58,134 nucleotides of DNA from positions 1 to 58,134 of the forward strand of contig CAYITJ010000001.1 of assembly GCA_964366435.1 (NCBI GenBank), written 5' to 3'. Of this stretch, positions 1-58,134 are shown one piece after another. The stretch comes from an uncultured Candidatus Saccharibacteria bacterium (GTDB lineage: Bacteria > Patescibacteriota > Minisyncoccia > Phycocordibacterales > Phycocordibacteraceae). Below the pieces are notes generated by a model. That model worked only from the letters and a program-made list of their open reading frames with translations, made no database searches and was not told the origin of the DNA. The position numbers were made by a program, and so were the translations under genes. Within the stretch, counting starts at the first letter, position 1. The number at the start of each line of letters is the position of its first letter.

Positions 1-2
1 TT

Positions 3-1103
3 ATTGCTACGCGCGGCCCACGAATTGTGGACATGGTGACAGCGGCCGATGGAATTGATTACGAGACCACCCCCACAGTGTTGGAGGCGCTTGTGCGCGA
101 GGCGGCGCTTATTCGCAAACACGAGCCCAAAGCAAATGCGATGGGTAAGGACGACAAGACGTTTCTGTATGCGGTGATTACGGACGAGGAAATCCCCCGA
201 GTGCTCGCAGTGCGTGGCGGGGAAATAGACTTCGCAAAGAAAGTCACAAACGGGGTGAAGTTGAAGGCTATCCATGGCCCGTTCCCGTCTGGGTACCAGC
301 TGCGCCAGGGGCTAAAGCTGATTCGTAAGATTTTCCCCTTCTTTGATACTCCGCGACCGGTCGGCGAGGGTAACAAGCATACACGCGGCAAGGTGGAGTT
401 CAATCGCCAGATTGGACTCTATCCACGCGATATGGATAGCTCGTCATACGGGCGCTCTATTAGAAACGTCTCACTCTTTCTCTCGGGCAGAGTAAAGACA
501 CTGCGCGCCACGCTCACACGAGACATGAAGGAAGCTGCAAAGGAAGAGCGATTTGAAGACGCTGCCATTACCCGTAAACAGTTGTTTGCGCTCGACCACA
601 TTCAGGACGTGTCACTTATTCGTGATGAGCGCGAAGGGTCGGAGACCGGTCCGCGCATAGAAGCGTATGACACGGCGCATATTTCGGGGACCAATGCCAT
701 TGGCGTGATGGTGGTGGTAGAGGACGGTATGCCGCAGAAGAAGGAGTACCGCACCTTCCGTATTCGCGAACAGGGTGCAAAGTCTTTGAATGACGATATC
801 GCTTCGTTGAAGCAAATTTTGACTCGTCGTTTGGGTCACAATGAGTGGCCGCTTCCAAAAGCGTTTGTGGTGGACGGCGGCAAGACGCACAAGAAGGCCG
901 CAGAGGAAGTGCTTGCGAGTGTGGGGGTTGGAATCCCTGTGGTGGCGGTTGTAAAGGATGAGAAGCACCGCCCACGCGAAGTGCTCGGTTCTCTTCGGGC
1001 GGGGATTACGGACGCTGACGCAGTCCTGGCTAATAGCGAGGCGCACCGATTCTCCCTAGCCGCTCACCGCAAGGCCCGCAGCCGCGCAATGCGTGGGGGT
1101 TGA
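3..1103 (+). CDS. uvrC: excinuclease ABC subunit C (UvrC). The 5' end is cut by the window edge and no C-terminal (HhH)2 domain is present.
   Basis: The frame is open to the window start. It has the post-GIY-YIG motif ALVREAALIRKHEPKAN, a UVR-like segment KEERFEDAAITRKQL, and the endonuclease-domain motif IEAYDTAHISG..YRTFRI. Confidence 0.8.
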   Translation: MATRGPRIVDMVTAADGIDYETTPTVLEALVREAALIRKHEPKANAMGKDDKTFLYAVITDEEIPRVLAVRGGEIDFAKKVTNGVKLKAIHGPFPSGYQLRQGLKLIRKIFPFFDTPRPVGEGNKHTRGKVEFNRQIGLYPRDMDSSSYGRSIRNVSLFLSGRVKTLRATLTRDMKEAAKEERFEDAAITRKQLFALDHIQDVSLIRDEREGSETGPRIEAYDTAHISGTNAIGVMVVVEDGMPQKKEYRTFRIREQGAKSLNDDIASLKQILTRRLGHNEWPLPKAFVVDGGKTHKKAAEEVLASVGVGIPVVAVVKDEKHRPREVLGSLRAGITDADAVLANSEAHRFSLAAHRKARSRAMRGG

Positions 1104-1127
1104 CAACCTGCGCGGAAAGTGTATATT
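1100..1127 (+). promoter_or_regulatory. sigma70-like promoter (TTGACA-16 nt-TATATT)
   Basis: TTGACA lies at 1100-1105 and TATATT at 1122-1127, with TG immediately upstream. It overlaps the uvrC stop codon. Confidence 0.5.
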
Positions 1128-1130
1128 GGT

Positions 1131-1357
1131 ACAGTGCCGAAACCGAGCGACGCTCGGACGGCTCGACCGCGTAGGGCAGCCGCCTTCACTGGCCGCTGCC
1201 TGCGCCACGCCCCTCGATGGGGCAGAACCGACGTTGAAATGTCCTTGCAAACGGACACTGACAAAAGGGGAAGCGGATGACGTCCGAAGATTACTAGCAC
1301 CCATTGAAAGGTGCCGAGAAAAAGCGGGGCGGGATGAAGAAATCATCCCGCCTTTTT
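1131..1357 (+). ncRNA. unclassified small RNA candidate (~220 nt), bounded by a promoter and an intrinsic terminator
   Basis: It lies between the consensus promoter and the terminator. Several hairpins are visible: 1169-1205, 1209-1224 and 1298-1315. The only ORF (1093..1401) runs through the terminator and looks non-coding. Confidence 0.3.
1328..1357 (+). terminator. intrinsic terminator
   Basis: A 10-bp perfect stem, ggcgggatga/tcatcccgcc, has loop agaaa and is followed by TTTTT. Confidence 0.7.
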
Positions 1358-1401
1358 CTATTTCCTACATGTTCAGTCGCGGTACTTGCTTTTATATTTA
1401 A

Positions 1402-1815
1402 CGGGTGTAGATTTGCTCTTACGCCCGGCTGTGGAGAAATCCGTTAGGCAGGGCGTCGCTCGTGGGGCCGACATTAGAAGGCCCCGCACCTTGAACCAAC
1501 ATCGAACCTGGACGTAACTGCTCCCGTCAGGGAGCAGGAAACAGGAGGCGTAATGGCCAACAAGGATAATTAGCGCACGTAACTTGTGCACTCATCATCC
1601 AGAAAAGTCGCCTCTAGCAATGGCGCCAAAAGGGAGGAACTGAACATTCATATTTTTCGATTGCGTGGTGCGCGGGGAACGGCTTCGGCCAAGTAACTGC
1701 GCGCTCTGAAATGCGAAGCCTGTAATCAAACCGCCTGGGAGCAAAACTCGGTAGTCGAGACAAGGTCCGACTCACACCAGTACGGCTCGCAAGAGCTGGG
1801 CCTCAGACGCCTTGA
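1402..1815 (+). ncRNA. rnpB: RNase P RNA (bacterial type A-like, reduced). The ends are approximate.
   Basis: ggagaaatccgttaggcagggcg resembles GAGGAAAGUCCGGGC..AGGGCAGGG. aaaccgcctgggagcaaaactcggtag resembles ACCCCACCUGGAGCAAGGCCAAAUAGG. cagtacggctcg resembles ACAGAACCCGGCUUA. P1/P2-like pairings are ggtgt/acgcc and gctctt/aagagc. A -10 TATATT lies at 1393-1398. Confidence 0.7.
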
Positions 1816-1825
1816 TTAACAGCCA

Positions 1826-1860
1826 GGGGCGGAACGCTTGCGTTCCGCCCCTTTGCTTTA
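1826..1860 (+). terminator. intrinsic terminator after rnpB
   Basis: An 11-bp stem, ggggcggaacg/cgttccgcccc, has loop cttg and is followed by tttgcttt. Confidence 0.7.
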
Positions 1861-1884
1861 TGGGCGCCTGTTATACTCACTACT

Positions 1885-2850
1885 ATGAAAGGCACGGTAG
1901 TTGCAGTTCTTCGGGGCGGACCTTCACGCGAGCATGACGTATCGCTGAAGTCGGGCCACACCATACTCACCCACCTTCCACGCGAGCAGTTCATGCCGCG
2001 CGACATTTACATAGATAGACGGGGGGTTTGGCACGAGCGCGGTATCCCTACCACCCCCGAGCGAGTGCTGCGCGGCACTGACGTGGTTCTTCTCGGGCTC
2101 CATGGAGAGTATGGCGAAGATGGCGAGGTGCAGAAGCTCCTAGAGAGATTTGGTGTGCCGTATGCAGGAGCGAAGTCATTTGAATCATTTGTGGCGATGC
2201 ACAAAATGCTCTCTAAACAGAAGGCGATACACGCAGGTCTGCTCACTCCAAAATTTGCATACGTGGAAGAATCGTCCGATATTGCGCAGGTGGCGCGCGA
2301 AGTGAATCGTACTTTCTTGCAGCCGGTCATTGTAAAGCCAGTTCGCTGGGGTTCGTCGGTGGGCGTGTCGCTTGTGCATGGCTATGCGCCCCTAGAAGCA
2401 GCTGTGCGCAAGCTTATGGAAGAAGGGGCAGGTGGAGTACTCATTGAGGAAGTGATTCGCGGTACGGAGGCCACGGTGGGAGTCGTGGAAGGACTGCGTG
2501 GTGAAGCGCTGTACGGTCTGCCGCCGGTAGAAATCATTCCGCCGGAGAAGGACTTCTTCTCGTACGACGCAAAGTACTCGGGAAGCTCTCGCGAGATATG
2601 CCCAGCGCGATTGCCTCGCAACATCACTGACGAACTGATTCGTCACGCAAAGACTATGCACGGGGAATTGGGGCTTCGTCACTACTCCCGTTCGGATTTC
2701 ATCGTCTCCCCAAAGGGCATTTACTATCTGGAAACAAACACCCTGCCAGCATTTTCACAGGAGGCGCTATTTCCAAAGTCTCTGGCGGCAGTAGGGGTCA
2801 CTCTGCCCGATTTTTTCACCCACCTTGCGGGTCTAGCGCTCCACAAATAG
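1885..2850 (+). CDS. ddl: D-alanine--D-alanine ligase
   Basis: It has the N-terminal motif GGPSREHDVSLKSG and an ATP-grasp layout with length typical of Ddl. The ATG lies 7 nt after a TATACT, so the mRNA may be leaderless. Confidence 0.9.
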   Translation: MKGTVVAVLRGGPSREHDVSLKSGHTILTHLPREQFMPRDIYIDRRGVWHERGIPTTPERVLRGTDVVLLGLHGEYGEDGEVQKLLERFGVPYAGAKSFESFVAMHKMLSKQKAIHAGLLTPKFAYVEESSDIAQVAREVNRTFLQPVIVKPVRWGSSVGVSLVHGYAPLEAAVRKLMEEGAGGVLIEEVIRGTEATVGVVEGLRGEALYGLPPVEIIPPEKDFFSYDAKYSGSSREICPARLPRNITDELIRHAKTMHGELGLRHYSRSDFIVSPKGIYYLETNTLPAFSQEALFPKSLAAVGVTLPDFFTHLAGLALHK

Positions 2851-2990
2851 CTTGTGGTATAGTGTCCCTGTTCGAGTAAATGGGCTGTGCTCGGGATAAA
2901 ACTCGGGCTGTACCAGTTGCTTGCACTGGTACGATCCCTCACTCGATAAGAATACATACAAGCAGACTTGTAGTTATTCTTCTCTCGTTC

Positions 2991-3063
2991 GGGCCGTTAG
3001 CTCAGTTGGTAGAGCATCTCATTTGCAATGAGAGGGTCGCAGGTTCGAATCCTGTACGGTCCA
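2991..3063 (+). tRNA. tRNA-Ala (anticodon TGC)
   Basis: It folds as a 73-nt cloverleaf. The anticodon loop is tttgcaa, the G3:U70 Ala identity pair is present, the T-loop is ttcgaat, and no CCA is encoded. Confidence 0.95.
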
Positions 3064-4683
3064 CATTCGTTCACTTTTTGCCTCGAAAGAGGCAATTTGT
3101 GTATATTCTTCCTCACTATTTAGAGGTTCTAATATTCCCAAATCGCCATTTGCGACCCTAGGGTACTTTATTAGAACTTCTACAGGCGTCTCTACTTGGA
3201 AAGTAAGTACGCCCTGGTCCAAGACATGCTCGGTTCCAAGGGAGGCGATAATAGCTCTCCGCTTTTCAAAGCTGCCGTTCTTGAATTCCTTGCTTGCCTT
3301 CTCAGCAAAGGTTAGGAGTCTGTCAGCATCCTCTGTCCAGTCGAACGGGGTAATCACACCACCAGTCAGATAGGGCTTCAAAGCCTCTATTTGCTCCTCG
3401 TAGGACTTTTTCTTTTCGGTGAACATGGATATATCAACACGTCCAAGCATGTGTGCATCGACTAAGTTTCCGAGCATAAGCTGAAGCTCGTCATGTTTTG
3501 TTTGGTGAATGTTTTCGATAGCGGTCTTATCCAACTCCTCTCTATCGAACTCCTTTCGTACTTCCTTCATTGCCCAGGCATGGAACTCTGGTGATATCTG
3601 TATGGATGATAGAAAGTCCTGCATGGATTCTTCCAAACGATCCTCACGGACAGATTTCTGTTCGCAATTCTTGTCTACCTGACCAGTACAACGGTAGTAG
3701 GAGTAATTATGGATGTTTCCATTCTTTTGCTTCTTGGTCTTCTTCTCACAAGTTATACGCGCTCCACATCCACCGCAACGCATTAGTCCCATGTATGCAA
3801 ATTTCTGCTTCAATCGTTTTGGAGCATTCTTCTTGAGTATTTTCTGTATGGTCTGGTATTCATCAAAAGTGATGAGAGGCTTGTGGGTTCCTTTAATCCA
3901 AATCCTCTCCTGTTTACCGTTAGCATCCTTCTTGCTCACGGGATACTGAAACTTCCCGTAAAAGAAGGGATTCTGCAAAATCTTGTACCAGGCTGATTTG
4001 GTCAGCTTAAGCCCGCGAGGATTCTTCTCGGTAGGTCGTGTACGAAGTCCCCATTCTTCCGTAGCAATCTCCAAAACCTGCGGAGCGTTATGTGTTCCGG
4101 TAAGCATGCAGTCAATCATCTTTCGTATGATTGGAGAGCGTACAGGGTCAGGGTAAATAAACTCCTCTCCCTTATTACTGCCGTTGCTATTCAAATATCC
4201 TAGAGGGGCAGAGCCAGGTCGTCTTCCGCTTTCTGCTTTGGTTCGCATTCCTCGCGTGACATCTTTACTGAGGTTGAGACTGAACTGGTTCGACATGCCA
4301 AAGTGCATATATAGAAGGAGCATGTCGCTATCTGGGTAGTAGTCCCCATCGTCAGTCTTCAGGTGTTTTATGACTCCTTGTTGAAGCTTCCAAGTAATCC
4401 AACCACCATCAACAGGATTACGGGCAAGACGGTTAATCTTCCAACAGACGATGCCTTGAACATCACCAGATTCAATATCTCGTTTCATGTCCTCAAAGAA
4501 TGGCCTGCCTGGTATCTTGGCAGACTTCAACTCCTTATATGTCTTGGTGATGCGTAGTCCTTTCCCGATACGCTCAATTTCCTTGAGCTGGTCAGGAATT
4601 GAGTTCACCTGCTTGTCCTTGTCATCCGTAGACTTGCGAGCGTAGGCTACATATTTAATTTTGGATGTGTCTAATACTTGCAT
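3019..4683 (-). CDS. large serine recombinase (integrase)
   Basis: The catalytic region reads YARKSTDD and INRLARN. A recombinase domain (PLGY) and a zinc ribbon (CGGCGARITCEK..YYRC) follow. The last 15 codons are antisense to the tRNA-Ala 3' half. Confidence 0.9.
   Translation of the reverse strand: MQVLDTSKIKYVAYARKSTDDKDKQVNSIPDQLKEIERIGKGLRITKTYKELKSAKIPGRPFFEDMKRDIESGDVQGIVCWKINRLARNPVDGGWITWKLQQGVIKHLKTDDGDYYPDSDMLLLYMHFGMSNQFSLNLSKDVTRGMRTKAESGRRPGSAPLGYLNSNGSNKGEEFIYPDPVRSPIIRKMIDCMLTGTHNAPQVLEIATEEWGLRTRPTEKNPRGLKLTKSAWYKILQNPFFYGKFQYPVSKKDANGKQERIWIKGTHKPLITFDEYQTIQKILKKNAPKRLKQKFAYMGLMRCGGCGARITCEKKTKKQKNGNIHNYSYYRCTGQVDKNCEQKSVREDRLEESMQDFLSSIQISPEFHAWAMKEVRKEFDREELDKTAIENIHQTKHDELQLMLGNLVDAHMLGRVDISMFTEKKKSYEEQIEALKPYLTGGVITPFDWTEDADRLLTFAEKASKEFKNGSFEKRRAIIASLGTEHVLDQGVLTFQVETPVEVLIKYPRVANGDLGILEPLNSEEEYTQIASFEAKSERMWTVQDSNLRPSHCK
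3078..3098 (+). terminator. hairpin with GNRA loop downstream of the tRNA
   Basis: The hairpin ttgcctc-gaaa-gaggcaa is followed by TTT. It lies inside the 3' end of the recombinase ORF on the opposite strand. Confidence 0.4.
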
Positions 4684-4846
4684 AGGGTGATACGAGGTCG
4701 ATGTCAGATTCGAGAATGAGAGATTTAAGTTGGATTATTTCCTGTATGAGTTCCTCACGAGACAGGTTAGGCAGGTTCCCAATGTAGTCTGCTAGCTGTG
4801 CTTCTAGGGCAGTGATTCTATCCATGGGGCTTTGGTTGCTTGCCAA
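4655..4846 (-). CDS. hypothetical small protein upstream of the recombinase (possible accessory or directionality factor, speculative)
   Basis: The 63-aa ORF overlaps the recombinase start by 29 nt and has helical-looking sequence. No motif was recognised. Confidence 0.3.
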   Translation of the reverse strand: MASNQSPMDRITALEAQLADYIGNLPNLSREELIQEIIQLKSLILESDIDLVSPYASIRHIQN

Positions 4847-5006
4847 CCGTAATAGTCAGCTTTCCACGGGAGTACTTTACGAAGGCTACTTTTCCGTCCT
4901 GGAACTCACTCTTGAGCATGAGTTGATTCGCATACCAGAGTGGCTCGAACTTAGAGGGAATGTCAGTGAGCTTTTCACTCGATACCACCAATTTACGACG
5001 AGGCAT
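4818..5006 (-). CDS. hypothetical small protein
   Basis: The 62-aa ORF overlaps the next ORF by 29 nt. No motif was recognised. Confidence 0.25.
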   Translation of the reverse strand: MPRRKLVVSSEKLTDIPSKFEPLWYANQLMLKSEFQDGKVAFVKYSRGKLTITVGKQPKPHG

Positions 5007-5081
5007 ATTGGGAAAGTAATTCCATATATGTCAATCGTATTAGGCGTGCACGACATGTACATAGGTACTGCGGAGAAGTGT

Positions 5082-5572
5082 TTACAGCCAGACTTCCTCT
5101 TCAGGTCTCTTGCGACAATCATGCTCGCACTCGCAGCAAGACGGTTTCTCTCTACGACTAATGTTTAAGGAGAACTGGTTAGCCATACCGAAGTGGAGAT
5201 AGAGCATGAGCATGTCGGACTTAGGTGTGTAAGTACCATCCTCCGTAATGAGTTCCTCTATTACACCTTGCTGGAGTTTCCAAATAATCCACCCTCCATC
5301 TATTGGATTGCGAGCAAGTCTATTGATTTTCCAGACGATAATAGATTTAGCCTCCCCGTCTTCTATTGCTTTCTTCATCTCCTCGAAGCCAGGTCTCTCC
5401 ATTTTCTTTGCGCTGGCTGTATCGGAAAACGCGAGAGTTTCATCAACTTCGTACCCGTGCTTTTAGCGAGGGCTCGAATGATGTGGTTTTGTTCCGTCAT
5501 GCTTGCTTGCATGCCTTTGATGTCATCTTTCGAGACACGAGCGTAGAGTGCTACTTTTGGTTTAATGTTCAT
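5082..5572 (-). pseudogene. serine recombinase remnant (frameshifted and truncated paralog of 3019..4683)
   Basis: Two overlapping ORFs make it up. VALYARVSKDD is a resolvase N-terminus. SIIVWKINRLARNPIDGGWIIWKLQQGVI..LMLYLHFGMANQFSLN is near-collinear with the intact recombinase. The recombinase and zinc-ribbon domains are missing. Confidence 0.8.
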
Positions 5573-5576
5573 GATT

Positions 5577-5747
5577 TTAGGTGGTTAGTTTCTTAATGCG
5601 TTTATGATTCTTCTTACGGTAGACACTCAGGTAGAGGTTGAGGAGAGTTCGTGCTTTCCGTTCCAAGTCTTCTTGGGATAGGTCTTTACCAAACTCCCAT
5701 TTGTAGATGTCATGGAATTTAGCAAGACTCCTTTCACTGACAGCCAT
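5577..5747 (-). CDS. hypothetical 56-aa protein (below the ORF-track cutoff)
   Basis: Hand translation gives MAVSERSLAKFHDIYKWEFGKDLSQEDLERKARTLLNLYLSVYRKKNHKRIKKLTT. Its ATG overlaps the stop of the PrimPol gene (TAATG), suggesting coupling. Confidence 0.4.
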   Translation of the reverse strand: MAVSERSLAKFHDIYKWEFGKDLSQEDLERKARTLLNLYLSVYRKKNHKRIKKLTT

Positions 5748-7567
5748 TAGTAAGGTGGCTCAGTGTCGTCTTCAGTGAGTGAGGCAGGTTCGAGGTGGTA
5801 CTTGTTCTTCTTTCCCTCCTTCGTAATCGTTAAGGTTCCTTCTTTCACCATGTCCGAAAGTGCCTGTACGATATTGCGCGTTCCTATCTCCGCTTCGTCC
5901 TGGACGGCTTTAATAATCTCCTCCTTGGTGGAGTCGTCTTGTGAGAGAAAGGTGGTGATGAATGGCTTTGCTTCAGCCTTCTTCACGACGTACTCCTCAA
6001 TCGGCGCGTAGCGAAGTTCGATAAGACCCTTCTCAACATCCAAGTCTTGAGTGAGAACCATTTTGAACTTCGGCTGGCTTGGTCCTCGTCGGGACTTCAC
6101 ATGCTCGATTTCAATGTTCTGTACTGCGTGGGTGTTGTCTTTCTTCTCAACGGTGATGTGGGAATCAAGACGACCAGAGTAGGCAGAGGAACCGCGAAGG
6201 CTCTGTGCTCCTCCAGGAGCACCCATGGCACTCTTTCTGTGGTGATGGATGAAGAGCACTGTCGTCCCAGCAGCTACGAGTTTCTGCATGCCTTCGAGGA
6301 CTTTCTGTGCTCCTTCGGCAGAGTTCTCATCCTGGCTGTGAATTGCCGCGAACGGGTCAATCATGACAAGTCCTATCTCCTGCTCGCGAATAGTCTTGAG
6401 AAGAAGGTCGATATCCTTCTCGTTGTCGAGCTTGAATCCGTTGAGACAATAGAAGTAGATAGGGAGTTCAGCAGAATAGCCGAGTAGCTCCAAGCGGCGG
6501 CGTTGTTCCCATGCGCCCTGCTCCTCATCTACGATGAGTACTTTCCCTTGCTTCGTTCGGAAGTATCCGAGGAAGGATTCTCCCGTTGCTACTGACTTTG
6601 CAAGGTGGAGCATGAACCAGCTCTTTCCACTCCCAGGATGACCACTCAAAGCCGTAATGCCGTGTTCTGGTACGAGTCCATGAACAAGGAACTCTGGTCG
6701 TTCGGACTCAGGCAGATTCATGATTGCTGACATGGCTAGAAGGACACGAGGGGAGGAAGGTGTATCACCAACCTCCTTATCAAAATAGACAGTCCCTTCA
6801 TCCCCTTGGGCGTGTTGCTTCTGGGCGATTCCGCGAAAGATAGACATCACTTCATTCTCGGGAAGCGGCGGCTGGTTAGCAGACTCGTTCCAAGCATGAA
6901 GGAGAGGTAGGGCAACATCTTTCCAGTCTTTTCCTGGAAGGTGATGTAGGAGCTTTCCTGCGAGCTTCACTGCCGTATCGTGTCGCGTACCTTTGGTAGC
7001 TCCATCCAAGACTGCTTTCCAGTCGGTAGCTTCAAGGTCGTTCTTCTTACGATCATCTTCAATTTTGACGAGCCACTCTGGCATGGGAGCCAGTTCGGTT
7101 TCCAGTTCGAGAGGAGTAATCCACTCATAAGCTTTGCCTGTCGTGGGATGAATAGAAGGAGGTACTACGACGTAGCCTCCGTCTGCTTTCATGTCTCCAT
7201 GGATTCCAGAAGGAATGAGGCTTCCTGACTTAACGAAGTCCGTGTCCTTCGGGAAGTCGAAGAAATAGTGCCAGCCTCCGCTACCGGTACGGCTAACGGC
7301 TGTCGGCGGTATTTCAAAGCGGGTAGGGTCTTCGTCGTTCTCCAAGTCGAGAACGGCAAGTCCGTGGACGTATCCCGTGACCATTCCCAGTCCTGTGATT
7401 CGGTCTCCGTATGTGTTGAACCACTCCGTCATTTCCTCGGGCGTTGGGGCTTTGCCTTCCTGATACTCCTTCCAGGAAGGGATTACAGGAACCTTCCCGT
7501 TGAGAGGGATGACGGTTCGGCAGTCATCGAGGTAGCCGAGAGCTGCTTTAAGTAGCTCAGACTGCAT
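5747..7567 (-). CDS. bifunctional primase-polymerase (PrimPol) N-domain fused to a RecA/RepA-like P-loop ATPase (replication protein)
   Basis: PrimPol motifs are VIPLNGKVP, LAVLDLEN and RTGSGGWHYFF. The C-terminal part has Walker A GHPGSGKS and Walker B VLIVDEE. Confidence 0.85.
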   Translation of the reverse strand: MQSELLKAALGYLDDCRTVIPLNGKVPVIPSWKEYQEGKAPTPEEMTEWFNTYGDRITGLGMVTGYVHGLAVLDLENDEDPTRFEIPPTAVSRTGSGGWHYFFDFPKDTDFVKSGSLIPSGIHGDMKADGGYVVVPPSIHPTTGKAYEWITPLELETELAPMPEWLVKIEDDRKKNDLEATDWKAVLDGATKGTRHDTAVKLAGKLLHHLPGKDWKDVALPLLHAWNESANQPPLPENEVMSIFRGIAQKQHAQGDEGTVYFDKEVGDTPSSPRVLLAMSAIMNLPESERPEFLVHGLVPEHGITALSGHPGSGKSWFMLHLAKSVATGESFLGYFRTKQGKVLIVDEEQGAWEQRRRLELLGYSAELPIYFYCLNGFKLDNEKDIDLLLKTIREQEIGLVMIDPFAAIHSQDENSAEGAQKVLEGMQKLVAAGTTVLFIHHHRKSAMGAPGGAQSLRGSSAYSGRLDSHITVEKKDNTHAVQNIEIEHVKSRRGPSQPKFKMVLTQDLDVEKGLIELRYAPIEEYVVKKAEAKPFITTFLSQDDSTKEEIIKAVQDEAEIGTRNIVQALSDMVKEGTLTITKEGKKNKYHLEPASLTEDDTEPPY

Positions 7568-7796
7568 ATGCGGGAAGGTTTAGTATCTGGTCGGTCTCTT
7601 CGCTTATGCAGCCTCTAGCTTCAAAAGCCTGGCACTCCCTCATCCAAGCTGTGTACTTGGTCGGGTCGCGATAAAGTTCGTCTAGTTGTCTGGCAATGTA
7701 TGGTTCGTAGACCACGGTGTCGTTGCAAATATCATTCATACTTCGTTGGTTAATGAGTATGAGGAGAGAATGCAAAAACCGCTTCGGAGCGGTCAA
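7557..7796 (-). CDS. hypothetical small protein
   Basis: The 79-aa ORF overlaps the PrimPol start by 11 nt. An internal Met at residue 20 is an alternative start. Confidence 0.4.
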   Translation of the reverse strand: MTAPKRFLHSLLILINQRSMNDICNDTVVYEPYIARQLDELYRDPTKYTAWMRECQAFEARGCISEETDQILNLPAYAV

Positions 7797-7903
7797 AATA
7801 GCGATTATTTACAGAAAAATATCTGACGATTAAGCCAGAGAATGGCGGGACATTATGAGAGAGTGAGCTTAGAACAACTGTACGCGGTACAGAAAACGCT
7901 ACA

Positions 7904-8692
7904 TCATCCTTCTCGTACAGTGAGTAGTACTTTTCCGTCTTTCAGCGATAGGCTGATTCGTGCCTTCGATTCTGCTAGATATCGTTGTATATTTCCGACG
8001 ACATCACGGACTATATCTGCTGACTCTGCGAGTTTTTCAACTCGCGCGTCACGGCTGCTTATTAAGTCAGTCCTGTATGCGAAGTCCGCGAGGGCACGTC
8101 CATAGTTTCCCTCCTTGTCAGGATTTACGTCTCCTTTAACGAAGTGTTCACGGTCTTTCCAAAGTAGAGCGAAGATTTTGGCTGGACGCTCTTCGTCAAA
8201 TCGACGTGGCTTCAGTCCGAGAATAGAAATGGTGTTTGAGTCAAAGCTGAGCTTTTGACGACTCACAAACTGCGAAGACTGCTCAGGGTTATTTTTAGTG
8301 CAACTGACTTCACGAAGCTTCTTAAGCTTTTCGAGGTCAAGAACCTCAACAGGAAAAGATTTAAGGAAATCGAATCGTTCATTGGTCTCCAGATTGTGCA
8401 GATATCCCTGAGTTGCCTGAATAGAGTAGTTGGTCCCGTGTTTCTTCTCGTACTCCTGAAAGGTAGGGAAATGGGCGATTCCTTCCTCTTCCATGAAAGC
8501 TTTGAGGCTTTCTAAATTCAGTTCACTGTCGGAGGTATAGTCCTCCTTCTCCTCCCATGTCCTGACAAGAAACCAGGTTGAACTGGTCTGGATAGTAGGA
8601 TCGTCTATGTCCTCCTTCCTGTTTTGAATATCACGAAGATACCGACAGATGACAGGAGTGATTTTGAAAGGTGTTTTTCGTGTTTGTCCCAT
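7904..8692 (-). CDS. hypothetical protein
   Basis: This 262-aa ORF has coding-like composition. A terminator lies upstream and a promoter-like AT-rich region lies at 8693-8730. No motif was recognised. Confidence 0.6.
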   Translation of the reverse strand: MGQTRKTPFKITPVICRYLRDIQNRKEDIDDPTIQTSSTWFLVRTWEEKEDYTSDSELNLESLKAFMEEEGIAHFPTFQEYEKKHGTNYSIQATQGYLHNLETNERFDFLKSFPVEVLDLEKLKKLREVSCTKNNPEQSSQFVSRQKLSFDSNTISILGLKPRRFDEERPAKIFALLWKDREHFVKGDVNPDKEGNYGRALADFAYRTDLISSRDARVEKLAESADIVRDVVGNIQRYLAESKARISLSLKDGKVLLTVREG

Positions 8693-8728
8693 GCAATCGT
8701 ATACCTATAGTAATGCACGTTTGCACAG

Positions 8729-8752
8729 GAAAAACACCCTTCGTGAGGGTGT
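8729..8752 (-). terminator. intrinsic terminator for the 8820..9326 gene
   Basis: The minus strand reads acaccct-cacga-agggtgt followed by TTTT. Confidence 0.6.
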
Positions 8753-8819
8753 CTATCCGTGGGGGTAATAAGAAACCATATCCATACCCCTAATCGTGTC
8801 TTAGAGAGGAACGTAGGGA

Positions 8820-9326
8820 CTACTGGGAGGCTTCTACGTCCGTTTTCTTGTATACCGTTTCCCCGTCGATGCTTATTGCATAGACCGTGAGCTTATCGTC
8901 CCCGACGTACTGAAAGAGGACTGACCACTCACTACGAATCATTGCTCCGAATCCGTTCTGAGAATCAACGTAGGAATCTACCTTGAAGACATCGTCTTTC
9001 CCTCGGACTATCGTGGCGTGTGAGGACGAAGGGAACTTTGCTGTCGAAGGAGACTTGAGAGCTTTCAAGATGACTCCCTGGGCATCTACAAATACTTCTG
9101 TATCTGAATGCTGTTCCGGCTGGGCAACTACAGGGGGAGGAACGACGTTGTCATTCTTGGGAGTTGTACTAATTGCTTGCCAGGCAACTAGGACGAAAAT
9201 TATCAGGACAATGATTGCCGTAATGCCTTCTCCTTTCGTTATCTGCTTTTTCACCTCTGGAACATCGTCTTTGGGTGTATTCATATCGTATCGAGCGATT
9301 TGGATAATTCCAGGTGGGTAGCACAA
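8820..9326 (-). CDS. membrane-anchored hypothetical protein (likely true start at 9284, MNTPKDD)
   Basis: It has one N-terminal TM helix (ITAIIVLIIFVLVAWQAI) and then a soluble domain. A repeat motif at 9288-9302 sits just upstream of the internal Met. Confidence 0.6.
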   Translation of the reverse strand: MCYPPGIIQIARYDMNTPKDDVPEVKKQITKGEGITAIIVLIIFVLVAWQAISTTPKNDNVVPPPVVAQPEQHSDTEVFVDAQGVILKALKSPSTAKFPSSSHATIVRGKDDVFKVDSYVDSQNGFGAMIRSEWSVLFQYVGDDKLTVYAISIDGETVYKKTDVEASQ

Positions 9327-9575
9327 AACCCGCCACCAGGAGAGACCGAAGTCTCCTATATGAGTTTCCCCATATAACGCTCGATACGCCCTGATGACGG
9401 GTTTTCTGGTATCGAGCGATTTGCAGCCATGCCAGAGCCGAAGCTGCTGGTTTAGGCCGACTGTTATTCAGTTGTCCTGAGATTATATAACATACTCCGG
9501 AGCAAGTCCTCGTCCTAGGTGCTTGCATTTCTATGAGGTCGTAATATCATATGTTCATAGAAATTATCAAAACAT

Positions 9576-10316
9576 ATGACTCCTACCCCAAACACAGAAG
9601 AGAAGGGCAAGAAAACCCTTCCTCCATACCTCAGTCTTGCGAAGCTACAGAAGCTAATTGAAGTAATTTCGCGTACGAACTTCAAGGTGGTAAATGCCAC
9701 TGTCCTTAAGAGTGATTTCGGAGCGACAGATGCTTCAATTGCTGTTGGTACGCTACGATTCCTTAACCTCATAAACGACCAAGGAGTTCCTACGGAGAAC
9801 ATAAAGAAATTCCATTTGACTGGAGGTGAACGTGCCGCTGCCATTCAGCCAATAGTCAAAGAGGCTTATTCTGAACTGTTTGCAGCTACGGTTGATGGAA
9901 AGCCTGAAGAATTGGCTCAAGACCGACTAGAAAACCTTTTCGTTACGAACTACAACGTCGTTCCCCGCATCGCCACGCCTGCTTCCCGTGCCTTTCTCTT
10001 TCTATGTGGCGAGGCAGGTCTGAAAGAAAAGCAGGTGCGAGCTCCGCGTGTCGTAAATCCTGACGGACAGAAACGCACCCCGAAGAAAGCACCACCGGCA
10101 GCTAAATCTGGACAGGAAGAGCCTAATCACACTCAGTACAGTGGTACATCAACAACAGTCCCGTTTGCGAGTGGCTCCATAAAACTTACGATCCCTCTTG
10201 ATGTGCTCACAAACCTTGAATTGCTTGATGAGTACAAGAAGGTCATCGGAGCTCTTACTGCATTCGGGGAACAGTATCTAGCAACAAAAGTAAAAGATGA
10301 GCCAGCAGGAGAGTAG
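9576..10316 (+). CDS. hypothetical protein with a wHTH-like N-domain (DUF5343-like, from memory)
   Basis: It is the first gene of the plus-strand operon. It carries PPYLSLAKLQKLIEVI..LRFLNLINDQGVPTE followed by a Lys/Pro-rich linker. Confidence 0.6.
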   Translation: MTPTPNTEEKGKKTLPPYLSLAKLQKLIEVISRTNFKVVNATVLKSDFGATDASIAVGTLRFLNLINDQGVPTENIKKFHLTGGERAAAIQPIVKEAYSELFAATVDGKPEELAQDRLENLFVTNYNVVPRIATPASRAFLFLCGEAGLKEKQVRAPRVVNPDGQKRTPKKAPPAAKSGQEEPNHTQYSGTSTTVPFASGSIKLTIPLDVLTNLELLDEYKKVIGALTAFGEQYLATKVKDEPAGE

Positions 10317-11253
10317 CGACATTAAACCGAGTCTTCCTGCGGTTGCATGGGATAACTACGAACGGGTACTTAAGTCTGTCGCTGAAGGCGAGGCTGTGAA
10401 GCTTGCGAACTGGCAAAGCGGCTTTCTCGAGTCTTTGAATTTCCTTAGGAAAAAGGGAGACCAGTGGGAGCTCTCAGAGCTAGGTAGGAAGTACTACGAG
10501 GAAAAATATATATCCTCGAGTCAGACTGGAACTACAGCAGCTTTAAAAGAGGCTTTGCTAGGATTTCCTCCAGCCGAAGCCATCGTGCAACTCCTGCACG
10601 GAGTAAGTAAGCCGACACCAGCAAATGCTTTATCCATTCTTAAGAGTCGGGGATATTGGCGTGCAGAAAATAAGCAGACGTTCCTAGTGCACTTCCTTCT
10701 TGTAATGAACAAAGCAGGTCTTCTCGTGTACTCAAAGAAGGTTGGTTCCTTGAGAATTCTGCACAACCCGAACGTTGAGAGCGAGGTTCCTCAAAATATC
10801 TTTATTGAGCCAACTACTCCGTATAGCAATCTCATATGGCTAAAGCGAGTGCTTGCTTCAGCCGAAGGTTTCATCTACTGGATTGATAAGCATTTCACCA
10901 AGGAAGCCCTTGAACTCCTTTGGGAGATAGCTGATGCGAATAAGATAAAAGAAATTAAGATTCTTTCCTTAGGGCTAGAAGCACACCTAACTTCTACTGC
11001 ACGAAAAGAGTACCTTCGCTTAAAAACTGAACTTAAAGCCAAAGGGATAGAGCTTACCTGGTATGTAATAGACAGTAAGCTAATACGAGACACCCATGAC
11101 CGTTGGATTCTAAGTAAAAAGGAAGGATTTAACCTCCCAGACACAAACACTATTCTTTCTGGAAGTAGGTCCGAGATTAGCTCAACGAGCAATTTTGAGA
11201 AGATGGTGCCAGTATTTCAAGCCTACATACCTCAAGCCACAGAGGTTGTATAG
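10297..11253 (+). CDS. hypothetical protein with a wHTH-like N-region and a C-terminal THDRWIL-motif domain (PLD/MIT_C-like, speculative)
   Basis: It overlaps the upstream gene by 20 nt. It carries LNFLRKKGDQWELSELG and a C-terminal IRDTHDRWILSKKEGFNLPDTNTILSGS. Confidence 0.6.
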   Translation: MSQQESSDIKPSLPAVAWDNYERVLKSVAEGEAVKLANWQSGFLESLNFLRKKGDQWELSELGRKYYEEKYISSSQTGTTAALKEALLGFPPAEAIVQLLHGVSKPTPANALSILKSRGYWRAENKQTFLVHFLLVMNKAGLLVYSKKVGSLRILHNPNVESEVPQNIFIEPTTPYSNLIWLKRVLASAEGFIYWIDKHFTKEALELLWEIADANKIKEIKILSLGLEAHLTSTARKEYLRLKTELKAKGIELTWYVIDSKLIRDTHDRWILSKKEGFNLPDTNTILSGSRSEISSTSNFEKMVPVFQAYIPQATEVV

Positions 11254-11262
11254 TATTCATAT

Positions 11263-11877
11263 ATGGAAAAGAACATCGAGGTCGAAGTCCGTGGGCTCCT
11301 ATCTGCCGAAGAATATACAAGGCTCAAGTCTTTTCTGGATGAGAACGGAGAAAAGAAGGAAGAGAAAGATAGAATTCTTATAGACTACTCAACCTTCCTG
11401 CCAGGAGGTGTTGAAGAACGTAAGAAAGACATACGGCTCCGGGTAACGAATGGTGTCCCAGAGATAATCGTAAAGATTGGAGAATGGGGTGGTTCCGAGT
11501 CTCGAAAAGAACTGTCGGTAAAGACTGCTCCTGGTACATTCGACCTGCTCACTGAAATCTTCGCTGCTCTGGGGTACGAAAAAGGAGTGCTTGCAGTACG
11601 CAAGAGCCATGTATACGACTACAAAGATACTGAATTCGCGTTAGTCGAAGTTCCGGGTCATAGCTATTACTTTGAAGCAGAAAGGATGGCTCACGATGGA
11701 GAAAATGCAGACGAACTCATATCAGAAATGAATGCTACCTGTGCGGGACTTGGGCTAACGGTTTTCTCGAAAGAAGAATTCTTTGCCTACATTCAGAAAT
11801 TAAACAAAGAGGCCAACGGCGTATTTAACGCACCTGAAGCTATACCTAACTTTTTCAAGGAAACTTACGGATTGTAG
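11263..11877 (+). CDS. CYTH-domain protein (triphosphate tunnel metalloenzyme / class IV adenylate cyclase-like)
   Basis: The N-terminal IEVEVRG is an ExExK-type motif with R. It also has DIRLRV, ELSVK, and ALVEVPGHSYYFEAE at the C-terminal end of the tunnel. Confidence 0.7.
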   Translation: MEKNIEVEVRGLLSAEEYTRLKSFLDENGEKKEEKDRILIDYSTFLPGGVEERKKDIRLRVTNGVPEIIVKIGEWGGSESRKELSVKTAPGTFDLLTEIFAALGYEKGVLAVRKSHVYDYKDTEFALVEVPGHSYYFEAERMAHDGENADELISEMNATCAGLGLTVFSKEEFFAYIQKLNKEANGVFNAPEAIPNFFKETYGL

Positions 11878-11880
11878 CTT

Positions 11881-12612
11881 ATGAAGATTGTCTCCCTTAA
11901 CACATGGGCAGGAGTAGTTATAGAGCCTCTTCTTGATTTCTTTGAGAAATACAATGAGGTGGATGTTTTCTGCTTGCAGGAAATATATAGCCAAGCAGAA
12001 GGTAAAACTGACCCGCATCCAGAACTCGACATGAAGCTCGATTTATTCGAGCGGATTGAGAAGCGGCTAAAAGATACTCACGAAGGATATTTCCGACCCG
12101 CACATAAGGATTATTACGGACAAGCTATCTTCGTAAAGAAGAGTATTCAGGTTGAGGAGGAAGGAGATATTTTCATATATCAGAACCCTGACCCCGAAGG
12201 TCGAGGACGACACAGTAGGAATCTTCAGTACATACGGACTACCGTAAATGGGAAACCAACAGTTATAGCCAACCTACATGGTCTATGGAATGGCATGGGA
12301 AAGACGGATACAGATGATCGTCTTGAGCAAGGTCGTAGAATACGAGAATTTGTAGGCAAACGGTCAGAGCAAGTAGTTGTGGTTGGAGACTTCAATCTAA
12401 ATCCTGACACACAGAGTCTTGCTTTGGCAGAAGAAGGCATGAGAAACCTAGTAAAGGAGTACGGTATTACTTCTACACGTACCAGCTTTTATGAGAAAGA
12501 AGGAAAAATGGCAGACTACGCTCTTGTATCTCCAGAAATGAACGTAACTGATTTCAAGGTATTGCCTGATGAAGTATCAGACCATGCAGCGCTCTATCTG
12601 GAGATTCAATAA
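11881..12612 (+). CDS. endonuclease/exonuclease/phosphatase (EEP) family protein
   Basis: Motifs are SLNTW, DVFCLQEI, VVVGDFNLNPDT and SDHAALYLEI. Confidence 0.8.
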   Translation: MKIVSLNTWAGVVIEPLLDFFEKYNEVDVFCLQEIYSQAEGKTDPHPELDMKLDLFERIEKRLKDTHEGYFRPAHKDYYGQAIFVKKSIQVEEEGDIFIYQNPDPEGRGRHSRNLQYIRTTVNGKPTVIANLHGLWNGMGKTDTDDRLEQGRRIREFVGKRSEQVVVVGDFNLNPDTQSLALAEEGMRNLVKEYGITSTRTSFYEKEGKMADYALVSPEMNVTDFKVLPDEVSDHAALYLEIQ

Positions 12613-12616
12613 CAGT

Positions 12617-13003
12617 ATGAAAAACCTTAAGCTCACAGTAAGAATTAACAAGCCGATTGCAAAAGTCTTTGAATTCACTACCAATCCATCAAATACTGCG
12701 AAGTGGATTGATTCTGTCGAAGGAGAGAAGGCTGAATCTTTCCCTCCAGAAATCGGAACGATATATAAAAACTGGGACGCTACTGGAAAGATAAATGAGT
12801 ACAGGGTCACTCAATACGAACCATCGAGAGTATTCCAGCTCGACGCTACACATCAGGATTACAAAGTCCGCTACACCTACACACCAATTTCCGAGAACGA
12901 GACAGAGCTTGAATACTACGAATGGAGTGAGTCTGACCAGCTCCATGCGCCTTTCATGCAGGAGATTTTGGATAAGTTGAAAGAAGTAATGGAGTCTGAG
13001 TAA
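12617..13003 (+). CDS. SRPBCC-superfamily (AHSA1/START-like) ligand-binding protein
   Basis: LKLTVRINKPIAKVFEFTTNPSNTAKWI is typical of the SRPBCC N-terminus. The start was moved to the ATG at 12617, after the EEP stop. Confidence 0.6.
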   Translation: MKNLKLTVRINKPIAKVFEFTTNPSNTAKWIDSVEGEKAESFPPEIGTIYKNWDATGKINEYRVTQYEPSRVFQLDATHQDYKVRYTYTPISENETELEYYEWSESDQLHAPFMQEILDKLKEVMESE

Positions 13004-13004
13004 T

Positions 13005-13307
13005 ATGCTTCTTAACTGGGATATTTACGAAATAAGGTGCGATTGCAAAACATTACATGGCATTAAGCTACGAGGACGTATTCGTAAGTTCGCAATGGAT
13101 AACGACATTACTTGTATTATCGAGAATGCTTCAGATGAGGAGAATGTTGTGCGCTTTGCGCTAATTGCTGATTCAGACTCAGGGCCAGTATCGAGTTTTG
13201 TTAAGAGCATTCTTCCTGAAGCTGTTATTACAGAGTCTCTAAAGAGCATACCTAATCCAGTTCTATCAAAGCTGAAGGTCAATGATTCGGCCAGGTACGA
13301 GATATGA
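13005..13307 (+). CDS. hypothetical protein, weakly acylphosphatase-like
   Basis: It is 100 aa. The pattern LHGIKLRGRIRKFAMDNDITCIIEN..VRFAL loosely follows the ACYP fold. It lies 1 nt after the upstream stop. Confidence 0.4.
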   Translation: MLLNWDIYEIRCDCKTLHGIKLRGRIRKFAMDNDITCIIENASDEENVVRFALIADSDSGPVSSFVKSILPEAVITESLKSIPNPVLSKLKVNDSARYEI

Positions 13308-13942
13308 CTACGAATGAGCTAGCCAAGATCGTTTGGGACTATATGCTCATGAACCAAGAGCTTGAGAAAGCCGATGCAATACTCGTTCTTGGAAGCAGTG
13401 ATTTGCGAAAGGCTGAATATGCTGCTCAGCTTTATCACGAAGGATGGGCATCACTACTCATCTTCTCTGGCGGAGAAGGAAGAACAACAGCAGGTCTTTG
13501 GGGAATGAGTGAAGCAGAAAAATTCGCCTCGATTGCTATAGAGAAAGGCGTACCACCCGAAGCAATTCTGTTAGAGAAGAAATCTACGAACACTGGCGAG
13601 AACATCCGCTTCACAAAGGAGCTTCTCGAAGAGCAGGGAATACATCCAAAGAAGATAATCGTTGTACAGAAGCCCTACATGGAACGTCGTACCTACGCGA
13701 CCTTTATGAAGCAGTGGCCCGGTATGGATTTCATCGTTACCTCTCCGAAAATATCGTTTGAAGACTATCCGCAAGAAGGGAGGTCTATGGAACATATCAT
13801 CAACATGATGGTTGGCGATCTTCAGCGAATTAAAGAATACCCAGCTCTTGGTTTCCAGATAGAGCAAGAGATTCCTGGAAGCGTGTGGGATGCATATGAA
13901 CAGCTAGTATTGCAAGGCTTCACAGAGCAGCTTATTAAGTAG
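13304..13942 (+). CDS. DUF218/YdcF-family protein
   Basis: It carries ADAILVLGSSDLRKAEYAAQLYHEGWASLLIFSGGEG and VVQKPYMERR. Its start overlaps the upstream stop (ATGA). Confidence 0.7.
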   Translation: MTTNELAKIVWDYMLMNQELEKADAILVLGSSDLRKAEYAAQLYHEGWASLLIFSGGEGRTTAGLWGMSEAEKFASIAIEKGVPPEAILLEKKSTNTGENIRFTKELLEEQGIHPKKIIVVQKPYMERRTYATFMKQWPGMDFIVTSPKISFEDYPQEGRSMEHIINMMVGDLQRIKEYPALGFQIEQEIPGSVWDAYEQLVLQGFTEQLIK

Positions 13943-13946
13943 TCAT

Positions 13947-14705
13947 ATGGATTCAAGGAAACTTCTCCCCATATGTAATAGCCTTCTTGAGGCATACAAA
14001 ACAGGAAAGCTTGGACAAACTGTAATGCCTGAGGATTCAAATCCAGGATTTAAAGATACCGAAATAGAAGAACGCCTCTCGTACTTCACGTTTCCAATGG
14101 CTCTCAATTACCAAAGAGATAGCTATAAACTTTGGGAGGCAGCACTCAAGACCTTTCAAGATTCAGAGACTAACTTCGTGTTTGACGTAAAAGAAGTATC
14201 CTCACGTTCCGAAGAGCAAGTCAGACTGGCTTTAATGAAATACAAGCTTGCTCTACAGCCAAACAAGCACGTAAGCACGTGGCGTACCATTGCTAAGACC
14301 ATACACGAAAACTGGGGTTCGTTTGAGAATCTTATAAAGGCTACTGATAGAGATTTCCTAACCCTTAAGCAACTCTTACAGGTTGATTACAAGAAGGGGT
14401 TTCCATACCTCTCAGGTCCAAAGATATTTAACTATTGGTCTTTCATTATTAGTACCTACGGAAGTATCAAGCTTAAAAACAGAGACCAGATAGATATTGC
14501 TCCAGATACCCACATCACTCAGTGCTCTGTGCGAATTGCCGTCATAACACAGGAGGAGGCAGAGAGGCTATCAAAAGAGCAGATATCAACTCGATGGAGA
14601 GAATTACTTGTAGACTCAGGTATTGACCCAATAGATATGCATTCACCACTTTGGTTTTGGAGCAGAAACGGATTCCTCTACGAACTTCCACGAGGTCCTG
14701 TTTAA
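13947..14705 (+). CDS. hypothetical protein (possible HhH-type DNA-binding or base-excision fold, low confidence)
   Basis: It is the 252-aa last gene of the operon. The motif GFPYLSGPKIFNYW is reminiscent of HhH-GPD hairpins, with no firm assignment. Confidence 0.55.
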   Translation: MDSRKLLPICNSLLEAYKTGKLGQTVMPEDSNPGFKDTEIEERLSYFTFPMALNYQRDSYKLWEAALKTFQDSETNFVFDVKEVSSRSEEQVRLALMKYKLALQPNKHVSTWRTIAKTIHENWGSFENLIKATDRDFLTLKQLLQVDYKKGFPYLSGPKIFNYWSFIISTYGSIKLKNRDQIDIAPDTHITQCSVRIAVITQEEAERLSKEQISTRWRELLVDSGIDPIDMHSPLWFWSRNGFLYELPRGPV

Positions 14706-14722
14706 GATTAATAAAGTAAAGA

Positions 14723-14750
14723 GGTTCTAATCTGTTATCAAGAAATGCCC
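14723..14750 (+). repeat. diverged copy of the GGTTCTAAT..CAAGAA(A)TG motif
   Basis: ggttctaatctgttatcaagaaatgccc compares with ggttctaatatcgtgcaagaatgaccac at 14833-14860. It lies 18 nt after the operon stop codon. Confidence 0.4.
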
Positions 14751-14835
14751 AAAAGGGACGTAGAGTGAGTCAGCATTAGTCCCAAGAGTCTACGCACCGT
14801 AAGAAATGTATAGGTTTTACTTGGTGGAAATAGGT

Positions 14836-14860
14836 TCTAATATCGTGCAAGAATGACCAC
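14836..14860 (+). repeat. left half (X) of the interrupted insertion site
   Basis: tctaatatcgtgcaagaatgaccac is 24/25 identical to 20260-20284. Confidence 0.75.
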
Positions 14861-14864
14861 TTGG

Positions 14865-14894
14865 AAAATCTCTTGTGAAAACAAGGGATTTTTT
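14865..14894. terminator. bidirectional GNRA-loop hairpin at the left end of the insertion
   Basis: The hairpin aaaatctcttgt-gaaa-acaagggatttt has flanking A and T tracts. Confidence 0.5.
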
Positions 14895-14898
14895 CGTT

Positions 14899-14945
14899 CA
14901 CCGTACGAAAGGTTCGAACCCTGACTCGTGCTCTACCAACTTGTC
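14899..14945 (-). pseudogene. tRNA-Ala-derived fragment lacking the anticodon arm
   Basis: The minus strand reads agttggtagagca, 13/13 identical to the tRNA-Ala D-region, joined directly to gagtcagggttcgaacctttcgtacggt. That second part resembles the variable loop, T-arm and acceptor of tRNA-Ala at 2991-3063. Confidence 0.5.
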
Positions 14946-14946
14946 G

Positions 14947-15273
14947 CTAATCTACGTCTAGGCAGTTGTCTCCGCAGAGGATCTCGAACAGGTGGTTTTC
15001 GAGATCGCACACGGCAGCCTCAGTGTCCCGCAGGAGTTCGCGAATTGCGCGTCCTGAGAAGAGGAGATCGAGATGGATATCGCGGTGATCCTCGGGTGAC
15101 ACCAGGTCCAGTAGATTGCGCGGTTGGCGCATTTTCATGGGCAGATGGTTGGGTTGATAGGTCGGACGCTCGACCAGACGTCCAACCGTATGTTCGACTA
15201 GAATAGGGATTAGCACACGGCTGCTTTTGCTCCGAATTGGGGCGCTATCGCAACGATCAACTAAGTCGTGCAT
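14947..15273 (-). CDS. hypothetical protein (uncertain, since GC-rich DNA gives spurious ORFs)
   Basis: This 108-aa ORF is divergent from the KAP NTPase gene. No motif was seen. The opposite-strand ORF 14928..15206 is Arg-rich and less protein-like. Confidence 0.3.
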   Translation of the reverse strand: MHDLVDRCDSAPIRSKSSRVLIPILVEHTVGRLVERPTYQPNHLPMKMRQPRNLLDLVSPEDHRDIHLDLLFSGRAIRELLRDTEAAVCDLENHLFEILCGDNCLDVD

Positions 15274-15282
15274 AATCTAACT

Positions 15283-17004
15283 ATGGGAATCGACGCGTTT
15301 AAATCCGAGATCGACCGCTTTCTCGCATCCTCTGATGCGGAGGTGTTGGTAATTAGCGGAAAGTGGGGTGTCGGTAAGACGTTTGCTTGGAACAAGTTCC
15401 TCCGCGAAGCGCGGGACCGACTCAAAGGAATTGCGCTTGAGCGATACGCTTACGTTTCGCTTTTTGGCCTGGGCGACCTAGGCGAGGTCCGCCAGGCGGT
15501 GTTCGAGAACACAGTCGGCAGGGCAAAGGCGGGCGAGGTCGCGGATCTCACGAGCCTTGAAAGTGGGATCAAGACAGCGACGGGAGGCTGGCGAAAGGCA
15601 GCGGGCCTCCTAAGGATGGCCAGCCCTCTCGCTGACTATGCGGCCGCCATCGACAAGATCGGCTTCTTTAGTGTGCGCAAACAGGTTGTCTGCATTGACG
15701 ACCTTGAGCGGAAGAGCGGCTCGCTGGAGATGCGAGACATCCTCGGGCTTGTTTCGTTCTTGAAGGAGCAGCGAGCCTGCAAGGTTGTCGTGCTCCTGAA
15801 CGATGAACAGCTGGGGGCTGACGACGCAGAGTTTCGCATTCAGCTTGAGAAGGTAGCGGATACCACAATCCGCTACCAACCGACGCCGGCCGAAGCGGTG
15901 GAGATTGGCGTCGACAGGTCAAAGCCTCATCATGAAGTGATCGTTCAGGCATGTTCAGCGTTTGGAATTGTGAACATACGGACGATCAAGAGGCTTGAGC
16001 GGCTTTCAGCCCGGCTCAGTGAGATACTTGCCGGCTACGATGTGCGCGTGATCCGGCAAGCGGTACACACTGCCTCCTTGTTTGGATACACGAAGGTGCA
16101 GCCGGACCAGGCTCCAACCATAGAATTCCTAAAGACCTATGGTCCCTACGATGGGCTTCTTGCTCGCGACAATCAGCCACTTTCTCATCCCGAATGGCGA
16201 GAGATGCTCCGACAGTACGACTTCGGATCGATCGACGAGTTCGATGCAGTTTTACTTGAAGGCGTCGAAGCAGGGCACTTTGATCCGGCTAAGCTCAAGC
16301 GTGCAGCCGATATCGCCAGCAGGCGTCTACAACACGTCGATAATGAACACGCCTTTAGCGCTGCGTGGGAGCTGTACCACAACTCCTTTGGTGACAATCA
16401 AGCTGAGGTCACAGGCGCACTTGTCGCGGCTCTGCGCGCTGCTCCTTCGGTGGTAACCCCCACCAACCTTTCCGGAACGATCACACTGCTCAAGGAGCTA
16501 AACTGGGAAGGAAACATAGGCCAGCTCATCTCGGAATACATTGACGGGCGCGACGACGGTCGCGAATTCTGGGACTTGAATGAAAGTTCCTTCGGCGGTG
16601 AGGTGCGAGACTCTGACGTGCGCAATGCGTTTGAGGCGAAACTGGCGACATTTGAAGACGGTCGTGATCCAGAGGAAGTGCTGAAGCGAATTGGTGAGGA
16701 GCGCGGGTGGGGGCGAGACGATGTTCGTTTCCTGTCTCTCCAGTCACCAGCGACTTTGCGCGAGATATTCAAACGGCTTTCGGGAACCGACTTTCACCGC
16801 GCGCTTCGCGGAGGTCTCATGTTCCGGAACATCCAGAACGCCGATGCCGAGATGCAACTGGTGACGTCGAATGTCGAGGCGGCGCTGAGGGAAATCGGCC
16901 AAGAGAGTCCGATCAATCTCCGTCGCGTGCGTCAGAAGGGGATACAAGTAGACGATCCGCCTCAGCCGCCGTCCAGTGCAGTTGGCGACCAGCAGGAAGC
17001 TTGA
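15283..17004 (+). CDS. KAP-family P-loop NTPase (no obvious TM insert)
   Basis: Walker A is VISGKWGVGKTFAWNKFL and Walker B is VVCIDDLERKSG..LGLVSFLKE, the characteristic KAP pattern. The start is set at the ATG at 15283; a GTG at 15268 is possible. Confidence 0.8.
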   Translation: MGIDAFKSEIDRFLASSDAEVLVISGKWGVGKTFAWNKFLREARDRLKGIALERYAYVSLFGLGDLGEVRQAVFENTVGRAKAGEVADLTSLESGIKTATGGWRKAAGLLRMASPLADYAAAIDKIGFFSVRKQVVCIDDLERKSGSLEMRDILGLVSFLKEQRACKVVVLLNDEQLGADDAEFRIQLEKVADTTIRYQPTPAEAVEIGVDRSKPHHEVIVQACSAFGIVNIRTIKRLERLSARLSEILAGYDVRVIRQAVHTASLFGYTKVQPDQAPTIEFLKTYGPYDGLLARDNQPLSHPEWREMLRQYDFGSIDEFDAVLLEGVEAGHFDPAKLKRAADIASRRLQHVDNEHAFSAAWELYHNSFGDNQAEVTGALVAALRAAPSVVTPTNLSGTITLLKELNWEGNIGQLISEYIDGRDDGREFWDLNESSFGGEVRDSDVRNAFEAKLATFEDGRDPEEVLKRIGEERGWGRDDVRFLSLQSPATLREIFKRLSGTDFHRALRGGLMFRNIQNADAEMQLVTSNVEAALREIGQESPINLRRVRQKGIQVDDPPQPPSSAVGDQQEA

Positions 17005-17042
17005 TGTCATTCGAGGACAGATAGGCGATTTCAGATTTACGC

Positions 17043-18233
17043 ATGTGGTTGACCCATCGAAGCAAAAGGTGCGCTGAACTCGATGATTGGGTTTTTCGCA
17101 GATTGTTGACCTTCTATCCGGAGGAGGAACTTCTCAGTCGTCCTGTGCTGGCAAAGTCACTTACGGATGGTGAGATTACGAAGGCGGATCTCCAGAAGGA
17201 GGCCAGCGTTCACTTCATCCCGTGGCAAATGTTTCTGCTGTCGAAGGACAAGCTCAAGGCCCAGTTGAGAAACATTGAAAGGGTGCGGCTGGACAAGATC
17301 CAGGTCGCCGAACTCTCAAGCCGCGCAGGTGGAGCCGGGCCGACGCCCTACCGGCTCATTGACCGCTACATTCGCACTCAGACTTTTCTAACGAGCACCG
17401 AAAGATACGATCCAAACCGGTTCAGCGGTTCGCTGAAAGGGCTGTCGGTCGAGCGATCAATCGGGCGGATCGAGGCGCACTTTGCAATAAATCGTGCCGA
17501 ACTTTGGGAAGCCTCTTCGAAGGAGAAGGCGCTGGAATATCTCATAGAACGGCTGGGGGACGGTCAGGTAAACGTGGCGCTCGGCACCTCGGAGGCGCGG
17601 CTGGTTCCCTCGTCGAAGAACCTTCGGTCGCTCTACAGGAATGTGAGCGGGTTCTGCCTGAAAGACGCCAGGGTGCCGTTCCTGTTTGTGAACATGAACA
17701 TGGCTGACGAAGAGGAGCCGGTTGGTCGCCGTCTCTATACGCTGACGCTCCTCCTCGTATTGGTTGGGCTCGGCGTCTTCTCCGTCACGCGCGACTGGAG
17801 GCCGGGACGGACCCCGCACCGAGCAAAGGACACGTACCTTCCTCATGCGCACAAGATCGTCTCAGAGTTCTTCCTTCCTAGCCCAGTCATAGCGGCCCAT
17901 CGTGGCCAGCAAGTTACGTCCGAGACCGTCCAAGAGGTCGCCACCCGATACAAGCTAACTCCAACCGCCGTGATCTATCGTTTCTGGAGGGAGAAGATCA
18001 TCACGGCGGCGGAAAGGGAGCTGCTGACGCAGCCTCCGGTGGCCATCAAGCGTCGGGCTCGGTCGCCCCGGATCGACAATGCAGTGCGCAAGCTCAACGG
18101 CCGGCTGGTCACTACTGCTGCCCAGAAAGCCTATGCTAGCGGCGCAATCACCGCGAACCAGGCACAGTACGTGTTGTTCGGAAGAATTAGCCGGAAGACG
18201 TGGCGCAAGTACAAGGCGCAATTGGGTCTATGA
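17043..18233 (+). CDS. ImmA/IrrE (M78)-like protein with a degenerate metal site (predicted pseudo-peptidase)
   Basis: FLFVNMN..GRRLYTLTLLLVLVGLG aligns to the usual RxRFTLAHELGHxxLH but without H/E/H. HAHKIVSEFFLPSP aligns to E.EAN.FA..fLmP. VATRYKLTPTAVIYRF aligns to the C-terminal helix of the family. Confidence 0.6.
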   Translation: MWLTHRSKRCAELDDWVFRRLLTFYPEEELLSRPVLAKSLTDGEITKADLQKEASVHFIPWQMFLLSKDKLKAQLRNIERVRLDKIQVAELSSRAGGAGPTPYRLIDRYIRTQTFLTSTERYDPNRFSGSLKGLSVERSIGRIEAHFAINRAELWEASSKEKALEYLIERLGDGQVNVALGTSEARLVPSSKNLRSLYRNVSGFCLKDARVPFLFVNMNMADEEEPVGRRLYTLTLLLVLVGLGVFSVTRDWRPGRTPHRAKDTYLPHAHKIVSEFFLPSPVIAAHRGQQVTSETVQEVATRYKLTPTAVIYRFWREKIITAAERELLTQPPVAIKRRARSPRIDNAVRKLNGRLVTTAAQKAYASGAITANQAQYVLFGRISRKTWRKYKAQLGL

Positions 18234-18676
18234 TTCGCATCCTGGACAACAATGCCCTCGATGCCCTGTACAAGAGCGCTCGCCGCTTGCGGCAGGAGCA
18301 CTGTTGCTATGTCCCTCCGGAGATTGTCGAGGAATTCACTGATGCTGACCGCGAAGAGAGTTGGCTGAGATCGCAGCCGTTGGTCAATCCCAGGATCGAT
18401 GAAGCGGATTTCCTTGCTCGCTACGCAATTCATATCAACCGATACAACGGCGTCTCATTCTACAATCAGAAGGGCTTTGGAGACGTTGCCATTCTGGCAA
18501 CGCTCGACATTCTTGTTGGAAGGCTTCCGTCTACTCGGGCACTCTCGCAGGAGCTTTTCCCGGAGGATCGAATTTTCTTGGTGAGTGACGATGGTAAGCT
18601 TCGGAAGGCGACTGCGAAGAACTTCGGAACCGATGTGACCGTTGAGACCGTCGAGGAGTTTCTATCGAGGTGCTAG
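18230..18676 (+). CDS. PIN-like nuclease-fold protein (DUF4411-like)
   Basis: Its ATG overlaps the upstream TGA (ATGA). Motifs are MIRILDNNALDAL, FGDVAILATL and FLVSDDGKLRKA, a PIN-like acidic-residue pattern. DUF4411 typically pairs with ImmA/IrrE genes. Confidence 0.6.
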   Translation: MIRILDNNALDALYKSARRLRQEHCCYVPPEIVEEFTDADREESWLRSQPLVNPRIDEADFLARYAIHINRYNGVSFYNQKGFGDVAILATLDILVGRLPSTRALSQELFPEDRIFLVSDDGKLRKATAKNFGTDVTVETVEEFLSRC

Positions 18677-18781
18677 CGGTAAGGCCGATGGGGGACGTAG
18701 ATGACTTTAGGGACGTAACGAGCCTCCTGACCGCATCTCTTGTCTGCGCTGAAGTTCGAACCTGGGCCCGAGCTGGTCCAC

Positions 18782-18823
18782 AAAATTAAAACCCCGATGC
18801 GCAAGCATTGGGGTTTTGATAAT
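18782..18823 (+). repeat. right half (W) of the interrupted insertion site, including a terminator hairpin at 18788-18817
   Basis: aaaattaaaaccccgatgcgcaagcattggggttttgataat is 38/42 identical to 20285-20326. It forms a 13-bp stem with a GCAA loop. Two stem differences between the copies are compensatory. Confidence 0.75.
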
Positions 18824-18832
18824 TTTGTAGGG

Positions 18833-18848
18833 CCGTACAGGATTCGAA
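18833..18848 (-). repeat. inverted copy of the tRNA-Ala(UGC) T-loop/acceptor segment
   Basis: ccgtacaggattcgaa is the exact reverse complement of 3043-3058 (ttcgaatcctgtacgg). Confidence 0.7.
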
Positions 18849-18973
18849 AGACGGAGGGGCGCGCTGAGAATCTCTTGAGCGAAGCAATTAGAGATTCCAA
18901 GTGCTCCTGGGGTGAAGACACGCGTAGTGTGTGGCCGAGTCCGGCCTGACGCACTTAACGAGTCTTCGACTTA

Positions 18974-20254
18974 GTGACGGGAGGCGAAAGCGTCTTCGCG
19001 TATCCTGTACGGTTCAACCCAAATAGGATACTTGCGTCTGGTGTGATGGAGTATAATCTTTCTATGAACATAGAAGACGCTGGAGGCAAGGGTCCTGAGA
19101 AGAAGGAACTTAGCGAGAATGAGAAAGAGTCCTTAATCAGAGGTACTCATTCATTCGATCAGTTGTATGCAGCTATAGATAAGATTGGCGCTTTTCAGGG
19201 AAGCCAAGAAACATTTGATGCGTCGCAACTCAGAGATAAGGTCGATCGTGCCCGAAGTGGCGCTATAGATATTACCTACATTACCCGTGCCCATGGGTTG
19301 CGGGAGACTGTGGCGCGCCTGCTTCAGTCCGCGACTTCAGATGAACAGGTAGTTACAGAAGAAGCTCCTGCGCTATCAAATCCAAGCGAGGAAGTGTCGG
19401 TGCCGACTGAAGCAGCATTAGCAGAGAGTCCTGAGTTGGAGGAAGCCCCCTTAGGTGGCTCAGCTATTGAAAGCCTGCCGCAGCAGGAAAAGCTTTCTGT
19501 CATTGATTTCACAGCCGAACAAATAGAGGATGCGAGGGAAGAGATGGAAGCAGAACTGCTCGAAAGGAAGAAAGTCGAGATAATTTCTAGGGCGGCCGAG
19601 GATGCTTCAAATGAACGTGTCAAGCAAATGGTTGTAAAGATAAATCGCAGCCTAAATGGCCGGGCTGAGGGTGCGAACGTTTGGGAAGGCGTTCGTGCTC
19701 AATTAGATCGGAGAGCTCAACAGGATTTGTCTTCACTTTTGCAGACCGTGCGTACTGAGGCTGAACCGAATTCCATCTTATCTCAAGTTGCTGCAGCGAT
19801 TGACAAGGATTATTCGACATCTCGAGGGGGTGTCGTGGACAACACCATTGCAGGGAGCCTTCTTTCCGAATATATTCAGGAACGCGGTACTGAACTTACG
19901 GGAGAGGAATTAGGAGAAGTTGAAGATGCTCTCCACCTGATTGGCCTATCTGCTCAACAGAAATTCTTTCAGTTCCAAAACGCGGAGCAGCTGAGGATTG
20001 TTGCACAAGCTCAGGAAGACTTAATTAGGTGTAACGATGAGTTTGATCCAGCGCGATCTGGGTTTTTTGAGTTGCGAAATGCTATGGAAAGTGCACGAGC
20101 TTCAATTCGGCTTGACTTGAACACTAAGCCAAACTATCAATATTCTCATCCAGAGTATTCAGTGAGAGATGGACACATCTTACGTGTTCTATCCAGCCTC
20201 CATACGATAGAAGCTCTGAAATTCCTCAAGGAACATGACATTGAAATTGAGTAA
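18974..20254 (+). CDS. hypothetical acidic protein (start uncertain; ATGs at 19046 and 19064 are alternatives)
   Basis: This long ORF of 426 aa has a Glu-rich central region and no recognised motif. The annotated 5' end overlaps the att-like repeat, so a later start is likelier. Confidence 0.6.
   Translation: MTGGESVFAYPVRFNPNRILASGVMEYNLSMNIEDAGGKGPEKKELSENEKESLIRGTHSFDQLYAAIDKIGAFQGSQETFDASQLRDKVDRARSGAIDITYITRAHGLRETVARLLQSATSDEQVVTEEAPALSNPSEEVSVPTEAALAESPELEEAPLGGSAIESLPQQEKLSVIDFTAEQIEDAREEMEAELLERKKVEIISRAAEDASNERVKQMVVKINRSLNGRAEGANVWEGVRAQLDRRAQQDLSSLLQTVRTEAEPNSILSQVAAAIDKDYSTSRGGVVDNTIAGSLLSEYIQERGTELTGEELGEVEDALHLIGLSAQQKFFQFQNAEQLRIVAQAQEDLIRCNDEFDPARSGFFELRNAMESARASIRLDLNTKPNYQYSHPEYSVRDGHILRVLSSLHTIEALKFLKEHDIEIE
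19002..19016 (+). repeat. direct repeat of the tRNA-Ala(UGC) 3' end (putative right att core of the island)
   Basis: atcctgtacggttca compares with atcctgtacggtcca at 3049-3063, a 14/15 match. Confidence 0.7.
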
Positions 20255-20259
20255 TCGGC

Positions 20260-20326
20260 TCTAATACCGTGCAAGAATGACCACAGAATTAAAACCCTAA
20301 TGCGCAAGCATTGGGGTTTTAATAAT
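20260..20326 (+). repeat. uninterrupted (empty) copy of the X|W insertion site, including a terminator hairpin at 20291-20320
   Basis: tctaataccgtgcaagaatgaccac|agaattaaaaccctaatgcgcaagcattggggttttaataat joins the X half seen at 14836 and the W half seen at 18782 across CCAC. Confidence 0.75.
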
Positions 20327-20344
20327 CGGGTATACTAATCCGTA

Positions 20345-20938
20345 ATGGATAGATTTCCTTCGGCTCCAGGTAGCAAAGTTGAAAGGCCCCCACAATTGCT
20401 TTCTGAGGTTGAGCCCATTATGGAGGGCGGTCTTGTTCTCCGTAAGAGGGAGGATATAGATAGGCTCGTAGAATTTCCGCTCGTAGATGCCTGCAGGGCG
20501 CTTTACGATAAGAACATTCAAACCTGGCAGTCGAGCGCTAATAAACAAGACTTGCTGAATGGGGCGGTGCGAATAACGATAGATTACGAGTCTCTTTCAG
20601 AAGAGAATAAACTGATTGCGGAAGAGATTGGAAAGTTATGGAAGTATGAAGAAAGAGAATTAGTGAGCCTATCTGTTCCTGTGTCGGAGGTCACCGTGAT
20701 TGCCGAAATTCAGACGCGCATGGGAGCTCTGGTTGATAGGCTCCTGCCTCAGCCTCCAGCATGGATTGAGGCAAGAACCGTTGATGATTTTAGTGCAATC
20801 TACGGCTCCAATTTAACGGAACAAGACCTAAAAGATTGGCCAGAGGAAGAGGGTGGTTGGTATTTCGATGAGAAGTCGCACTTGTTCTACCCTAGTGAGG
20901 AGCAGTTTAAGAAGGTTAAGGAGTATCAAGATAAGTAG
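20345..20938 (+). CDS. hypothetical protein
   Basis: This 197-aa ORF has coding-like composition and no motif. An internal Met (MEGGLVL) is an alternative start. Confidence 0.55.
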   Translation: MDRFPSAPGSKVERPPQLLSEVEPIMEGGLVLRKREDIDRLVEFPLVDACRALYDKNIQTWQSSANKQDLLNGAVRITIDYESLSEENKLIAEEIGKLWKYEERELVSLSVPVSEVTVIAEIQTRMGALVDRLLPQPPAWIEARTVDDFSAIYGSNLTEQDLKDWPEEEGGWYFDEKSHLFYPSEEQFKKVKEYQDK

Positions 20939-21023
20939 GAAAAATTTAATGGATTCCTGGTGGCGGGGTGATTTCTTTATGTAAAGTAGAAGAGCGCCGT
21001 ACCCGAAGGTCGTGCGCTCAGAG

Positions 21024-21443
21024 TCACCGATCCGCAGCCAGAGCCTGCGCGAGCGCGAAGAACTCCTTCGCGTCCGATGCGACTTCCTCGTCAGGGCAGA
21101 GGGCGTCAATGAAAGCGTTCATTCTCTGGTCAAGTACGAGCGCCATCATGGCAGGAAGTCCCTGGGTGCAGTCGTGAATTGCCAGCTGCAGTATGATGAC
21201 GACACCTTCGGCGACCTTTTCTTCACCCGCGTGCTGGGTGAGCAGCGGGTAGAACTTCTGCCTGAGGTGCGGCTCATCGTCTACTTTCAGCAGACGTTGG
21301 AGCATCTCCTCCGAAGAGGGGAGTGTGAATCTTTTGTCGAGCACGGGAATCTCCAATCCGTGTTGGTCTATATTCGCGATGCTTTGCGGCGGCAAGTAGT
21401 TCGACCACGCAAAGAACTGAGTATATTGTACTATAATATTCAT
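21024..21443 (-). CDS. hypothetical protein
   Basis: This 139-aa ORF is protein-like, whereas the overlapping plus-strand ORF is Arg-rich antisense-like. A UUCG-loop hairpin lies downstream at about 20985-21012. Confidence 0.55.
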   Translation of the reverse strand: MNIIVQYTQFFAWSNYLPPQSIANIDQHGLEIPVLDKRFTLPSSEEMLQRLLKVDDEPHLRQKFYPLLTQHAGEEKVAEGVVIILQLAIHDCTQGLPAMMALVLDQRMNAFIDALCPDEEVASDAKEFFALAQALAADR

Positions 21444-21726
21444 GTAATAGCAAGTACAGAGCTACTACTATCCCAACGAGTGCACTGCTGCTGCACACCA
21501 CTACTTATGTAGAGGAGGCTCCGTCCTCGCGCTATTCAATTACAGTTATTTCCTGAGCTGCCTGTAAACATTCTTACTTTCTTACACACATTACAGAGGT
21601 AGTAATATGCACAGTATGTACAACGCATAAACTGCTATAGACAGTCAGCACAAGGGGCGTACACTTATTTGTAATGACACTGGGGGTGTCTGGGGCTGGG
21701 AACATTACACACAAATATTCATTCGT

Positions 21727-24700
21727 ATGACCATTTCACAAAAGCTTACGAGCTTTGTGCGCGGTGCATCATTCGCATTTCTTGCGACTGCACTTTTATT
21801 CAGTGCTGGTCCAGGTGTAGCTTTTGCAGCTGCTCCCGTTGCCCTTGGTGATAGCTACACTGCCACCATCAACACCCCTTTGTCCGTGAATACGGCCAGT
21901 GGTGTTCTTGCGAACGATACTGACGACCTTGGTCCGCTTGCCGCTACAGCAGTAGTGGCAGGAGCGACGTCTCAGGGTGGAGTGTACGACCTGAGCGCAG
22001 ACGGTTCCTTTGTCTACACTCCTCTTACTGGATTCACCGGAGTGGACACGTTTGCCTACGAGGTGAACGATGCGGCCCTCGAGGGTCCGTCTGTTGCTTC
22101 TGTAGAAATCACGGTGGAGGACCCTTCTGTGGCAAATGTGGATACGGAGGTGGAGCTGGAGGCGGCTTTGGCTAATCCCGCTATAGAAACGATTAACATT
22201 ACCGACGATATAGTCGGTATCACTAATACCATTGTGGTAGATCGTGAAGTGACCATACAGGGAGGAGGGAATACTCTGACTTTCTCAGGACTGGAGTCAG
22301 CTACTCCAAATGACGAAGCGGTCACCATTGTTGCCCCCGCAACCATCAATAATTTGGTCATCGACGCAAATCTTGCGTCCACGACCTCATGGGTGGGGAC
22401 CTATGGTCTTCAGGTCTATAACTCTACAGCAACGCTCTCGGACATCACTGTGACGGGTGCAAACGGTGGAATGTACGCCAACAACTCAACTGTAGTGCTG
22501 TCGGGAACAATTACCGTATCTGGAAACGGATTTGGTGGTATTGAGTCATCAGGTGCGAGCGCCTCTCTAGATGTTTCAGGAGCCTCGTTGGTTAATACAT
22601 CAGAGGCGTACGGGTTTCCTACTATCTGGGAGGATGGCCTGACGGGCACAACAGTTGTTAACTACGGTTCCATTACTCGAATCACAAAGGGTGTGCAGTA
22701 TCAGTACTACCTTTCCGACGAGAATTCAAAGATTCCTCAGATAATCACCTTTGCTGACCCAGTAGATGTTATCTATGGCGACGCTTCGTCCATCGTTGTG
22801 GCGCCTACGGCAGATTCTGGCCTCACTGTTTCTGTGACAACCAGTGGAACGTGTACCAACACTGACTTCACCATTGACTTTAGTGTTGTGGGGACCTGTA
22901 CAGTAACCGCGTCTCAAGCGGGGGATTCAGAATATGCGCCTGCTGCAGACGTGGTTCAATCATTCGCTATCGCTCCTCGTCCAATTACGGTGCTCGCTAT
23001 TGCGGCAGACAAAGAATACGACACTACAACATCCTCATCAGGAGTTCCTATTCTTTCTGGCACCCTCGCTACAGGAGATGATGCAGTGTACACACAGACC
23101 TACGCGGACGAGAATGTAAACCCTGGTATTACACTCACACCACTTGCAACCATAACCAATGGTGGTGACAACGTAAATTCAAGCTACGCAATCACGTACA
23201 TGACTGCTAGTGGAAGTATCAGTGCCGTTTCTCTTACCCCCACAACGCTTGCCGCAAGCAAGACCTACGACGGAGATGTGGATACGACAGCTACGCCAAG
23301 CGTCACCCCGCTCAGCGGAGACGATGTAACGGCCACGTATGTGAGCGCTACCTTCGACACCAAGGATGTGGGAACCCTAAAGACCGTGACAGTGTCTGGC
23401 ATCGCCCTTGATGGAGCACAGGCAGGGAACTACACACTCACCAGCACCACTGCTGCCGCGCAGGCAAACATCACTCAGGCACTCCTCTCTGCAGAAGTGA
23501 CCGTAGACAACAAGGTATATGACAACACCACTGCGGCAACTATTAACGGATACACACCAGTAGGGCTTGTGGGTATTGAAGATGTAACGATTAACGGCGG
23601 AGTCGCAACCTTTGACACCGAGCACGTTGGAAACGGTAAGATCGTTTCAGTCTCAGGACTTAATCTTGTGGCTGACTCGGTATCAAGCAACTACAGCTTT
23701 ACCGATATCGACATCACAACCGCAGACATCACAGAACGTGCAATCACTGTGACTGCCGTAACGGACACCAAGGTTTACGACGCTACGACCGCATCTGCGG
23801 GTGTGCCAGTCATCACAGGGCTTGGTCTCGCAGCGGGCGATACTACCGGATTCTCTCAGGTGTTTGACGACGTAGAGGCAGGAACAGGCAAGACGCTCTC
23901 TGCAGAGGGTGCTGTGAACGACGGCAATAATGGAGACAACTATGCAGTGACTCTAGCGACGGCACTCGGAACCGTAACGAAGGCACCGCTCACCATTACT
24001 GCAGACAACAAGACCAAGGTGTATGGAACAGCTAATCCTATTGCCACTGCAACCTACACTGGCTTTATGGGTGGAGAGGATGAGTCTGTGCTTGATACAG
24101 ACGTAACGCTTGTAATTGTGGCTAATAGCCAGACAGACGTAAACAATCACCCAATCACTGCGTTTGGTGCCGCAGACGATAACTACGCAATAACGCACGT
24201 AAACGGAAACTTGGAAATCACCAAGCTTCCCATTACCGCACTCGTCGTTGCAGACGATAAGGTATACGACGGCACCACTGATGCTGATGTAGCACTCACG
24301 CTCGACGGCGTGCTCTTCGCAGACGTGGTGACCGTTAGCAACACCGGCGCAGACTTCGACACGCAGGATGTGGGAACCCTAAAGACCGTCACTGCATCAG
24401 GCATTACGCTTGGTGGCGCTGACGCAGGCAACTACAGCATCACTGCTACGGCAACGGATACTGCAGACATCACTGTTGCGCCGCTTAGCGTGACCGCACT
24501 TCCTGCTACCAAGGTGTATGGAGATTCAGATCCTGAGTTCTTCTACACTTCAACAGGACTTATGGCAGGGGACTCATTTGCTGGAGCACTTGGACGCACT
24601 GTGGATGAGGGTGAGGACGTAGGTTTCTACGCGATAGATGAAGGTAGCCTGGATGCAGGGAGCAACTACGGTCCGGTCGTATTCACGTCTGCGAATCTGG

Positions 24701-25845
24701 ACATTACCCCAGCACCACTTACGATTACCGCGAATGATCAGCAGCGTACGTATGGCGATGCGAACCCTACCCTGACGGTTGCATATTCTGGGTTGGTGGA
24801 TGGTGAAGATGAGGACAACAACACGTTGGGTGAAGAGTACATCGGCTATACTGTGGCAAATCAGTCCTCAAACGCGGGTACGTACAATATTGATGTAGTG
24901 GAAGATACAGGAGGTTTCGGCTTTAGTTCAATCCAGGTTGGAAATTACAACGTAACGCTTGTAAGTGGAACTCTCACCATTAACCGTGCTGACCAGGAAA
25001 TAACCTTTGACCTTCTCGCCGACATGGAGTTTGGTGACGCTGACTTTGATGTAGCGGCAACAAGCGACTCCGGTGAGGACGTAGTATTCACCGCCAGTGG
25101 CGCGTGTACTGTCTCTGGCGCAACGGTGCATCTAACCACCAAAGGCATCTGTACCATCACTGCTTCTGTGCCAGTAAGCACTAACTACAATGCAGCAGTG
25201 TCGGTGGATCAGAGCTTTGCTGTTGCAGATGTTACTGCACCGGTGATTACCCTTACGGGAGCTGCCTCTGTAACTGTCGCAACGGGCGACAGCTACGCTG
25301 ACCTAGGCGCAACCGCAACAGACGATGTAGACGGTACTATTACTTCAAGCATTGTGACTGTGAACCCAGTCAACACAGACGTGGCAGGCACCTACACAGT
25401 CACCTACAACGTCACCGACAGTGAAGGAAACGTGGCAACCGAAGCCTCTCGCACAGTCGTGGTAGAGCGACGCAGTAGCGGCGGAGGTGGTGGCTCTCGC
25501 AATACCGACACGGAAATCACTACCGGTGGTGGACGTGTTCTTGGAGCAGCGCTCTACTTCTTCGCAACAGACCTCACCATTGGGTCTACCGGTGCGGACG
25601 TGATGGAGCTTCAGAAGATTCTTATTGAGGCTGGCTACCTAAAGATTGCAGCACCTACCGGATACTTTGGTCCAATGACAGCGGCTGCGGTGAAGCTGTA
25701 CCAGGCAGCAAACGGAATTCAGACAACAGGATACGTTGGCCCGCTCACACGCGCAGCGCTTAATCAGGGAAGCGCACCTAAGACCGTGGAGGAGCAGATT
25801 GCAGACTTGATGGCGCAGTTGAAGGCGCTTCAGGCCCAGCAGTAG
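21727..25845 (+). CDS. giant secreted or cell-wall-associated protein: cadherin/Ig-like N-domain, beta-helix-like region, multiple MBG (YDG/GNY) repeats, DUF5011-like Ig domain, and a C-terminal peptidoglycan-binding domain
   Basis: The signal/TM segment reads FAFLATALLFSAGPGVAFA. KVYDGTTDA...AGNYxxT units repeat. The DUF5011-like part reads DVTAPVITLTG..VDGTITSSI. The PG_binding_1-like part reads GADVMELQKILIEAGYL..GPMTAAAVKLYQAANG. Confidence 0.85.
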   Translation: MTISQKLTSFVRGASFAFLATALLFSAGPGVAFAAAPVALGDSYTATINTPLSVNTASGVLANDTDDLGPLAATAVVAGATSQGGVYDLSADGSFVYTPLTGFTGVDTFAYEVNDAALEGPSVASVEITVEDPSVANVDTEVELEAALANPAIETINITDDIVGITNTIVVDREVTIQGGGNTLTFSGLESATPNDEAVTIVAPATINNLVIDANLASTTSWVGTYGLQVYNSTATLSDITVTGANGGMYANNSTVVLSGTITVSGNGFGGIESSGASASLDVSGASLVNTSEAYGFPTIWEDGLTGTTVVNYGSITRITKGVQYQYYLSDENSKIPQIITFADPVDVIYGDASSIVVAPTADSGLTVSVTTSGTCTNTDFTIDFSVVGTCTVTASQAGDSEYAPAADVVQSFAIAPRPITVLAIAADKEYDTTTSSSGVPILSGTLATGDDAVYTQTYADENVNPGITLTPLATITNGGDNVNSSYAITYMTASGSISAVSLTPTTLAASKTYDGDVDTTATPSVTPLSGDDVTATYVSATFDTKDVGTLKTVTVSGIALDGAQAGNYTLTSTTAAAQANITQALLSAEVTVDNKVYDNTTAATINGYTPVGLVGIEDVTINGGVATFDTEHVGNGKIVSVSGLNLVADSVSSNYSFTDIDITTADITERAITVTAVTDTKVYDATTASAGVPVITGLGLAAGDTTGFSQVFDDVEAGTGKTLSAEGAVNDGNNGDNYAVTLATALGTVTKAPLTITADNKTKVYGTANPIATATYTGFMGGEDESVLDTDVTLVIVANSQTDVNNHPITAFGAADDNYAITHVNGNLEITKLPITALVVADDKVYDGTTDADVALTLDGVLFADVVTVSNTGADFDTQDVGTLKTVTASGITLGGADAGNYSITATATDTADITVAPLSVTALPATKVYGDSDPEFFYTSTGLMAGDSFAGALGRTVDEGEDVGFYAIDEGSLDAGSNYGPVVFTSANLDITPAPLTITANDQQRTYGDANPTLTVAYSGLVDGEDEDNNTLGEEYIGYTVANQSSNAGTYNIDVVEDTGGFGFSSIQVGNYNVTLVSGTLTINRADQEITFDLLADMEFGDADFDVAATSDSGEDVVFTASGACTVSGATVHLTTKGICTITASVPVSTNYNAAVSVDQSFAVADVTAPVITLTGAASVTVATGDSYADLGATATDDVDGTITSSIVTVNPVNTDVAGTYTVTYNVTDSEGNVATEASRTVVVERRSSGGGGGSRNTDTEITTGGGRVLGAALYFFATDLTIGSTGADVMELQKILIEAGYLKIAAPTGYFGPMTAAAVKLYQAANGIQTTGYVGPLTRAALNQGSAPKTVEEQIADLMAQLKALQAQQ

Positions 25846-25870
25846 CTCTCCGCAGTTAGTCGCGTGAAGC

Positions 25871-25897
25871 AAAGCGCCCGCGAAAGCGGGCGCTTTG
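25871..25897 (+). terminator. intrinsic terminator
   Basis: The hairpin agcgcccgc-gaaa-gcgggcgct is followed by a T-rich run. Confidence 0.65.
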
Positions 25898-25919
25898 TGC
25901 GTGCTACCATTACCTCTAT

Positions 25920-26396
25920 ATGACGACACTGCGAATCCTCGGTATCTTTCTCATCTGTGTTGCTGCGTCGCTTCTAGCGGGCTTCTGGGGCTCTACAGGC
26001 ACCGTAGGGAGCATTGCCGGTTGGTACTCCACCATCAATAAGCCGTTCTGGACACCGCCGAACTGGGTGTTCATGCCAGTGTGGACCCTACTCTTCATTC
26101 TTATGGGCTCTGCCGCAGCGCTTGTGTGGAAGACAGGCAAGAAAGGAGTATGGATGCCGGTGCTCTTTTTCTTCGTGCACCTCGTGGTGAATACGTACTG
26201 GTCTATCGCTTTCTTTAGTAATCAAGATGCAGTCGCTGCTCTCTACGTCATTGCTGTATTGTGGCTCATGATTGTCGGCATGATGGTGTGGTTCTGGCGC
26301 TACTCGCGCCTCGCCACGTACTTGCTCGTGCCGTACCTACTGTGGGTGAGCTACGCCAGCACGCTTAACCTGGGCATCGTACTTCTTAATCCATAA
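25920..26396 (+). CDS. tspO: TspO/MBR family tryptophan-rich sensory protein
   Basis: It carries WYSTINKPFWTPPNWVFMPVWTLLFILMG and has five TM segments. Confidence 0.85.
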   Translation: MTTLRILGIFLICVAASLLAGFWGSTGTVGSIAGWYSTINKPFWTPPNWVFMPVWTLLFILMGSAAALVWKTGKKGVWMPVLFFFVHLVVNTYWSIAFFSNQDAVAALYVIAVLWLMIVGMMVWFWRYSRLATYLLVPYLLWVSYASTLNLGIVLLNP

Positions 26397-26401
26397 ATCC
26401 T

Positions 26402-26806
26402 ATGCGCTACCTAAAACTGTTTGCCATTACGCTTCCTATTGGACTTGTATTAGACCTTATCTGGATTGTGGGCATTGCTATGCCGTTCTATCAGGCTGAG
26501 TTGGGAGAACTCCTTGCCAAAGACGTTGTCTGGCCTGCGGCAATTGCGTTCTATGTGTTCTACATCATTGCGCTTATGGTGTTTGTGTTAAAGCCGGCAA
26601 TCATTGCCCACTCACTGAAGAAGGCAGTGCTGCTTGGCGCCTTCTTTGGGTTCACGGCGTACATGACCTACGACCTCACCAACCTTGCTACAACGGCGGG
26701 GTGGTCGCTCACGGTAGCAGTGGTAGATATGATTTGGGGCACCGTGTTCACGGCAGTACTCTCAGGTATTGCATACCTTGTCGCTACGAAGTGGCTCAAG
26801 ATGTAG
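26402..26806 (+). CDS. DUF2177-family membrane protein
   Basis: It carries LDLIWIVGIAMPFY and MTYDLTNLATTAGWSLTVAVVDMIWGT. Confidence 0.7.
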   Translation: MRYLKLFAITLPIGLVLDLIWIVGIAMPFYQAELGELLAKDVVWPAAIAFYVFYIIALMVFVLKPAIIAHSLKKAVLLGAFFGFTAYMTYDLTNLATTAGWSLTVAVVDMIWGTVFTAVLSGIAYLVATKWLKM

Positions 26807-26825
26807 TGAGCAGTAAGGAAGAATA

Positions 26826-26860
26826 AAAAGACGGGCGGCCTTTGGCCGCCCGTTGTCGTT
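26826..26860. terminator. bidirectional terminator between convergent genes
   Basis: acgggcggcc / ggccgcccgt form a 10-bp stem flanked by A-rich and T-rich tracts. Confidence 0.65.
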
Positions 26861-26871
26861 TCCGTCCCGTT

Positions 26872-27159
26872 TCAGTCAGGCTGCTTTCGGTAGCCGTCCC
26901 AGACAATCTTGCCCCGATTGGTGGGGTGACGTAGATCAGGCGCGGGTACCGGCGCGGTGGCAGCGACAGGCTTTCTGTCCTTGATCGCCTTCAGCTCTTC
27001 CAGTTTGCGCTGACGGAGCACCTCAACCGAGACGCCAGAAGCTTGTGCTTCTGCACGTTCTTGGCGCTCATGCTCGGCTTTGATGCTCTGCTTGCGGAGC
27101 CTCGACTTGTCTAGACCCACGACCCCCTTCTTTTCTTTCCTGCCTCTCCTAACCTTCAT
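26872..27159 (-). CDS. hypothetical basic protein
   Basis: This 95-aa protein is Lys/Arg-rich and preceded by a GGAGGAAG RBS-like sequence. Confidence 0.5.
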   Translation of the reverse strand: MKVRRGRKEKKGVVGLDKSRLRKQSIKAEHERQERAEAQASGVSVEVLRQRKLEELKAIKDRKPVAATAPVPAPDLRHPTNRGKIVWDGYRKQPD

Positions 27160-27222
27160 CGCTTCCTCCCAATACCGAACCTAGGGATAGTGCTCCTGTC
27201 TGTCGCACTCTGCAAGTGGTAG

Positions 27223-28287
27223 CTACTTGCCCTGTCCGTAGTACTTCTTCAAAAGACGCACATGTTCTTTGTAGTTCTCAGTGCAGTGGAAATTGCCGCG
27301 CGCGTCATGGAAATAGAAGATGCAGTCGGTGTTCTTTGGGTTAAGTGCTGCGAGCACCGCCGCCATGGATGGCGTTGCGATAGGACCAGGGGGAAGTCCC
27401 TTGTTTTGGTAGGTGTTGTATGCGGACTTTATGTACTTGTCTGCCGGCACGGGCACGGGCCACCAGGTCTTGGTGGTGCCTTTGTTTGCTTTTGCGTACT
27501 GGAGTGTCGCGTCAATCTGCAGGTTCATGCCCATCCACAAACGGTTCCAGATAATGCCAGAAATGATGCGCATCTCTCCAGGGTCGCGCGTTTCTTTCTG
27601 TAGGAGGGAGGCGATGGTGAGCGCGTCGTCCAGTGGGAGAATCTCCTCAGTCTCTATGCTGTAGCGAGCGACAATTTCCTTTTGAAAACGCTCATGTAAC
27701 ATAATCTGCACATCAGCCGGCGTCATAAGACTGCGCACTGCATAGGTGCCAGGCACAATCTGGCCCTCGGTGAGTATTGGCTCCACAGTGCGCAGCTGCT
27801 TCAGAAAGAGTGTTTTCTGTGCCGTGTTCCAGCCTAGCTGCTTTGCAAACACCGTCGCTACTTCTTCTTGGCGGTAGCCTGCGCGTACCGTCACAATGCC
27901 GCTAGCCCCCACGCTTGCAAGCGACTGATGAATAGGAAGCTCGGAAATATACTCAGCAAGACGAGTAATAAGTCCGCCTGCGGTAATGGCTGCCGCCTGC
28001 AGTGAGTTAGTGTGAAGCGTGAGCATCTCCTCTACCTTCGGGTCTTCTACAATCTTTTGCTCCTCGGGGTAGACCGTAATAGGGAATGCGGGCTGCACCG
28101 GCTGTAGAGAGGCCCAGTGCACGTCCATGGAAATGGCCGTAGGAAGTGCGAAGAACGACGCAACAAAAGCCAAAGAGACTGCAAGCAAAGAGCCCGCCGT
28201 AGTAAGTCGTGCGGTGAGGGATGATTGTCGCGCACCAGCTCGTGGCTTTGGGTGCGGCATCAGTTGCTTCATGGAGAAATTGGCCAC
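27223..28287 (-). CDS. mltG: endolytic murein transglycosylase MltG (YceG-like)
   Basis: It has an N-terminal TM segment, then YNTYQNKGLPPGPIATPSMAAVLAALNP and IFYFHD. Confidence 0.85.
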   Translation of the reverse strand: MANFSMKQLMPHPKPRAGARQSSLTARLTTAGSLLAVSLAFVASFFALPTAISMDVHWASLQPVQPAFPITVYPEEQKIVEDPKVEEMLTLHTNSLQAAAITAGGLITRLAEYISELPIHQSLASVGASGIVTVRAGYRQEEVATVFAKQLGWNTAQKTLFLKQLRTVEPILTEGQIVPGTYAVRSLMTPADVQIMLHERFQKEIVARYSIETEEILPLDDALTIASLLQKETRDPGEMRIISGIIWNRLWMGMNLQIDATLQYAKANKGTTKTWWPVPVPADKYIKSAYNTYQNKGLPPGPIATPSMAAVLAALNPKNTDCIFYFHDARGNFHCTENYKEHVRLLKKYYGQGK

Positions 28288-28403
28288 TCTCCCATTTTAG
28301 CCTACAAAAGCCCGGTGTGAATCACCTGGGCCGTACAACATTTGTGGAAAGTGCATAACGTAGGTAGACATGCCAAGCGGTTCAATGCTACGGTGCGAGA
28401 AGC

Positions 28404-28964
28404 ATGACCCGCGACAAGGCGCCAAAAGCTCCAAAAGCTATTCTCCCACCCACCCCCGTAGAGCGCGCCGTCGCTCTTATCGGTTCTGTGTATTCGCTCG
28501 GTGTTCACACGGTGGTGTTTGTGGGCTTTTTTGTAAGTGCGTTCATTGGTCTCTTGGAGTGGGAGATTATGTTGCTCGTGCTTACTACGATTGTCTCCCT
28601 TGAAGCAATCTATCTTTCACTTTTGATTCAGATCACGGTGAACCGCCACACGGCAAGCCTCAAGGAAGTGGAGGAGGATATCGAGGAGATTAGTGAGGAC
28701 TTGGAGGAACTCGGAGAGGACATGGAGGACATCCAGGAGGATATCGAGGAAATCACCGAGGATATTGAGGGTATCAGTGAGGACATTGATGAAATTCAGG
28801 AGGACGTGGAGGAATTGAACGAGGAGGACCAAGCGGACGCAGATCGCGCTGCACGTACCAAGAGTGTGGGCAAGAAGCCAACAAAGGCAGAGGCGCTAGA
28901 GCAGCTTTCTCGCGATGTAGCGCGCGTATTGGAGGACCTGGAAGCCCTTAAAAAATCTAAATAG
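28404..28964 (+). CDS. DUF1003-like membrane protein with an acidic heptad-repeat tail
   Basis: Two TM segments carry SLEAIYLSLLIQITVNRH. About eight EDIEEIx heptads follow. Confidence 0.65.
   Translation: MTRDKAPKAPKAILPPTPVERAVALIGSVYSLGVHTVVFVGFFVSAFIGLLEWEIMLLVLTTIVSLEAIYLSLLIQITVNRHTASLKEVEEDIEEISEDLEELGEDMEDIQEDIEEITEDIEGISEDIDEIQEDVEELNEEDQADADRAARTKSVGKKPTKAEALEQLSRDVARVLEDLEALKKSK
28665..28830 (+). repeat. in-frame 21-nt tandem repeats (acidic heptads)
   Basis: gaggatatcgaggagattagt-type units encode EDIEEISEDLEELGEDMEDIQEDIEEITEDIEGISEDIDEIQEDVEEL. Confidence 0.7.
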
Positions 28965-29008
28965 TTGATAAGTCCGTTCGTGGTTTTATTCTGTCGTACC
29001 ATTTATGT

Positions 29009-29692
29009 ATGGACGCACGGAGACTTGCAAAGAAAGACGGAGCCCGTCAACTTAGGGCTCGTGGATACTCCTTTCTTGAAATTGCGCAGCAACCTGATGT
29101 ACAAGTACCTCGATCAACTGTTGTGAGTTGGTGTGCTGGTGTAGCCATGACTGAACCGGGATTAAGTCGTCATAGGAGAGTGGTCGCTGAACGGCTACTG
29201 GTAGCTCAAAAGAACTCCGCAGCAAGTAAAAAGTCGGAAAGGTTGTCTCGAGTCAGTGCTGCCGAGAGTCGGGCCATTAGCTCTGGCCCATTTATGGATA
29301 CTCTTGCTTCAAAGAAGGCCATTCTGGGCGCACTGTACCTGGCCGAAGGAACGAAGGGGCACAGAGGCGGTCCTACCTTTGGAAATTCCGACCCGGAAAT
29401 TATTAGATTGTATCTTAGGCTGCTTAGAGAGTGCTTTGTCCTAGATGAAGGCAAATTTCGCTGTACACTCCAAGCCCGAGCCGGACAGGATATAGACTCT
29501 CTCGAGGAATTCTGGTTAAGGGAGACAGGAATTCCTCGCGCACAGCTCTATAAAGCGCGCATAGACGCTAGAGGTGGTGGACAGTTGGTCAGAAAGCCAG
29601 ACTATAAAGGAGTGTGCAGAATAGATTACTTCGATGCTAATTTGTTGTACGAAATATCAGCTATTGGTAGGATTCTTGTACAGGGCCCATAG
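29009..29692 (+). CDS. resolvase-type HTH plus a single-LAGLIDADG-like homing-endonuclease-like protein
   Basis: The HTH reads LRARGYSFLEIAQQPDVQVPRSTVVSW. The motif ILGALYLAEGTKG is LAGLIDADG-like. The stop codon lies inside the tRNA-Ala(GGC) gene, a 10-nt overlap. Confidence 0.5.
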   Translation: MDARRLAKKDGARQLRARGYSFLEIAQQPDVQVPRSTVVSWCAGVAMTEPGLSRHRRVVAERLLVAQKNSAASKKSERLSRVSAAESRAISSGPFMDTLASKKAILGALYLAEGTKGHRGGPTFGNSDPEIIRLYLRLLRECFVLDEGKFRCTLQARAGQDIDSLEEFWLRETGIPRAQLYKARIDARGGGQLVRKPDYKGVCRIDYFDANLLYEISAIGRILVQGP

Positions 29693-29755
29693 CTCATCTG
29701 GTAGAGCGCGCGGATGGCATTCGCGAGGCGACCGGTTCAAGTCCGGTTGGGTCCA
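29683..29755 (+). tRNA. tRNA-Ala (anticodon GGC)
   Basis: It folds as a 73-nt cloverleaf. The anticodon loop is atggcat, the G3:U70 pair is present, the T-loop is ttcaagt, and no CCA is encoded. Confidence 0.95.
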
Positions 29756-29903
29756 CATAAATGCAAAAAGGCCCGAACGCGGAGGTTAATCTCGGTCCGG
29801 GCCATACTCGTCACGCTGGCCTGTCAGACTAGAATGTGTATTGCATATTTCGTAAATATGTGACATAGTTATTTTGGTTCAAATCGCCCATCAGGAGGGC
29901 TCG

Positions 29904-30554
29904 ATGCTAGATCTTCGTAGTAATTTCACCGTGGGTAACGGCAAAGTCTTTACTGGCGGGCTCGTTTATGTCCGTTCCGGCGACCCCGCCATGTCGATTT
30001 CCCGTCGCCGACACTATCAGGAGCGTGACGGGCTCGCGGTCTGGCATCCGGGGCTGCAGCGTTTCGGAAAAATGAGCGGAGTCACTGCGCTCGTTACGAA
30101 GCGAGGCAATCTCTCAGTTCGGGATGCCGGCGGACGTGTCCTTTCCACGCTCACCGGCACAGACGCCATTTCGGTGACCGTGCACCAAGGCTTCATCGCG
30201 TCCAACGGGTATGTCGGCACGACAAACGGTGAATCCTCGGTCGAGGCCATGGTGAAAGATCGGGAGGAACGCATCTGCGCCGCCATAGACAGGGCGGAAT
30301 CGGGTGAACATCCCGGTCACGTCGACAACTCCCCGTTCACGAAAGTCACGAGCGAGTTCGAGCCACACCAACGAGTGATCATCATCACGCCAATGCTGTC
30401 CAACAAGGACGGCGAAGTGAGCATGATCTATGACCTCGCCGGGAATCGCTTCGCTTCGGTCACCCACTATCCACTGCGCGCCAGTAAGTGGGACCCGGAG
30501 CACGAGTGGGCCAGGTACAGCAGGTCCGACTCGCATGTCACTTCGGCTGCCTGA
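29904..30554 (+). CDS. hypothetical protein (high-GC orphan)
   Basis: AGGAGG lies 5 nt upstream of the ATG at 29904. A terminator follows at 30591-30624. No motif was recognised. The antisense ORF 30114..30566 is judged an artefact. Confidence 0.5.
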   Translation: MLDLRSNFTVGNGKVFTGGLVYVRSGDPAMSISRRRHYQERDGLAVWHPGLQRFGKMSGVTALVTKRGNLSVRDAGGRVLSTLTGTDAISVTVHQGFIASNGYVGTTNGESSVEAMVKDREERICAAIDRAESGEHPGHVDNSPFTKVTSEFEPHQRVIIITPMLSNKDGEVSMIYDLAGNRFASVTHYPLRASKWDPEHEWARYSRSDSHVTSAA

Positions 30555-30590
30555 CAACCAGTTCACCCGGACTAAGCAGACCTACTGCTT

Positions 30591-30624
30591 CCCGCCACGT
30601 CGCAAGACCTCTGGCGGGTTTTTC
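30591..30624 (+). terminator. intrinsic terminator
   Basis: The stem cccgcca...tggcggg is followed by TTTTT. Confidence 0.55.
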
Positions 30625-30640
30625 TTATACTTCCGTATTC

Positions 30641-31477
30641 CTAACTCCCAATTAAGTGAATGATTTCGTAAAAGCCGTAGAGACCAAGTCCCACGAAAGC
30701 GAGCGCACCAATAAGTGCAATAACCGGTAGCTTTACCAGCTTGATGGTCTTTTCTGGGTTGATGTAGAGGAGAATGTTTAGAATCATGTGGCCCAAGAAT
30801 ACGCCGATGCCGAAGCCGAACACGTTAATCACGGAGAAGAGCGGCACGTAGCCTGCAAAGTCGTCTAATCCGAGGATAAACGGCACTGAGAATGCAAAGG
30901 CAAAGAGTCCCCAGAATGTGGTGAACGCAGCAGCCTTCATACCCCCGTGCGGAAGAATTTTCCCGAGGAGTGGGTGGGTGAACTTGTTGAAGAAGTGCAG
31001 TGCCTTCTCTAGTTTGTGCACAATCTGCATGAACCACTTCGGATGGTTCTTTGCGTCGTGTGCGTGTTCTAGCGAATCCTCGGCCAATTTAAAGAGCACA
31101 ATGGCTGCAATAAAGAGCATGGCAATAAGGAGCCACTGAATCTCCTTGAAGAAAGTCCAGATAAGGAGAATGGCCATCGTTCCCGCTGCGTTTCCTGCAG
31201 CAGACCCAAGCTCAATAGAAATGCGACCCTTCATGCCTGGGTTCTTGTGCATCAAATTACCAATGAAAATAGCAAAATCAATCGCGGTCTTTAGATAGAT
31301 GGTAAGACCAATCAGAATATCAACGGGGTTAATCTTGAGCGCTATGTCCTCCACGGTGAAGTGGTTTAGAATCACGATTTCTAGGTAGAGAAGCGCGGAC
31401 AGTACCACAAACGCCACAACTGTGAGCGCAAGAGGAATTGCTTGGGTTTTGAGGAAGGATTCTTTGTGTGAAGTCAT
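30641..31477 (-). CDS. integral membrane protein, family not recognised
   Basis: This 278-aa protein has about 7-8 hydrophobic segments. Confidence 0.65.
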   Translation of the reverse strand: MTSHKESFLKTQAIPLALTVVAFVVLSALLYLEIVILNHFTVEDIALKINPVDILIGLTIYLKTAIDFAIFIGNLMHKNPGMKGRISIELGSAAGNAAGTMAILLIWTFFKEIQWLLIAMLFIAAIVLFKLAEDSLEHAHDAKNHPKWFMQIVHKLEKALHFFNKFTHPLLGKILPHGGMKAAAFTTFWGLFAFAFSVPFILGLDDFAGYVPLFSVINVFGFGIGVFLGHMILNILLYINPEKTIKLVKLPVIALIGALAFVGLGLYGFYEIIHLIGS

Positions 31478-31588
31478 GATGTGTTTTGGATACTATACCG
31501 CACAGCTCATCAGCTTTACATTGGTGGGGATATTTCTTATGGTGCGTTAGTACACACCGCGTGTACGAATCAAGAAGGGGGAAGGCAC

Positions 31589-31897
31589 ATGCCTGACATT
31601 CTTACTCACCCGGGAACATGGACGGCACTCGCTATTCTGTTCATCTTCGCCGTTATGGGCACTGGCCTGTACTTCATCACGAAGGACCCGTGTCCGGGAT
31701 GTGGTCAGCGGCGCCATACTGTCGACAACAAAAAGGTGGTCTGTATGGCCAACCTCAAGAACGGTGGTCAGTGGATCACATTCGACGTTCGAGTGCTGAA
31801 GTGTAGGAAACCTGACTGCACTGCCCCCGCGGAAGAGAGCCCGCTTCCTCCACGACCAGCAACTGATGAAGAAATCACTGCAGAGCTGCTGCGGTGA
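31589..31897 (+). CDS. small membrane-anchored zinc-ribbon-like protein
   Basis: The start is set at the ATG at 31589, after a purine-rich gaagggggaagg. It has the TM segment WTALAILFIFAVMGTGLYFI, then CPGC...C..CRKPDC. Confidence 0.5.
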   Translation: MPDILTHPGTWTALAILFIFAVMGTGLYFITKDPCPGCGQRRHTVDNKKVVCMANLKNGGQWITFDVRVLKCRKPDCTAPAEESPLPPRPATDEEITAELLR

Positions 31898-31961
31898 GCA
31901 CATGGCCAGATGAGCTACAACAGCCGGCACCGGGGCAGCGCCCCGGGAGCCGGTTTTCCTA

Positions 31962-31990
31962 TTGACAAATACGAGGAACTAGCGTATTAT
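31962..31990 (+). promoter_or_regulatory. sigma70-like promoter (TTGACA-17 nt-TATTAT)
   Basis: TTGACA lies at 31962-31967 and TATTAT at 31985-31990, downstream of a GC hairpin terminator. Confidence 0.5.
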
Positions 31991-32021
31991 GTATGTAACC
32001 TCGTTGAATAGGAGATTCAAT

Positions 32022-32201
32022 ATGAACTGGGGTCTGTTCATTCCTGCGTGCATATCGGCCGTGGCGACCGTATTGGGCTCAGGGTTCCTGGCCAACGCTC
32101 TTCAGAAACTGAGCGAAAACAAGAAGGTACATTTCCTTGATGCCTTCTTGGGAATCTATCTGGTCGTTGGTGCCATCATCCTGGCCATCTTCGCAGCCTG
32201 A
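32022..32201 (+). CDS. small two-TM protein upstream of the atp operon (AtpI/AtpZ-like position, speculative)
   Basis: This 59-aa protein has an AGGAG RBS 7 nt upstream. Its sequence is MNWGLFIPACISAVATVLGSGFLANAL..LGIYLVVGAIILAIFAA. Confidence 0.45.
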   Translation: MNWGLFIPACISAVATVLGSGFLANALQKLSENKKVHFLDAFLGIYLVVGAIILAIFAA

Positions 32202-32327
32202 AAGAACCGCTACCGCGCCTGAAGCGCCCGACTGACAACCGGGCGTTTTCCTTTGCCCATATGGAGGGGGCCTGGTAGGATAGCCGTATATGGTAGGGGT
32301 ACCGACCCGCGGGGGTCTTTTTTAGAT

Positions 32328-33179
32328 ATGGCTGAAACTAAGTACGTTTCGGAAGATCTGGAGCACGCGGAGGCGGCGTCTTCCTCCGCGCACGCGGAAA
32401 CAGAGACCCACGAGGGTGCAGATTCGCGCGGAAGTGGTCTGCACGTGGTACTTAAGGCGGAGGAAGTTGCCTCTGTCTATGGGTTCCCAATCACTAACAG
32501 CCTCATCATGACGCTGATGGCGTCGGCCATCCTCCTTGGATTTTCTGTACTGTTTTCTCGTAAGCTCGCACTTATTCCGGGCAAGCTTCAGGCTGGCGTA
32601 GAAATGCTCTTTGAAGCAGTGCTTGGCTACATGGCAGAGACACTTGAGAGCGAGACCCTTGCCCGCAAGTTTTTCCCGCTCATTATGAGCATCTTCCTGT
32701 TTGTGTTCGTGGCAAACATGCTCGCATTCCTGCCGGGTGTCGGTTCTATCTTGATTGAACACGCAGGCGCGAACGTGCCCCTCTTGCGTGCGCCTTCTGC
32801 CGACCTCAACATGACGCTCGCGCTCGCTATCATCGCCTTTCTCGTGATTGAGATTGCGGGTGTGGCGATTCTTGGCTTTTTCAAGTACGGGGCAAAATAT
32901 GTTAATTTTAGTTCACCGGTTAACTTCGTGGTGGGCATCATTGAACTGCTGTCCAACGTCGGTCGCCTTATCTCCTTCTCATTCCGTCTCTTTGGAAACG
33001 TGTTTGCGGGCGAGGTGATGATTGCCGTTGCGGTGTTCTTTGTCGCTTGGCTGCTTCCGGTGCCACTTATGGCATTTGAGGTATTTGTGGGCTTTATTCA
33101 GGCAGTGGTGTTCTCTATGCTCACCCTGTTCTTCATAAAGCTCTCTATCATGGAGCCACACGGTGCTGAGAGCCACTAG
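32328..33179 (+). CDS. atpB: F0F1 ATP synthase subunit a
   Basis: It is a multi-TM protein with the conserved SFSFRLFGNVFAGEV motif. The start is set at the ATG at 32328. Confidence 0.9.
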   Translation: MAETKYVSEDLEHAEAASSSAHAETETHEGADSRGSGLHVVLKAEEVASVYGFPITNSLIMTLMASAILLGFSVLFSRKLALIPGKLQAGVEMLFEAVLGYMAETLESETLARKFFPLIMSIFLFVFVANMLAFLPGVGSILIEHAGANVPLLRAPSADLNMTLALAIIAFLVIEIAGVAILGFFKYGAKYVNFSSPVNFVVGIIELLSNVGRLISFSFRLFGNVFAGEVMIAVAVFFVAWLLPVPLMAFEVFVGFIQAVVFSMLTLFFIKLSIMEPHGAESH

Positions 33180-33313
33180 GCTCTTGTCTCGGTGTGGTTT
33201 CGGGATAAGGCTCGGACCAAAATAATTAACAATGTGCACTTCGGTGCGAATAATCACTAGAGTTAGTTCCAGAAGTGTCTAGATGCTAGGCGTGAGCAAG
33301 GTGCGAAGCGAGG

Positions 33314-33328
33314 CGTACTAGAAGTACG
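33314..33328 (+). repeat. CGTAC-N5-GTACG hairpin element, copy 1 (atpB-atpE spacer)
   Basis: gaggcgtactagaagtacg (33310-33328) is 18/19 identical to the reverse complement of 38737-38755. Confidence 0.6.
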
Positions 33329-33364
33329 ACGAGCAAGCGCCGAAGTTCACAACAACGCAGATAG

Positions 33365-33628
<264 letters not shown>

Positions 33629-33679
33629 GTGCACATAAAGACTTCATCTACTTTGTTGCGAGTGCACTTGGCTCCTTCT

Positions 33680-33697
33680 ACGTACAGACTCGTACGT
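33680..33697 (+). repeat. ACGTAC-N6-GTACGT hairpin element, copy 2 (atpE-atpF spacer, more diverged)
   Basis: The hairpin is acgtac-agactc-gtacgt. The flanks are loosely similar to copy 3. Confidence 0.4.
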
Positions 33698-33782
33698 TTC
33701 AGTCGCCAAGCTTCTCGCGCCTCGTAGCTGAAAGCCTTTCTGCACACTTACATACGGGAACTCTGACTTACTAAACTTCACC

Positions 33783-34229
33783 ATGGACCAACTCTTCAGC
33801 GCATTTGGGATAGACGGCAAGCTGCTCATCGCGCAGCTCATCAACTTCGGCGTACTTTTCGTAGGTCTTACCTACCTGTTGTACAAGCCAGTGATGAAGA
33901 CGCTCGACGAGCGCCGTGAAAAGGTCGCCCAGGGCGTGCTAGATGCGCAGGCTGCAAGCGAAAAGCTCGCAACTGCAGACGAGGAAGCGTCAATCAAGGT
34001 GAAGGGAGCAGAAACTGAAGCAGAAGGCATTGTCGCCTCTGCACGCGACCTTGCTGGTACTGAAAAGGCCCGCATCGTAAAGGAAGCAGAGGCTCGCGCG
34101 CAGGCGCTCGAGGCAGACGCTGCAGCGCGTGCAAAGGAGACTGCTGCAAAGGCGCTTCGCGAGAGTGAGCAGGAGATTGCTCGCCTTGCAGTGCTTGCTG
34201 CAGAGAAAGTGCTCCGCGAGAAAGCATAA
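33783..34229 (+). CDS. atpF: F0F1 ATP synthase subunit b
   Basis: It has an N-terminal TM segment followed by a long Ala/Glu/Lys-rich helix, and it sits in the operon position for subunit b. Confidence 0.85.
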   Translation: MDQLFSAFGIDGKLLIAQLINFGVLFVGLTYLLYKPVMKTLDERREKVAQGVLDAQAASEKLATADEEASIKVKGAETEAEGIVASARDLAGTEKARIVKEAEARAQALEADAAARAKETAAKALRESEQEIARLAVLAAEKVLREKA

Positions 34230-34231
34230 GT

Positions 34232-34600
34232 ATGGAGAAAGAGTACGCACAAGCAATCGCAACTATGTCCCGAGAAACGGGGCGTGATCAGGCTGCGCTT
34301 GCCGACGGACTCATAGCGCACCTGCGCAAGACAGGGCGTAGCAAAATGCTTCCGGGCATTCTGCGCGAGCTTACGCTCACCAAGGAGCGCGAGCAAAAGC
34401 TTGCACCGGTGCTTGAAGTAGCAACAGAGAGTGAGACATCCGCCGCCAAGGCATTTCTTGCCAAGGAAGGAGTGGAAGTTGAAACAGTACACGTGAACCC
34501 GAGCCTTATTCGCGGCTGGCGTGCACGCGCGAACGGTCTCCTATGGGACCATTCAGCAAAGCGCGCGCTAACCGACATTTATAAAAAGATTACAAACTAG
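34232..34600 (+). CDS. atpH: F0F1 ATP synthase subunit delta (short form, 122 aa)
   Basis: It sits in the operon position for delta. The C-terminal motif is [26 protein letters not shown]. The N-terminal domain appears reduced. Confidence 0.75.
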
Positions 34601-34601
34601 T

Positions 34602-36155
<1,554 letters not shown>

Positions 36156-36208
36156 TTACAAGGTTGAACCTTGTAGAGAAACAGACTGTATCTACAACAC
36201 CTCACAGC

Positions 36209-37111
36209 ATGGCACTTAAAGACATCAAAAACAAAATAAAGGCTACCGAGCGCATGAACAAAGTGACACGCGCTATGGAGGCTGTGTCCGCGGTAAAGAT
36301 GCGTAAGACGCAGGCGACGGCACTCAGTGGCCGCTCGTACGCGCGCGCTGCCATCTCTATCCTTGCGCGTCTTTCTGGCACCGAGCATGTTGCAAAGCAC
36401 CCACTCTCTGAGCAGCGCGAGTACAAGCGCGTTGCGCTCGTTGTGATGACCAGCGATAAGGGACTTGCGGGCGCGCTTAATTCAAGTGTGTTGAAGCGCG
36501 CAGTGGAGTCAGTAAAGGAATTCTCAAAGGAGCAGGTGAGTGTGTACGCATATGGAAAGAAGGCAGACGATTTCTTCACCAGTCGTGGGTACACGGTTGC
36601 AGCGCGATACGAGAACAAGAGCGACTCTATCGAGATTGAAACCATGGAAGAGCTCGCTGGCGAGTTGTCTCGTGCGTTTGTTGCTCACGATTACGACAAG
36701 GTCACAGTGGTATACAGCAACTTCAAATCTACCTTTGAACAGGTTGCTACCGAGCGCCGCCTCCTCCCCCTTTCTATGGGAGCTCTCACCGAGATTGTGG
36801 ACGGCATCATTCCGGTGAAGGGTAAGTGGAGCGAAGTGAAGGAGGTGGCAGCTCCTGCCACCTACTCGGTGGAGCCATCAGGCGAGGAGGTGTTGTCTGC
36901 ACTTATTCCTCGCCTGGTTGCCGTTGCGCTCTATCACATGCTGCTTGAATCAAAGGCGAGCGAGCACTCTGCTCGCATGGTTGCAATGAAGAACGCATCC
37001 GACAAATCAAAAGACGTGGTCCGCGACCTCACCCGCACCTATAACAAGGTTCGCCAGGCGGCGATTACGCGTGAGGTGTCGGAGATTATTAGTGGGTCGC
37101 TCGCGACCTAG
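36209..37111 (+). CDS. atpG: F0F1 ATP synthase subunit gamma
   Basis: MALKDIKNKIKATERMNKVTRAMEAVSAVKM is a gamma N-terminus. The C-terminus reads YNKVRQAAITREVSEIISG. Confidence 0.9.
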   Translation: MALKDIKNKIKATERMNKVTRAMEAVSAVKMRKTQATALSGRSYARAAISILARLSGTEHVAKHPLSEQREYKRVALVVMTSDKGLAGALNSSVLKRAVESVKEFSKEQVSVYAYGKKADDFFTSRGYTVAARYENKSDSIEIETMEELAGELSRAFVAHDYDKVTVVYSNFKSTFEQVATERRLLPLSMGALTEIVDGIIPVKGKWSEVKEVAAPATYSVEPSGEEVLSALIPRLVAVALYHMLLESKASEHSARMVAMKNASDKSKDVVRDLTRTYNKVRQAAITREVSEIISGSLAT

Positions 37112-37122
37112 CACGAATACTT

Positions 37123-38696
<1,574 letters not shown>

Positions 38697-38736
38697 CCCA
38701 ATCTACAGCGTTGCACTGCGTCGCTCGACCTTCCAC

Positions 38737-38755
38737 CGTACTGCTAGTACGCCTC
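38737..38755 (-). repeat. CGTAC-N5-GTACG hairpin element, copy 3 (atpD-atpC spacer, inverted relative to copy 1)
   Basis: cgtactgctagtacgcctc has reverse complement gaggcgtactagcagtacg. An outer stem gacct/aggtc flanks it. Confidence 0.6.
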
Positions 38756-38832
38756 CAGGTCTCGCTCGCGTGCGCCTTGTATCTCGGACCATCTGACTTG
38801 CTCAAGAATCCAGGGTAGAATCAAATCAACTT

Positions 38833-39078
38833 ATGGCAAAAACATTTCACCTTTCAGTCGCACGTGTAGCCGAAACGCTCTTTGAGGGCGAGGCTCTTTC
38901 GCTGACTGCTCCTGGTGAGGAGGGTGTACTCACGGTGCTTGCAGGGCACGAGGCACTCGTGACGCCACTTAAGGCCGGAACCATTCGCGTAGTGTCGGCA
39001 GCAGGGGAGACCACCGAGATAGAGGTGCCGCGCGGCATTCTGGAGGTTTCTGACAACCAGGCCACAGTTCTGCTGTAA
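38833..39078 (+). CDS. atpC: F0F1 ATP synthase subunit epsilon, N-terminal beta-sandwich only (81 aa)
   Basis: It carries FHLSVARVAETLFEGEA..GVLTVLAGHEALVTPLKAGTIRV. No C-terminal helical hairpin is encoded. Confidence 0.8.
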   Translation: MAKTFHLSVARVAETLFEGEALSLTAPGEEGVLTVLAGHEALVTPLKAGTIRVVSAAGETTEIEVPRGILEVSDNQATVLL

Positions 39079-39159
39079 AACTCACAGGAGCAGCAACGCT
39101 GTATCAAGGGCATGTGGACATGCTCTGTACGCCATTACATTGGGGTATACTTTTGATAT

Positions 39160-39594
39160 ATGGAAACACATGACTGGAATGAAGACGGCGAGCCAATCGT
39201 ACGTCCGCAGGAAGTAGCCCACTATCACGGCGACCTTGTGCGCATGCTGTTTGTTGCGGCGGCTTTTTTGATGCTCGTAATGCAGTTTACCGGCAACCCA
39301 ATATTTACTACCCCGGCTGCGCTCATTATCTTTGTTTCCGTTCTCGTTATCGCAGCGGGTATTACCAGTCCGGTACAGCGCACCATTCACTGGATTAACC
39401 TGTTTCTATCATTTGTGGGGCTTGCCATCTTTGGCTCACTTGCAACACAACGCCTGCACTCACTTGGCGATTTCTTCACTCACAACGGCATCACCGGCAT
39501 CATTGCGCTTGTCTTCTTGATGGCGCTCTACTTTTCTACGCGCACGGTGCGTGGCTACATGACTCGTTCTAATCCACTAGCCCGCGATCTCTAG
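39160..39594 (+). CDS. hypothetical membrane protein
   Basis: This 144-aa protein has about four hydrophobic segments. Confidence 0.6.
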   Translation: METHDWNEDGEPIVRPQEVAHYHGDLVRMLFVAAAFLMLVMQFTGNPIFTTPAALIIFVSVLVIAAGITSPVQRTIHWINLFLSFVGLAIFGSLATQRLHSLGDFFTHNGITGIIALVFLMALYFSTRTVRGYMTRSNPLARDL

Positions 39595-39616
39595 CCGGTG
39601 CTATACTGACCTCACT

Positions 39617-39853
39617 ATGGGTATGCAAGACTTCCTGCTGAAGCAGGCAATGAAGTGGAAATTAAAGGATATGCCAGCTGCTCAACAGGAGCAGATTATG
39701 GCGCTCGTGCAGAAGAATCCTGAACTGTTTAAGAAGATTGGTGAAGAAGTGGACCGTCGTGTGAAGAAGGGTGGTGAGCCACAGATGAAGGCCACGATGG
39801 AAGTGATGAAGAAGTACCGAGCGGAGCTGGCTGCACTTCAGCAGAGCCTATAA
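39617..39853 (+). CDS. hypothetical small helical protein
   Basis: This 78-aa protein is Lys/Glu-rich and carries no recognised motif. Confidence 0.5.
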   Translation: MGMQDFLLKQAMKWKLKDMPAAQQEQIMALVQKNPELFKKIGEEVDRRVKKGGEPQMKATMEVMKKYRAELAALQQSL

Positions 39854-39861
39854 TTGCGCAC

Positions 39862-40446
39862 ATGAAAGCGAAGAGAATTTTTATACTCCTTGGGCACCCC
39901 GACGCAGGACCAGGGCCACTTTCTCGTCAGCTGGCAGATGCCTACGAAGCTGCAGCGCGTCTAGCGGGACACGAGGTGCGTCGCACTGATTTGTCTGCCA
40001 TGCAGTTTGACCCGATTCTTCACAAGGGATACCGCGCACGACAGGAGCTTGAGGCGGACCTGCTCAAGGTGCAGGAAGACATGACGTGGTGTGAGCACTT
40101 CGTACTCTTCTTCCCAAACTGGTGGGGAGGTATGCCGGCCTTACTCAAGGGCATGTGGGATCGCATGTTCTTGCCACGCTTTGCGTTTTCCATGTGGAAG
40201 AACAAAATGGGTTGGAATGCGCTTCTCAAGGGTCGCTCTGCTCGTGTAGTGATTACCTGCAGCAACCCCGTTATTTTGGATCACCTAGCTTTTGGTGACT
40301 TCTCTGCGTCTATTAAGCGTTCTCTTCTCTCCTTTGCAGGGTTTAGTACTCGCGTCACTGCCGTTGGTCGTTCGGAACGACTATCTGAAGGACAAAAGTC
40401 AGCATGGTTACGCCGTCTTTCAAGATTGGGCCGCAGCGCTCGCTAG
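39862..40446 (+). CDS. flavodoxin-like fold NAD(P)H dehydrogenase (quinone)-family protein
   Basis: It carries RIFILLGHPDAG..GHEVRRTDLSAMQFDPIL, and FFPNWWGGMPALLKG. Confidence 0.75.
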   Translation: MKAKRIFILLGHPDAGPGPLSRQLADAYEAAARLAGHEVRRTDLSAMQFDPILHKGYRARQELEADLLKVQEDMTWCEHFVLFFPNWWGGMPALLKGMWDRMFLPRFAFSMWKNKMGWNALLKGRSARVVITCSNPVILDHLAFGDFSASIKRSLLSFAGFSTRVTAVGRSERLSEGQKSAWLRRLSRLGRSAR

Positions 40447-40449
40447 CGC

Positions 40450-40477
40450 TTGACGAGACACACGGGTGTGCTATAAT
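40450..40477 (+). promoter_or_regulatory. near-consensus extended -10 promoter (TTGACG-16 nt-TGcTATAAT)
   Basis: TTGACG lies at 40450-40455, TG at 40469-40470 and TATAAT at 40472-40477. Confidence 0.6.
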
Positions 40478-40483
40478 TCACAC

Positions 40484-40597
40484 GCAGACGGCGCAAGCGT
40501 AGCTTCAATCAGCCCCTGAAGCTGCGTTGCCCCCCGCACGCGTCGTCTGCACCCCCCCGGCCACTATCTCTTTTATAGATAGTGGTCTTTCTTTTTA
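40484..40597 (+). ncRNA. structured leader or small RNA ending in an intrinsic terminator, upstream of ychF (class unknown)
   Basis: The outer stem is gcagacg/cgtctgc. The inner 9-bp hairpin is cgtagcttc/gaagctgcg. C-rich tracts are present. The terminator is gccactatc..gatagtggt followed by tttcttttt (40559-40597). Confidence 0.35.
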
Positions 40598-40626
40598 TAC
40601 GCAAAGCCCGTAAGGTGTAGATATCT

Positions 40627-41724
40627 ATGCTAAAAATCGGAATCGTAGGGCTACCAAACGTTGGTAAGTCCACCCTCTTCAATGCGCTCACCAAGGCCGC
40701 TGTCCCTGCGGAGAATTATCCGTTCTGCACCATTGACCCATCGGTTGGTGTTGTTGGTGTTCCTGACGAGCGTCAGGACAAGCTGGCCAAGGTCTCAGGC
40801 AGCGAGAAGATTCTACCCGCTGCTATTGAGTTTGTGGATATTGCAGGACTCGTAAAGGGAGCTTCTGAGGGTGAGGGTCTGGGTAATCAGTTCCTCTCAC
40901 ACATCCGTGAGTGTGACGCCATCCTCCAGATGGTGCGCTTCTTTGACGACCCAGACGTAACTCACGTGCACGGCGAAGTGGACCCGGTGCGCGATATGGA
41001 GGTGATTAATCTGGAGCTTATTCTTGCAGATCAGCAATCGGTAAAGAATCGCCGAGAGCGCCTCCAGGGCGATATGCGCGCACAGAAGAAAGATGCCGCT
41101 ATTGAGGACGCCATCCTTGCACGCATCGATCAGGTGATTTCTGCTGGAAAACTCGCAAGTGCAGCAGAGCTTACCGAGGAGGAGGCGAAGATTATTAAAT
41201 CGTTGAACTTGCTTACCCTGAAGCCAATTCTCTACTGCTTTAACGGAAAGGCGGGTGGCCACAACCTGGACGAGGTGAACGATGGGCGTGCAGAGGCCGC
41301 CTACAAGTTTGTAGAGGAGCTCGGGGCACAGTATGTGCAGGTAGATGCGCGTACCGAGCACGAGCTAAACGATGTGGCGGACGAGGATAAAAGCATGTTC
41401 CGCAGCGAGCTTGGCGTACAGGTAGATGGTCTGGAAGCGCTCATTCGGGGCGCCTATCGCACGCTTGGCCTCATCACGTTCTTCACCACGGGACCAAAGG
41501 AAACGCGCGCATGGACCGTGAAGCAGGGAGCACTTGCGCCAGACGCTGGCGCTGCCATTCACAACGACTTTAAGGACAAGTTTATTCGCGCTGAAGTGGT
41601 CCACTGCGACACCCTGCTTGAAGACGGTTCATGGGCAGCAGCACGCGAGAAGGGCCACCTGCAGACAGAAGGAAAGACCTATCCCGTGAAGGATGGAGAT
41701 GTGATGGTGTTCCTCCACAGCTAG
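40627..41724 (+). CDS. ychF: redox-regulated ATPase YchF
   Basis: It carries MLKIGIVGLPNVGKSTLFNALT, FVDIAGLVKGAS and a C-terminal TGS-like FIRAEV. Confidence 0.95.
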   Translation: MLKIGIVGLPNVGKSTLFNALTKAAVPAENYPFCTIDPSVGVVGVPDERQDKLAKVSGSEKILPAAIEFVDIAGLVKGASEGEGLGNQFLSHIRECDAILQMVRFFDDPDVTHVHGEVDPVRDMEVINLELILADQQSVKNRRERLQGDMRAQKKDAAIEDAILARIDQVISAGKLASAAELTEEEAKIIKSLNLLTLKPILYCFNGKAGGHNLDEVNDGRAEAAYKFVEELGAQYVQVDARTEHELNDVADEDKSMFRSELGVQVDGLEALIRGAYRTLGLITFFTTGPKETRAWTVKQGALAPDAGAAIHNDFKDKFIRAEVVHCDTLLEDGSWAAAREKGHLQTEGKTYPVKDGDVMVFLHS

Positions 41725-41757
41725 AGCGTGCCTCTCTGCTGATATACTGAGGGCTAT

Positions 41758-42186
41758 ATGAATATCGCAACACTCTTTGGTCCTCTTGAGATCAGTTTCC
41801 TTATTGGTCTCGCGCTTGCACTTGTCTTGGGCTACATCATCGGTGCTGAACGCGAAAGTCGTGGCAAGGATGCTGGCATCAGTACACACATTCTCGTGAT
41901 TGCTGGCGCCATGCTCTTCACACTGCTCTCAAGCGCGGTGGACCCCATGTCAGAGTCGCGCATTGCGGCTCAGATTGTCTCCGGTATCGGCTTTCTTGGG
42001 GCTGGTCTTATTTTGAAAGAGGGAACCACGGTAAAGAACCTGACCACCGCATCAAGCATTTGGTTTGCAGGAGCTATTGGTATGGCCATTGGCTTTGGGT
42101 ACTTTGGTATAGCAATCATTGCAGCACTTGCCTCTGCAGTGATTCCCCGTATTCCGCATCTAAAGAAGCGAAGTCCCGAGGCATAG
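41758..42186 (+). CDS. MgtC/SapB family membrane protein
   Basis: It carries IIGAERESRGKDAGISTHILVIAGAMLF. Confidence 0.8.
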   Translation: MNIATLFGPLEISFLIGLALALVLGYIIGAERESRGKDAGISTHILVIAGAMLFTLLSSAVDPMSESRIAAQIVSGIGFLGAGLILKEGTTVKNLTTASSIWFAGAIGMAIGFGYFGIAIIAALASAVIPRIPHLKKRSPEA

Positions 42187-42219
42187 AGTAGGTCGCAATG
42201 TGTGGTATAATCCACGCAT

Positions 42220-43206
42220 ATGGAAACAACAACCCAGGCTAGTTCGGTATCTAAGACTTCTCCTAAGGACTTCTTTCTCTGGCTCGGTGCGATTATTGCG
42301 CTGTATGGCAGCATTACCTCCTTCATTGCACTCACGTTTGAGTACATAAATTACAGCTTCCCTGACGCACTTGCAGGCTACGGTGACCCGTACGGGGGTG
42401 CCGTGCGCTTTGCTATGGCAGCGCTTATTGTCATGGTGCCTACATTGGTCGCGCTTTTCTACTTCATCCGCAAATCAATTAGTGAGGAGCCTGGAAAAGC
42501 GAATATCTGGGTGCGTCGCTGGGCAATTGTGCTTACGCTTTTCATTGCAGCAATCACGATATTGATTGACCTCATCACGCTCATCAATACCTTCCTCGGT
42601 GGCGAGCTGAGCGTTCGCTTTGGACTTAAGGTGCTTATCGTACTCCTTGTAGCGCTCGGTGTATTCCTCCACTTCCTTGCGGACCAAAAGGGGTACTGGC
42701 TCCACAACGTAAAGAAGGCGAATATGGTGGGTATCGCGGTCGGTGTCCTCGGACTGGTAGCCGTAGTATCTGGGTTCTTTATCATCGGCACACCAGGCGA
42801 TGTGCGCATGCTTCGCTACGACGAGGAAAAGGTGCAGCACCTCTCGGGCATTCAGTCGCAGGTGGTATACCACTGGCAGACCAAGCGTGAATTGCCAGCT
42901 ACGCTCGACGAGCTTTCTGACCCACTTAGTGGCTACAGCATCCCAGTGGATTCGCAGACTGGTGGACAGTACACGTACAAAGTAGAGAGCGATCTTTCGT
43001 TCTCACTCTGCGCAACGTTCAATAAGCCAACGCCTGACATGAAGGGACGCGGAGCATACGAAACAAAGTACGATGTTTCGTACCCTGGTATCGGTGGAGT
43101 TGATGAGAATTGGCAGCACGGTGCTGGAGAGACCTGCTTTACTCGCACTATTGACCCGGACCGCTATCCAAAGACAACAGACGCGCAGGAGGCAACCCTC
43201 TACTAA
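42220..43206 (+). CDS. DUF5671-like membrane protein with an extracytoplasmic C-domain
   Basis: It carries FFLWLGAIIALYGSITSFIALTFEYINYSFPD and several further TM segments. The C-terminal part has a pilin-like ELPATLDEL..YTYKV. Confidence 0.65.
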   Translation: METTTQASSVSKTSPKDFFLWLGAIIALYGSITSFIALTFEYINYSFPDALAGYGDPYGGAVRFAMAALIVMVPTLVALFYFIRKSISEEPGKANIWVRRWAIVLTLFIAAITILIDLITLINTFLGGELSVRFGLKVLIVLLVALGVFLHFLADQKGYWLHNVKKANMVGIAVGVLGLVAVVSGFFIIGTPGDVRMLRYDEEKVQHLSGIQSQVVYHWQTKRELPATLDELSDPLSGYSIPVDSQTGGQYTYKVESDLSFSLCATFNKPTPDMKGRGAYETKYDVSYPGIGGVDENWQHGAGETCFTRTIDPDRYPKTTDAQEATLY

Positions 43207-43218
43207 TCTTGGGCTGGT

Positions 43219-46080
43219 ATGGCAAAAGAGAAATATAACCACGCTGACTTAGATAAACGCGCGCAAGCAGCGTGGGCTGCAGCAGAGTTGCATACAACAG
43301 ACCTTACCAACACCGAGAAGGACCCGTACTACCTGCTCTTTGAGTTCCCGTATCCGTCTGGGGACCTCCATATTGGCCACTGGTATGCGTTCGCGTTGTG
43401 CGACGTATACGCGCGCATGCTGCGCCAGCAGGGAAAAAATGTGCTTTTCCCTATAGGGTTTGACGCATTCGGCCTTCCTACAGAGAACGCAGCTATTAAG
43501 AACGAAGTGGATCCACGCGAATGGACACTGAAGAATATTGAGCGCATGCGCGGACAGATTCGGTCCATGGGTACAACCGTTGACTGGACTCGAGAGGTTG
43601 TGTCTTCGGAGCCAGAGTACTACCGCTGGACACAGTGGCTCTTTGCGAAGCTGTTTGAGCAGGGGCTTGCCGAGCGCAGACTAGCGCCCGTGAAGTGGTG
43701 CCCAAAGGACCAAACGGTACTTGCGCACGAGCAAGTACTTGATGGTAAGTGTGAACGTTGCGGCACGGAAGTGGAGGAGAAGCACCTCACGCAGTGGTTC
43801 CTAAAAATTACCAAGTACGCACAGCGTCTGCTTGAGGATTTGGAGCCACTTCCATGGCGCCAGGAGATAAAGGATGCGCAGCGCGCGTGGATTGGAGAAT
43901 CGAAGGGTGCGAAGCTCTCCTTTGCTATTAGTGGCCGCGAAGAGTCCATAGAAGTATTTACCACACGCCCTGATACGTTGTTTGGTGCTACCTACGTAGT
44001 ACTTGCGCCAGAACACGAGCTTGTCGCCACACTGCTTGATGCGGTGACCAATAAGGATGCGGTATTAACCTATCGCAAGCAGACCGCGCAGAAGTCGGAG
44101 CGTGAGCGCTCAGAGAACAAACAGAAGACCGGCGTACAGCTTGAAGGAGTAATGGCAGTAAACCCCGCCACCAAGGAGGAGATTCCCGTATACATTGCTG
44201 ATTATGTGCTTGCTACCTACGGAACCGGTGCAGTGATGGCGGTGCCCGCGCACGATGAGCGCGATTTTGAGTTCGCTACATTGAAGAGCCTTCCTATTAA
44301 GCATGTGGTCATGCCAGCGCGAGTTGATAACCGCAATCCACATCAAGAAGGGAAGGAGCTAACATATCGTTCAATTGTAATTGCCATTGTGCACAATCCT
44401 CGAACGGATACCTACCTTACCCTCAAGTGGAAGCAGCAGCCATGGATTACGTTTGTAACGGGCGGAGTGGAAGAGAATGAGGATGTTGTAGAGGCTGCTA
44501 AGCGAGAAGTGGTAGAGGAGACGGGTTACACAGACGTGACCTTTAAACAGGTGCTTGGTGGTCCAACGCAGTCTTCATTTTATGCAGCTCACAAGGGTGT
44601 GAACCGATACAATCACGCTACGACGGTTCTTTTTGAGCTTGAGAGCGACGCGCAGGAACCACTTTCAGAGGAAGAGAATGCTCTGCATGAGCTTGCATGG
44701 CGAACGAGAAAGCAGATTGAAAACGACCGACTGCAGCATGCGGAAATGGATATCATCCTAGAGCGCCTCTTCAAAGGCGAGACAGCGATGACCGAGGACG
44801 GTGTGCTCGTTAACTCGGGAGAATTCTCTGGTCGCAACAACCGCGAGGCACTCGAGGAGATTGTTGCGTTTGCTGGGGGAGAAATGGTGACCAACTACCG
44901 CATACGCGACTGGCTCGTGTCTCGCCAGCGCTACTGGGGCTGCCCCATTCCAATTGTGTACGACCCAGAAGGGAATGCGCACCCTGTTCCGCCTGAGCAC
45001 TTGCCGTGGTTACTGCCAACCGACGTCACGAGTGGAACACGAGCTGACGGACAGTCGCCACTTGCAGGCTCCGATGAGCTACGCGAGCGTGTGGTCCGCA
45101 TATTTGGTGAGGGATGGACTCCTGAATACGACACGCTAGACGTGTTTGTGGATTCTTCTTGGTACTACTTGCGCTACCTTGCCCCAAACAGCGACACTGC
45201 GTTCTCCGACACAGCCCTTATGAAGAAGTGGCTTCCGGTAGACCGCTACTCGGGTGGCGCAGAGCACACCACCGTGCACTTGCTGTATTCTCGTTTCTTT
45301 TACAAAGCACTCCACGACTTGGCACTTGTTCCAACCGCAGAGCCGTACGTAGAGCGCTACAATCGCGGACTCATTCTAGGACCTGATGGTCAGAAGATGA
45401 GTAAGCGTTGGGGGAACGTAGTGAATCCTGACGAGATGGTGGAGAAGTTTGGCGCAGACGCTGTGCGCATGTACCTGGCATTCATTGGTCCCTACAATGA
45501 GCCAGGCAATTACCCATGGAAGCTGGACGGGGTACAGGGCACCCGTAAGTTCTTGGACCGTGTGTACCAGCTGCGCGAGAAGGTAGGCGAAGCAGAAGTG
45601 TCTAAGGAGCTTGCAAGCGCGCTTGTGAAGGCCACAAACAAAGTGACCGAAGACACCGAGCGCTTCAAGTTAAACACTGCGGTGGCTGCACTCATGGTGC
45701 TGGTGCGCGAGTTTGAAGCACTACCGATAGTGCCTCGTTCAGCGTTTAAGCAACTCCTCACTATCCTCGCTCCCTATGCGCCACACCTAAGTGAGCACCT
45801 CTGGCAAGAGCAGGGCGGGGGCGGCAGTGTGCACCAAACTTCGTGGCCAGAGCGAGTTCAAGAGGAGGTGTCCGAAGTAACTATCGGGGTGCAGGTAAAT
45901 GGTAAGAAGCGTGGTGAAATCACGTTATCACCAGAGGCGACAGAGGCTGAGGCGGTGCTCGCGGCAAGGGCCATTACAGCGGTTGAGGGGGCACTTTTCC
46001 ACAGGGCTCCTGCCCGAGTGGTGTATGTCCCAGGCCGTATATTGAACCTGGTAGCAGATAACACCGGAGAGGGTGTGTAA
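43219..46080 (+). CDS. leuS: leucine--tRNA ligase with an inserted Nudix domain
   Basis: It has HIGH (DLHIGH), the editing-domain motifs TTRPDTLFGATY and VPAHDERDFEFA, KMSKRWGN and the RDWLVSRQRYWG motif. The Nudix box GGVEENEDVVEAAKREVVEETGY lies at residues 415-437. Confidence 0.95.
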   Translation: MAKEKYNHADLDKRAQAAWAAAELHTTDLTNTEKDPYYLLFEFPYPSGDLHIGHWYAFALCDVYARMLRQQGKNVLFPIGFDAFGLPTENAAIKNEVDPREWTLKNIERMRGQIRSMGTTVDWTREVVSSEPEYYRWTQWLFAKLFEQGLAERRLAPVKWCPKDQTVLAHEQVLDGKCERCGTEVEEKHLTQWFLKITKYAQRLLEDLEPLPWRQEIKDAQRAWIGESKGAKLSFAISGREESIEVFTTRPDTLFGATYVVLAPEHELVATLLDAVTNKDAVLTYRKQTAQKSERERSENKQKTGVQLEGVMAVNPATKEEIPVYIADYVLATYGTGAVMAVPAHDERDFEFATLKSLPIKHVVMPARVDNRNPHQEGKELTYRSIVIAIVHNPRTDTYLTLKWKQQPWITFVTGGVEENEDVVEAAKREVVEETGYTDVTFKQVLGGPTQSSFYAAHKGVNRYNHATTVLFELESDAQEPLSEEENALHELAWRTRKQIENDRLQHAEMDIILERLFKGETAMTEDGVLVNSGEFSGRNNREALEEIVAFAGGEMVTNYRIRDWLVSRQRYWGCPIPIVYDPEGNAHPVPPEHLPWLLPTDVTSGTRADGQSPLAGSDELRERVVRIFGEGWTPEYDTLDVFVDSSWYYLRYLAPNSDTAFSDTALMKKWLPVDRYSGGAEHTTVHLLYSRFFYKALHDLALVPTAEPYVERYNRGLILGPDGQKMSKRWGNVVNPDEMVEKFGADAVRMYLAFIGPYNEPGNYPWKLDGVQGTRKFLDRVYQLREKVGEAEVSKELASALVKATNKVTEDTERFKLNTAVAALMVLVREFEALPIVPRSAFKQLLTILAPYAPHLSEHLWQEQGGGGSVHQTSWPERVQEEVSEVTIGVQVNGKKRGEITLSPEATEAEAVLAARAITAVEGALFHRAPARVVYVPGRILNLVADNTGEGV

Positions 46081-46089
46081 AGGGGATAG

Positions 46090-46118
46090 TTGACGCATTT
46101 GACGGTATCTGGTATAAG
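46090..46118 (+). promoter_or_regulatory. sigma70-like promoter (TTGACG-17 nt-TATAAG)
   Basis: TTGACG lies at 46090-46095 and TATAAG at 46113-46118, with the ATG 15 nt downstream. Confidence 0.45.
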
Positions 46119-46133
46119 AATACAACAAAACAT

Positions 46134-47207
46134 ATGGCTAAATCTGTGGCAAAATCAGCAAAGAAGGCACCTGCGAAATCTGTCGCAGCTCTTTCCTTTG
46201 ACTCTACGGTTCTGGTAAAGAAGCTTCTTGCTGAGGTGCCTGAACGCGCCCGCGAGGTGCTCTCACTACGCTTCGGTCTAGGCACTTCTAGTGAGCGTCA
46301 GACGCTTGAAGCTATCGGCGAGCGCTGGGGTATTACTCGTGAGCGTGTACGTCAGATTGAGGCTTCAGGTATTGAGGCGGTACGCGCTGGCGCTGCGTTT
46401 AAGGCATCCACCGCCGCGTTTACCGAACTTGCAGCACACATTGAATCACTCGGTGGGGTTGTGCCGGAGGATGTACTTCTTTCAGGACTTGCATCCGACG
46501 AGAAGTCTCGTAATCGTTTCCGCTTCCTCCTCGTAGTTGGAAGTGAATTTTTCCGCGAGCGCGAGACCGACGATTTCTATGCTCGCTGGCACGTGGACCA
46601 GAAGACTGCAGAGCTCGTGCACGGCGCGCTTACCCGCCTCTACAGCACACTCGACGATGCTGAGGTGCTCTCTGAAGGAGACATCATTAACCGTTTCCTT
46701 GATGAGTTGAAGGGCGTGAACGCTGCCTACCAAAACGAAGAGATTCTAAAGCGCTGGCTTTCAATTTCTAAGACTATTTCCAAGAATCCACTCTCTGAGT
46801 GGGGACGCGTGGACACGCCTGCTATTCGCACCAAGGGTATCCGTGACTACGCATACCTTGTGATTAAGCAGAAGGGAGAGCCAATGCACTTTGGCGACGT
46901 TGCGAAGTCTATCGTGTCACTTTTTGGTAAAAAGGCGCACGTGGCAACCACCCACAACGAGCTTATTAAGGATTCCCGCTTCGTGCTCGTCGGTCGCGGA
47001 CTCTACGCGCTATCCGAGTGGGGCTTCCAGCCTGGCGTCGTGCGCGACGTTATCAAGGAGGCCCTCGCAAAGAAGCCCCTTACCCGCGACGAGGTAATCG
47101 CTGCCGTAAAGAAGGTGCGCTACGTAAAGGACAACACCATTTTGGTAAACCTTGGCGACACCCGCTACTTCAGGCGCGCAAAAGACGGCACCTACACAGT
47201 AGCCTAA
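46134..47207 (+). CDS. sigma-70 region-4-like HTH plus a C-terminal HARE-HTH-like domain protein
   Basis: The region-4 part reads RAREVLSLRFGLG..QTLEAIGERWGITRERVRQIEASG. The C-terminal part reads HFGDVAKSI..RFVLVGRGLYALSEWG. Confidence 0.65.
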   Translation: MAKSVAKSAKKAPAKSVAALSFDSTVLVKKLLAEVPERAREVLSLRFGLGTSSERQTLEAIGERWGITRERVRQIEASGIEAVRAGAAFKASTAAFTELAAHIESLGGVVPEDVLLSGLASDEKSRNRFRFLLVVGSEFFRERETDDFYARWHVDQKTAELVHGALTRLYSTLDDAEVLSEGDIINRFLDELKGVNAAYQNEEILKRWLSISKTISKNPLSEWGRVDTPAIRTKGIRDYAYLVIKQKGEPMHFGDVAKSIVSLFGKKAHVATTHNELIKDSRFVLVGRGLYALSEWGFQPGVVRDVIKEALAKKPLTRDEVIAAVKKVRYVKDNTILVNLGDTRYFRRAKDGTYTVA

Positions 47208-47285
47208 CGGCTCACCTCGTTCTCTATACACTACCGCGCAGGTCTTCTTGATCTGCGCGGTAGTCTTTATTGCTATACTTGCTAC

Positions 47286-48680
47286 ATGTCATCATCTGGT
47301 CACGGGGGCGGGCTTCCCGGTTTAGACGCACTGCAGCACATGCTGCACGAGTCGTGGGAAAAGGGCGGGACGTCTATCACGGAACGCACGCTTCTTATTG
47401 CTTTTGGTACGGCGCTCATCGCGTTTTTTATCACTGACCCGCGTCAGAGCCTCCTAAACTTTGAGCTTCTGCTCTATCTCACACCCTTATGGATTCCTAT
47501 CGTTCTTTTGAAGTTCTCCTGGGTGCGTTGGGTGCAGTACCGCAGACGTGCATTTAATGCGAAGCAGAAGTACATTCTGCTTGAAATACGCATGCCGCGC
47601 GATACGCGCAAATCCCCGCTCTCCATGGAGGGTATTTTTGCCAATCTCCACCACTCACCAGGTGAATCCAACTGGTTCAAGCTGTTTTGGAACGGCAGTG
47701 TGCGCCCATGGTGGTCGTTTGAAATTGTGTCGCTTGGTGGGCGTATACATTTCTACATTTGGACACGCGAGGTCTACCGCAGATTGATTGAATCATCCTT
47801 TTACTCGCAGTACCCTGGCGTAGAGATAGTAGAGGCTGTTGACTACAGCCTCATGACGGAGCCAGGCCACGCTCCATGGAGCGGCTTTGCCTGTGAATAC
47901 AAGCACGGCAAGCCTGACGCCTATCCAATCAAAACATACGTGGATTTTGGACTTGATAAGCAACCTATGCCAAAGCCCGAGGAGCAGATGGACCCATTTG
48001 CACAAGTACTTGAAACCATGGCCTCCATTGGTCCCCACGAGCAAATGTGGGTGCAGATAATCATACGGGTGTCCAAGGGAGAGAAGTACGGTGGGCGCAT
48101 GAGTGCAGCCGGCAAGCCATTCACCTGGAGAGACGAGGCGAAGGAAGAGATTGAGAAAATTCGTGCAAGCGCGGTGCGTAAGGTAAAGAAGATGAATAAG
48201 GAGACGGGTATTCCATACGAGGAAGACGGATTCCCAAACCCAACAAAGGGAGAGCAGGAGGTTATCAATGCCATTGAACGCAACGTATCCAAACTCCCGT
48301 TTGACGTGGGTATGCGCGGGATTTACATGGCTGAAGAGGGACATTTTCATGGCGGCATGCCAGGAAATCTGGGTATGCTTTGGAAACCGTTTAATTCGGA
48401 AACACTGAACGAAATTAAATGGACTCGTTGGCACGTTGGCTTCAACGATTATCCGTGGGAGGACCCGCATGGCCACCATCATGCGCATGCTATGCACAGT
48501 GCGCTTGATTTCTATCGCCGGCGCGCCTTCTACCACCCACCATATGAGGGCGACTGGATGGTGATGAGTACTGAAGAGTTGGCAACATTATTCCATGTGC
48601 CGTCTGGTGGCATCACCACACCAGGACTTCCTCGCATACCGTCTGCAACGTCTGCTGCGCCGTCTAACTTGCCTACCTAG
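47286..48680 (+). CDS. hypothetical membrane-anchored protein
   Basis: This 464-aa protein has two N-terminal TM segments and no recognised motif. The 247-aa antisense ORF is judged an artefact. Confidence 0.65.
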   Translation: MSSSGHGGGLPGLDALQHMLHESWEKGGTSITERTLLIAFGTALIAFFITDPRQSLLNFELLLYLTPLWIPIVLLKFSWVRWVQYRRRAFNAKQKYILLEIRMPRDTRKSPLSMEGIFANLHHSPGESNWFKLFWNGSVRPWWSFEIVSLGGRIHFYIWTREVYRRLIESSFYSQYPGVEIVEAVDYSLMTEPGHAPWSGFACEYKHGKPDAYPIKTYVDFGLDKQPMPKPEEQMDPFAQVLETMASIGPHEQMWVQIIIRVSKGEKYGGRMSAAGKPFTWRDEAKEEIEKIRASAVRKVKKMNKETGIPYEEDGFPNPTKGEQEVINAIERNVSKLPFDVGMRGIYMAEEGHFHGGMPGNLGMLWKPFNSETLNEIKWTRWHVGFNDYPWEDPHGHHHAHAMHSALDFYRRRAFYHPPYEGDWMVMSTEELATLFHVPSGGITTPGLPRIPSATSAAPSNLPT

Positions 48681-48718
48681 TGCTCGCCAGCACCTATTCT
48701 TGGTGCTATATGTAGGGT

Positions 48719-49768
48719 ATGGAAGACCTTCGCGGTAAGCGCGTATTTGTAGGCCTCTCAGGTGGCGTTGATTCCGCTGTCTCTGCTGCGTTGCTACAGC
48801 AGGCAGGTGCTGACGCCATTGGCGTATTCATCAAAGGCTGGTACCCGCCCGGCATGCCGTGCACCTGGAGCGAGGATCGCGCCGACGCAATGCGCGCCGC
48901 AGCGCACTTACGTATTCCGTTCTATACGTTTGACGCCTCACGTGAATACAAACAAGGAGTCATTGACTATCTTTTGCGCGAGTACGCTGCCGGCAGGACA
49001 CCGAACCCCGACATCATGTGCAACCGAGAGGTGAAATTCGGGGCGTTTTGGAGATTTGCAAAGCAAAACGGCGCAGACTTCATTGCGACTGGCCACTACG
49101 CACAGCAATCAGGTGGTGTACTTTCTCGTGGAGTAGACGCTGCAAAGGACCAGAGCTATTTTCTGTGGGCCGTGCCAAAGAAAGCGATTCAAGACACCCT
49201 CTTTCCCGTAGGCGGTATGCCCAAGGAACGAACACGCGAGTTAGCTATACAGTTTGGCATCCCGCAGGCTGCCAAGCGCGATAGTCAGGGCATCTGCTTC
49301 CTCGGTTCTATCTCGGTGGATGATTTTCTGCGCAGCGAAATTGGAGCGACTTCTGGTATGGCAATTGATGAACAGGGGAAGGAAGTGGGAACTCATGAGG
49401 GTGCGGTGCTTGCTACGCTTGGTGAGCGCGTAGCTATTACTGGTACACAGCCAGGACCTTGGTACGTTGTAAAAAAAGATATGGACACTAACGTCCTTAC
49501 GGTGTCGCATGCGCCAAGTATGGCAGTGGGAGCAACCTCAATCACCATTGCGGAGACTAATTGGTTGCAGGCTGTGGCGCCTAACGAGCCAGTCGTTGCG
49601 CAGTACCGCTACCACGGGCCACGCATTGCAGGAACACTAAGTTCAGACCATGGAGTCTTTGTGCCGTCGGAGAAACTTTCAGAGCCGCTGGCCGCCGGGC
49701 AGTCGCTCGTCATCTATCGTGGGGAGGAATTGCTTGGGGGTGGTATCATAGGCCTTAGTGACTCCTGA
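48719..49768 (+). CDS. mnmA: tRNA-specific 2-thiouridylase MnmA
   Basis: The PP-loop reads GLSGGVDSAVSAALL. It also carries NPDIMCNREVKF and DQSYFL. Confidence 0.95.
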   Translation: MEDLRGKRVFVGLSGGVDSAVSAALLQQAGADAIGVFIKGWYPPGMPCTWSEDRADAMRAAAHLRIPFYTFDASREYKQGVIDYLLREYAAGRTPNPDIMCNREVKFGAFWRFAKQNGADFIATGHYAQQSGGVLSRGVDAAKDQSYFLWAVPKKAIQDTLFPVGGMPKERTRELAIQFGIPQAAKRDSQGICFLGSISVDDFLRSEIGATSGMAIDEQGKEVGTHEGAVLATLGERVAITGTQPGPWYVVKKDMDTNVLTVSHAPSMAVGATSITIAETNWLQAVAPNEPVVAQYRYHGPRIAGTLSSDHGVFVPSEKLSEPLAAGQSLVIYRGEELLGGGIIGLSDS

Positions 49769-50594
49769 AATTATAAAGGCGGACGGCACCGTAGAACCTT
49801 TTGACGGTTCTAAGCTTGAGATGTCGCTCATGCGCGCAGGCGCTTCTGAACGCACTGCGGAACGCATCCGCCTTACGATTCAGTCCTCTATGGGACCGTC
49901 CGTACAGTCGACGGAAATTTATCGCAGAGCTTTCCAGATGCTGCGGCAAGACAGTCGCCCTTCTGCGGCCCGCTACAGCCTGCGTCGCGCGCTCTTTGAG
50001 CTTGGTCCTTCCGGACACCCCTTTGAAGACTTTGTGTCGGAGCTCTTCCGTGCTGAAGGTTGGACGGTGGAAGACCGCAAACTCATTCCAGGCAAATGCG
50101 TCACCCACGAGGTGGACGTATACGCCACTCGTAATGGAGAGACTCTTGCGGCAGAACTGAAGTATCACAATGACCCGGGGTACAAGACGGATGTGAAGAT
50201 TTCACTCTATGTGAAGGCACGCTTTGACGACATTTGGGGATGCGACCCAAACGCAAAGGGTGTGTGCAAAGTGGGCACCGGCTTTTTAATTACGAACACC
50301 AAGTTCACTCGTGACGCTATTCAGTACGCAACCTGTTCAGGGCTGGGACTGCTTGGCTGGACCTATCCAAACGAAGGGAACTTGTACGACCGCATCGTAG
50401 CCGCAGGTCTCTATCCGGTAACCGCGCTCACGCTCCTTAAGAAGGCAGAGAAGCGTCTACTTATTGACGAAGGTATTGTCACCTGCGCGCAGATTCGTGC
50501 GCACCGAGAGGCACTGCGTCAGCTTGGTATTACGCCCGAGCGTATAGGCGCTATTCTCGCGGAGGCAGGTACTTTGTGCTCGGTACAGAAATAG
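49758..50594 (+). CDS. ATP-cone domain fused to an Mrr-like restriction endonuclease fold
   Basis: The GTG start overlaps the mnmA end by 11 nt. The ATP-cone reads IIKADGTVEPFDGSKLEMSLMRAG. The nuclease core reads FEDFVSELFRAEGW..HEVDVYA..AAELKY. Confidence 0.7.
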   Translation: MTPEIIKADGTVEPFDGSKLEMSLMRAGASERTAERIRLTIQSSMGPSVQSTEIYRRAFQMLRQDSRPSAARYSLRRALFELGPSGHPFEDFVSELFRAEGWTVEDRKLIPGKCVTHEVDVYATRNGETLAAELKYHNDPGYKTDVKISLYVKARFDDIWGCDPNAKGVCKVGTGFLITNTKFTRDAIQYATCSGLGLLGWTYPNEGNLYDRIVAAGLYPVTALTLLKKAEKRLLIDEGIVTCAQIRAHREALRQLGITPERIGAILAEAGTLCSVQK

Positions 50595-50597
50595 TCT

Positions 50598-51383
50598 ATG
50601 GCTGACTTCGTAAAGCGATACAACCCAAATAGGAGCACCGACTGGAACTATGGTGGGGCCAAGTGGCGACTCTCGCGATCAAAGATTGAGTTGTTTGTAG
50701 AGTGTCCGCGCTGCTTCTATTTGGACAACAAACTGGGTACCGCACGCCCCCGTGGCCCTGAGTTTAATCTAAACAAAGCAGTAGACGCACTTTTTAAGAA
50801 GGAGTTTGATGTGCACCGCAAGGACGGTTCGCCCCATCCACTTATGAAGACTTACGGGATTGATGCAGTGCCGTTTTCGCACCCAAAGATTGATACCTGG
50901 CGTGAGAATTTTGAAGGAGTTGAGTTCAAGCACGAAGCGACAGGATTTACCGTGTCTGGTGCGGTGGACGATATCTGGGTGAATCCTGCAGGGGAACTTA
51001 CCGTCGTTGACTACAAATCAACTAGCAAGCCAGGCAGTATCACCAAGCTCGGCGACTCTTCATGGGACGCACAGTATCAGCGACAAATGGGCGTGTATCA
51101 GTGGCTACTGCGGAACAATGGTTTTAAGGTCTCTTCTCTCGGTTACTTGGTGTACGCAAACGCTCATGACGACAAAAAGGCATTTGATGCCAAACTAGAG
51201 TTTGAAGTCACGATAGTGCCCTGTGATGGCGAAGCAGACTGGATAGATGATATTTTGCCAAGAATTAAGGAGGTCCTCGAAAGCGATATGTATCCTGCAT
51301 CAGGTAAGGCCTGTGAGTACTGCGCGTATCGCGAAGCGTCCGGAAAGAAGTTACTCGATATTCACAATAAGCACAAGAAATAG
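50598..51383 (+). CDS. PD-(D/E)XK (Cas4/RecB-like) nuclease with Cys cluster
   Basis: It has an N-terminal CPRC, the core VDDIWVNPAGELTVVDYKST, and a C-terminal C..CEYCAY. Confidence 0.7.
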   Translation: MADFVKRYNPNRSTDWNYGGAKWRLSRSKIELFVECPRCFYLDNKLGTARPRGPEFNLNKAVDALFKKEFDVHRKDGSPHPLMKTYGIDAVPFSHPKIDTWRENFEGVEFKHEATGFTVSGAVDDIWVNPAGELTVVDYKSTSKPGSITKLGDSSWDAQYQRQMGVYQWLLRNNGFKVSSLGYLVYANAHDDKKAFDAKLEFEVTIVPCDGEADWIDDILPRIKEVLESDMYPASGKACEYCAYREASGKKLLDIHNKHKK

Positions 51384-51395
51384 AACACACCGCTA

Positions 51396-51424
51396 TTGAC
51401 AGTAGCGCTATTTATGTGTATACT
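51396..51424 (+). promoter_or_regulatory. near-consensus promoter (TTGACA-17 nt-TATACT)
   Basis: TTGACA lies at 51396-51401 and TATACT at 51419-51424, with TG just upstream. Confidence 0.6.
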
Positions 51425-51465
51425 ATTAATACAGTTCCTTTCGTTAACAGCCCAAGGAGGGCAAC

Positions 51466-51870
51466 ATGTGCACTGGATTGAGAACTCGTTCGTTTCTCGA
51501 GGTGGTTCAAAAAACCACGGACGAAGAGCGTGCGTTTCTTCGAGCGGTTGGCTTCGTCCATGTGACGGGTCTTCGCTACGCCGCGGGTTCGTTCGCTGCT
51601 GGCACGCTCGTCCAGACGCCACGTCCGGTGGAACTCGGTCGCTGGGACTCCAACAATGGGGTCGAGGTGATCGTGACCCCTGGCGGTGAAGTCTGGCTGG
51701 CGATGTACACGTGTGACCACAGGCTCGATCGCGAGCAAGTGCGCCTCACGATCAATTCATTCGCTCCAAACGGACAAGGCGCACACGTGCCCTGCAGCAA
51801 CGGGGAAAGCCTGAACATGCACGAAGTGCTGAAGCGCCACGCCAACCCGGACTGGGAGCCTAACTACTAG
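51466..51870 (+). CDS. hypothetical protein (high-GC orphan)
   Basis: AAGGAGG lies 5 nt before the ATG. The gene has its own promoter and a terminator at 51893-51925. No motif was recognised. Confidence 0.55.
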   Translation: MCTGLRTRSFLEVVQKTTDEERAFLRAVGFVHVTGLRYAAGSFAAGTLVQTPRPVELGRWDSNNGVEVIVTPGGEVWLAMYTCDHRLDREQVRLTINSFAPNGQGAHVPCSNGESLNMHEVLKRHANPDWEPNY

Positions 51871-51892
51871 AGCAGACAGTCTAAAACCAAAC

Positions 51893-51925
51893 CCGCCCCG
51901 GATCACTCCGGGGCGGTAATATTTT
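51893..51925 (+). terminator. intrinsic terminator
   Basis: The hairpin ccgccccgg-atcact-ccggggcgg is followed by taatatttt. Confidence 0.65.
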
Positions 51926-51947
51926 ACCTATTGGTTATACTTACCGT

Positions 51948-52208
51948 ATGAAGAGTCATTTCGCAGATAGTGTGCGAGAAGCCGTGCGACAGATACCAAA
52001 GGGCGAGACACGCACCTATGGAGAGGTTGCTGCTGCTATTGGTCGCCCAGGGGCTGCGCGCGCCGTGGGTACGGTCATGCGTGATAACTACGACCCTACT
52101 GTGCCGTGCCATCGCGTCGTTCTCGCAGGTGGGAAGCTAGGACAGTACAATCGTGGAGGACCAGAGAAGAAGCGGGCGCTCCTGCGCGCTGAAGGTGTAG
52201 CAGTATAA
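51948..52208 (+). CDS. ogt: methylated-DNA--protein-cysteine methyltransferase, DNA-binding/active-site domain only
   Basis: It carries the PCHRVV active site and IPKGETRTYGEVA. Confidence 0.85.
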   Translation: MKSHFADSVREAVRQIPKGETRTYGEVAAAIGRPGAARAVGTVMRDNYDPTVPCHRVVLAGGKLGQYNRGGPEKKRALLRAEGVAV

Positions 52209-52210
52209 AT

Positions 52211-52879
52211 ATGGATGTGCGGATTGAAGAGTCGTGGAAGGAGGCGCTCAAAGACGAGTTTGAAATGCCGTACTTCAAAGAGCTCGCGGCGTTTGTGAAA
52301 AGTGAGTACGAGACAGGCACGGTCTATCCGCACCCAAAGAACATTTTTGCAGCATTTGAACTCACGCCGTTTAACGATGTGCGTGTAGTGATACTTGGCC
52401 AGGACCCGTACCATGGCATTGGTCAAGCGCACGGGTTGTCGTTTTCTGTAGTGGAGGGTGTTCGGAATCCGCCATCGCTCCAGAATATCTACAAAGAATT
52501 GGAGAGTGATTTGGGCATACCAGTTGATACCAAGAGCGGAGACTTAACCCGTTGGGCAAAGCAGGGCGTACTGCTCTTGAACGCAACACTCACCGTGCGC
52601 GCAAATACCCCAGGCTCGCACCAAGGGAAAGGGTGGGAGCAATTTACCGACGTGGCTATCAAAGCACTCTCTGATAAGCGCGAGCACCTGGTGTTTATCC
52701 TGTGGGGCAACTATGCAAAGGCAAAGGGCGCGCACATAGACCGAACGAAGCACTTGGTAATTGAGTCGCCGCACCCATCCCCATTCTCCGCGCACTCTGG
52801 ATTCTTTGGCTCCAAGCCATTCAGTAGGACGAATGAATACTTATCTAATCACGGCGTTCCGCTAATAGAATGGCTGTAG
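52211..52879 (+). CDS. ung: uracil-DNA glycosylase (family 1)
   Basis: It carries VVILGQDPYHG, AHGLSFSV, LLLNATLTV and SPHPSPFSA. Confidence 0.95.
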   Translation: MDVRIEESWKEALKDEFEMPYFKELAAFVKSEYETGTVYPHPKNIFAAFELTPFNDVRVVILGQDPYHGIGQAHGLSFSVVEGVRNPPSLQNIYKELESDLGIPVDTKSGDLTRWAKQGVLLLNATLTVRANTPGSHQGKGWEQFTDVAIKALSDKREHLVFILWGNYAKAKGAHIDRTKHLVIESPHPSPFSAHSGFFGSKPFSRTNEYLSNHGVPLIEWL

Positions 52880-52901
52880 AGATATAGTAGTATTAGAAGA
52901 T

Positions 52902-53612
52902 ATGGAACAAGCTCCGAATAGAAAGATGATTGGAATCTTAGGAGGAATGGGTCCTGAAGCCAGTGCTTATTTCTATAATTTACTTATCAAACTCGCCCAT
53001 ACTAAGTATGGCGCTGTTCAAGATACTGATTTTCCCCCTGTGTTTATATACAACCTGACTCTTCATGGCTTTGACGAAACAGGAATTGTTAATGAACTGC
53101 TTGTAGAGAAGCAGTTAGTGGAAGGAGTTAGGAAATTAGAATCAGCTGGGAGCAATTTCATTATTATTGCGTGCAATACGGTTCATACTCTTTATGACTC
53201 AATGCAGGATTCTGTAAATGTTCCCATCATTAGTATCATTGATGAGACTGTTGCAGAGGTGAAGCGTAAGGGATTTAAATCCGTAGGCATTCTTTCCTCC
53301 GAGAGCACAAATACAACAGGCCTCTACAGGAATAAGCTTGAGGCTGAAGGAATCGTTGTTTTCTCAGCTGACAGTAGACAGCAAGGGGAGTTAAATCAAA
53401 TCATTCTACACGTCATGGCAGGTCAGCAGAGTGCTCTTGATAAAAAAATGGCCTCAACAGTTATCTCTGAACTTACGGAACGTGGCGCAGAAGCAATAAT
53501 ACTAGGTTGCACAGAGTTGCCCCTAGCTATTGAGCAGTCTGACTCTCGTGTTCCCGTATTAAACTCTAATGAGATTATTGTCGATCGCGCCTTAGCAATT
53601 GCGTTTTCTTAG
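52902..53612 (+). CDS. aspartate/glutamate racemase family protein
   Basis: It carries IGILGGMGPEAS, IIIACNTVH and ILGCTELP. Confidence 0.85.
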   Translation: MEQAPNRKMIGILGGMGPEASAYFYNLLIKLAHTKYGAVQDTDFPPVFIYNLTLHGFDETGIVNELLVEKQLVEGVRKLESAGSNFIIIACNTVHTLYDSMQDSVNVPIISIIDETVAEVKRKGFKSVGILSSESTNTTGLYRNKLEAEGIVVFSADSRQQGELNQIILHVMAGQQSALDKKMASTVISELTERGAEAIILGCTELPLAIEQSDSRVPVLNSNEIIVDRALAIAFS

Positions 53613-53635
53613 TTGGCGACGGCTTAGTAAGTTTC

Positions 53636-55606
53636 CTACCACACCATCTCTCTGTCCTTTGGAGCTCGGTAGAGCTTGTCGGTCTTTGTTACACCAAACG
53701 CTTCGTAGAATGCGTCATAGTTTGACGCGGGGCCATTGATACGGAACTTGCCTGGAGAATGCGGGTCGTTCAATACCTGCATTTTCTCAAACTCAGGGCG
53801 CACATTCTCGCGCTCAAAGACCGCAAACGCAGTAAAGAAGCGCTGCTCTGGCGTGAGTCCATCGATATCCTTTCTGCCCGTGCGTGCAAGCACCATTTGA
53901 TAGGCGTCATATGCAATGGAGAGGCCACCCAGGTCTGCAATATTCTCGCCAAGAGTCAGCTTGCCATTAACTTTGAGACCATCTGCAACCTCGTACTGAT
54001 TGAACTGCTTCTCCACTTTCTTTGCTTTTGCATCAAAGCGCTTCTTATCCTCGGGCGTCCACCAGCTCACCAGGTTGCCATTGTGGTCCATCTTAGAGCC
54101 TTGGTCGTCAAAGCCGTGGGTAATCTCGTGCCCAATCACCTCACCAATGCAGCCGTAATTCACTGCGTCGTCGGCTGTGAGACTAAAGAATGGCGGCTGC
54201 AGAATTGCAGCGGGGAAGGCGATGTCGTTTAGACTGCCGCTAAAGTATGCGTTCACGGTCTGAGGGTACATAAACCACTCAGCACGATCAACGGGCCCGC
54301 GCAGCTTCTTCATGGTACGCATGTGCTCGTGCTCGTTTGCTCGGATGATGTTGCCCACGTAGTCATCACTTTCTATTTCAAGACCAGCGTAGCTCCTCCA
54401 CTTATCTGGATACCCAATCTTTCGGTTAATAGCGTGCAGTTTACGCAGTGCTTTCTTCTTGGTCGCGGGCGTCATCCAATCAAGCGATTTGAGCCTTGCT
54501 TCAAATGCCGTAAACAAATCATTCACCAGGATGTTCATCTTTTTCTTTGCTTCTGGCGTAAAGTGCTTCTTTACGTAGATACGACCGAGCAATTCTCCCA
54601 CTTGGCCGTTAACTACCCCGAGCACCCGCCTCCACAGTGGCTTCATCACTTTGGTTCCAGAAAGCACAGTGCCATAAAAGACAAAGCTGTGCTTTATGAA
54701 GGTTTCGGAAAGCGCTCCAGCGAAATCATTCACTAAGTGAAACTCTAGGTACGTCTTCCAGTCAGACACGGAGACGGTGGAGAGCATGCGGTCCACAGCC
54801 TGCAGGAACTTAGGCTGCATAACGATAAGCTCCCTCACTTCCTTTGCGGAGGAGAGCTTCAAATATTTATCCCAATCTATGTTCACGGACTCTCGCTTAA
54901 GCGCAGAGAGCGTCACCTTGTGGTAGGTCTTCTCCATATCACGCGTGTCCTCCTTCTTCATCATTGCCTTAGCGAGCGCTGTTTCAATAGAAAGCACTAC
55001 TTCAGCAGCCTGCTTTGCCTCAGTCTTTGAACGGCCCATAAGCTCAAACAGGCGGGTGACGTGAGTTATGTACGCAGTACGCACACGCACAGACTCAGCA
55101 TCGTCATTCAGATAGTAATCGCGGTCAGGCATGCCAATGCCGTCCTGATGTATATGGAGCAAGTAGCGCGTACTCTTCTTCGCGTCCTGGTCCATGCCAA
55201 CACCAAAGGCAACGCCGACACCAACACGATGCAGCCTTGCGATAGCAGTAAGCAAACGTTCAGTGGAATCAATCTTGTTAATCAGAGCACGGAATTCTGC
55301 GAGGGGAGCAAGGCCCAGTGCGTTCCTTTGCCTCATATCCATACCCGAGCGATAGAAGTTGCGGATGAGGCGCTCTGGGGAACCAACAGGGAGGTTTCGC
55401 TTGCTCTCAAGCTCTTTCAGAATGGCGTGGAGCTTTTTGTCTGTTTCGTACCGCAACGTAATGAAACTGCCCCAGCGCGCTTCGTTATCAGGAATCTCAT
55501 TGCTGTCCATCCAGCGCTTGTTTACGTGCGTAAAGAAGTCGTCCTGTGGTCGAACGCTCGGCTCTAATTCAGTAGTATCAAATCCCCATCCTTTGTTGGT
55601 TGCCAT
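53636..55606 (-). CDS. M13 family metallopeptidase (PepO / neprilysin-like)
   Basis: The zinc site reads HEITHGFDD. It also carries ENIADLGG and NAYF. Confidence 0.9.
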   Translation of the reverse strand: MATNKGWGFDTTELEPSVRPQDDFFTHVNKRWMDSNEIPDNEARWGSFITLRYETDKKLHAILKELESKRNLPVGSPERLIRNFYRSGMDMRQRNALGLAPLAEFRALINKIDSTERLLTAIARLHRVGVGVAFGVGMDQDAKKSTRYLLHIHQDGIGMPDRDYYLNDDAESVRVRTAYITHVTRLFELMGRSKTEAKQAAEVVLSIETALAKAMMKKEDTRDMEKTYHKVTLSALKRESVNIDWDKYLKLSSAKEVRELIVMQPKFLQAVDRMLSTVSVSDWKTYLEFHLVNDFAGALSETFIKHSFVFYGTVLSGTKVMKPLWRRVLGVVNGQVGELLGRIYVKKHFTPEAKKKMNILVNDLFTAFEARLKSLDWMTPATKKKALRKLHAINRKIGYPDKWRSYAGLEIESDDYVGNIIRANEHEHMRTMKKLRGPVDRAEWFMYPQTVNAYFSGSLNDIAFPAAILQPPFFSLTADDAVNYGCIGEVIGHEITHGFDDQGSKMDHNGNLVSWWTPEDKKRFDAKAKKVEKQFNQYEVADGLKVNGKLTLGENIADLGGLSIAYDAYQMVLARTGRKDIDGLTPEQRFFTAFAVFERENVRPEFEKMQVLNDPHSPGKFRINGPASNYDAFYEAFGVTKTDKLYRAPKDREMVW

Positions 55607-55689
55607 ATACCTCTAGTGTACTGGCTCAGGCATACTTTGGCACGGCCCCGATTCCCGAGACGGCCCGTACATGCTATCGTTTTAGCATT

Positions 55690-57642
55690 ATGACTGTATC
55701 TGAAGTACGCAGCCGATTCCTCGCTTTCTATAAGGCACGTGGCCACGCCATTATTCCGTCTGCACCTATTGTGCCGGGCAACGACCCCACCACGCTCTTT
55801 ACCTCTTCAGGCATGCAACCGCTCGTGCCCTACCTGCTTGGTCAGGAGCATCCAGAGGGCGTGCGGGTAGCCGACTCTCAAATGAGCTTCCGTGCAGGAG
55901 ACATTGAAGAGGTGGGCGACAACCGCCACACCACCTTCTTTGAAATGCTCGGGAACTGGTCGCTCGGCGACTACTTCAAGAAGGAGCAGCTTCCGTGGAT
56001 TTTTGAATTCCTTACGAGCAAAGAGGAAGGACTTGGGCTCGACCCGAACCGTCTGTATGTCACGGTGTTTGCAGGGGACACATCCACTGGTATGGAGGAG
56101 GACCTTGAGGCGGTCGGTATTTGGAAGGAGCTGTTTGCACAAAAGGGTGTTGCTGCCGAGTACTCAAACATTGGCTCTGAGGCTGCTGGCTACGAGAAAG
56201 GAATGAAGGGCAGCGAGCGCATCTTTGGATACGATGCCAAGAAGAACTGGTGGAGCCGCGCCGGCGTTCCTGCAAACATGCCCGCAGGCGAGCCAGGCGG
56301 GCCAGATTCCGAAGTGTTCTACGACTTTGGCGTACTTCCCGGAGCTCCTGGCAACCACGGCACTATGGACGGCGCTAGCGTCTGGGGACCTGAGTGCCAC
56401 CCAAACTGTGACTGTGGCCGCTTTGTAGAGATTGCGAACTCGGTGTTCATGCAATTCATCAAGCAAGAGGACGGGAGTTTTGCGAACCTACCAAAGCAGA
56501 ACGTGGACTTTGGTGGCGGGCTTGAGCGCCTCGGTATCGCAGCACTGGGTAAGCCAGATGTGTTTCTCCTCGATGTATTCGATGAGCCACGCAGCGTGCT
56601 TGAAGAGCGCTCTGGTAAGACGTATGGCGAGAGCGAGGAGGTAACCCGCGCGTTCCGTATCATCTTGGACCACATGCGTGCAGCAAGTTTTATGCTCGCT
56701 GAGGGCGTGGTGCCTGCAAACTCAGAAGCCGGCTATGTATTGCGCCGTCTTATTCGTCGCGCTATCCGCGAAGCAGACCGTCTCGGCGTGAAGGAGGCCA
56801 TTCTATCTGCGGTAGCAGAGAGCTATGCGCGCACCTACGAGGACCACTACCCACACGTAGCTGCAGCGGCTGCAAAGATTGCGGATGAGCTTGCTAAGGA
56901 GGAGGAGAAGTTCCGCAAGACGCTTGAGCAGGGACTCAAAGAGTTTGAGAAGCTCGCTGCAAAGCGCGAGGTGAGCGCGGAGGATGCATTCATCTTGTTT
57001 ACGACCTATGGATTCCCAGTGGAGCTAACCGAGGAACTCGCAAAGGAGCGGGGTATCACGCTTGACCAGGCTGCTGTAGCAGCACGCATGAAGGAGCACC
57101 AGGACACCTCGCGTGCAGGAGGTGCACAGCGCTTTGCAGGAGGCCTCGCCGACCACGCAGAGGCTACTGTGCGCTACCACACCACCCATCACATCCTGCT
57201 GAAGGCCCTCCAAATGGTGCTTGGATCCGAGGTAAAACAGCGGGGAAGCAACATCACGAGCGAGCGCCTTCGTATCGACTTCTCGTCCCCGGGCAAAATG
57301 ACCGACGAGCAGAAGGCTGAAGTAGAGCGTATTGTGAACGACATTGTTTCGCAGAACCTTCCTGTCACCCGCACCGTCATGCCCCGCGAGGAAGCTGAAA
57401 AGCTGGGCGCTGAAATGGAATTTGGGGTGAAGTACCCTGATATGGTGTCGGTGTACTCAGTGGGACCAATCCACGCTACGCAGGATACTCCGGACATTGC
57501 AAACGCGTTCTCGCTTGAGTTCTGTGGTGGGCCGCACGTGTCTAATACAAGCGAGATTGCCGCAGCGGGTACCTTCAAGATTCAGAAAGAAGAAGCAGTG
57601 GCTTCGGGTATTCGTCGCATAAAGGCAGTTTTGACAAAATAA
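55690..57642 (+). CDS. alaS: alanine--tRNA ligase, short form without the C-Ala domain
   Basis: The N-terminus reads VRSRFLAFYKARGHAIIPSAPIV. It also carries FEMLGNWS, and the editing-domain motifs HTTHHIL and CGGPHV. The ORF-track start at 55600 overlaps the peptidase gene, so the ATG at 55690 is preferred. Confidence 0.9.
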   Translation: MTVSEVRSRFLAFYKARGHAIIPSAPIVPGNDPTTLFTSSGMQPLVPYLLGQEHPEGVRVADSQMSFRAGDIEEVGDNRHTTFFEMLGNWSLGDYFKKEQLPWIFEFLTSKEEGLGLDPNRLYVTVFAGDTSTGMEEDLEAVGIWKELFAQKGVAAEYSNIGSEAAGYEKGMKGSERIFGYDAKKNWWSRAGVPANMPAGEPGGPDSEVFYDFGVLPGAPGNHGTMDGASVWGPECHPNCDCGRFVEIANSVFMQFIKQEDGSFANLPKQNVDFGGGLERLGIAALGKPDVFLLDVFDEPRSVLEERSGKTYGESEEVTRAFRIILDHMRAASFMLAEGVVPANSEAGYVLRRLIRRAIREADRLGVKEAILSAVAESYARTYEDHYPHVAAAAAKIADELAKEEEKFRKTLEQGLKEFEKLAAKREVSAEDAFILFTTYGFPVELTEELAKERGITLDQAAVAARMKEHQDTSRAGGAQRFAGGLADHAEATVRYHTTHHILLKALQMVLGSEVKQRGSNITSERLRIDFSSPGKMTDEQKAEVERIVNDIVSQNLPVTRTVMPREEAEKLGAEMEFGVKYPDMVSVYSVGPIHATQDTPDIANAFSLEFCGGPHVSNTSEIAAAGTFKIQKEEAVASGIRRIKAVLTK

Positions 57643-57683
57643 GTTATCCATGCAATAATATTTAAAGGAAGGAGGGCCGTGTG

Positions 57684-58046
57684 ATGAACAGGCTAATTGA
57701 AACGCTTGAAACCAAGCGCAAACAACTGGGGCTAACATCGACCCAATTCGCAGCCAAACTCGGCATGCATCACGCTGCCTACAGTAGGGCAGTCAATGGA
57801 CACATCGAGTTCGCCCGAGTGCGACTGGTCAATGCTGCCGAGATTCTGGGAATCACTCGTGAGCAAGCTGCTCTACTGCGTGCCACCAGCGTCGACAGCG
57901 TGGGTACACGGAGTACGTTCTCCGCTAAGGACCTTACCTACCTTGCAGCGGTAGCGCAGGCGATGGACGTTCCGCTCACGCTACAGTTCATGAGCGAAAT
58001 CCTGGACAAGCGGGATGCACACATCGAGGAAGGGCGCGCGACATAG
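57684..58046 (+). CDS. XRE-like HTH protein (high-GC orphan)
   Basis: LGLTSTQFAAKLGMHHAAYSRAVNG is an HTH pattern. AGGAGG lies 8 nt before the ATG. Confidence 0.5.
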   Translation: MNRLIETLETKRKQLGLTSTQFAAKLGMHHAAYSRAVNGHIEFARVRLVNAAEILGITREQAALLRATSVDSVGTRSTFSAKDLTYLAAVAQAMDVPLTLQFMSEILDKRDAHIEEGRAT

Positions 58047-58134
58047 TAGGGCCGCCCCAACCAAAAAATAACCCCAACAACAGAAAGGTGTTTTATAAAA
58101 CAAAAAAATGGGCAGTGATAACCACAAAAAAATG

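Follow-up and report, generated by a model that had tools for sequence, protein, structure and literature searches.

The DNA behind tRNA-Ala(UGC) in the window (the whole stretch analysed, 58,134 nt) has probably built up by accretion, as a stack of integrative elements inserted at the very 3′ end of the tRNA gene, with one of them, E, as the current mobile unit. The host, a tiny groundwater bacterium, belongs to the Parcubacteria (CPR) and has a 745-kb genome. The order uvrC-ddl-tRNA-Ala is kept in 16 relatives, where the window's ORFs from 3019 to 25845 are absent after it; conserved synteny returns at 26.4-29 kb. An earlier note had proposed that DNA was acquired at the 3′ end of this tRNA, and none of the island genes is a core gene at this place in the 16 relatives compared. 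The tRNA and the parts of E are as follows.

2991-3064, + strand: tRNA-Ala(UGC) (ARAGORN; Rfam tRNA, 72.9 bits); its last bases, ...GGTCCAC, are the B arm of the attachment site, with the attL junction at CCAC, 3061-3064 (mapped against G067, L063, L064 and L071)
3065-14860: E, near-intact mobile element of 11.8 kb
3065-3180, + strand: P′ arm, the recombinase-proximal end of E, conserved after the tRNA in G067, L051, L063 and L064
3019-4683, − strand: large serine recombinase (LSR), 554 aa (Pfam Resolvase, Recombinase, Zn_ribbon_recom)
5085-5572, − strand: stand-alone catalytic-domain paralogue of the recombinase, with a Cys-rich tail (Pfam resolvase-domain match at 5082-5402)
5747-7567, − strand: PrimPol-PriCT_1-AAA_25 replication protein, primase-polymerase plus helicase (Pfam)
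7557-7796, 7904-8692 and 8820-9326, − strand: three small backbone ORFs, conserved in related elements
9341-9458, − strand: LOOT RNA, Rfam RF03000 (cmscan score 73.2 bits, gathering score 46.4)
9576-14705, + strand: variable 8-gene cargo operon (Pfam, PADLOC, NCBIfam)
14722-14860, + strand: far end of E, with AGGTTCTAAT motifs at 14722 and 14832
14832-14860, + strand: P arm of E, ending in CCAC, the attR junction

The recombinase has a catalytic domain of the serine-nucleophile type (PF00239, E = 1e-16, residues 12-154), a YARKST motif near the N-terminus and a C-terminal part matching PF07508 (3e-10) and PF13408 (5e-9). In phmmer searches of the PDB it matches the SPbeta integrase (1e-14) and the A118 integrase (9e-6). 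Its ORF spans the junction between E and the tRNA, so that the final 14 codons run antisense to the tRNA gene; according to the computed tails, integration swaps 26 element-encoded C-terminal residues for 13 tRNA-encoded ones. Archaeal SSV-type integrases (SSV1) are tyrosine recombinases with attP inside the integrase gene. There too the recombinase ORF spans the attachment site and integration alters the C-terminus, but the enzyme of E is of the serine type and only a short tail past the recognisable domains is swapped, so the gene is not inactivated. The earlier note had also listed a decayed second recombinase. A resolvase-domain gene is indeed present, but it represents a conserved family (153-166 aa in relatives) and the copy in the window carries a single frameshift, near 5444-5462, seen when tblastn with the intact L063, L064 and L071 genes aligns in two reading frames. 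This frameshift may impair E. The paralogue and the small ORFs at 4.7-5.1 kb are only candidates for a directionality factor.

The PrimPol protein shares 98% identity with that of L063 and 72-76% with those of G067, L064, L065 and L071; an excised E would replicate by this PrimPol-helicase. The LOOT RNA, which heads the backbone operon, precedes the first backbone ORF (8820-9326, matching phrog_13160) by 15 nt and is the best-conserved stretch in E. The match is full-length (model positions 1-121) and above the curated threshold; the same RNA is present in G067, L051, L063, L064 and L071, with 90-94% nucleotide identity in L064 and L071. The cargo genes encode, in order, DUF5343/PDC-M34A, an unknown protein, a CYTH-like protein, an EEP nuclease/phosphatase, an SRPBCC protein, an unknown protein, DUF218 and an unknown protein. 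Cargo at the operon position differs among related elements; the operon is exchangeable and may be related to defence. No capsid, portal, terminase or tail genes were found with Pfam on 29 ORFs and PHROGs on 10 ORFs, searches that may miss remote homologues, and no relaxase, coupling-protein or type IV secretion family was matched in Pfam, nor any relaxase or type IV secretion family in PHROGs. A prophage on the one hand, and an integrative conjugative or mobilisable element on the other, were rejected for these reasons. Pfam annotation thus bears out the earlier gene inventory (LSR, PrimPol-helicase, 8-gene operon, high-GC block), and the absence of capsid, tail and conjugation families bears out the view of a plasmid- or satellite-like element rather than a prophage.

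Beyond E, the window contains the following features.

14861-18781, + strand: E3, a 56% GC cassette without a recombinase gene
14864-14897: terminator of E3
14898-14950: inverted tRNA-Ala relic of E3 (alignment)
15268-17004: KAP NTPase of E3 (Pfam; PADLOC reports PDC-S49 in E3)
17043-18233 and 18200-18676: further ORFs of E3
18753-18781: 29-nt arm-like end of E3, ending in GGTCCAC
18782-18829, + strand: T2′, the native tRNA terminator, homologous to the terminator right after tRNA-Ala in element-free relatives
18830-19018, + strand: native foldback module, ∼190 nt
19019-20284, + strand: E4, remnant of an E-type element behind the module (repeat family D8)
19064-20254: accessory ORF of E4
20253-20284: second P arm, in E4, 29/32 identical to that of E
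20285-20326, + strand: terminator T2 (repeat family D1)
20285-26400, + strand: accessory genes after T2, including a 1372-aa surface protein at 21727-25845 (Pfam, synteny)

The ∼16 kb first described as a single island are therefore two stacked units, E and E3, and acquired DNA does not end at the repeat but goes on, through E4 and the accessory genes, to about 26.4 kb. The boundaries of E follow from related elements. Far-end homology between the window, G067, L065 and L071 halts at CCAC, position 14860. In G067, the far end adjoins conserved host genes and the tRNA repeat is absent. In L065, it is joined straight to a homologue of the P′ arm, an attP-type junction, and the junction in L064 is similar. 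The identity shared by attL and attR is limited to CCAC in the window, G067, L071 and L065, and to GTCCAC in G137 and G141 when compared with the empty site of G166. In these two occupied genomes, tRNA...GGTCCAC is followed by a 5.8-6.8 kb serine-recombinase and LOOT element ending in ...GTCCAC, then by terminator and module. In G166, the uninterrupted locus that the earlier note suggested looking for, terminator and module come directly after tRNA...GGTCCAC; empty and occupied sites agree base for base. The attP-type junction of L065 may stem from a tandem array and not from a circle, its contig having no terminal overlap. For E itself, no contig bridges 3064 to 14861 or 14860 to 3065 among the sequencing-run contigs (depth about 4).

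Relatives of E occupy the same tRNA in L063 (LSR 99% identical at the amino acid level), G067 (72%) and L071 (64%), and L051 holds there a deleted remnant (95% at the nucleotide level). The host ddl genes of element-bearing relatives are only 61-69% identical (aa) to that of the window. Related elements in hosts this divergent indicate that the element has moved between hosts. Elsewhere, related elements target tRNA-Asn and tmRNA.

The geometry of the arms links E to serine integrases. The distance to the junction is 24 nt in the tRNA (AGGTTCGAAT...CCAC) and 29 nt in the P arm (AGGTTCTAAT...CCAC), which puts the T-loop-like motif 5 nt further out in the element arm. The same +5 shift recurs in an independent system, G200, with 24 nt for tRNA-Asn and 29 nt for the element arm, both ending in GCGGAGC. 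AGGTTCTAAT has only three copies in the 745-kb genome, every one inside E. The P′ arm starts with ATTCGTTCAC, continues with a GCCTC-GAAA-GAGGC hairpin and has AGGTTCTAAT motifs at 3124 (+) and 3170 (−). For the LI serine integrase, attB has the motif for the zinc-ribbon domain 5 bp nearer to its centre than attP does (PMC3783163). The arm geometry of E fits these published sites, and zinc-ribbon binding of the shifted motif is predicted from it. By domains, short att identity and 5-bp motif shift, the window recombinase is a serine integrase, for which attP × attB catalysis is predicted, with excision expected to need a directionality factor. It would recombine the element site (P arm 14832-14860, CCAC junction, P′ arm from 3065) with the tRNA end ...GGTCCAC, the P arm mimicking the tRNA T-loop and the tRNA end. 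A crossover inside CCAC would leave the tRNA body intact and produce no long direct repeat. The attL and attR of this integrase share CCAC only. The 15-nt repeat does not represent an att duplication. On the P′ side no mirrored motif stands at the matching distance, making the site asymmetric, and the crossover is placed within CCAC, to no single dinucleotide.

The repeat itself is real. The 15-mer of the tRNA 3′ end (3049-3063) has a 14/15 copy on the same strand at 19002-19016 and, at 18829-18843 on the minus strand, a second copy that differs at two positions. Chance is an improbable source, as had been estimated: three matches compare with 0.06 expected from shuffles. Its meaning is another one than the island border first proposed, for the copy is the right arm (19002-19018) of the native foldback module, kept in empty and occupied sites alike. 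The left arm of the module (18830-18848) repeats the tRNA 3′ end in inverted orientation, and next to it comes a structured core. Homologous modules stand behind tRNA-Ala in at least 12 genomes, and the 15-mer recurs 100-300 nt past tRNA-Ala, with no island between, in at least 20 genomes of the genus. The repeat, already present in element-free genomes, therefore predates the island and was not made by integration. The module is structure-constrained: its fold has a z-score of −6.6, both sides change in 14 of 33 pairs and paired cells reach 91.8%, against 78% in shuffles. Behind the stack, its right arm probably acts as a second landing site, now held by E4. Elements behind the right arm are also found in G150 and G172; the E4 ORF is found, weakly, in one of 100 genus genomes.

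In the proposed stack, E3 would have arrived earlier than E or have been mobilised in trans. Its KAP protein had no match in 200 genomes of the genus. Terminators T2′ and T2 are 91% identical copies, and the P arm of E plus T2′ is 91% identical to the second P arm plus T2, a likeness equally explained by an insertion of E3 after that of E. That order of events is the strongest alternative, somewhat less probable than its opposite: E3 would not have been pushed outward but would have inserted into the right junction of E, an occupied ∼74-bp site whose empty copy is 20253-20326. P arm and terminator (14829-14860 and 18778-18823) each differ from 20253-20326 to the same extent (∼91% identity), an equal divergence suggesting that the two halves were once contiguous, and one sequencing-run contig (X2) ends exactly at 14860. 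However, an attR-type target is not canonical for a serine integrase, accretion at the tRNA gives the same junctions, and the similarity is also expected if E and E4 are sisters and T2′ and T2 are tandem native terminators, as seen in G166.

Possible, and a little more doubtful, is that the foldback module is itself a small non-autonomous mobile cassette that recombinases acting in trans insert at the tRNA end, the right arm then being a genuine arm of an element and the repeat a true but much smaller att product. This accounts for units that each open with their own terminator and close with a copy of the tRNA end, that stand in tandem in G107, G198 and G174, and that share a conserved core while ranging in length from 120 to 240 nt. 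The covariation, however, fits an expressed RNA gene equally well, and mobility of the module is putative.

A composite of E and E3 (3065-18781), travelling as one by the outer CCACs of the tRNA and of 18778-18781 with the KAP cassette as extra cargo, is unlikely. The tRNA and its native terminator do flank the pair, the 29-nt arm at the end of E3 has the last 7 nt of the tRNA, and serine integrases are able to excise tandem arrays by outer sites. Against this, E3 occurs in no other family member, the conserved arm of E is intact at 14832-14860, GC content contrasts sharply (56% in the block at 15-19 kb, 42-52% in the rest of the island), and the E3 arm is unlike that of E in sequence, so the E recombinase may not recognise it. 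A single 16-kb element, with a crossover in a 15-nt core shared with the tRNA end and duplicated at 3049-3063 and 19002-19016, is very improbable: the 14/15 match is unlikely by chance, L071 has a perfect 16-nt copy downstream of its related element and the copies in G137 and G141 lie 6-7 kb apart with an element between, but in element-free genomes the conserved module holds the same copy ∼190 nt behind the tRNA, G137 and G141 retain terminator and module past the element's own ...GTCCAC end, G067 has the element and lacks the repeat, the L065 and L064 junctions put the element end at CCAC, and Pfam finds no tyrosine integrase in the island. An island bounded by direct repeats and moved by a tyrosine integrase is likewise contradicted by the occupied/empty comparison, the repeat being present in empty sites.

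Elements moved by LSRs (prophages of Listeria A118/LI, SPbeta SprA, phiC31 and Bxb1; SCCmec with CcrAB; Tn5397 with TndX) resemble E in the domain order catalytic, recombinase, zinc ribbon plus coiled coil, and in attL and attR that share few bases only; for LI integrase, the outer motif of the element arm is likewise 5 bp further from the centre than that of the host arm (PMC3783163). Unlike these, E targets the last bases of a tRNA gene with an arm that mimics the T-loop, has a recombinase ORF crossing the junction, resides in a CPR host and combines its recombinase with a PrimPol-helicase, a catalytic-domain-only paralogue and LOOT RNA in place of phage or conjugation genes. In architecture (integrase, replication genes, cargo, tandem accretion), E may work like the tycheposons of Prochlorococcus, a likeness and not a membership. 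Tycheposons have a site-specific integrase, primase/helicase, exchangeable cargo and tRNA or tmRNA sites, and their tandem accretion leads to islands with partial tRNA copies (bioRxiv 10.1101/2020.12.28.424599). Among tycheposons and cryptic elements, 910 of 937 have tyrosine recombinases, which leave partial-tRNA direct repeats (bioRxiv 10.1101/2020.12.28.424599), whereas E belongs to another phylum, with a recombinase of the serine type and a junction identity of 4-6 nt.

We found no published description of this element family or of the foldback cassettes. It is tempting to propose, tentatively, a CPR system of two linked parts, namely serine integrases that read the T-loop and foldback cassettes that copy the tRNA 3′ end. 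If so, the host half-site of these integrases would be the T-loop plus acceptor end of genes for tRNA, tmRNA and the like, and their own attP would hold a mimic of the T-loop, shifted by 5 nt. The cassettes, whether mobile mini-cassettes or small RNAs with a tRNA-Ala-like G3:U70 closing helix, would multiply landing sites. As in integron attC sites and comparable structure-defined recombination hairpins, the arms of the module form an imperfect inverted repeat around a variable core, and pairing is kept over sequence. Unlike attC, the module has arms that copy the tRNA 3′ end, no integron integrase, and a core with conserved sequence blocks behind a terminator; it may simply be an RNA gene.

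The uvrC-ddl-tRNA-Ala order is kept in 16 genus relatives, none of which carries homologues of the window ORFs 3019-25845 downstream of the tRNA. Their genes downstream of the tRNA match 26.4-29 kb and 32-52 kb of the window, and in one of the genus genomes (G014) a homologue of 28428-28955 directly follows the tRNA. Judged by this gene order, the DNA behind the tRNA is acquired. The earlier note was thus right to place acquired DNA at the tRNA; its end at 19.0 kb does not stand, since the relatives' synteny extends the variable stretch from 3065 to ∼26.4 kb. The gene content it described (an intact large serine recombinase, a decayed second one, a PrimPol-helicase, cargo genes and a high-GC cassette) holds, and, as it had reported for capsid, tail and conjugation genes, no phage-structural or conjugation family matches the island ORFs. 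Between the islands and the conserved genes, the non-syntenic stretch encodes a 1372-aa surface protein (21727-25845, plus strand) with YDG, MBG, Ig-like and peptidoglycan-binding domains. The main features are as follows.

2991-3064: tRNA-Ala(UGC)
3065-14860: element E, at the tRNA
5085-5572, minus strand: catalytic-domain paralogue of the recombinase (in related elements, L063 5250-5741, L064 11990-12490 and L071 12008-12469)
9341-9458, minus strand: LOOT RNA (RF03000, 73 bits)
14861-18781: cassette E3, at the tRNA site beyond E, 56% GC
18782-19018: terminator and foldback module
19019-20284: remnant E4, behind the module, with one accessory ORF and an arm 29/32 identical to that of E

The last 15 nt of the tRNA recur on the same strand as a 14/15 copy at 19002-19016, a match that the earlier note had reported and for which shuffles give an average of only 0.06. 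An inverted copy of the tRNA end lies at 18829-18843, with 19/20 identity over 18830-18848. The 15-mer is found in 102 of the 201 genus genomes scanned, and in at least 20 genomes the same strand carries another copy 100-300 nt beyond the tRNA, with a spacing of 188 nt in five of them. The conserved order is the tRNA ending in GGTCCAC, a terminator, a left arm GG(G/A)CCGTACAGGATTCGAA that repeats the tRNA end in inverted orientation, 100-200 nt of GC-rich core and a right arm (A/G)TCCTGTACGGTCCAC. The 15-nt repeat, previously read as an island border, is instead the right arm of this module, which also stands behind the tRNA where there is no island. Because foldback modules supply such repeats without an island, a direct repeat of a tRNA end is unsafe as an island border in these genomes.

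The module folds with a z-score of -6.6. In an alignment of nine genomes, two-sided changes affect 14 of 33 pairs, and one 15-pair helix has 11 covarying pairs; 91.8% of cells are paired, versus 78% after shuffling and 24-39% with the pairing partners slid. These figures argue that the module is under structural constraint. Its closing helix corresponds to the acceptor and T stems of tRNA-Ala, position 3 being G:U in roughly half of the sequences and A-U in the others. An Rfam search of the module returns no family. The module is not a tmRNA: contig 5 of the genome already encodes a normal tmRNA, ARAGORN detects none in the window and the module is devoid of a T-loop hairpin. The covarying module follows tRNA-Ala(UGC) in many genus genomes (L099-L115) and is in tandem in three (G107, G198 and G174); in some copies the acceptor-like and T-like strands are separated by an additional hairpin.

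Occupied and empty sites order these events. In G137 and G141, the tRNA ending in GGTCCAC is followed by an element of 5.8-6.8 kb that encodes a serine recombinase and a LOOT RNA and ends in GTCCAC, then by the terminator and module; in G166, the same terminator and module directly follow the tRNA with no element between. The module, together with its repeat, is therefore older than the insertions. The order seen in the window recurs in locus L071. In two further genomes (G150 and G172) elements lie behind the right arm of the module, which is therefore a second target. A different type of tRNA-Ala duplication occurs in G085, G151, G050 (L106, L107 and L113) and G010:C69 (L018), where the tandem copy, 50-630 nt away, begins at the anticodon stem or at the T arm and extends to the 3′ end. 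Integrases with a long core usually leave scars of this kind; several element types thus use this tRNA. The tRNA-Ala(UGC) gene of relatives is the first of a cluster that also includes tRNA-Val(CAC), Pro(CGG), Pro(GGG), Ala(CGC) and Ala(GGC). The window is part of contig 1 of a 745-kb genome in 32 contigs, and in this 100%-complete assembly ARAGORN detects only Ala(UGC) and Ala(GGC) of that cluster, which seems to have been eroded at an insertion hot spot, or else is unassembled.

The boundaries of E follow from its relatives. Homology among elements begins at GTCCAC on the tRNA side and ends at CCAC (14857-14860) on the far side. In G067, where the tRNA is convergent to ddl (likewise in G007 and G016), the far end of the element borders on a host terminator and on a small conserved gene neighbouring ddl; the 33 kb of that locus contain no tRNA repeat. 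In L065, the far end runs straight into a homologue of the recombinase-proximal arm (TTCAC..GGCACGAAAGT), a junction of the type that would be expected of a circle or a tandem array; the hairpin of this arm is present in the same arm of G067 and G047. A similar junction lies between two adjacent elements in L064. Terminal overlaps indicating circularity are absent from contigs L063, L065, L066, L072 and L075. The tRNA-side start, the CCAC stop and the junctions in G067, L065 and L064 thus define E as 3065-14860.

By mechanism, E is a serine-integrase integrative element. Its tRNA half-site, AGGTTCGAAT...GGTCCAC, has 24 nt from motif to junction, and the element arm, AGGTTCTAAT...GACCAC, has 29 nt. 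The same geometry is found in G200 (L048, C2 5043-11661), where a 37%-identical recombinase and a 6.5-kb element lie at the 3′ end of tRNA-Asn: 24 nt in the tRNA versus 29 nt in the element arm, both terminating in GCGGAGC. In serine integrases, the motif bound by the zinc-ribbon domain is 5 bp nearer the centre in attB than in attP (Rutherford et al., PMC3783163). The 24- versus 29-nt pattern fits this rule, with binding by the zinc-ribbon domain as a prediction. The AGGTTCTAAT motif has three copies in the whole genome, all within E. In G047 (L045, C1 5493-7501), a related recombinase abuts the tmRNA 3′ end in an element of ∼19 kb with a 69%-identical PrimPol; here and in G200 the recombinase ORF terminates inside the RNA gene. 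The ORF of the large serine recombinase (LSR) of E likewise spans the junction: in the integrated form its last 13 residues are encoded antisense to the tRNA, and computed excision would replace this end by 26 other residues. The family is a natural source of serine integrases whose tRNA-defined target is predictable and whose attP/attB code is readable.

Serine recombinases occur in 113 of 201 genus genomes. The LSR and PrimPol of E are 72% and 76% identical in amino acids to those of the G067 element, 64% and 76% to those of L071, and 99% and 98% to those of L063; L064 and L065 have LSRs at 68-74%, and L051 is a deletion remnant of an E-like element (95% nucleotide identity). A scan of genome contigs with the PrimPol protein matches only G067 and G047; exact-pattern scans for the attL junction retrieve L051 as the one relevant metagenome contig and nothing among viral contigs. 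E itself retains intact arms and intact LSR and PrimPol genes, these genes being near-identical to their counterparts in another host (L063). Despite such close elements, the host ddl beside L051, L063 and L071 is only 61-64% identical in amino acids to that of the window; therefore, an E-type element moved between species.

All related elements have a common backbone (window 3065-9475) comprising the LSR, two tiny ORFs, a 153-166-aa catalytic-domain paralogue, a PrimPol-helicase, three small ORFs and the LOOT RNA. The paralogue, kept across the family, has the serine motif and a Cys-rich tail, lacks the DNA-binding domains and might regulate the LSR or set the direction of recombination; the window copy has one frameshift. 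As LOOT precedes the first backbone ORF by 15 nt and overlaps the 119-aa ORF at 9169-9528, the latter is probably spurious. LOOT is present in 58 of 150 genus genomes versus none of 14 control genomes, and lies within 10 kb of a serine-recombinase match in at least 29 of 82 cases (manual count). Literature searches found no description of its function, and the E family provides a concrete setting for this orphan RNA.

Behind the backbone, each element has its own cargo block; the far end that follows is shared by all and contains two AGGTTCTAAT motifs plus an arm terminating in CCAC. Cargo comprises a cation-efflux protein, a P-type ATPase and DsbA/DsbB in L064 (CBFDOA010000002.1, 1-7500), a CD-NTase-like protein and an S74 peptidase in L065 (273-4813), and an AAA_15/21 ATPase, an S51 peptidase, a LigT-like protein and a GDSL lipase in L071 (1869-7863). 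The SRPBCC gene (window 12569-13003) is the sole cargo E has in common with L071 (81% amino acid identity). The family ferries variable cargo between species, including candidate defence, metal-resistance and CBASS-like genes, and appears to be a major vehicle in CPR bacteria, whose genomes are tiny and whose gene exchange is little known. The architecture of E resembles that of tycheposons; no description of the E family, its tRNA-end targeting or the foldback modules was found in the literature.

As reconstructed from the window, the native layout is tRNA-CCAC, a terminator (T2′), the module and a second terminator (T2), into which three units, E, E3 and E4, are inserted. T2, after E4, is 42/46 identical to T2′. 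E3 contains no recombinase gene; its first parts are a terminator and a tRNA-Ala relic, which is inverted and retains the D region, and its end is a 29-nt arm, AGTTCGAA...GGTCCAC. Alignment favours tRNA-Ala, not decisively, over convergent tRNA-Val or tRNA-Pro remains as the source of the inverted relics. The KAP NTPase of E3 corresponds to PADLOC PDC-S49, and a search of 200 genus genomes did not find it. If the units accreted at the tRNA, E3 would be older than E; a later insertion of E3 into the right junction of E yields the same sequence.

Logan contigs from four groundwater/aquifer runs, compared with 2500-20500, are short and of depth ∼4, and none of these bridges the empty site or circle junction of this genome. 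The joints 3064→14832 (run X2, 28 nt shorter side) and 3055→18834 look like T-arm-like or palindrome cross-matches. The joint 3065→18823 (run X5, depth 131) belongs to another, abundant organism that has the tRNA, the terminator and the inverted copy, which hints at a native layout. In X2, the probable source study, a 569-nt contig stops exactly at 14860 and the next begins at 14916; this break may reflect an assembly-graph branch at the right junction, or only low depth.

Follow-up and report, generated by a model that had tools for sequence, protein, structure and literature searches.

How does a 3.9-kb GC-rich block come to separate two halves of a sequence that stands uninterrupted elsewhere in the same contig? 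The question arises in a window (the whole stretch of DNA analysed) of 58,134 nucleotides from an uncultured Candidatus Saccharibacteria bacterium (assembly GCA_964366435.1, contig CAYITJ010000001.1), in which an earlier note took positions 20260-20326 for an empty 70-bp insertion site, made of a repeat X followed by a repeat W, and the block for a mobile cassette that had split a second copy. Members of the CPR/Patescibacteria have tiny genomes, and the routes by which they gain genes are poorly understood. Sequence comparisons indicate that the block is a horizontally acquired, recombinase-less gene cassette of candidate defence type. Its bounding repeat belongs to a widespread and apparently undescribed family of tRNA-end-like sites in this group, which link small gene cassettes into arrays that lie downstream of tRNA genes.

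Boundaries and horizontal mobility of the block

A pattern search recovered the X repeat at 14836-14860 and 20260-20284 with one mismatch in 25 positions (24/25 as first reported; 0/100 shuffles), and the match reaches back to 14829 and 20253 (29/32 identical). The W repeat differs at 2 of 30 positions between 18788-18817 and 20291-20320, a match found in none of the shuffles; the 38/42 identity given in the earlier note was borne out and becomes 42/46 once the preceding CCAC is included (18778-18823 versus 20281-20326). CCAC lies at both junctions as described, at 14857-14860 and 18778-18781, and this tail is the only sequence that the junctions have in common. The sole contiguous X-W in the window is at 20260-20326. 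Also in agreement with the note, no recombinase domain was detected in the four ORFs of the block (Pfam, NCBIfam, PADLOC, PHROGs), no transposase domain was found in it, and the repeat scan reported no terminal inverted repeats. An assembly chimera is excluded because independent assemblies from other samples cover the left (L001, L002) and right (L003, L004) junctions at 99.9-100% identity. The aberrant first 44 nt of contig L007 were judged to be a low-coverage contig-end artefact.

The right edge is exact. Parts of the block recur in two unrelated contigs: L013 shares 15199-18781 with the window at 90.9% identity and L172 shares 17035-18781 at 86.5%; in both, homology breaks at the same base, directly after GGTCCAC, which upholds the view of the block as a discrete mobile unit. 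L172 has a GC content of 58-64% and probably lies outside the lineage of the window. The syntenic genes of L013 match those of the window at only 73.5% (uvrC) and 71.1% (ddl) identity, so the cassette is younger than the split between the two lineages. Since the block is 91% identical while the flanking housekeeping genes reach 71-73%, it moves horizontally. The uvrC-ddl-tRNA-Ala order is common to the window, L013 and L109, with completely different downstream content in all three. The cassette in L013 lies directly downstream of the orthologous tRNA-Ala, between the tRNA end (…GGTCCAC) and X3 (…GGTCCAC), and some 55 nt past the tRNA, perhaps native flank, are common to L109. In the window the cassette is enclosed by the tRNA-like X1 and X3, 11.8 kb from the tRNA.

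The left edge is ambiguous, with three estimates: 14861 from site logic, ~14941-14943 from composition and X2, and 15199 from the start of L013 homology. Contig L097 holds a homologous X0...X1 unit and diverges from the window exactly after X1. After X1 come a terminator hairpin of its own (14865-14894) and another tRNA-like fragment (14912-14940), so the block may consist of two units, split at 14940. The junctions that the earlier note had suggested looking for, an empty X-W junction at the block locus and a circular form of the cassette, were found in none of the contigs searched, and the block is present in all contigs of the population. Nor was an empty site found in the contigs with close relatives of the 252-aa gene (L008-L012), in which intergenic DNA is unconserved at 79-83% protein identity.

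The claim that the block is GC-richer than its surroundings stands in part. Its GC content is 56.2%, compared with 38.7-44% in the left flank, 47.5-51% in the right flank, 51.5% in the whole window, 52.9% in the core (26-58 kb) and 54.1% in the highest other 3.9-kb window, and the contrast is due largely to unusually low-GC neighbours rather than to a very high GC content of the block. In tetranucleotide distance it scores 0.312, where the mean is 0.193 (sd 0.048, max 0.335). A compositional step does exist: the left one falls at ~14943 rather than at 14861, past the second tRNA-like fragment, with a jump to 56.6% GC directly 3′ of X2, and the right one is gradual.

The features of the region are collected in the table. 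The KAP-family NTPase matches Pfam KAP_NTPase (4e-6), PADLOC PDC-S49 (E = 3e-20, covering residues 28-212 only) and, over its full length, phrog_4740 (9e-57). Its four closest homologs share 93%, 80%, 74% and 58% identity, and the other named homologs are mainly from Alphaproteobacteria (~40-48%). This gene is also found on its own (L096) and within other integrative elements (L014), so that the three genes of the block form no fixed operon. The 396- and 158-aa pair occurs without KAP in L172 and L173/L174, within LSR-bearing defence islands, and structure-database searches with the two proteins gave no informative match. A contig look-up with the exact 158-aa sequence found no entry. Only the first 27 aa of the 108-aa ORF are common to L013.

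Table. Features in and around the 3.9-kb block (positions in the window)
Feature	Position	Strand	Evidence or remark
tRNA-Ala(TGC)	2991..3064	+	anchor of the variable region; ARAGORN, Rfam
Large serine recombinase (LSR)	3019..4683	-	Pfam Resolvase, Recombinase, Zn_ribbon_recom; NCBIfam XisF/Ccr-like
Palindrome TAGAGGTTCTAATA-N34-TATTAGAACTTCTA	3121..3182	.	attP-sized
Prim-Pol/AAA_25 replication protein, encoded by the integrative element that carries the LSR	5747..7567	-	Pfam
Conserved 252-aa HhH-glycosylase-like gene	13947..14705	+	final gene before the X elements
X0, degenerate element copy	14724..14750	+	18 nt past the stop codon of the 252-aa gene
X1, 27-nt variant-type element GTTCTAATATCGTGCAAGAATGACCAC	14834..14860	+	tail CCAC; left junction
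Terminator-like hairpin directly after X1	14865..14894	+	sequence and DNA fold centroid
X2, tRNA-3′-like fragment GTTCGAACCCTGACTCGTGCTCTACCAAC	14912..14940	+	sequence; GC step follows
108-aa ORF	14947..15273	-	without family match
KAP-family P-loop NTPase, candidate defence gene	15268..17004	+	Pfam, PADLOC, PHROGs
396-aa protein	17043..18233	+	two-gene module with the downstream small ORF
158-aa protein	18200..18676	+	partner of the 396-aa protein
X3, cassette-end element GTTCGAACCTGGGCCCGAGCTGGTCCAC	18754..18781	+	tRNA-Ala-like, tail GGTCCAC; right junction
W, bidirectional terminator hairpin opening the next unit	18782..18823	+	pattern search, DNA fold
Inverted copy of own tRNA-Ala 3′ end (18/19)	18830..18848	-	repeat scan
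426-aa ORF (402 aa as called in source contigs)	18974..20254	+	without family match; cargo of the X4-ended unit
X4, element copy	20258..20284	+	starts 4 nt past the final base of the stop codon; tail CCAC
W′, second terminator hairpin copy opening the 197-aa gene unit	20285..20326	+	pattern search, DNA fold

A family of 27-nt elements anchored at tRNA genes

X proves to be a divergent copy of a conserved 27-nt element, GTTCGAATATCGTCCCAGACGGCCAGC, represented by 155 distinct copies in 76 contigs, with 75 loci recovered by a metagenome scan. Positions beyond the search pattern are 71-91% conserved. Against a position weight matrix (PWM) X1 scores 24.7 bits (null maximum 10.7) and X4 17.0 bits, and the X1 27-mer recurs identically in L109. 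A TA(A/G) stop codon occupies -7 to -5 relative to the element, an ORF ends at most 20 nt before 58% of the copies versus 11% of random positions, the median spacing between elements is 633 nt, and mixed strands occur in none of the 42 loci with at least two copies. Array cargo is accessory (NUDIX proteins, methyltransferases, kinases, toxins). The layout of an element 5′ of a terminator hairpin recurs in unrelated contigs, and elsewhere the element occurs without W. The interpretation of 20260-20326 as an empty 70-bp site is not supported in that form, X being one of many 27-nt cassette-ending elements and W a terminator hairpin that opens the next cassette rather than half of a site.

A small hairpin, CGTC-CCA-GACG, lies within the element 6 nt upstream of the tail, and the folding energies are not significant (z = -0.66 and -1.15). 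No Rfam family matches the element, and neither the element nor the cassette end had any match in scans of IMG/VR. A literature search for the motif string found nothing, and none of the papers listed for CPR cassette arrays or tRNA-anchored islands described them. Two other candidates were rejected: GGTTCGAAC motifs suggested a tRNA array or tmRNA in the block, but ARAGORN and Rfam were empty over 14600-20500 (E <= 10), and repeats in L022 and L078 proved to be ordinary tRNAs and terminators. An element also lies directly 3′ of a homolog of the 252-aa gene in L012 and L122. Among 80 genome loci around such homologs only L016 has elements, so the arrays are not tied to this gene.

The element mimics the 3′ end of a tRNA. 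Arrays begin downstream of tRNA-Gln, or of tRNA-Ala in the lineage of the window; at 15 loci the first element is preceded, usually by ~0.4-1.4 kb, by a co-oriented tRNA-Gln. The 3′ end of the window's tRNA-Ala spans 22 nt from T-loop to tail (GTTCGAATCCTGTACGGTCCAC). The string GTTCGAAC has two occurrences only in the window, in X2 and X3, and X3 is tRNA-like yet 6 nt longer than a true tRNA fragment. Element tails co-vary with those of the anchoring tRNA (GCAGC/CCAGC, GGTAGC/GCTAGC, GTCCAC/GACCAC), which bears out the earlier proposal that exchange takes place at the CCAC tail. tRNA ends and elements are interchangeable: the same cassettes are found after either one, and flanks following a tRNA end match those following an element at 28/30, 26/30 and 24/30 positions when aligned on the junction. 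Pairs of strains have exchanged modules at the element: identity between L117 and L131 is 99.8% up to the point of divergence, and the part common to L117 and L121 is only the element and its downstream sequence.

Candidate recombinases and rival explanations

LSRs are the only recombinase type among the families listed for 89 large ORFs near arrays. The 3′ ends of LSR genes adjoin tails in three contigs: in the window, where the gene runs into the tail of tRNA-Ala, in L125 (a tRNA-Gln-like fragment) and in L172 (X3). The LSR element of L125 bears a GGCTAGC tail on either side. Measured from GTTCGA to the end of the tail, the arm spans 22 nt in both tRNAs (Gln and Ala), 27 nt in the elements and 28 nt in X3, so the T-loop-like motif lies 5 nt (6 in X3) farther from the crossover in the P-like element than in the B-like tRNA. 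By analogy, this offset is consistent with the rule that the zinc-ribbon domain (ZD) motif sits 5 bp farther out in attP than in attB half-sites of LSRs (PMC3783163). Exchange at a short common tail and LSR genes beside the junction are further likenesses to LSR att sites. Given LSR genes at tails and the longer arm of the element, mobilisation of the cassette by an LSR acting in trans is plausible, and the earlier suggestion of this enzyme as a candidate was reasonable. Its argument from a ~4-bp core is not diagnostic: serine recombinase chemistry needs a core of only 2 bp, and tail co-variation over 4 nt fits a tyrosine recombinase equally well. In contrast to LSR att sites, the right half-site of the small cassettes is neither detectably conserved nor symmetric. 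Across 108 element copies, the 45 nt on the right-hand side contain no excess of an inverted ZD-like motif (36 observed versus 44 expected), so that the small cassettes do not demonstrably carry a canonical two-armed LSR site. No recombinase lies within 3.6-6.6 kb of the tRNA in L013 and L109, and the LSRs of the window and L172 are only 25% identical.

A dedicated ~70-bp composite X+W site in two paralogous copies, one of them split by a single 3.9-kb element and with W as part of the recognition sequence, would account for the contiguity of X and W at 20260-20326 and their separation at 14860/18782, as well as for a likeness of W and W′ that runs slightly past the hairpin (CCGTACAGGAT versus CCGTAATGGAT). 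We judge it improbable given that X1 has a hairpin of its own directly after it and then another tRNA-like fragment, that the same X variant precedes unrelated sequence in L097 and L109, that nothing is conserved to the right of the element over 108 copies, and that a terminator hairpin of any kind after an element is a general arrangement. Far less credible is the notion that the 27-nt elements are RNA-level 3′-UTR signals for tRNA-like processing or termination and that the block was inherited vertically or is an artefact. Co-orientation with genes, proximity to stop codons and frequent position before terminators would fit such signals, yet this reading is already largely refuted by the cassette's identity of 91% against 71-73% for flanking core genes and by the presence of part of it in a 58-64% GC contig. 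Gene-content breakpoints that fall on elements, independent assemblies spanning both junctions and the absence of an Rfam family for the element also speak against it.

The same architecture could also have been produced by another process, be it a tyrosine recombinase (Xer- or integron-like), an HUH single-strand transposase that acts 3′ of a signal made of hairpin plus tail, or homologous recombination or transformation via the 27-nt repeats. One-sided conservation with exchange at the 3′ tail, the small hairpin ahead of the tail, co-variation over 4 nt and HUH Rep-like matches in 2 of the 89 large ORFs all suit one or other of these processes, and RecA-dependent exchange has a minimum length of ~27 nt. 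We nevertheless consider this family of explanations unlikely. LSR genes adjoin tails in three independent contigs with an arm offset that fits LSR sites, whereas no phage-integrase or Y1-transposase family is among the 25 families listed per ORF set; and X1 and X3 have only CCAC in common, so homology cannot have placed the KAP block.

Proposed mechanism and relation to known systems

We regard it as rather probable that the region past tRNA-Ala(TGC) is a flexible island of tandem integrated units ending in tRNA-3′-end-like elements, with the KAP block as a non-autonomous cargo cassette. The first unit (3065 to ~14860) would comprise an autonomous element, with LSR and Prim-Pol, and resident genes, ending in X0/X1; the second (14861-18781) would be the KAP block, ending in X3; the third (18782-20284) would hold W, the 426-aa gene and X4; and the fourth would begin at 20285 with W′ and the 197-aa gene. 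The KAP block would join the KAP NTPase with a separately mobile 396- and 158-aa module, and would have entered the lineage recently, when site-specific recombination took place at the CCAC tail of an element already resident there. We infer a circular cassette with an attP-like junction, …GTTCGAACCTGGGCCCGAGCTGGTCCAC|TTGGAAAATC…, that would recombine with the tRNA-Ala tail or with that of any element already in place, the latter serving as attB, with a crossover within the last 2-4 nt. Catalysis would come from an LSR presumably provided in trans by the autonomous element at the same tRNA. Tentatively, many Patescibacteria may possess an integron-like capture platform made of other components, with the 3′ end of tRNA-Gln, or of tRNA-Ala in the lineage of the window, as entry site and a 27-nt tRNA-mimicking attP arm directly past the stop codon of each cassette. 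LSRs of co-resident autonomous elements would integrate, remove and reshuffle the cassettes in trans, cross-phylum ones such as the KAP block among them.

The arrays resemble integrons and CALINs in their co-oriented, mostly single-ORF cassettes of ~0.2-1.3 kb that end in a site, in their accessory cargo and in cassette content that differs among strains. An integron attC is a structured site of 57-141 nt with R″/L″/L′/R′ boxes, attI lies beside intI, and CALINs lack the integrase. Here, in contrast, the element is 27 nt long and conserved in sequence, its GTTCGAA misfits the GTTRRRY core, the anchor of the arrays is a tRNA 3′ end instead of attI, and there is neither IntI nor any phage integrase among the families found for the window region and the 25 listed for the 89 ORFs. 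The Islander tDNA islands (PMC4383910) share the tRNA 3′-end anchor, the direct orientation of the tRNA-3′-like fragments that bound units and the tandem arrangement. They differ in that the KAP unit has no integrase, the nearest LSR being in a neighbouring unit, that the fragments described here are no plain displaced copies of a tRNA but exceed its arm by 5-6 nt and are conserved in sequence across many contigs, and that a unit is mostly a single gene, at a median length of 633 nt. Tycheposons of Prochlorococcus are tRNA-seeded islands with a site-specific integrase (some of them LSRs) and a primase/helicase, in which cargo or degenerate units lie between partial tRNAs and newcomers displace older units (bioRxiv 10.1101/2020.12.28.424599). 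By layout and gene types the window is alike, with an LSR at tRNA-Ala, a Prim-Pol/AAA_25 gene, tandem units separated by X0, X1, X2, X3 and X4, and a KAP block that is cargo only. It is unlike them in its Patescibacteria host, in the LSR rather than a tyrosine recombinase as sole integrase type found, and in dense integron-like arrays of an ORF plus an element, with the stop codon a few nucleotides ahead of the element. No recombination directionality factor was identified.

If the capture platform exists as proposed, it would be a second, independently evolved answer to the problem that integrons solve with cassette arrays. The 27-nt marker would delimit mobile single-gene cassettes past tRNA genes and so allow the flexible gene pool of these bacteria to be mapped. 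It would also help to date cross-phylum transfers, for which the KAP cassette, with modules also in contigs of much higher GC, is a candidate. For the serine integrases of an untapped phylum, the marker would yield candidate att sites of minimal size whose short attB- and attP-like arms are natural ones.

Two palindromic arrangements lie in the island. X3 and the inverted copy of the tRNA-Ala 3′ end form a ~100-nt palindrome flanking W (DNA fold z = -6.5). The palindrome at 3121-3182 contains a GGTTCTAATA motif that is also present in X0, X1 and X4 (5 matches versus 0.58 expected). By eye, TCGAA-like strings are seen at +19 to +26 beside the LSR genes of the window and L172.

Limits and composition of the block

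The repeats described in the earlier note proved genuine: the two copies of X (14836-14860 and 20260-20284) agree at 24 of 25 positions and the cores of the W hairpins (18788-18817 and 20291-20320) at 28 of 30 in a pattern search, with no match for either in 100 shuffled sequences. A repeat scan lengthens the X pair to 29/32 and the W pair to 42/46. In the window, X is directly joined to W at 20260-20326 only. CCAC terminates each of the two block junctions, and the proposal that this tail is the exchange point was upheld. The left junction is spanned by contigs L001 and L002 and the right one by L003 and L004, which come from separate assemblies of other Hainich groundwater samples and are 99.9-100% identical to the window; the arrangement is therefore not a chimera. 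The first 44 nt of L007, a contig of 2x coverage, mismatch the window, probably as a contig-end artefact. Neither the empty junction (…CGTGCAAGAATGACCAC|AAAATTAAAACCCCGATGCG…) nor the circular one (…CCCGAGCTGGTCCAC|TTGGAAAATCTCTTGTG…) was seen in the contigs searched.

Features of the window discussed in the text
Feature	Position	Strand	Description
tRNA-Ala(TGC)	2991-3064	+	anchor
LSR	3019-4683	-	large serine recombinase
Inverted repeat	3121-3182		14-nt arms TAGAGGTTCTAATA...TATTAGAACTTCTA, 34 nt apart, in 3' end of LSR ORF
LOOT RNA (RF03000)	9341-9458	-	inside LSR/Prim-Pol element
252-aa gene	13947-14705	+	last gene before the X elements
X0	14724-14750		tRNA-3'-end-like element
X1	14834-14860		tRNA-3'-end-like element
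KAP block	14861-18781		high-GC unit
108-aa ORF	in block	-	one of four block ORFs
KAP-family P-loop NTPase	in block		Pfam 4e-6, PADLOC PDC-S49 3e-20, phrog_4740 9e-57
396-aa protein	in block		one of four block ORFs
158-aa protein	in block		one of four block ORFs
X2	14912-14940		second tRNA-like fragment, between X1 and the GC step
X3	18754-18781		tRNA-3'-end-like element
W	18782-18823		terminator hairpin
Inverted tRNA-Ala copy	18830-18848		18/19 match to 3' end of the genome's own tRNA-Ala, just right of W
426-aa gene	18974-20254	+	
X4	20258-20284		tRNA-3'-end-like element
W'	20285-20326		terminator hairpin
1372-aa protein	21727-25845		secreted, repeat-rich surface protein; internal 97-nt repeats 1 kb apart
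Tandem repeat	28663-28830		6 units of 21 nt in GAGGA-rich coding region; encodes an acidic repeat

The block is, as had been noticed, richer in GC (56.2%) than its left (38.7-44%) and right (47.5-51%) flanks, but the window as a whole stands at 51.5% and its core at 52.9%, so that low-GC neighbours account for the contrast no less than the block does. The expected jump in composition on the left exists, although at ~14943 instead of 14861.

Comparison with related contigs bears on both ends. L013 belongs to a relative of the window's organism, with uvrC, ddl and tRNA-Ala(TGC) in synteny with window 1-3064, and carries window 15199-18781 at 90.9% identity immediately 3' of the orthologous tRNA-Ala; the match breaks off precisely at 18781, after GGTCCAC. 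Because uvrC and ddl are 73.5% and 71.1% identical between the two, the cassette must be much younger than the split of their lineages. In L172 (58-64% GC) only the 396+148-aa module is found, 86.5% identical to window 17035-18781; the match again ends at 18781, and the 3' end of an LSR gene adjoins the module at the corresponding site. The module without KAP and the shared endpoint show the block to be a mosaic of KAP and a separately mobile two-gene module, with a true recombination point at its right end. The left end is harder to place. The X/W logic puts it at 14861, composition and X2 point to ~14941-14943, and the L013 homology does not start until 15199. A homologous X0...X1 unit in L097 gives way to unrelated DNA directly past X1, which supports the X1 tail as a junction. 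The palindromic 8-mer GTTCGAAC has just two copies in the 58-kb window (14912, 18754) and just two in L013 (9379, 13471), flanking the high-GC cassette body in both; three copies (5871, 5981 and 6061) crowd into 200 nt at the LSR end of L172.

A family of tRNA-like elements

X is a member of a large family of 27-nt elements. L012, a relative, has eight copies of GTTCGAATACCGTCCCAGACGGCCAGC at the stop codons of eight consecutive genes, the first of which is a homolog of the 252-aa gene. A degenerate pattern covering this repeat and X matched at least 75 loci in a metagenome scan, with 71-91% conservation at element positions beyond the pattern and a TA(A/G) stop codon at -7 to -5. A PWM scan with a cut-off of 14 bits (null maximum, 10.7 bits) returned at least 155 distinct copies spread over 76 loci, of which 42 hold two or more; none of the 42 mixes strands. 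Copies are spaced by a median of 633 nt, and 58% lie within 20 nt of an ORF end as against 11% of random positions. The ORFs of the arrays code for small enzymes and toxins of an accessory kind (NUDIX, S51 peptidase, AAA_33 kinases, HAD hydrolases, methyltransferases, HIT, APH, zeta toxin and CYTH). No Rfam family matches the element, a scan of IMG/VR found no copy, and the motif has no match in the searchable literature; its taxonomic spread was judged from contig names only. X1 and X4 represent a divergent variant whose tail is GACCAC; the identical 27-mer occurs in L109, from the same aquifer and with the same tRNA-Ala.

The window can be re-read as tandem units downstream of tRNA-Ala. Unit 1 would comprise the LSR/Prim-Pol element and resident genes, closing in X0 and X1; unit 2, the KAP block, opening with a short leader (terminator and X2) and closing in X3; unit 3, W and X4 with the 426-aa gene between them; and unit 4, W' and a 197-aa gene. 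The terminators W and W' open two related units, and in other contigs, too, a terminator hairpin commonly comes after an element. Hence 20260-20326, formerly taken for an empty copy of a ~70-bp site, is instead the boundary between two cassettes. Window 11263-14705 contains tightly packed CYTH, EEP, Polyketide_cyc2, DUF218 and 252-aa genes, of the same kinds as cassettes elsewhere, and in L122 the DUF218-to-252-aa stretch is flanked by an element on each side, which suggests that this region is an older, fused portion of the array.

Exchange at the tail and the candidate enzyme

The element resembles a tRNA 3' end from the T-loop through the tail. A tRNA-Gln on the same strand occurs in 15 loci, where the first element usually follows ~0.4-1.4 kb downstream; in the window, L013 and L109 the anchor is tRNA-Ala instead. 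Element tails co-vary with those of the tRNA on the same contig (tRNA/element: GCAGC/CCAGC, GGTAGC/GCTAGC and, for tRNA-Ala, GTCCAC/GACCAC). Sequence found 3' of the tRNA-Gln end in one contig recurs 3' of an element in another, with 28/30, 26/30 and 24/30 identities aligned from the junction. Between near-identical strains, modules are exchanged at the element: the sequences of L117 and L131 agree at 99.8% as far as the element and are unrelated beyond it, L117 and L121 have only the element and downstream sequence in common, and one element-flanked cassette stands at a different place in the cassette order of L111 than in that of L122. Such interchangeable flanks and module swaps show that tRNA end and element are equivalent left-hand partners, with exchange at the tail. 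With X3, the inverted tRNA-Ala copy beside W makes up a palindrome of ~100 nt that encloses the terminator (DNA fold z = -6.5), and a degenerate version also lies 3' of W'.

The best candidate enzyme is an LSR acting in trans, a reading to which we give about an even chance. The 3' end of an LSR gene adjoins the tail in three contigs, at tRNA-Ala in the window, at a tRNA-Gln-like fragment in L125 and at X3 in L172; in L125 a canonical element, its tail likewise GGCTAGC, bounds the LSR element at the far end, and a Prim-Pol/AAA_25 gene accompanies the LSR of the window. The T-loop-like motif stands 22 nt from the tail in tRNAs and 27-28 nt from it in elements, mirroring the zinc-ribbon domain (ZD) binding motif that lies 5 bp farther outward in attP than in attB half-sites (PMC3783163), which we count in favour of an LSR. 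Besides the LSR, no other type of recombinase figures in the families reported for 89 large ORFs close to arrays. Against it, no conserved or inverted motif was found to the right of the element in 108 copies, and neither L013 nor L109 has an LSR within reach; co-variation of a 4-nt tail would suit a tyrosine recombinase equally well. The inverted repeat in the LSR ORF is attP-sized and shares a motif with X0, X1 and X4. LOOT RNA, inside the LSR/Prim-Pol element in the window, adjoins the LSR in L012 (1686-1808), and blastn links its stretch to L008 and L170; possibly this RNA belongs to mobile elements of the LSR type.

Known systems, gene content and host

Among known systems, tDNA-anchored genomic islands (PMC4383910) and the tycheposon islands of Prochlorococcus come closest; in the latter, integrase-plus-primase elements and cargo remnants pile up behind a tRNA with partial tRNAs between them. 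Here, however, the host phylum differs, plain displaced fragments give way to a conserved element that exceeds the tRNA arm by 5 nt, the cassettes are dense, integron-like ORF-plus-site units, and the only integrase type seen is an LSR. The system does not qualify as an integron, having neither IntI nor attC structure, nor does it qualify as a transposon.

Profile searches for domains and families found no recombinase or transposase domain in any of the four block ORFs, bearing out the claim that the block lacks a recombinase of its own. Besides a few very close metagenomic copies, the named KAP homologs are mostly alphaproteobacterial (~40-48% identity). The host is a Patescibacteria/Paceibacteria-type organism, as indicated by the LOOT RNA and by the names that homologs of the adjacent 252-aa gene carry. 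A Gabija-like pair (OLD/TOPRIM ATPase and UvrD helicase; 360-3921) adjoins the 396+148-aa module in L172, and a module of this type is flanked in L173 and L174 by a type II restriction-modification system on one side and a TIR-domain gene on the other, neighbours that point to a defence-island context.

Follow-up and report, generated by a model that had tools for sequence, protein, structure and literature searches.

The three co-oriented plus-strand open reading frames at 15283–18676 of the window, by which we mean the whole 58,134-nucleotide stretch of DNA that was analysed, encode a KAP-family P-loop NTPase (gene A), an ImmA/IrrE (peptidase M78)-like protein that appears to be a pseudo-enzyme (gene B) and a predicted PIN-like nuclease (gene C). 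With moderate confidence, we consider that they represent two independent conflict modules, namely gene A by itself and the B–C pair with its toxin–antitoxin or abortive-infection character, which recombination has joined side by side. The sequence-only reading had combined all three into one candidate system of toxin–antitoxin or abortive-infection type with the NTPase as the sensor or switch; this assignment is retained here for B–C alone, whereas the proposed role of the NTPase and the three-gene system itself are not supported.

Gene A occupies 15283–17004 (573 aa from its ATG; an alternative upstream GTG start is present at 15268), gene B occupies 17043–18233 (396 aa) and gene C occupies 18230–18676 (148 aa), all on the plus strand. 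As originally described, the stop codon of gene A is separated from the start codon of gene B by 38 nt, and the ATG of gene C overlaps the TGA of gene B as ATGA. The genes are carried by a nested insertion of 3921 bp in an integrative element of lower GC content. A repeat of approximately 78 nt, which is intact at 20253–20330, is split at the borders of the insertion into 14829–14860 and 18782–18823; since the repeat is interrupted between 14860 and 18782, the insertion is delimited as 14861–18781. The GC content of this segment is 0.562 versus 0.458 and 0.485 in its flanks, and the mobile context and foreign composition proposed earlier are thereby confirmed. The three genes had been taken to be the whole cargo of the insertion; it carries an additional 338 nt (14861–15198) that do not belong to them.

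Two further loci share parts of this insertion. The plus-strand segment 15199–18781 is a three-gene cassette common to the window and locus L018 (blastn and the L018 gene table), and the plus-strand segment 17035–18781 is a B–C module common to the window and locus L016 (blastn). All three copies have the same right terminus: a conserved 105-nt tail 3' of gene C (18677–18781, plus strand) ends in GAGCTGGTCCAC, and the similarity ends directly after 18781 in the window, L018 and L016. A scan for terminator-like sites located a hairpin of this type in the split host repeat, just outside the insertion (18785–18820, plus strand), and found no such site between A, B and C. No RNA gene was matched by Rfam at the insertion borders, either at the gathering threshold or at E ≤ 1 on 14500–19200. 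The insertion ends, which contain GTTCGAACC, were considered as tRNA-like and rejected, as Rfam was empty and ARAGORN gave only two tRNA-Ala genes elsewhere; a pattern built from both ends picked out nothing beyond these ends and copies of them, a check that is circular. A minus-strand open reading frame at 14947–15273 (108 aa), of which only the first 27 residues are common to L018, had no family match and is probably not a gene, or is a remnant. The downstream gene of 426 aa (18974–20254) showed no similarity to the recombinase-adjacent gene of about 430 aa in L001 and L016 and was rejected as its counterpart.

The pairing of B with C, and the independence of this pair from KAP genes, is seen in the loci of their relatives. 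Gene C is located downstream of gene B in all 33 of the metagenome gene B loci that have downstream sequence, the remaining eight of the 41 loci ending within 151 nt after gene B; the pair recurs in seven more independent contexts, and the ATGA overlap is found in 33 of 36 non-redundant loci. A KAP gene is present in none of the 41 metagenome loci and is also absent from the seven other contexts, and neither B nor C lies beside a KAP-family gene in any of 80 KAP loci from species genomes, in which any given neighbour cluster recurs in at most three loci. The conservation of the triad neighbourhood across genomes that a joint system had implied was therefore not found. That the KAP, ImmA-like and PIN-like proteins constitute a single three-component defence system, with KAP as the sensor or switch, is accordingly very unlikely on these counts. 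The common orientation of the genes and the short A–B gap lacking a terminator-like site are in keeping with such a system, as is the intact trio in a second genomic context, L018, with 90.9% nucleotide identity and differing flanking DNA; however, a copy that is 91% identical to the same cassette counts as one evolutionary event, and L018 is the only locus in which the trio was seen again. Moreover, the nearest relatives of the two modules occur apart. A KAP relative with 80% identity in L019 stands alone, without B–C beside it, whereas the L016 copy of B–C (89% identical; 86.5% at the nucleotide level over 17035–18781) has no KAP gene and is instead preceded by a Gabija-like pair, the OLD-TOPRIM and UvrD genes. 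The similarity between the window and L016 breaks off at 17035, only 8 nt before the start codon of gene B (blastn), which marks a recombination breakpoint between the two modules. In the lineage of the window and L018, the 38-nt spacing without a terminator-like site may nevertheless mean that A and B are functionally coupled.

The first module would be gene A as a single-gene candidate defence protein. Its assignment to the KAP family holds, with a score of 26.6 bits against Pfam KAP_NTPase (PF07693) for residues 18–177 (cut-off 20), and its Walker motifs are GKWGVGKT and CIDDLERK. Residues G26, G29, G31, K32, T33, D139, D140 and E142 are invariant among 37 sequences of the family, for which 287 full-length homologues were found, many of them with PF07693. 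The NTPase domain extends over residues ~18–235, and the ~340 aa C-terminal to it have no assigned function. Transmembrane helices in or near the NTPase domain are typical of the KAP family, although they are not universal; as had been proposed, gene A contains no transmembrane-like segment, the highest Kyte–Doolittle hydropathy over 19 residues being 1.22. Members of the family are also found on plasmids, and one plasmid copy adjoins a TIR gene. Single-protein KAP NTPases with C-terminal regions of unknown function have been demonstrated to provide phage defence (PMC13552941). EF_KAP and its relatives described there, PifA and PADLOC PDC-S49 resemble gene A in being single genes that combine a KAP NTPase domain with a long, functionally uncharacterized C-terminal region, and this class and gene A both have variable genomic neighbourhoods. 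In contrast, EF_KAP is modelled with two transmembrane helices (PMC13552941), whereas gene A has none, and the likeness to PDC-S49 (E 3e-20) is confined to the NTPase domain, with residues 23–207 aligned to profile positions 28–205 of 624 and the C-terminal two thirds unmatched. Gene A is thus a candidate TM-less addition to this recently validated class.

The product of gene B is not on record in an exact-sequence look-up and has no match in Pfam, NCBIfam or PADLOC. The earlier suggestion of an inactivated ImmA/IrrE-like protein is nevertheless supported by remote homology and by fold, as judged from alignments and a predicted model. Peptidase_M78 (PF06114) was found below the cut-off in eight of 27 homologues (best listed score 21.2 bits versus 22; best E 6.5e-5), the sub-threshold matches falling on residues ~200–315. 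When the gene B family was aligned with a genuine M78 protein by hhalign (85% probability, E 6e-6, 134 columns), the HELAH of the latter was placed opposite LLLVL of gene B, so that residues 236–240 are the equivalent of HExxH. The corresponding columns in 126 family members contain L/Y/F, L/M and L/C/S and no His or Glu, and none of the 97 full-length family representatives has a correctly placed HExxH, whereas the surrounding M78 motifs SG, P212, GR-x3-T and SEFLLP are kept. In the Foldseek search of the PDB, the top match of the AlphaFold model (pTM 0.85) was CapP (7t5t, probability 1.0), and phage IrrE proteins were among the top matches in BFVD (E 8.6e-4 for one), with modest TM scores of 0.28–0.38. 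The M78-like core comprises residues ~136–320, flanked by helical extra regions at the N-terminus (~1–120) and the C-terminus (~320–396). A possible Xre-like helix–turn–helix (HTH) at ~34–66, suggested by eye, is speculative, as hhalign against an HTH_3 protein gave a probability of 0.1%, and this comparison demonstrated no DNA-binding HTH in gene B. Neither the B profile nor the C profile matched a PDB sequence at E ≤ 10.

The helix that carries LLLVL is hydrophobic enough to suggest a different nature for gene B, namely a membrane-anchored protein with a spurious likeness to M78. The hydropathy of residues 231–249 (LYTLTLLLVLVGLGVFSVT) is 2.17, which is in the transmembrane range, and the Pfam M78 scores are below threshold. 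However, each residue of this helix is placed opposite one of the buried HExxH helix in the alignment with the genuine M78 protein, the helix is surrounded by the kept M78 motifs, the AlphaFold model packs it in the globular core, and CapP and IrrE proteins lead the fold searches of both databases. We therefore regard a membrane anchor as highly improbable, and an ImmA/IrrE-like fold with a dead zinc site as the supported assignment.

The PIN-like assignment of gene C stands at the level of fold, whereas its proposed relation to DUF4411 does not: PF14367 matched neither 14 members of the gene C family at E ≤ 10 nor gene C itself at E ≤ 1. PIN_4 was matched weakly in four of 14 relatives (E 0.035), and PIN_6 was weak as well. 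The structural model of gene C (pLDDT 89) matched the PIN domain of Rrp44 (E 5e-4, TM 0.57) as well as HARP, PAE2754, VapC-1 of VapBC-1 and Utp23 in the PDB by Foldseek, with TM scores of ~0.5–0.57. All 14 sequences compared have the acidic residues D6, which follows strand 1, E35, D85 and D121, and a PIN-like fold with the full acidic tetrad at the canonical positions is supported.

The B–C family comprises about 1100 representative clusters at 50% identity, with 125 strong full-length matches, and has no entry in Pfam, NCBIfam or PADLOC. Searches of phage, plasmid and IMG/VR collections recovered neither gene B nor the B–C pair, an absence that is unusual for addiction modules. The neighbouring families of B–C are mostly type I restriction–modification (R–M) genes and recombinases, and in various loci the pair adjoins an Eco57I/XhoI R–M system, a TIR protein, a CHAT protein, a patatin or a ubiquitin-like (Bil-type) cluster. 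In L006, L113, L121 and L134 the pair is placed between hsdS and hsdR, which is where the gene of the anticodon nuclease PrrC lies in the EcoprrI type I R–M locus, and in L103, L109 and L122 it adjoins hsdR. From this placement, B–C might be a guard module for type I R–M of the PrrC/EcoprrI kind, kept latent by the R–M complex and freed when a phage inhibits restriction. We consider this unlikely, since HsdR is nearby in only eight of 43 loci and no type I R–M is found next to the pair in the window, L018, L016, L001, L003, L004, L012 or L017. As most copies of B–C lie away from type I R–M, the module appears to carry its own control, namely B. PrrC, further, has no sequence or fold relation to B–C, and the resemblance to EcoprrI is one of position in several relatives.

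Large serine recombinases are found near B–C in 10 of 43 loci and directly beside it in 10–12 loci, and in L016 the recombinase abuts the kept right end of the module. Together with the descent of B from the ImmA/IrrE regulator family, this proximity would suit, in place of a toxin system, a regulatory switch of integrative elements, similar to ImmR/ImmA or CapH/CapP, in which B acts as a non-proteolytic anti-repressor and C in RNA processing, and which would control excision or the expression of neighbouring genes. Such a switch is unlikely, as B lacks the catalytic site needed for ImmA-type regulation, the neighbourhoods of the pair in the 43 loci show no conserved HTH repressor partner, the pair also occurs within type I R–M operons and in housekeeping contexts without a recombinase, and C apparently retains a full nuclease active site. 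The proteases of the CapP/CapH, ImmA/ImmR and IrrE/DdrO protease–repressor switches share the M78 fold with B, CapP being the best PDB match of B, but they are active zinc proteases that cut an HTH repressor, whereas B has no canonical zinc site and is paired with a nuclease.

Among known systems, the combination of COG2856/DUF955 with PIN or DUF4411 has been predicted to be a toxin–antitoxin system (PMC2701414, PMC5499597), including a predicted three-component form composed of an Xre-HTH protein, a COG2856/DUF955 protease and a PIN-like toxin (DUF4411.1, COG2405, PIN_14/20/26) (PMC2701414, PMC5499597). In these systems, which are themselves predictions only, an ImmA/IrrE-family gene immediately precedes a small PIN-like gene with a single domain and shares its transcript, as in B–C, and both groups are patchy, mobile and found in defence islands. 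However, the protease of the predicted systems still has HExxH and comes with a recognizable Xre HTH, either as a fusion or as a partner, whereas the zinc site is lost throughout the gene B family, no HTH was detected in B, B contains extra N- and C-terminal regions without a database match, and gene C is not matched by PF14367. The best reading of B–C is that of an undescribed variant of this predicted COG2856-plus-PIN class. VapBC is similar in that an upstream partner overlaps a PIN-fold gene of ~150 aa with four acidic residues, and VapC is among the fold matches of C; in contrast, VapB is a DNA-binding protein of ~70–90 aa, whereas B has 396 aa with a pseudo-peptidase core, and gene C matches the canonical PIN profiles only weakly. 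At this length, B is large for a classical antitoxin.

In the proposed mechanism, B and C would function on their own as a unit of toxin–antitoxin or abortive-infection type, with the translation of the two genes coupled. Gene C would encode a metal-dependent nuclease, probably an RNase, that serves as the effector or toxin, and gene B, a descendant of ImmA/IrrE (COG2856) from which all zinc ligands are gone, would most likely be a non-catalytic partner that binds C and keeps it inactive, as an antitoxin or a sensor; C would then be freed upon infection or when the element is lost. Recombination would have set A and B–C adjacent to each other, and the pair of modules, possibly co-transcribed, would then have moved as one cassette of ~3.6 kb into the integrative element. 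A broader proposal, which we put forward only tentatively, is that B–C is an undescribed and widespread anti-phage or addiction family in which a zinc-less ImmA/IrrE scaffold has been reused as both the sensor and the inhibitor of a divergent PIN RNase, forming a portable unit for retaliation that plugs into type I R–M at the PrrC position and into serine-recombinase element ends, and that is starting to travel with KAP here.

In conclusion, had the three genes formed one system, its architecture would have been new, and the evidence against such a system saves the effort of testing it. In the B–C pair, an apparent protease-derived pseudo-enzyme and a PIN-like nuclease are strictly coupled and recur together among defence genes and mobile elements, for instance in the hsdS–hsdR gap of type I R–M operons. 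If C is toxic and is neutralized by B, or if the pair is anti-phage, B would represent a new antitoxin or sensor fold for PIN systems and a dead ImmA/IrrE protein in a new role.

The three co-oriented genes described in the sequence-only reading were all found on the forward strand: gene A (15283–17004; 573 amino acids counted from an ATG, with a GTG 15 nt further upstream), which encodes a KAP NTPase carrying both GKWGVGKT and CIDDLERK; gene B (17043–18233; 396 amino acids), encoding an ImmA/IrrE-like protein and starting 38 nt past the stop codon of gene A; and gene C (18230–18676; 148 amino acids), encoding a PIN-like protein, the ATG of which overlaps the TGA of gene B as ATGA. The nested insertion proposed to carry them could also be delimited. 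At 20253–20330 lies an intact copy of a ~78-nt repeat that includes a strong terminator-like hairpin; the left and right halves of another copy are at 14829–14860 and 18782–18823, showing that 3921 bp (14861–18781) were inserted into this copy. The insertion is preceded by GACCAC and has GTCCAC at its end, and its GC content of 0.562 (upstream DNA, 0.458; downstream DNA, 0.485) marks the block as foreign in composition, as had been suggested. Its left end consists of 338 nt of high-GC DNA without a counterpart in L018, the other locus with all three genes; a minus-strand ORF located here (14947–15273, 108 amino acids) gave no match in a family search and is conserved in L018 for its first 27 residues only. 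The low-GC DNA around the insertion is itself an integrative element (GC content 0.458 versus ~0.53 in the rest of the window), which contains, within 2991–7567, tRNA-Ala(tgc) at 2991–3064, an adjacent large serine recombinase gene (3019–4683, minus strand, 554 amino acids), the ORF end of which overlaps the tRNA gene, and a gene for a Prim-Pol/PriCT/AAA_25 replication protein (5747–7567, minus strand). A LOOT RNA (Rfam RF03000; 73 bits, gathering score 46.4) is found at 9341–9458 on the minus strand, within the outer low-GC element. Short stretches at 18833–18848 (minus strand) and about 19003–19018 (plus strand) repeat the 3' end of tRNA-Ala (TTCGAATCCTGTACGG) exactly or almost exactly and may be what is left of att sites used in previous integrations.

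Gene A passed the Pfam KAP_NTPase cut-off (26.6 bits against 20) and has no hydrophobic segment (peak 19-residue hydropathy 1.22), in agreement with its reading as a soluble KAP NTPase; it also matched the PADLOC single-gene candidate PDC-S49 (E = 3e-20), over residues 23–207 only. The family is large, with full-length members of ~560–575 amino acids, 287 matches in the homologue search and 473 places in species genomes, mostly from Alphaproteobacteria and Acidobacteriota with some from Patescibacteria, and is carried by 124 plasmid records. On the Agrobacterium pusense plasmid pAt2 (L141, 6814–7830), a 39%-identical homologue is directly followed by a TIR-domain protein, and the E. coli members are located on ~110-kb non-mobilizable plasmids, adjoining replication genes. 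Single-protein KAP NTPases with fused unknown C-terminal regions have recently been shown to block phages (PMC13552941); gene A fits this group, although it lacks the TM helices of those proteins.

The proposal that A, B and C form a single system was not supported by the comparison of gene neighbourhoods, a check that the sequence-only reading had itself named as able to refute it. No KAP gene was present within 6 kb of B in 41 metagenome loci encoding B relatives, and C was located immediately 3' of B in all 33 loci with enough downstream sequence, the remaining eight stopping within 151 nt past B. Neither B nor C was found near the KAP family in 80 loci from different species, and no neighbouring family recurred in more than three of these. 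Exact-protein look-ups placed the B–C pair without KAP in seven further contexts: adjoining an Eco57I/XhoI R-M system, a TIR protein and a serine recombinase (L001); adjoining patatin, RNase T and a recombinase (L003); amid housekeeping genes (L004); at 8001–9649 between hsdS and hsdR (L006); adjoining CHAT and SEC-C proteins in Brevundimonas (L012); downstream of an OLD-TOPRIM/UvrD Gabija-like pair (L016); and near a ubiquitin-like cluster (L017). Of 36 non-redundant B–C loci, 33 retain the ATGA overlap. The trio was found again in L018 only, which matches window positions 15199–18781 at 90.9% identity with entirely different flanks, so that the two copies represent one cassette seen twice and not a conserved triad. 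The next-closest KAP gene (L019, 80% identical) stands alone, and the next-closest B–C pair (L016, 89% identical) shares only 17035–18781 with the window, the similarity breaking 8 nt upstream of the B start codon. Since in the other loci examined B–C occurs without KAP and KAP without B–C, and the trio is one cassette, two modules appear to have been joined recently. No terminator-like site precedes 18785–18820, and the three genes of this cassette are probably co-transcribed; that A is also functionally linked to B–C in this cassette is very improbable in our judgement.

Gene B itself had no match in Pfam, NCBIfam or PADLOC. Its assignment as an ImmA/IrrE-like protein nevertheless holds up on four lines: sub-threshold Peptidase_M78 matches in eight of 27 homologues, mapping to residues ~200–315 (best listed score 21.2 bits, cut-off 22; best E-value 6.5e-5); an hhalign comparison of the B family alignment with a genuine M78 protein from L017 (85% probability, E = 6e-6, 134 columns); CapP (PDB entry 7t5t) as the sole significant PDB match of the AlphaFold model (pLDDT 84, pTM 0.85); and phage IrrE proteins among the top BFVD matches of this model. 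In the hhalign comparison, the HELAH of the real enzyme is placed opposite LLLVL of gene B (residues 236–240) and its EAN-FA-ELLMP helix opposite HAHKIVSEFFLP. The three zinc/catalytic columns are occupied by L/Y/F, L/M and L/C/S, and never by His or Glu, in 126 full-length family members, and a correctly placed HExxH is absent from 97 family representatives, indicating an old, family-wide pseudo-enzyme rather than a recent inactivation. Owing to the residues that replace the zinc site, the LLLVL helix is very hydrophobic (hydropathy 2.17), and we read it as a buried core helix, not a membrane anchor. Residues ~136–320 make up the M78-like core; no matches were obtained for the first ~120 and the last ~75 residues. 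When 1.84 billion representatives were searched with a profile, 1114 relatives were returned at E ≤ 1e-3, of which 125 reached E ≤ 1e-30; lengths of ~395–405 amino acids predominate.

For gene C, weak matches to PIN_4 (4/14) and PIN_6 (2/14) were obtained among 14 family members, none of which matched DUF4411 even at E ≤ 10. The model of gene C (pLDDT 89) matches the PIN domains of Rrp44, HARP, PAE2754, VapC-1 and Utp23 with TM scores of about 0.5–0.57, and D6, E35, D85 and D121 are invariant at canonical PIN positions. A PIN-like protein is thus supported, but membership of DUF4411 is not; the latter is the one family assignment of the sequence-only reading that was not borne out, those to KAP, ImmA/IrrE-like and PIN-like proteins being retained.

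Similarity between the window, L018 and L016 is lost right past the same ...GAGCTGGTCCAC, 105 nt beyond the stop codon of C, and this common end point gives the B–C module a defined right end. The conserved 105-nt tail (18677–18781 in the window, 13394–13498 in L018 and 5794–5898 in L016) lies in three unrelated flanks. Besides the identical right terminus it has two copies of the repeat GGGACGT as well as the palindrome GTTCGAAC, and it is a possible recombination site. This end directly adjoins a large serine recombinase gene in L016, and such a recombinase is the commonest neighbour of B–C (10/43 loci), followed by HsdR (8/43). In L113, L121 and L134 (~6000–7630), too, the pair occupies the gap separating hsdS from hsdR in type I R-M operons. 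YgjP-like and DUF3800 genes recur near the copies embedded in type I R-M operons. The hsdS–hsdR position is occupied by prrC in EcoprrI, and B–C is likewise found there in several relatives; most B–C copies, however, have no R-M neighbours. On a soil contig (L140, 500–3700), B-like and C-like fragments on both strands give the appearance of two inverted B–C copies that have decayed.

From its anatomy, strict co-occurrence and genomic company, B–C is best read as a toxin–antitoxin or abortive-infection-type pair, in which C is predicted to be an active PIN-like nuclease and B would be a non-catalytic descendant of an ImmA/IrrE protease. Translational coupling would provide B in fixed stoichiometry, and B may restrain C until a trigger appears. 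Makarova (2009; PMC2701414) and Matelska (2017; PMC5499597) predicted three-component systems of the COG2856-plus-PIN type; B–C is a variant of these, differing from them in lacking the protease site, in having no detectable Xre HTH and in possessing a PIN protein outside DUF4411.

In conclusion, the B–C pair is a real, widespread and unnamed module, which merits toxicity and defence testing.

Follow-up and report, generated by a model that had tools for sequence, protein, structure and literature searches.

A Nudix hydrolase domain nested within the CP1 editing domain of a bacterial-type leucyl-tRNA synthetase

The window, by which we mean the whole 58,134-nucleotide stretch of DNA analysed, comes from an ultra-small bacterium of the Candidate Phyla Radiation (CPR) and encodes a bacterial-type leucyl-tRNA synthetase (LeuRS) whose CP1 editing domain is interrupted by a genuine Nudix domain, an arrangement that we regard as practically certain (Table 1). 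The protein is thus nested three deep, with CP1 set into the Rossmann catalytic fold and the Nudix module set into a surface loop of CP1. We tentatively propose, with a confidence slightly short of even, that the product is a bifunctional enzyme in which a complete LeuRS carries a Nudix pyrophosphohydrolase acting on ApnN by-products of the synthetase itself. The ORF scores 850.9 bits with the TIGR00396 model (leuS_bact; cut-off 548.4), a match that the Nudix module divides into two stretches, and the best solved relative is the LeuRS of Thermus thermophilus (1h3n, E 4e-192). Because the same continuous ORF recurs in over 110 independent protein clusters and is present in each of the 80 species-representative genomes inspected, it is not an assembly artefact.

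Table 1. Features of the leuS gene and of its nested Nudix module (nucleotide positions in the window; aa, residues of the encoded protein).
Feature	Residues	Nucleotides	Strand	Basis
leuS, bacterial-type LeuRS with nested Nudix module	953 aa	43219..46080	+	ORF, TIGR00396, 1h3n
HIGH signature, class I catalytic site	aa 51-54	43369..43380	+	read from sequence
CP1 editing domain, part 1	aa 222-364	43882..44310	+	PF13603 positions 1-149 of 185 match aa 222-373
T-rich motif TTRPDT (in CP1 part 1)	aa 248-253			motif located in sequence
GTGAVMAVPAHDERD (in CP1 part 1)	aa 335-349			motif located in sequence
Nudix module	aa 365-522 (158 aa)	44311..44784	+	PF00293; insert-less relatives; AF2; Foldseek; free-standing homologues
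Nudix box GGVEENEDVVEAAKREVVEETGY, GX5EX7REUXEEXGU with Y last	aa 415-437	44461..44529	+	sequence, orthologue alignment
Family-specific motif FYAAHKGVNR	aa 454-463	44578..44607	+	orthologue conservation; X-loop position
CP1 editing domain, part 2, resuming at AMTEDGVLVNSGEFSG	aa 523-565	44785..44913	+	PF13603 positions 152-182 of 185 match aa 520-550
GPDGQ replacing the leucine-specific domain, then KMSKR loop	aa 721-725, aa 726-730	45379..45408	+	1h3n alignment, motif location

The limits of the module were set by close relatives that lack the insert and read LPIVQAV-AHEGN-CYTEDGVLENSGEFSG across the site. The insertion point corresponds to residues 362–374 of T. thermophilus LeuRS, a loop of 11 residues in that enzyme and a 158-residue Nudix domain in the window LeuRS; past the module the 1h3n alignment picks up again at residue 374, and the editing-domain model PF13603 (202 bits) is broken between positions 149 and 152 of its 185. 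A previous, sequence-only reading of this DNA had proposed that an intact Nudix domain of about 140 residues follows the editing domain. The domain itself is borne out by the Pfam match, the AF2 model and Foldseek, whereas its position and size had to be revised, since it lies within CP1 and, when delimited by the insert-less relatives, spans about 158 residues. Pfam NUDIX (PF00293) matches residues 383–506 of the full protein with 48.3 bits (gathering score 21.1, E 1.3e-12), and the 139-residue stretch originally delimited (nucleotides 44356–44772, residues 380–518) gives 53.8 bits on its own (E 2.7e-14). Modelled in isolation with AF2, the module adopts the alpha/beta/alpha sandwich of the Nudix fold (pLDDT 94.3, pTM 0.88), and a Foldseek search of the PDB with this model returned 527 matches at E ≤ 0.001, of which the 50 listed are all Nudix proteins, the best being 2azw (E 3.2e-9, TM 0.81). 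In the AF2 model of the full-length protein (pLDDT 86.4, pTM 0.75) every 10-residue block across residues 361–530 scores 83–95, so that no disordered linker is predicted between CP1 and the Nudix domain.

The host synthetase shares with the LeuRS of T. thermophilus (1h3n) and E. coli (4aq7) the HIGH signature, a KMSKS-type loop, a CP1 domain with T-rich and Asp motifs, and the anticodon-binding and C-terminal domains. Its conserved-Asp editing motif is VPAHDERD (residues 342–349) and, with both TTRPDT and GTGAVMAVPAHDERD present, the editing-site signatures are intact. The alignment skips residues 579 to 637 of the 1h3n chain while the window LeuRS advances only from 721 to 726, and the leucine-specific domain is thus absent, with GPDGQ in its place. 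A comparable replacement, GKDG, is described for the LeuRS of Mycoplasma mobile (PMC3643597).

The Nudix box is found at the residues given by the sequence-only reading (G415-x5-E421-x7-R429-E430-V-V-E433-E434-T-G436-Y437) and is essentially invariant among 116 fused orthologues, which are 62–93% identical overall. G415, E430, E433, E434 and G436 are kept in all 116, R429 in 114 and E421 in 113, in agreement with the claim that the catalytic Glu and Arg positions are preserved, and a canonical box is present in 72 of 80 species-representative loci. The lack of box conservation among orthologues by which the sequence-only reading would have been refuted is thus not seen. Beginning 17 residues past the box, the FYAAHKGVNR motif opens with an aromatic pair, after which come H, K and R, and occupies the position of the X-loop, the substrate-specificity loop of Nudix enzymes (PMC5389931). 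It too is well kept in the same orthologues (F/Y454 in 116, F/Y455 in 111, A456 in 114, H458 in 107, K459 in 116, N462 in 109 and R463 in 109), and it is invariant in the free-standing homologues described below. Synonymous sites are saturated (dS of the module above 1.7, and dS 1.3–3 even against the 93%-identical orthologue), so the values of dN, which are 0.08–0.13 for the module and 0.03–0.07 for the rest of the gene (a ratio of 1.5–2.5), can be read only qualitatively, as lying far below dS. At the level of sequence comparison, this shows that the amino-acid sequence of the module is kept by selection.

It is therefore probable that the module is a catalytically active, Mg2+-dependent pyrophosphohydrolase, as catalytic box residues kept almost without exception in the LeuRS copies are not expected of a domain without catalysis. 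We accordingly consider it very improbable that the Nudix fold serves here as a structural, tRNA-binding or nucleotide-sensing domain, perhaps offsetting the missing leucine-specific domain. Such a role would accord with the lack of that domain in the window LeuRS, with the existence of non-enzymatic Nudix domains (PMC5389931) and with the degenerate box of some copies: one LeuRS copy has EE changed to EK, and some of the ProRS copies described below have R changed to K or N and lack the first Glu. However, the leucine-specific domain is likewise missing from close relatives without the module, which are intact in all other respects. The module has been lost at least three times among such relatives, and it follows that LeuRS does not need it. 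One of the losses concerns a syntenic orthologue whose best local alignment, covering 46% of the query, shows 80% identity.

The LeuRS-Nudix architecture is not rare: across much of the Patescibacteria it is the usual form of LeuRS. Species-representative genomes contain at least 495 loci with a relative of the module, the best 80 all lying inside LeuRS. The module is found at three different insertion sites, with one to three copies per LeuRS, and is inside or adjoining CP1 in 115 of 118 LeuRS copies. As judged from profile searches, the Nudix subfamily is small, nearly specific to aminoacyl-tRNA synthetases (aaRS) and located mainly inside them: only 319 proteins among 1.84 billion cluster representatives match the module profile at E ≤ 1e-10, and LeuRS accounts for 105 of the best 149 of these. 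Two others of the best 149 are archaeal-type ProRS, a class II synthetase unrelated to LeuRS. Five ProRS-Nudix clusters were found in total, the hosts being DPANN-type archaea, and in ProRS the module sits between the anticodon-binding and C-terminal domains, away from any editing site.

Free-standing homologues of 157–168 residues align end to end with the module, including its N-terminal extension, at 33–44% identity in the alignment, with 53% to P0001 by local BLASTP. Because these proteins align over the whole module, an origin from a free gene is suggested, in which a free-standing Nudix gene of about 160 codons would have been inserted whole into the CP1 surface loop long ago. Some free-standing members lie directly upstream of thrS, and the neighbours of such genes also include miaA, a DHH phosphoesterase gene and an ASCH-like gene; other free-standing homologues sit away from aaRS genes. 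In a neighbour-joining tree of the modules (139 columns, without support values) the insertion sites and the free-standing forms interleave, and, of the six ProRS modules examined, five cluster with one another within the LeuRS site-B modules, hinting that modules may have moved or been duplicated repeatedly. The recurrence at three LeuRS sites, in DPANN ProRS and beside thrS suggests that the hydrolase is genuinely linked in function to aminoacylation chemistry. Since LeuRS, ProRS and ThrRS share ATP-dependent adenylate formation, the link would be to synthetase chemistry generally and not to leucine.

Related LeuRS also carry other inserts, namely HAD_2, Ser_hydrolase/alpha-beta hydrolase (PF06821/PF12697) and inserts without an identified domain, which occupy several sites in several independent lineages. 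The HAD gene adjoining the free-standing Nudix gene of locus L004 and the HAD insert of P0079 both belong to HAD_2, a likeness at that level only. A by-eye resemblance of the insert of about 130 residues in L054, which has no Pfam match, to ASCH-like proteins was dropped. The insertion of unrelated hydrolases is as compatible with a general scaffold for housekeeping hydrolases as with a specific coupling. LeuRS would then be an abundant, constitutively expressed scaffold in reduced CPR genomes, whose tolerant loops repeatedly capture hydrolase genes, and the module an ordinary house-cleaning Nudix enzyme for oxidised nucleotides, ADP-ribose or other NDP-X, with no mechanistic link to aminoacylation. 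We hold this to be unlikely, if by no means negligible; the dispensability indicated by the independent losses, the failure of substrate-specific NCBIfam models to match, and the free-standing homologues found away from aaRS genes are all consistent with it. Random capture would, however, predict many kinds of host protein, whereas this small subfamily lies overwhelmingly in synthetases, has entered two unrelated ones as well as three sites within LeuRS, and has further free-standing copies next to thrS.

In the reading we prefer, that of a LeuRS with a nested by-product hydrolase, ATP or a different nucleotide, rather than tRNA, would at times attack the aminoacyl-adenylate, yielding Ap4A, Ap3A, Ap4N or p4A, and the Nudix module would remove these adenylylated polyphosphates, which are also signalling molecules, at their place of origin. 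By-product removal in cis would suit very small genomes. It is documented that synthetases produce Ap3-5N, p4A and similar molecules (PMC7705103), and Ap4A-type dinucleoside polyphosphates are our best guess at the physiological substrate, albeit a doubtful one. An X-loop tyrosine marks ApnA hydrolases (Dunn 1999, as cited in PMC5389931), and in the window module F454 and Y455 lie 17 and 18 residues past the box. The aromatic pair at the X-loop position, the conserved His, Lys and Arg after it, and the presence of Ap4A/Ap6A hydrolases and RppH among the structural neighbours hint at ApnN compounds. Against them stands the incomplete conservation of the X-loop tyrosine: among the 116 orthologues, F occupies position 455 in 63 and Y in 48, and position 454 is F in 94 and Y in 22; an aromatic residue is present at the X-loop position in all orthologues, tyrosine not in all. 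It also counts against ApnN that LeuRS is not known as an outstanding producer of Ap4A. The repeated losses of the module, the unrelated hydrolase inserts and the degenerate boxes of some copies weigh on the same side.

No comparison of sequence, structure or models singled out ApnN. The NCBIfam equivalogs RppH, NudB, NudE, MutT, YtkD, NudF, NudI and YfcD score, in round figures, at most 29 bits against cut-offs of 95–475, far too low for a substrate to be assigned from these models; the best of them, the NudB dihydroneopterin triphosphate diphosphatase model NF006961 (29.4 bits against 103), matches the box region only. Assignment from structure was likewise abandoned, as after 2azw the scores of RppH, ADP-ribose pyrophosphatase, NUDT15, NudI and Ap4A/Ap6A hydrolases are indistinguishable, and a profile search of PDB sequences placed AvrM14 and 2azw at the top with E values of only about 1e-5. 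A link to defence systems was discarded, PADLOC giving 16–17 bits to an unnamed candidate family only. Aminoacyl-adenylates, which had been suggested as a substrate in the sequence-only reading, are chemically unlikely: Nudix enzymes cleave diphosphate bonds, and aminoacyl-adenylates are acyl-phosphate mixed anhydrides without one.

Capped RNA acted upon in cis stays among the candidate substrates. More broadly, the synthetase could be a platform for tRNA on which the module acts in cis on the ends of bound tRNA or other RNA, by RppH-like removal of a 5' pyrophosphate, of an NAD or Np4N cap, or of a pyrophosphate from the 3' CCA, a reading we find distinctly unlikely. CP1 takes the tRNA 3' end for editing, and the module's location in or beside CP1 in nearly all LeuRS copies would suit such a role, as would the high ranks of E. 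coli RppH and the decapping effector AvrM14 in the structural and profile searches and the thrS, miaA, DHH phosphoesterase and ASCH-like genes near free-standing homologues. However, the RppH models (NCBIfam PRK00714) give only 18–25 bits against cut-offs of 116–259 (at best 24.8 against 116), and the module matches RppH no better than it matches Nudix enzymes that act on small molecules. Mature bacterial tRNAs moreover carry a 5' monophosphate, the ProRS module lies close to no editing site, and beyond the H/K/R motif the module has no positively charged RNA-binding extension. We also regard as improbable that the embedded Nudix domain provides a new kind of in-cis tRNA quality control or repair, clearing the acceptor end of synthetase-bound tRNA of a 5' triphosphate, a cap, a pyrophosphate or another block of the NDP type. 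Such a device would have been acquired independently by CPR LeuRS and DPANN ProRS and, together with the HAD and alpha/beta-hydrolase inserts, would make these synthetases multi-enzyme hubs of tRNA and nucleotide maintenance in ultra-small symbionts.

Known systems offer partial parallels to a LeuRS with a nested by-product hydrolase. The Enterococcus faecalis MutT/Nudix protein 2azw, which is also the best single-sequence PDB match, has an F-Y-x-x-H-[KR] motif past the box in common with the module, but is only about 20% identical, free-standing and without known substrate (PMC5389931). Human NUDT2, T. thermophilus Ndx1, Chlamydia CT771 and RppH have the Nudix fold, the box and the X-loop aromatic residue in common with it. 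While ApnA hydrolases act on products of the aaRS side reaction, their likeness to the module, as seen from sequence and predicted structure, is at the superfamily level only, and the module falls outside the sequence families (NCBIfam) of both the Ap4A/ApnA hydrolases and RppH. The NadM-Nudix fusion of NMN adenylyltransferase with ADP-ribose pyrophosphatase (PMC7824862, PMC5389931) similarly joins a HIGH-signature nucleotidyltransferase to a Nudix domain whose substrate is a product connected with the nucleotide chemistry of the transferase. There the fusion is end to end, whereas here a domain is inserted into an inserted domain, and both the host enzyme and the Nudix clade differ. IleRS with a GNAT domain (NF040702) is likewise a class Ia synthetase with an extra small-molecule-modifying enzyme domain, although of another fold and chemistry; the NF040702 match of 51 bits against 1999 reflects the shared synthetase core only.

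Few enzymes have been studied as thoroughly as the aminoacyl-tRNA synthetases, whose accessory domains mostly prove to have clear roles. Here, a catalytic domain of another superfamily lies within the editing domain of an essential synthetase and is kept in hundreds of CPR species. The sequence-only reading knew of no described LeuRS-Nudix fusion, and a literature search aimed at it, for Nudix domains in LeuRS or other aaRS and for these synthetases in CPR bacteria, Parcubacteria or Patescibacteria, returned unrelated co-mentions and neither a description of the fusion nor a study of the architecture; NCBIfam likewise holds no curated family or model dedicated to it. According to a 2026 survey of domain insertions (PMC13114784), the editing domain of LeuRS never hosts an insertion, a statement to which the window LeuRS is a counter-example. 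The deletion and multi-insert variants of close relatives provide natural controls. If the substrate is indeed of the Ap4A type, this would be the first synthetase to carry an enzyme that destroys its own alarmone by-product, and the debate on whether Ap4A is signal or waste would become testable within one polypeptide.

The leucyl-tRNA synthetase (LeuRS) of the window scores 850.9 bits against TIGR00396 (cut-off 548.4), and among proteins of known structure it is closest to T. thermophilus LeuRS (1h3n, E 4e-192). Catalytic and editing signatures are complete, and membership tests place the protein in both bacterial LeuRS and the Nudix superfamily. The leucine-specific domain is missing: residues 580–636 of T. 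thermophilus LeuRS correspond only to GPDGQ (nt 45379–45408), right before KMSKR, a stretch recalling the GKDG of Mycoplasma mobile LeuRS (PMC3643597). The neighbours of leuS common to close relatives are a DUF5671 membrane protein upstream and a 357-aa sigma-70 region 4/HARE-HTH protein downstream (in the window at 42220–43206 and 46134–47207), followed by a 464-aa DUF8128 protein and then mnmA.

Features of the window LeuRS and its Nudix module
Feature	Position	Strand	Basis
leuS, bacterial-type leucyl-tRNA synthetase, 953 aa	43219–46080	+	single long ORF
HIGH	aa 51–54	+	read from sequence
TTRPDT	aa 248–253	+	read from sequence
GTGAVMAVPAHDERD, editing-domain signature	aa 335–349	+	read from sequence
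Nudix module, 158 aa	aa 365–522, nt 44311–44784	+	boundaries from insert-less relatives
Nudix box GGVEENEDVVEAAKREVVEETGY	aa 415–437	+	read from sequence
KMSKR	aa 726–730	+	read from sequence

A Nudix domain is inserted in this synthetase, with support far beyond chance. Pfam NUDIX matches aa 383–506 at 48.3 bits (E 1.3e-12, gathering score 21.1), and 53.8 bits are obtained when the 139-aa stretch delimited by the sequence-only reading is scored alone. The AF2 model of the isolated module, built from 70 aligned sequences, has a Nudix fold (pLDDT 94.3, pTM 0.88); a Foldseek search of the PDB with this model gives 527 hits at E≤0.001, of which the 50 listed are without exception Nudix proteins, headed by 2azw, an uncharacterised protein of E. 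faecalis (E 3.2e-9, TM 0.81). The interpretation offered by the sequence-only reading is supported and its Nudix box is exactly where it was placed, with the position and size of the insert in need of correction. Insert-less relatives (P0037, P0051, P0110 and P0122; 71–80% identical in best local alignments covering 45–47% of the query) served as boundary references, and the sequence of P0110 and P0122 across the insertion point, LPIVQAV-AHEGN-CYTEDGVLENSGEFSG, delimits an insertion of 158 residues, not about 140. Rather than following the editing domain (CP1), as had been proposed, the module lies within it: the Pfam editing-domain model PF13603 covers aa 222–373 with its positions 1–149 and picks up again at aa 520–550 (positions 152–182 of 185), while the alignment to 1h3n stops at residue 362 and restarts at 374, so that the module must have entered at a short loop. 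Since CP1 in turn interrupts the Rossmann fold, the nesting is three deep. In the full-length AF2 model (pLDDT 86.4, pTM 0.75) every 10-residue block across aa 361–530 scores 83–95; no floppy linker is therefore predicted, and the module is modelled as packed tightly against CP1. The Nudix segment has lower G+C than the rest of leuS (GC 0.494 versus 0.550; GC3 0.487 versus 0.601), despite the fusion being old.

The module is present in 116 of the 120 best LeuRS homologues (62–93% identical), the named ones belonging to Parcubacteria, Paceibacterota, Minisyncoccia or Patescibacteria. The catalytic Glu and Arg residues, earlier described as preserved in the window protein, are kept in 113–116 of these 116 orthologues (G415 in 116, E421 in 113, R429 in 114, and E430, E433, E434 and G436 in all). 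Conservation extends through the X-loop region (F/Y454 116, F/Y455 111, A456 114, H458 107, K459 116, N462 109, R463 109) to E486 (114), W494 (116) and H507 (106). Scanning a single genome for each species turned up module relatives at 495 loci at least, and the best 80 all fall within a LeuRS reading frame, in genomes labelled Kaiser-, Buchanan-, Zambryski-, Uhr-, Taylor-, Nomura- and Berkelbacteria, Paceibacterota and others. The box is canonical in 72 of these 80; six more retain RE-x2-EE and deviate upstream of it (a loop one residue longer in five, Cys for the second Gly in L069). In the remaining loci the EE pair is altered, its first Glu to Ser in L063 and its second to Lys in the Taylorbacteria locus L024 (2936–5764; REIREKTGY), a copy that is possibly inactivated. 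Between the window leuS and its 93% and 89% identical orthologues dS is saturated (1.3–3.0) and dN is 0.08–0.10 in the module versus 0.03–0.07 in the remainder, showing that amino-acid change in the module is strongly constrained, if a little less tightly than in the core of the synthetase. A purely structural role for the module is unlikely in the face of invariant catalytic residues, and the module is probably an active Nudix pyrophosphohydrolase.

Module-less LeuRS occur at three separate places in the synthetase-core tree, indicating at least three independent losses. One, P0037 (L090:2690–5179), shares the gene neighbourhood of the window leuS (YchF, DUF5671, leuS, sigma-r4/HARE-HTH, DUF8128, mnmA); in another, P0051, the short loop retains AEFASAH, possibly a remnant of the SFYAAHK of the X-loop region that it resembles. 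Repeated loss in close relatives means the module is not needed for LeuRS function. Other enzymatic domains have entered the same host: P0079 has a 215-aa HAD_2 domain right before the Nudix, and P0044, P0088 and P0080 carry inserts of ∼140–180 aa near aa 240, with alpha/beta-hydrolase families recorded for the first two but not for P0080. Multi-insert LeuRS of 1190–1735 aa in other CPR genomes, with inserts at several surface sites, include a Taylorbacteria frame of 1735 codons, 33 of them before the likely start (L076, 3239–8443), with three Nudix domains, an alpha/beta hydrolase and HAD_2; L085 (3338–7390), with two Nudix domains and HAD_2; L015 (2708–6379) and L064 (3341–6913), with a Ser_hydrolase domain (PF06821); and L054 (2285–6187), whose extra insert of ∼130 aa has no Pfam match. 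The alpha/beta-hydrolase families in these proteins are PF06821/PF12697, and such long variants arise at several separate places in the synthetase-core tree.

Outside LeuRS, the module is closest to free-standing proteins of 157–168 aa that align with it end to end, N-terminal extension included (local BLASTP gives 53% identity to P0001, the alignment 33–44%), indicating that a whole gene was inserted. A profile of the module and 14 free-standing proteins, scored against 1.84 billion cluster representatives, gave 1879 matches at E≤0.001, 319 at E≤1e-10 and 97 at E≤1e-30, few for a very large superfamily and hence a small, distinct subfamily. When the hosts of the best 149 representatives were classified using LeuRS segments of the window protein, 105 were LeuRS (full-length or fragments), 33 free-standing and 11 other. 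The LeuRS carry 98 modules at the CP1 site of the window; a second site, immediately ahead of CP1, accounts for 17, and a third, within the C-terminal half of the catalytic domain, for three. Two copies are present in nine of these LeuRS and three copies in two. At least five of the 11 others are 279–388 aa proteins joining a diverged C-terminal piece of CP1 to the Nudix. Stand-alone proteins of this kind, ∼280 aa, include P0203, P0205, P0236, P0245 and P0009 (278 aa; L001:2246–3082), the last a complete gene within its contig, grouped with LeuRS-derived proteins by its CP1 fragment; it has lost the editing Asp (AHIEED) and lacks the T-rich region. Another two of the 11 are ProRS of the archaeal type, in which the module separates the anticodon-binding domain from the C-terminal one. 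With the ProRS as query, five clusters bearing the Nudix were recovered among ∼115 insert-less relatives, which carry the names Woesearchaeota or Nanoarchaeota; the ProRS-Nudix proteins (P0233, P0289–P0292, P0168) belong to a few DPANN-like archaea. One box is canonical, whereas others are degenerate in part (R to K or N, the first Glu missing in some). The free-standing P0006 and P0012 (L005:8001–10340, L091:5001–7365) sit immediately ahead of thrS; miaA follows a few genes later, and a DHH phosphoesterase or ASCH/DUF3850 gene precedes them; P0001 and P0002 have no adjoining synthetase gene. The first of these thrS-linked genomes also encodes a 281-aa protein with NUDIX and RNase H/RVT_3-like matches (L005:13443–14288). 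In a low-resolution neighbour-joining tree the three LeuRS sites and the free-standing forms are interleaved and, of six ProRS modules included, five cluster together among LeuRS site-B modules, groupings we take only as a hint. The association of the subfamily with synthetases is near-exclusive.

Every NCBIfam Nudix equivalog scores the window protein far under its cut-off, and its structural neighbours at equal scores range over RppH, ADP-ribose pyrophosphatases, NUDT15, NudI and Ap4A/Ap6A hydrolases. 2azw, for its part, has no assigned function (PMC5389931), and these comparisons single out no substrate. Membership of RppH and NudB was rejected by curated model tests. Aminoacyl-adenylates, proposed earlier, have no diphosphate bond and are therefore improbable substrates. 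Our leading, if tentative, model is clearance of dinucleoside polyphosphates (ApnN, Ap4A type), drawn from the host context and from the documented production of Ap3-5N, p4A and related compounds by synthetases (PMC7705103). The subfamily has been recruited by class I LeuRS and class II ProRS and is found beside thrS, adenylate chemistry being what LeuRS, ProRS and ThrRS have in common, and the conserved His, Lys and Arg after the X-loop aromatics would suit a polyphosphate chain. Against ApnN clearance count the repeated losses, the unrelated hydrolases in the same host and the frequent replacement of the X-loop tyrosine, a mark of ApnA hydrolases (PMC5389931), by phenylalanine among the 116 orthologues. 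Those hydrolases fit about equally well with a housekeeping Nudix hitch-hiking without a tie to aminoacylation, a reading we rate as somewhat less likely. The module sits in CP1, where the 3′ end of the tRNA is handled, which makes an activity on RNA or tRNA ends conceivable, though we give it little credence.

A search of the published literature for LeuRS-Nudix or other synthetase-Nudix fusions found no description, and source annotations of these proteins read only ‘leucyl-tRNA synthetase’ or ‘class I tRNA ligase family protein’. The nearest analogies are NadM-Nudix fusions and synthetases that have gained a further enzyme domain, for example IleRS-GNAT (NF040702). The LeuRS-Nudix protein is real, widespread and uncharacterised, and shows an interesting evolutionary pattern, but is assembled from known parts. 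In a 2026 survey of domain insertions the editing domain of LeuRS is classed as ‘insertion-exclusive’, and zero cases are given in which it acts as host (PMC13114784); the architecture described here is a counter-example.
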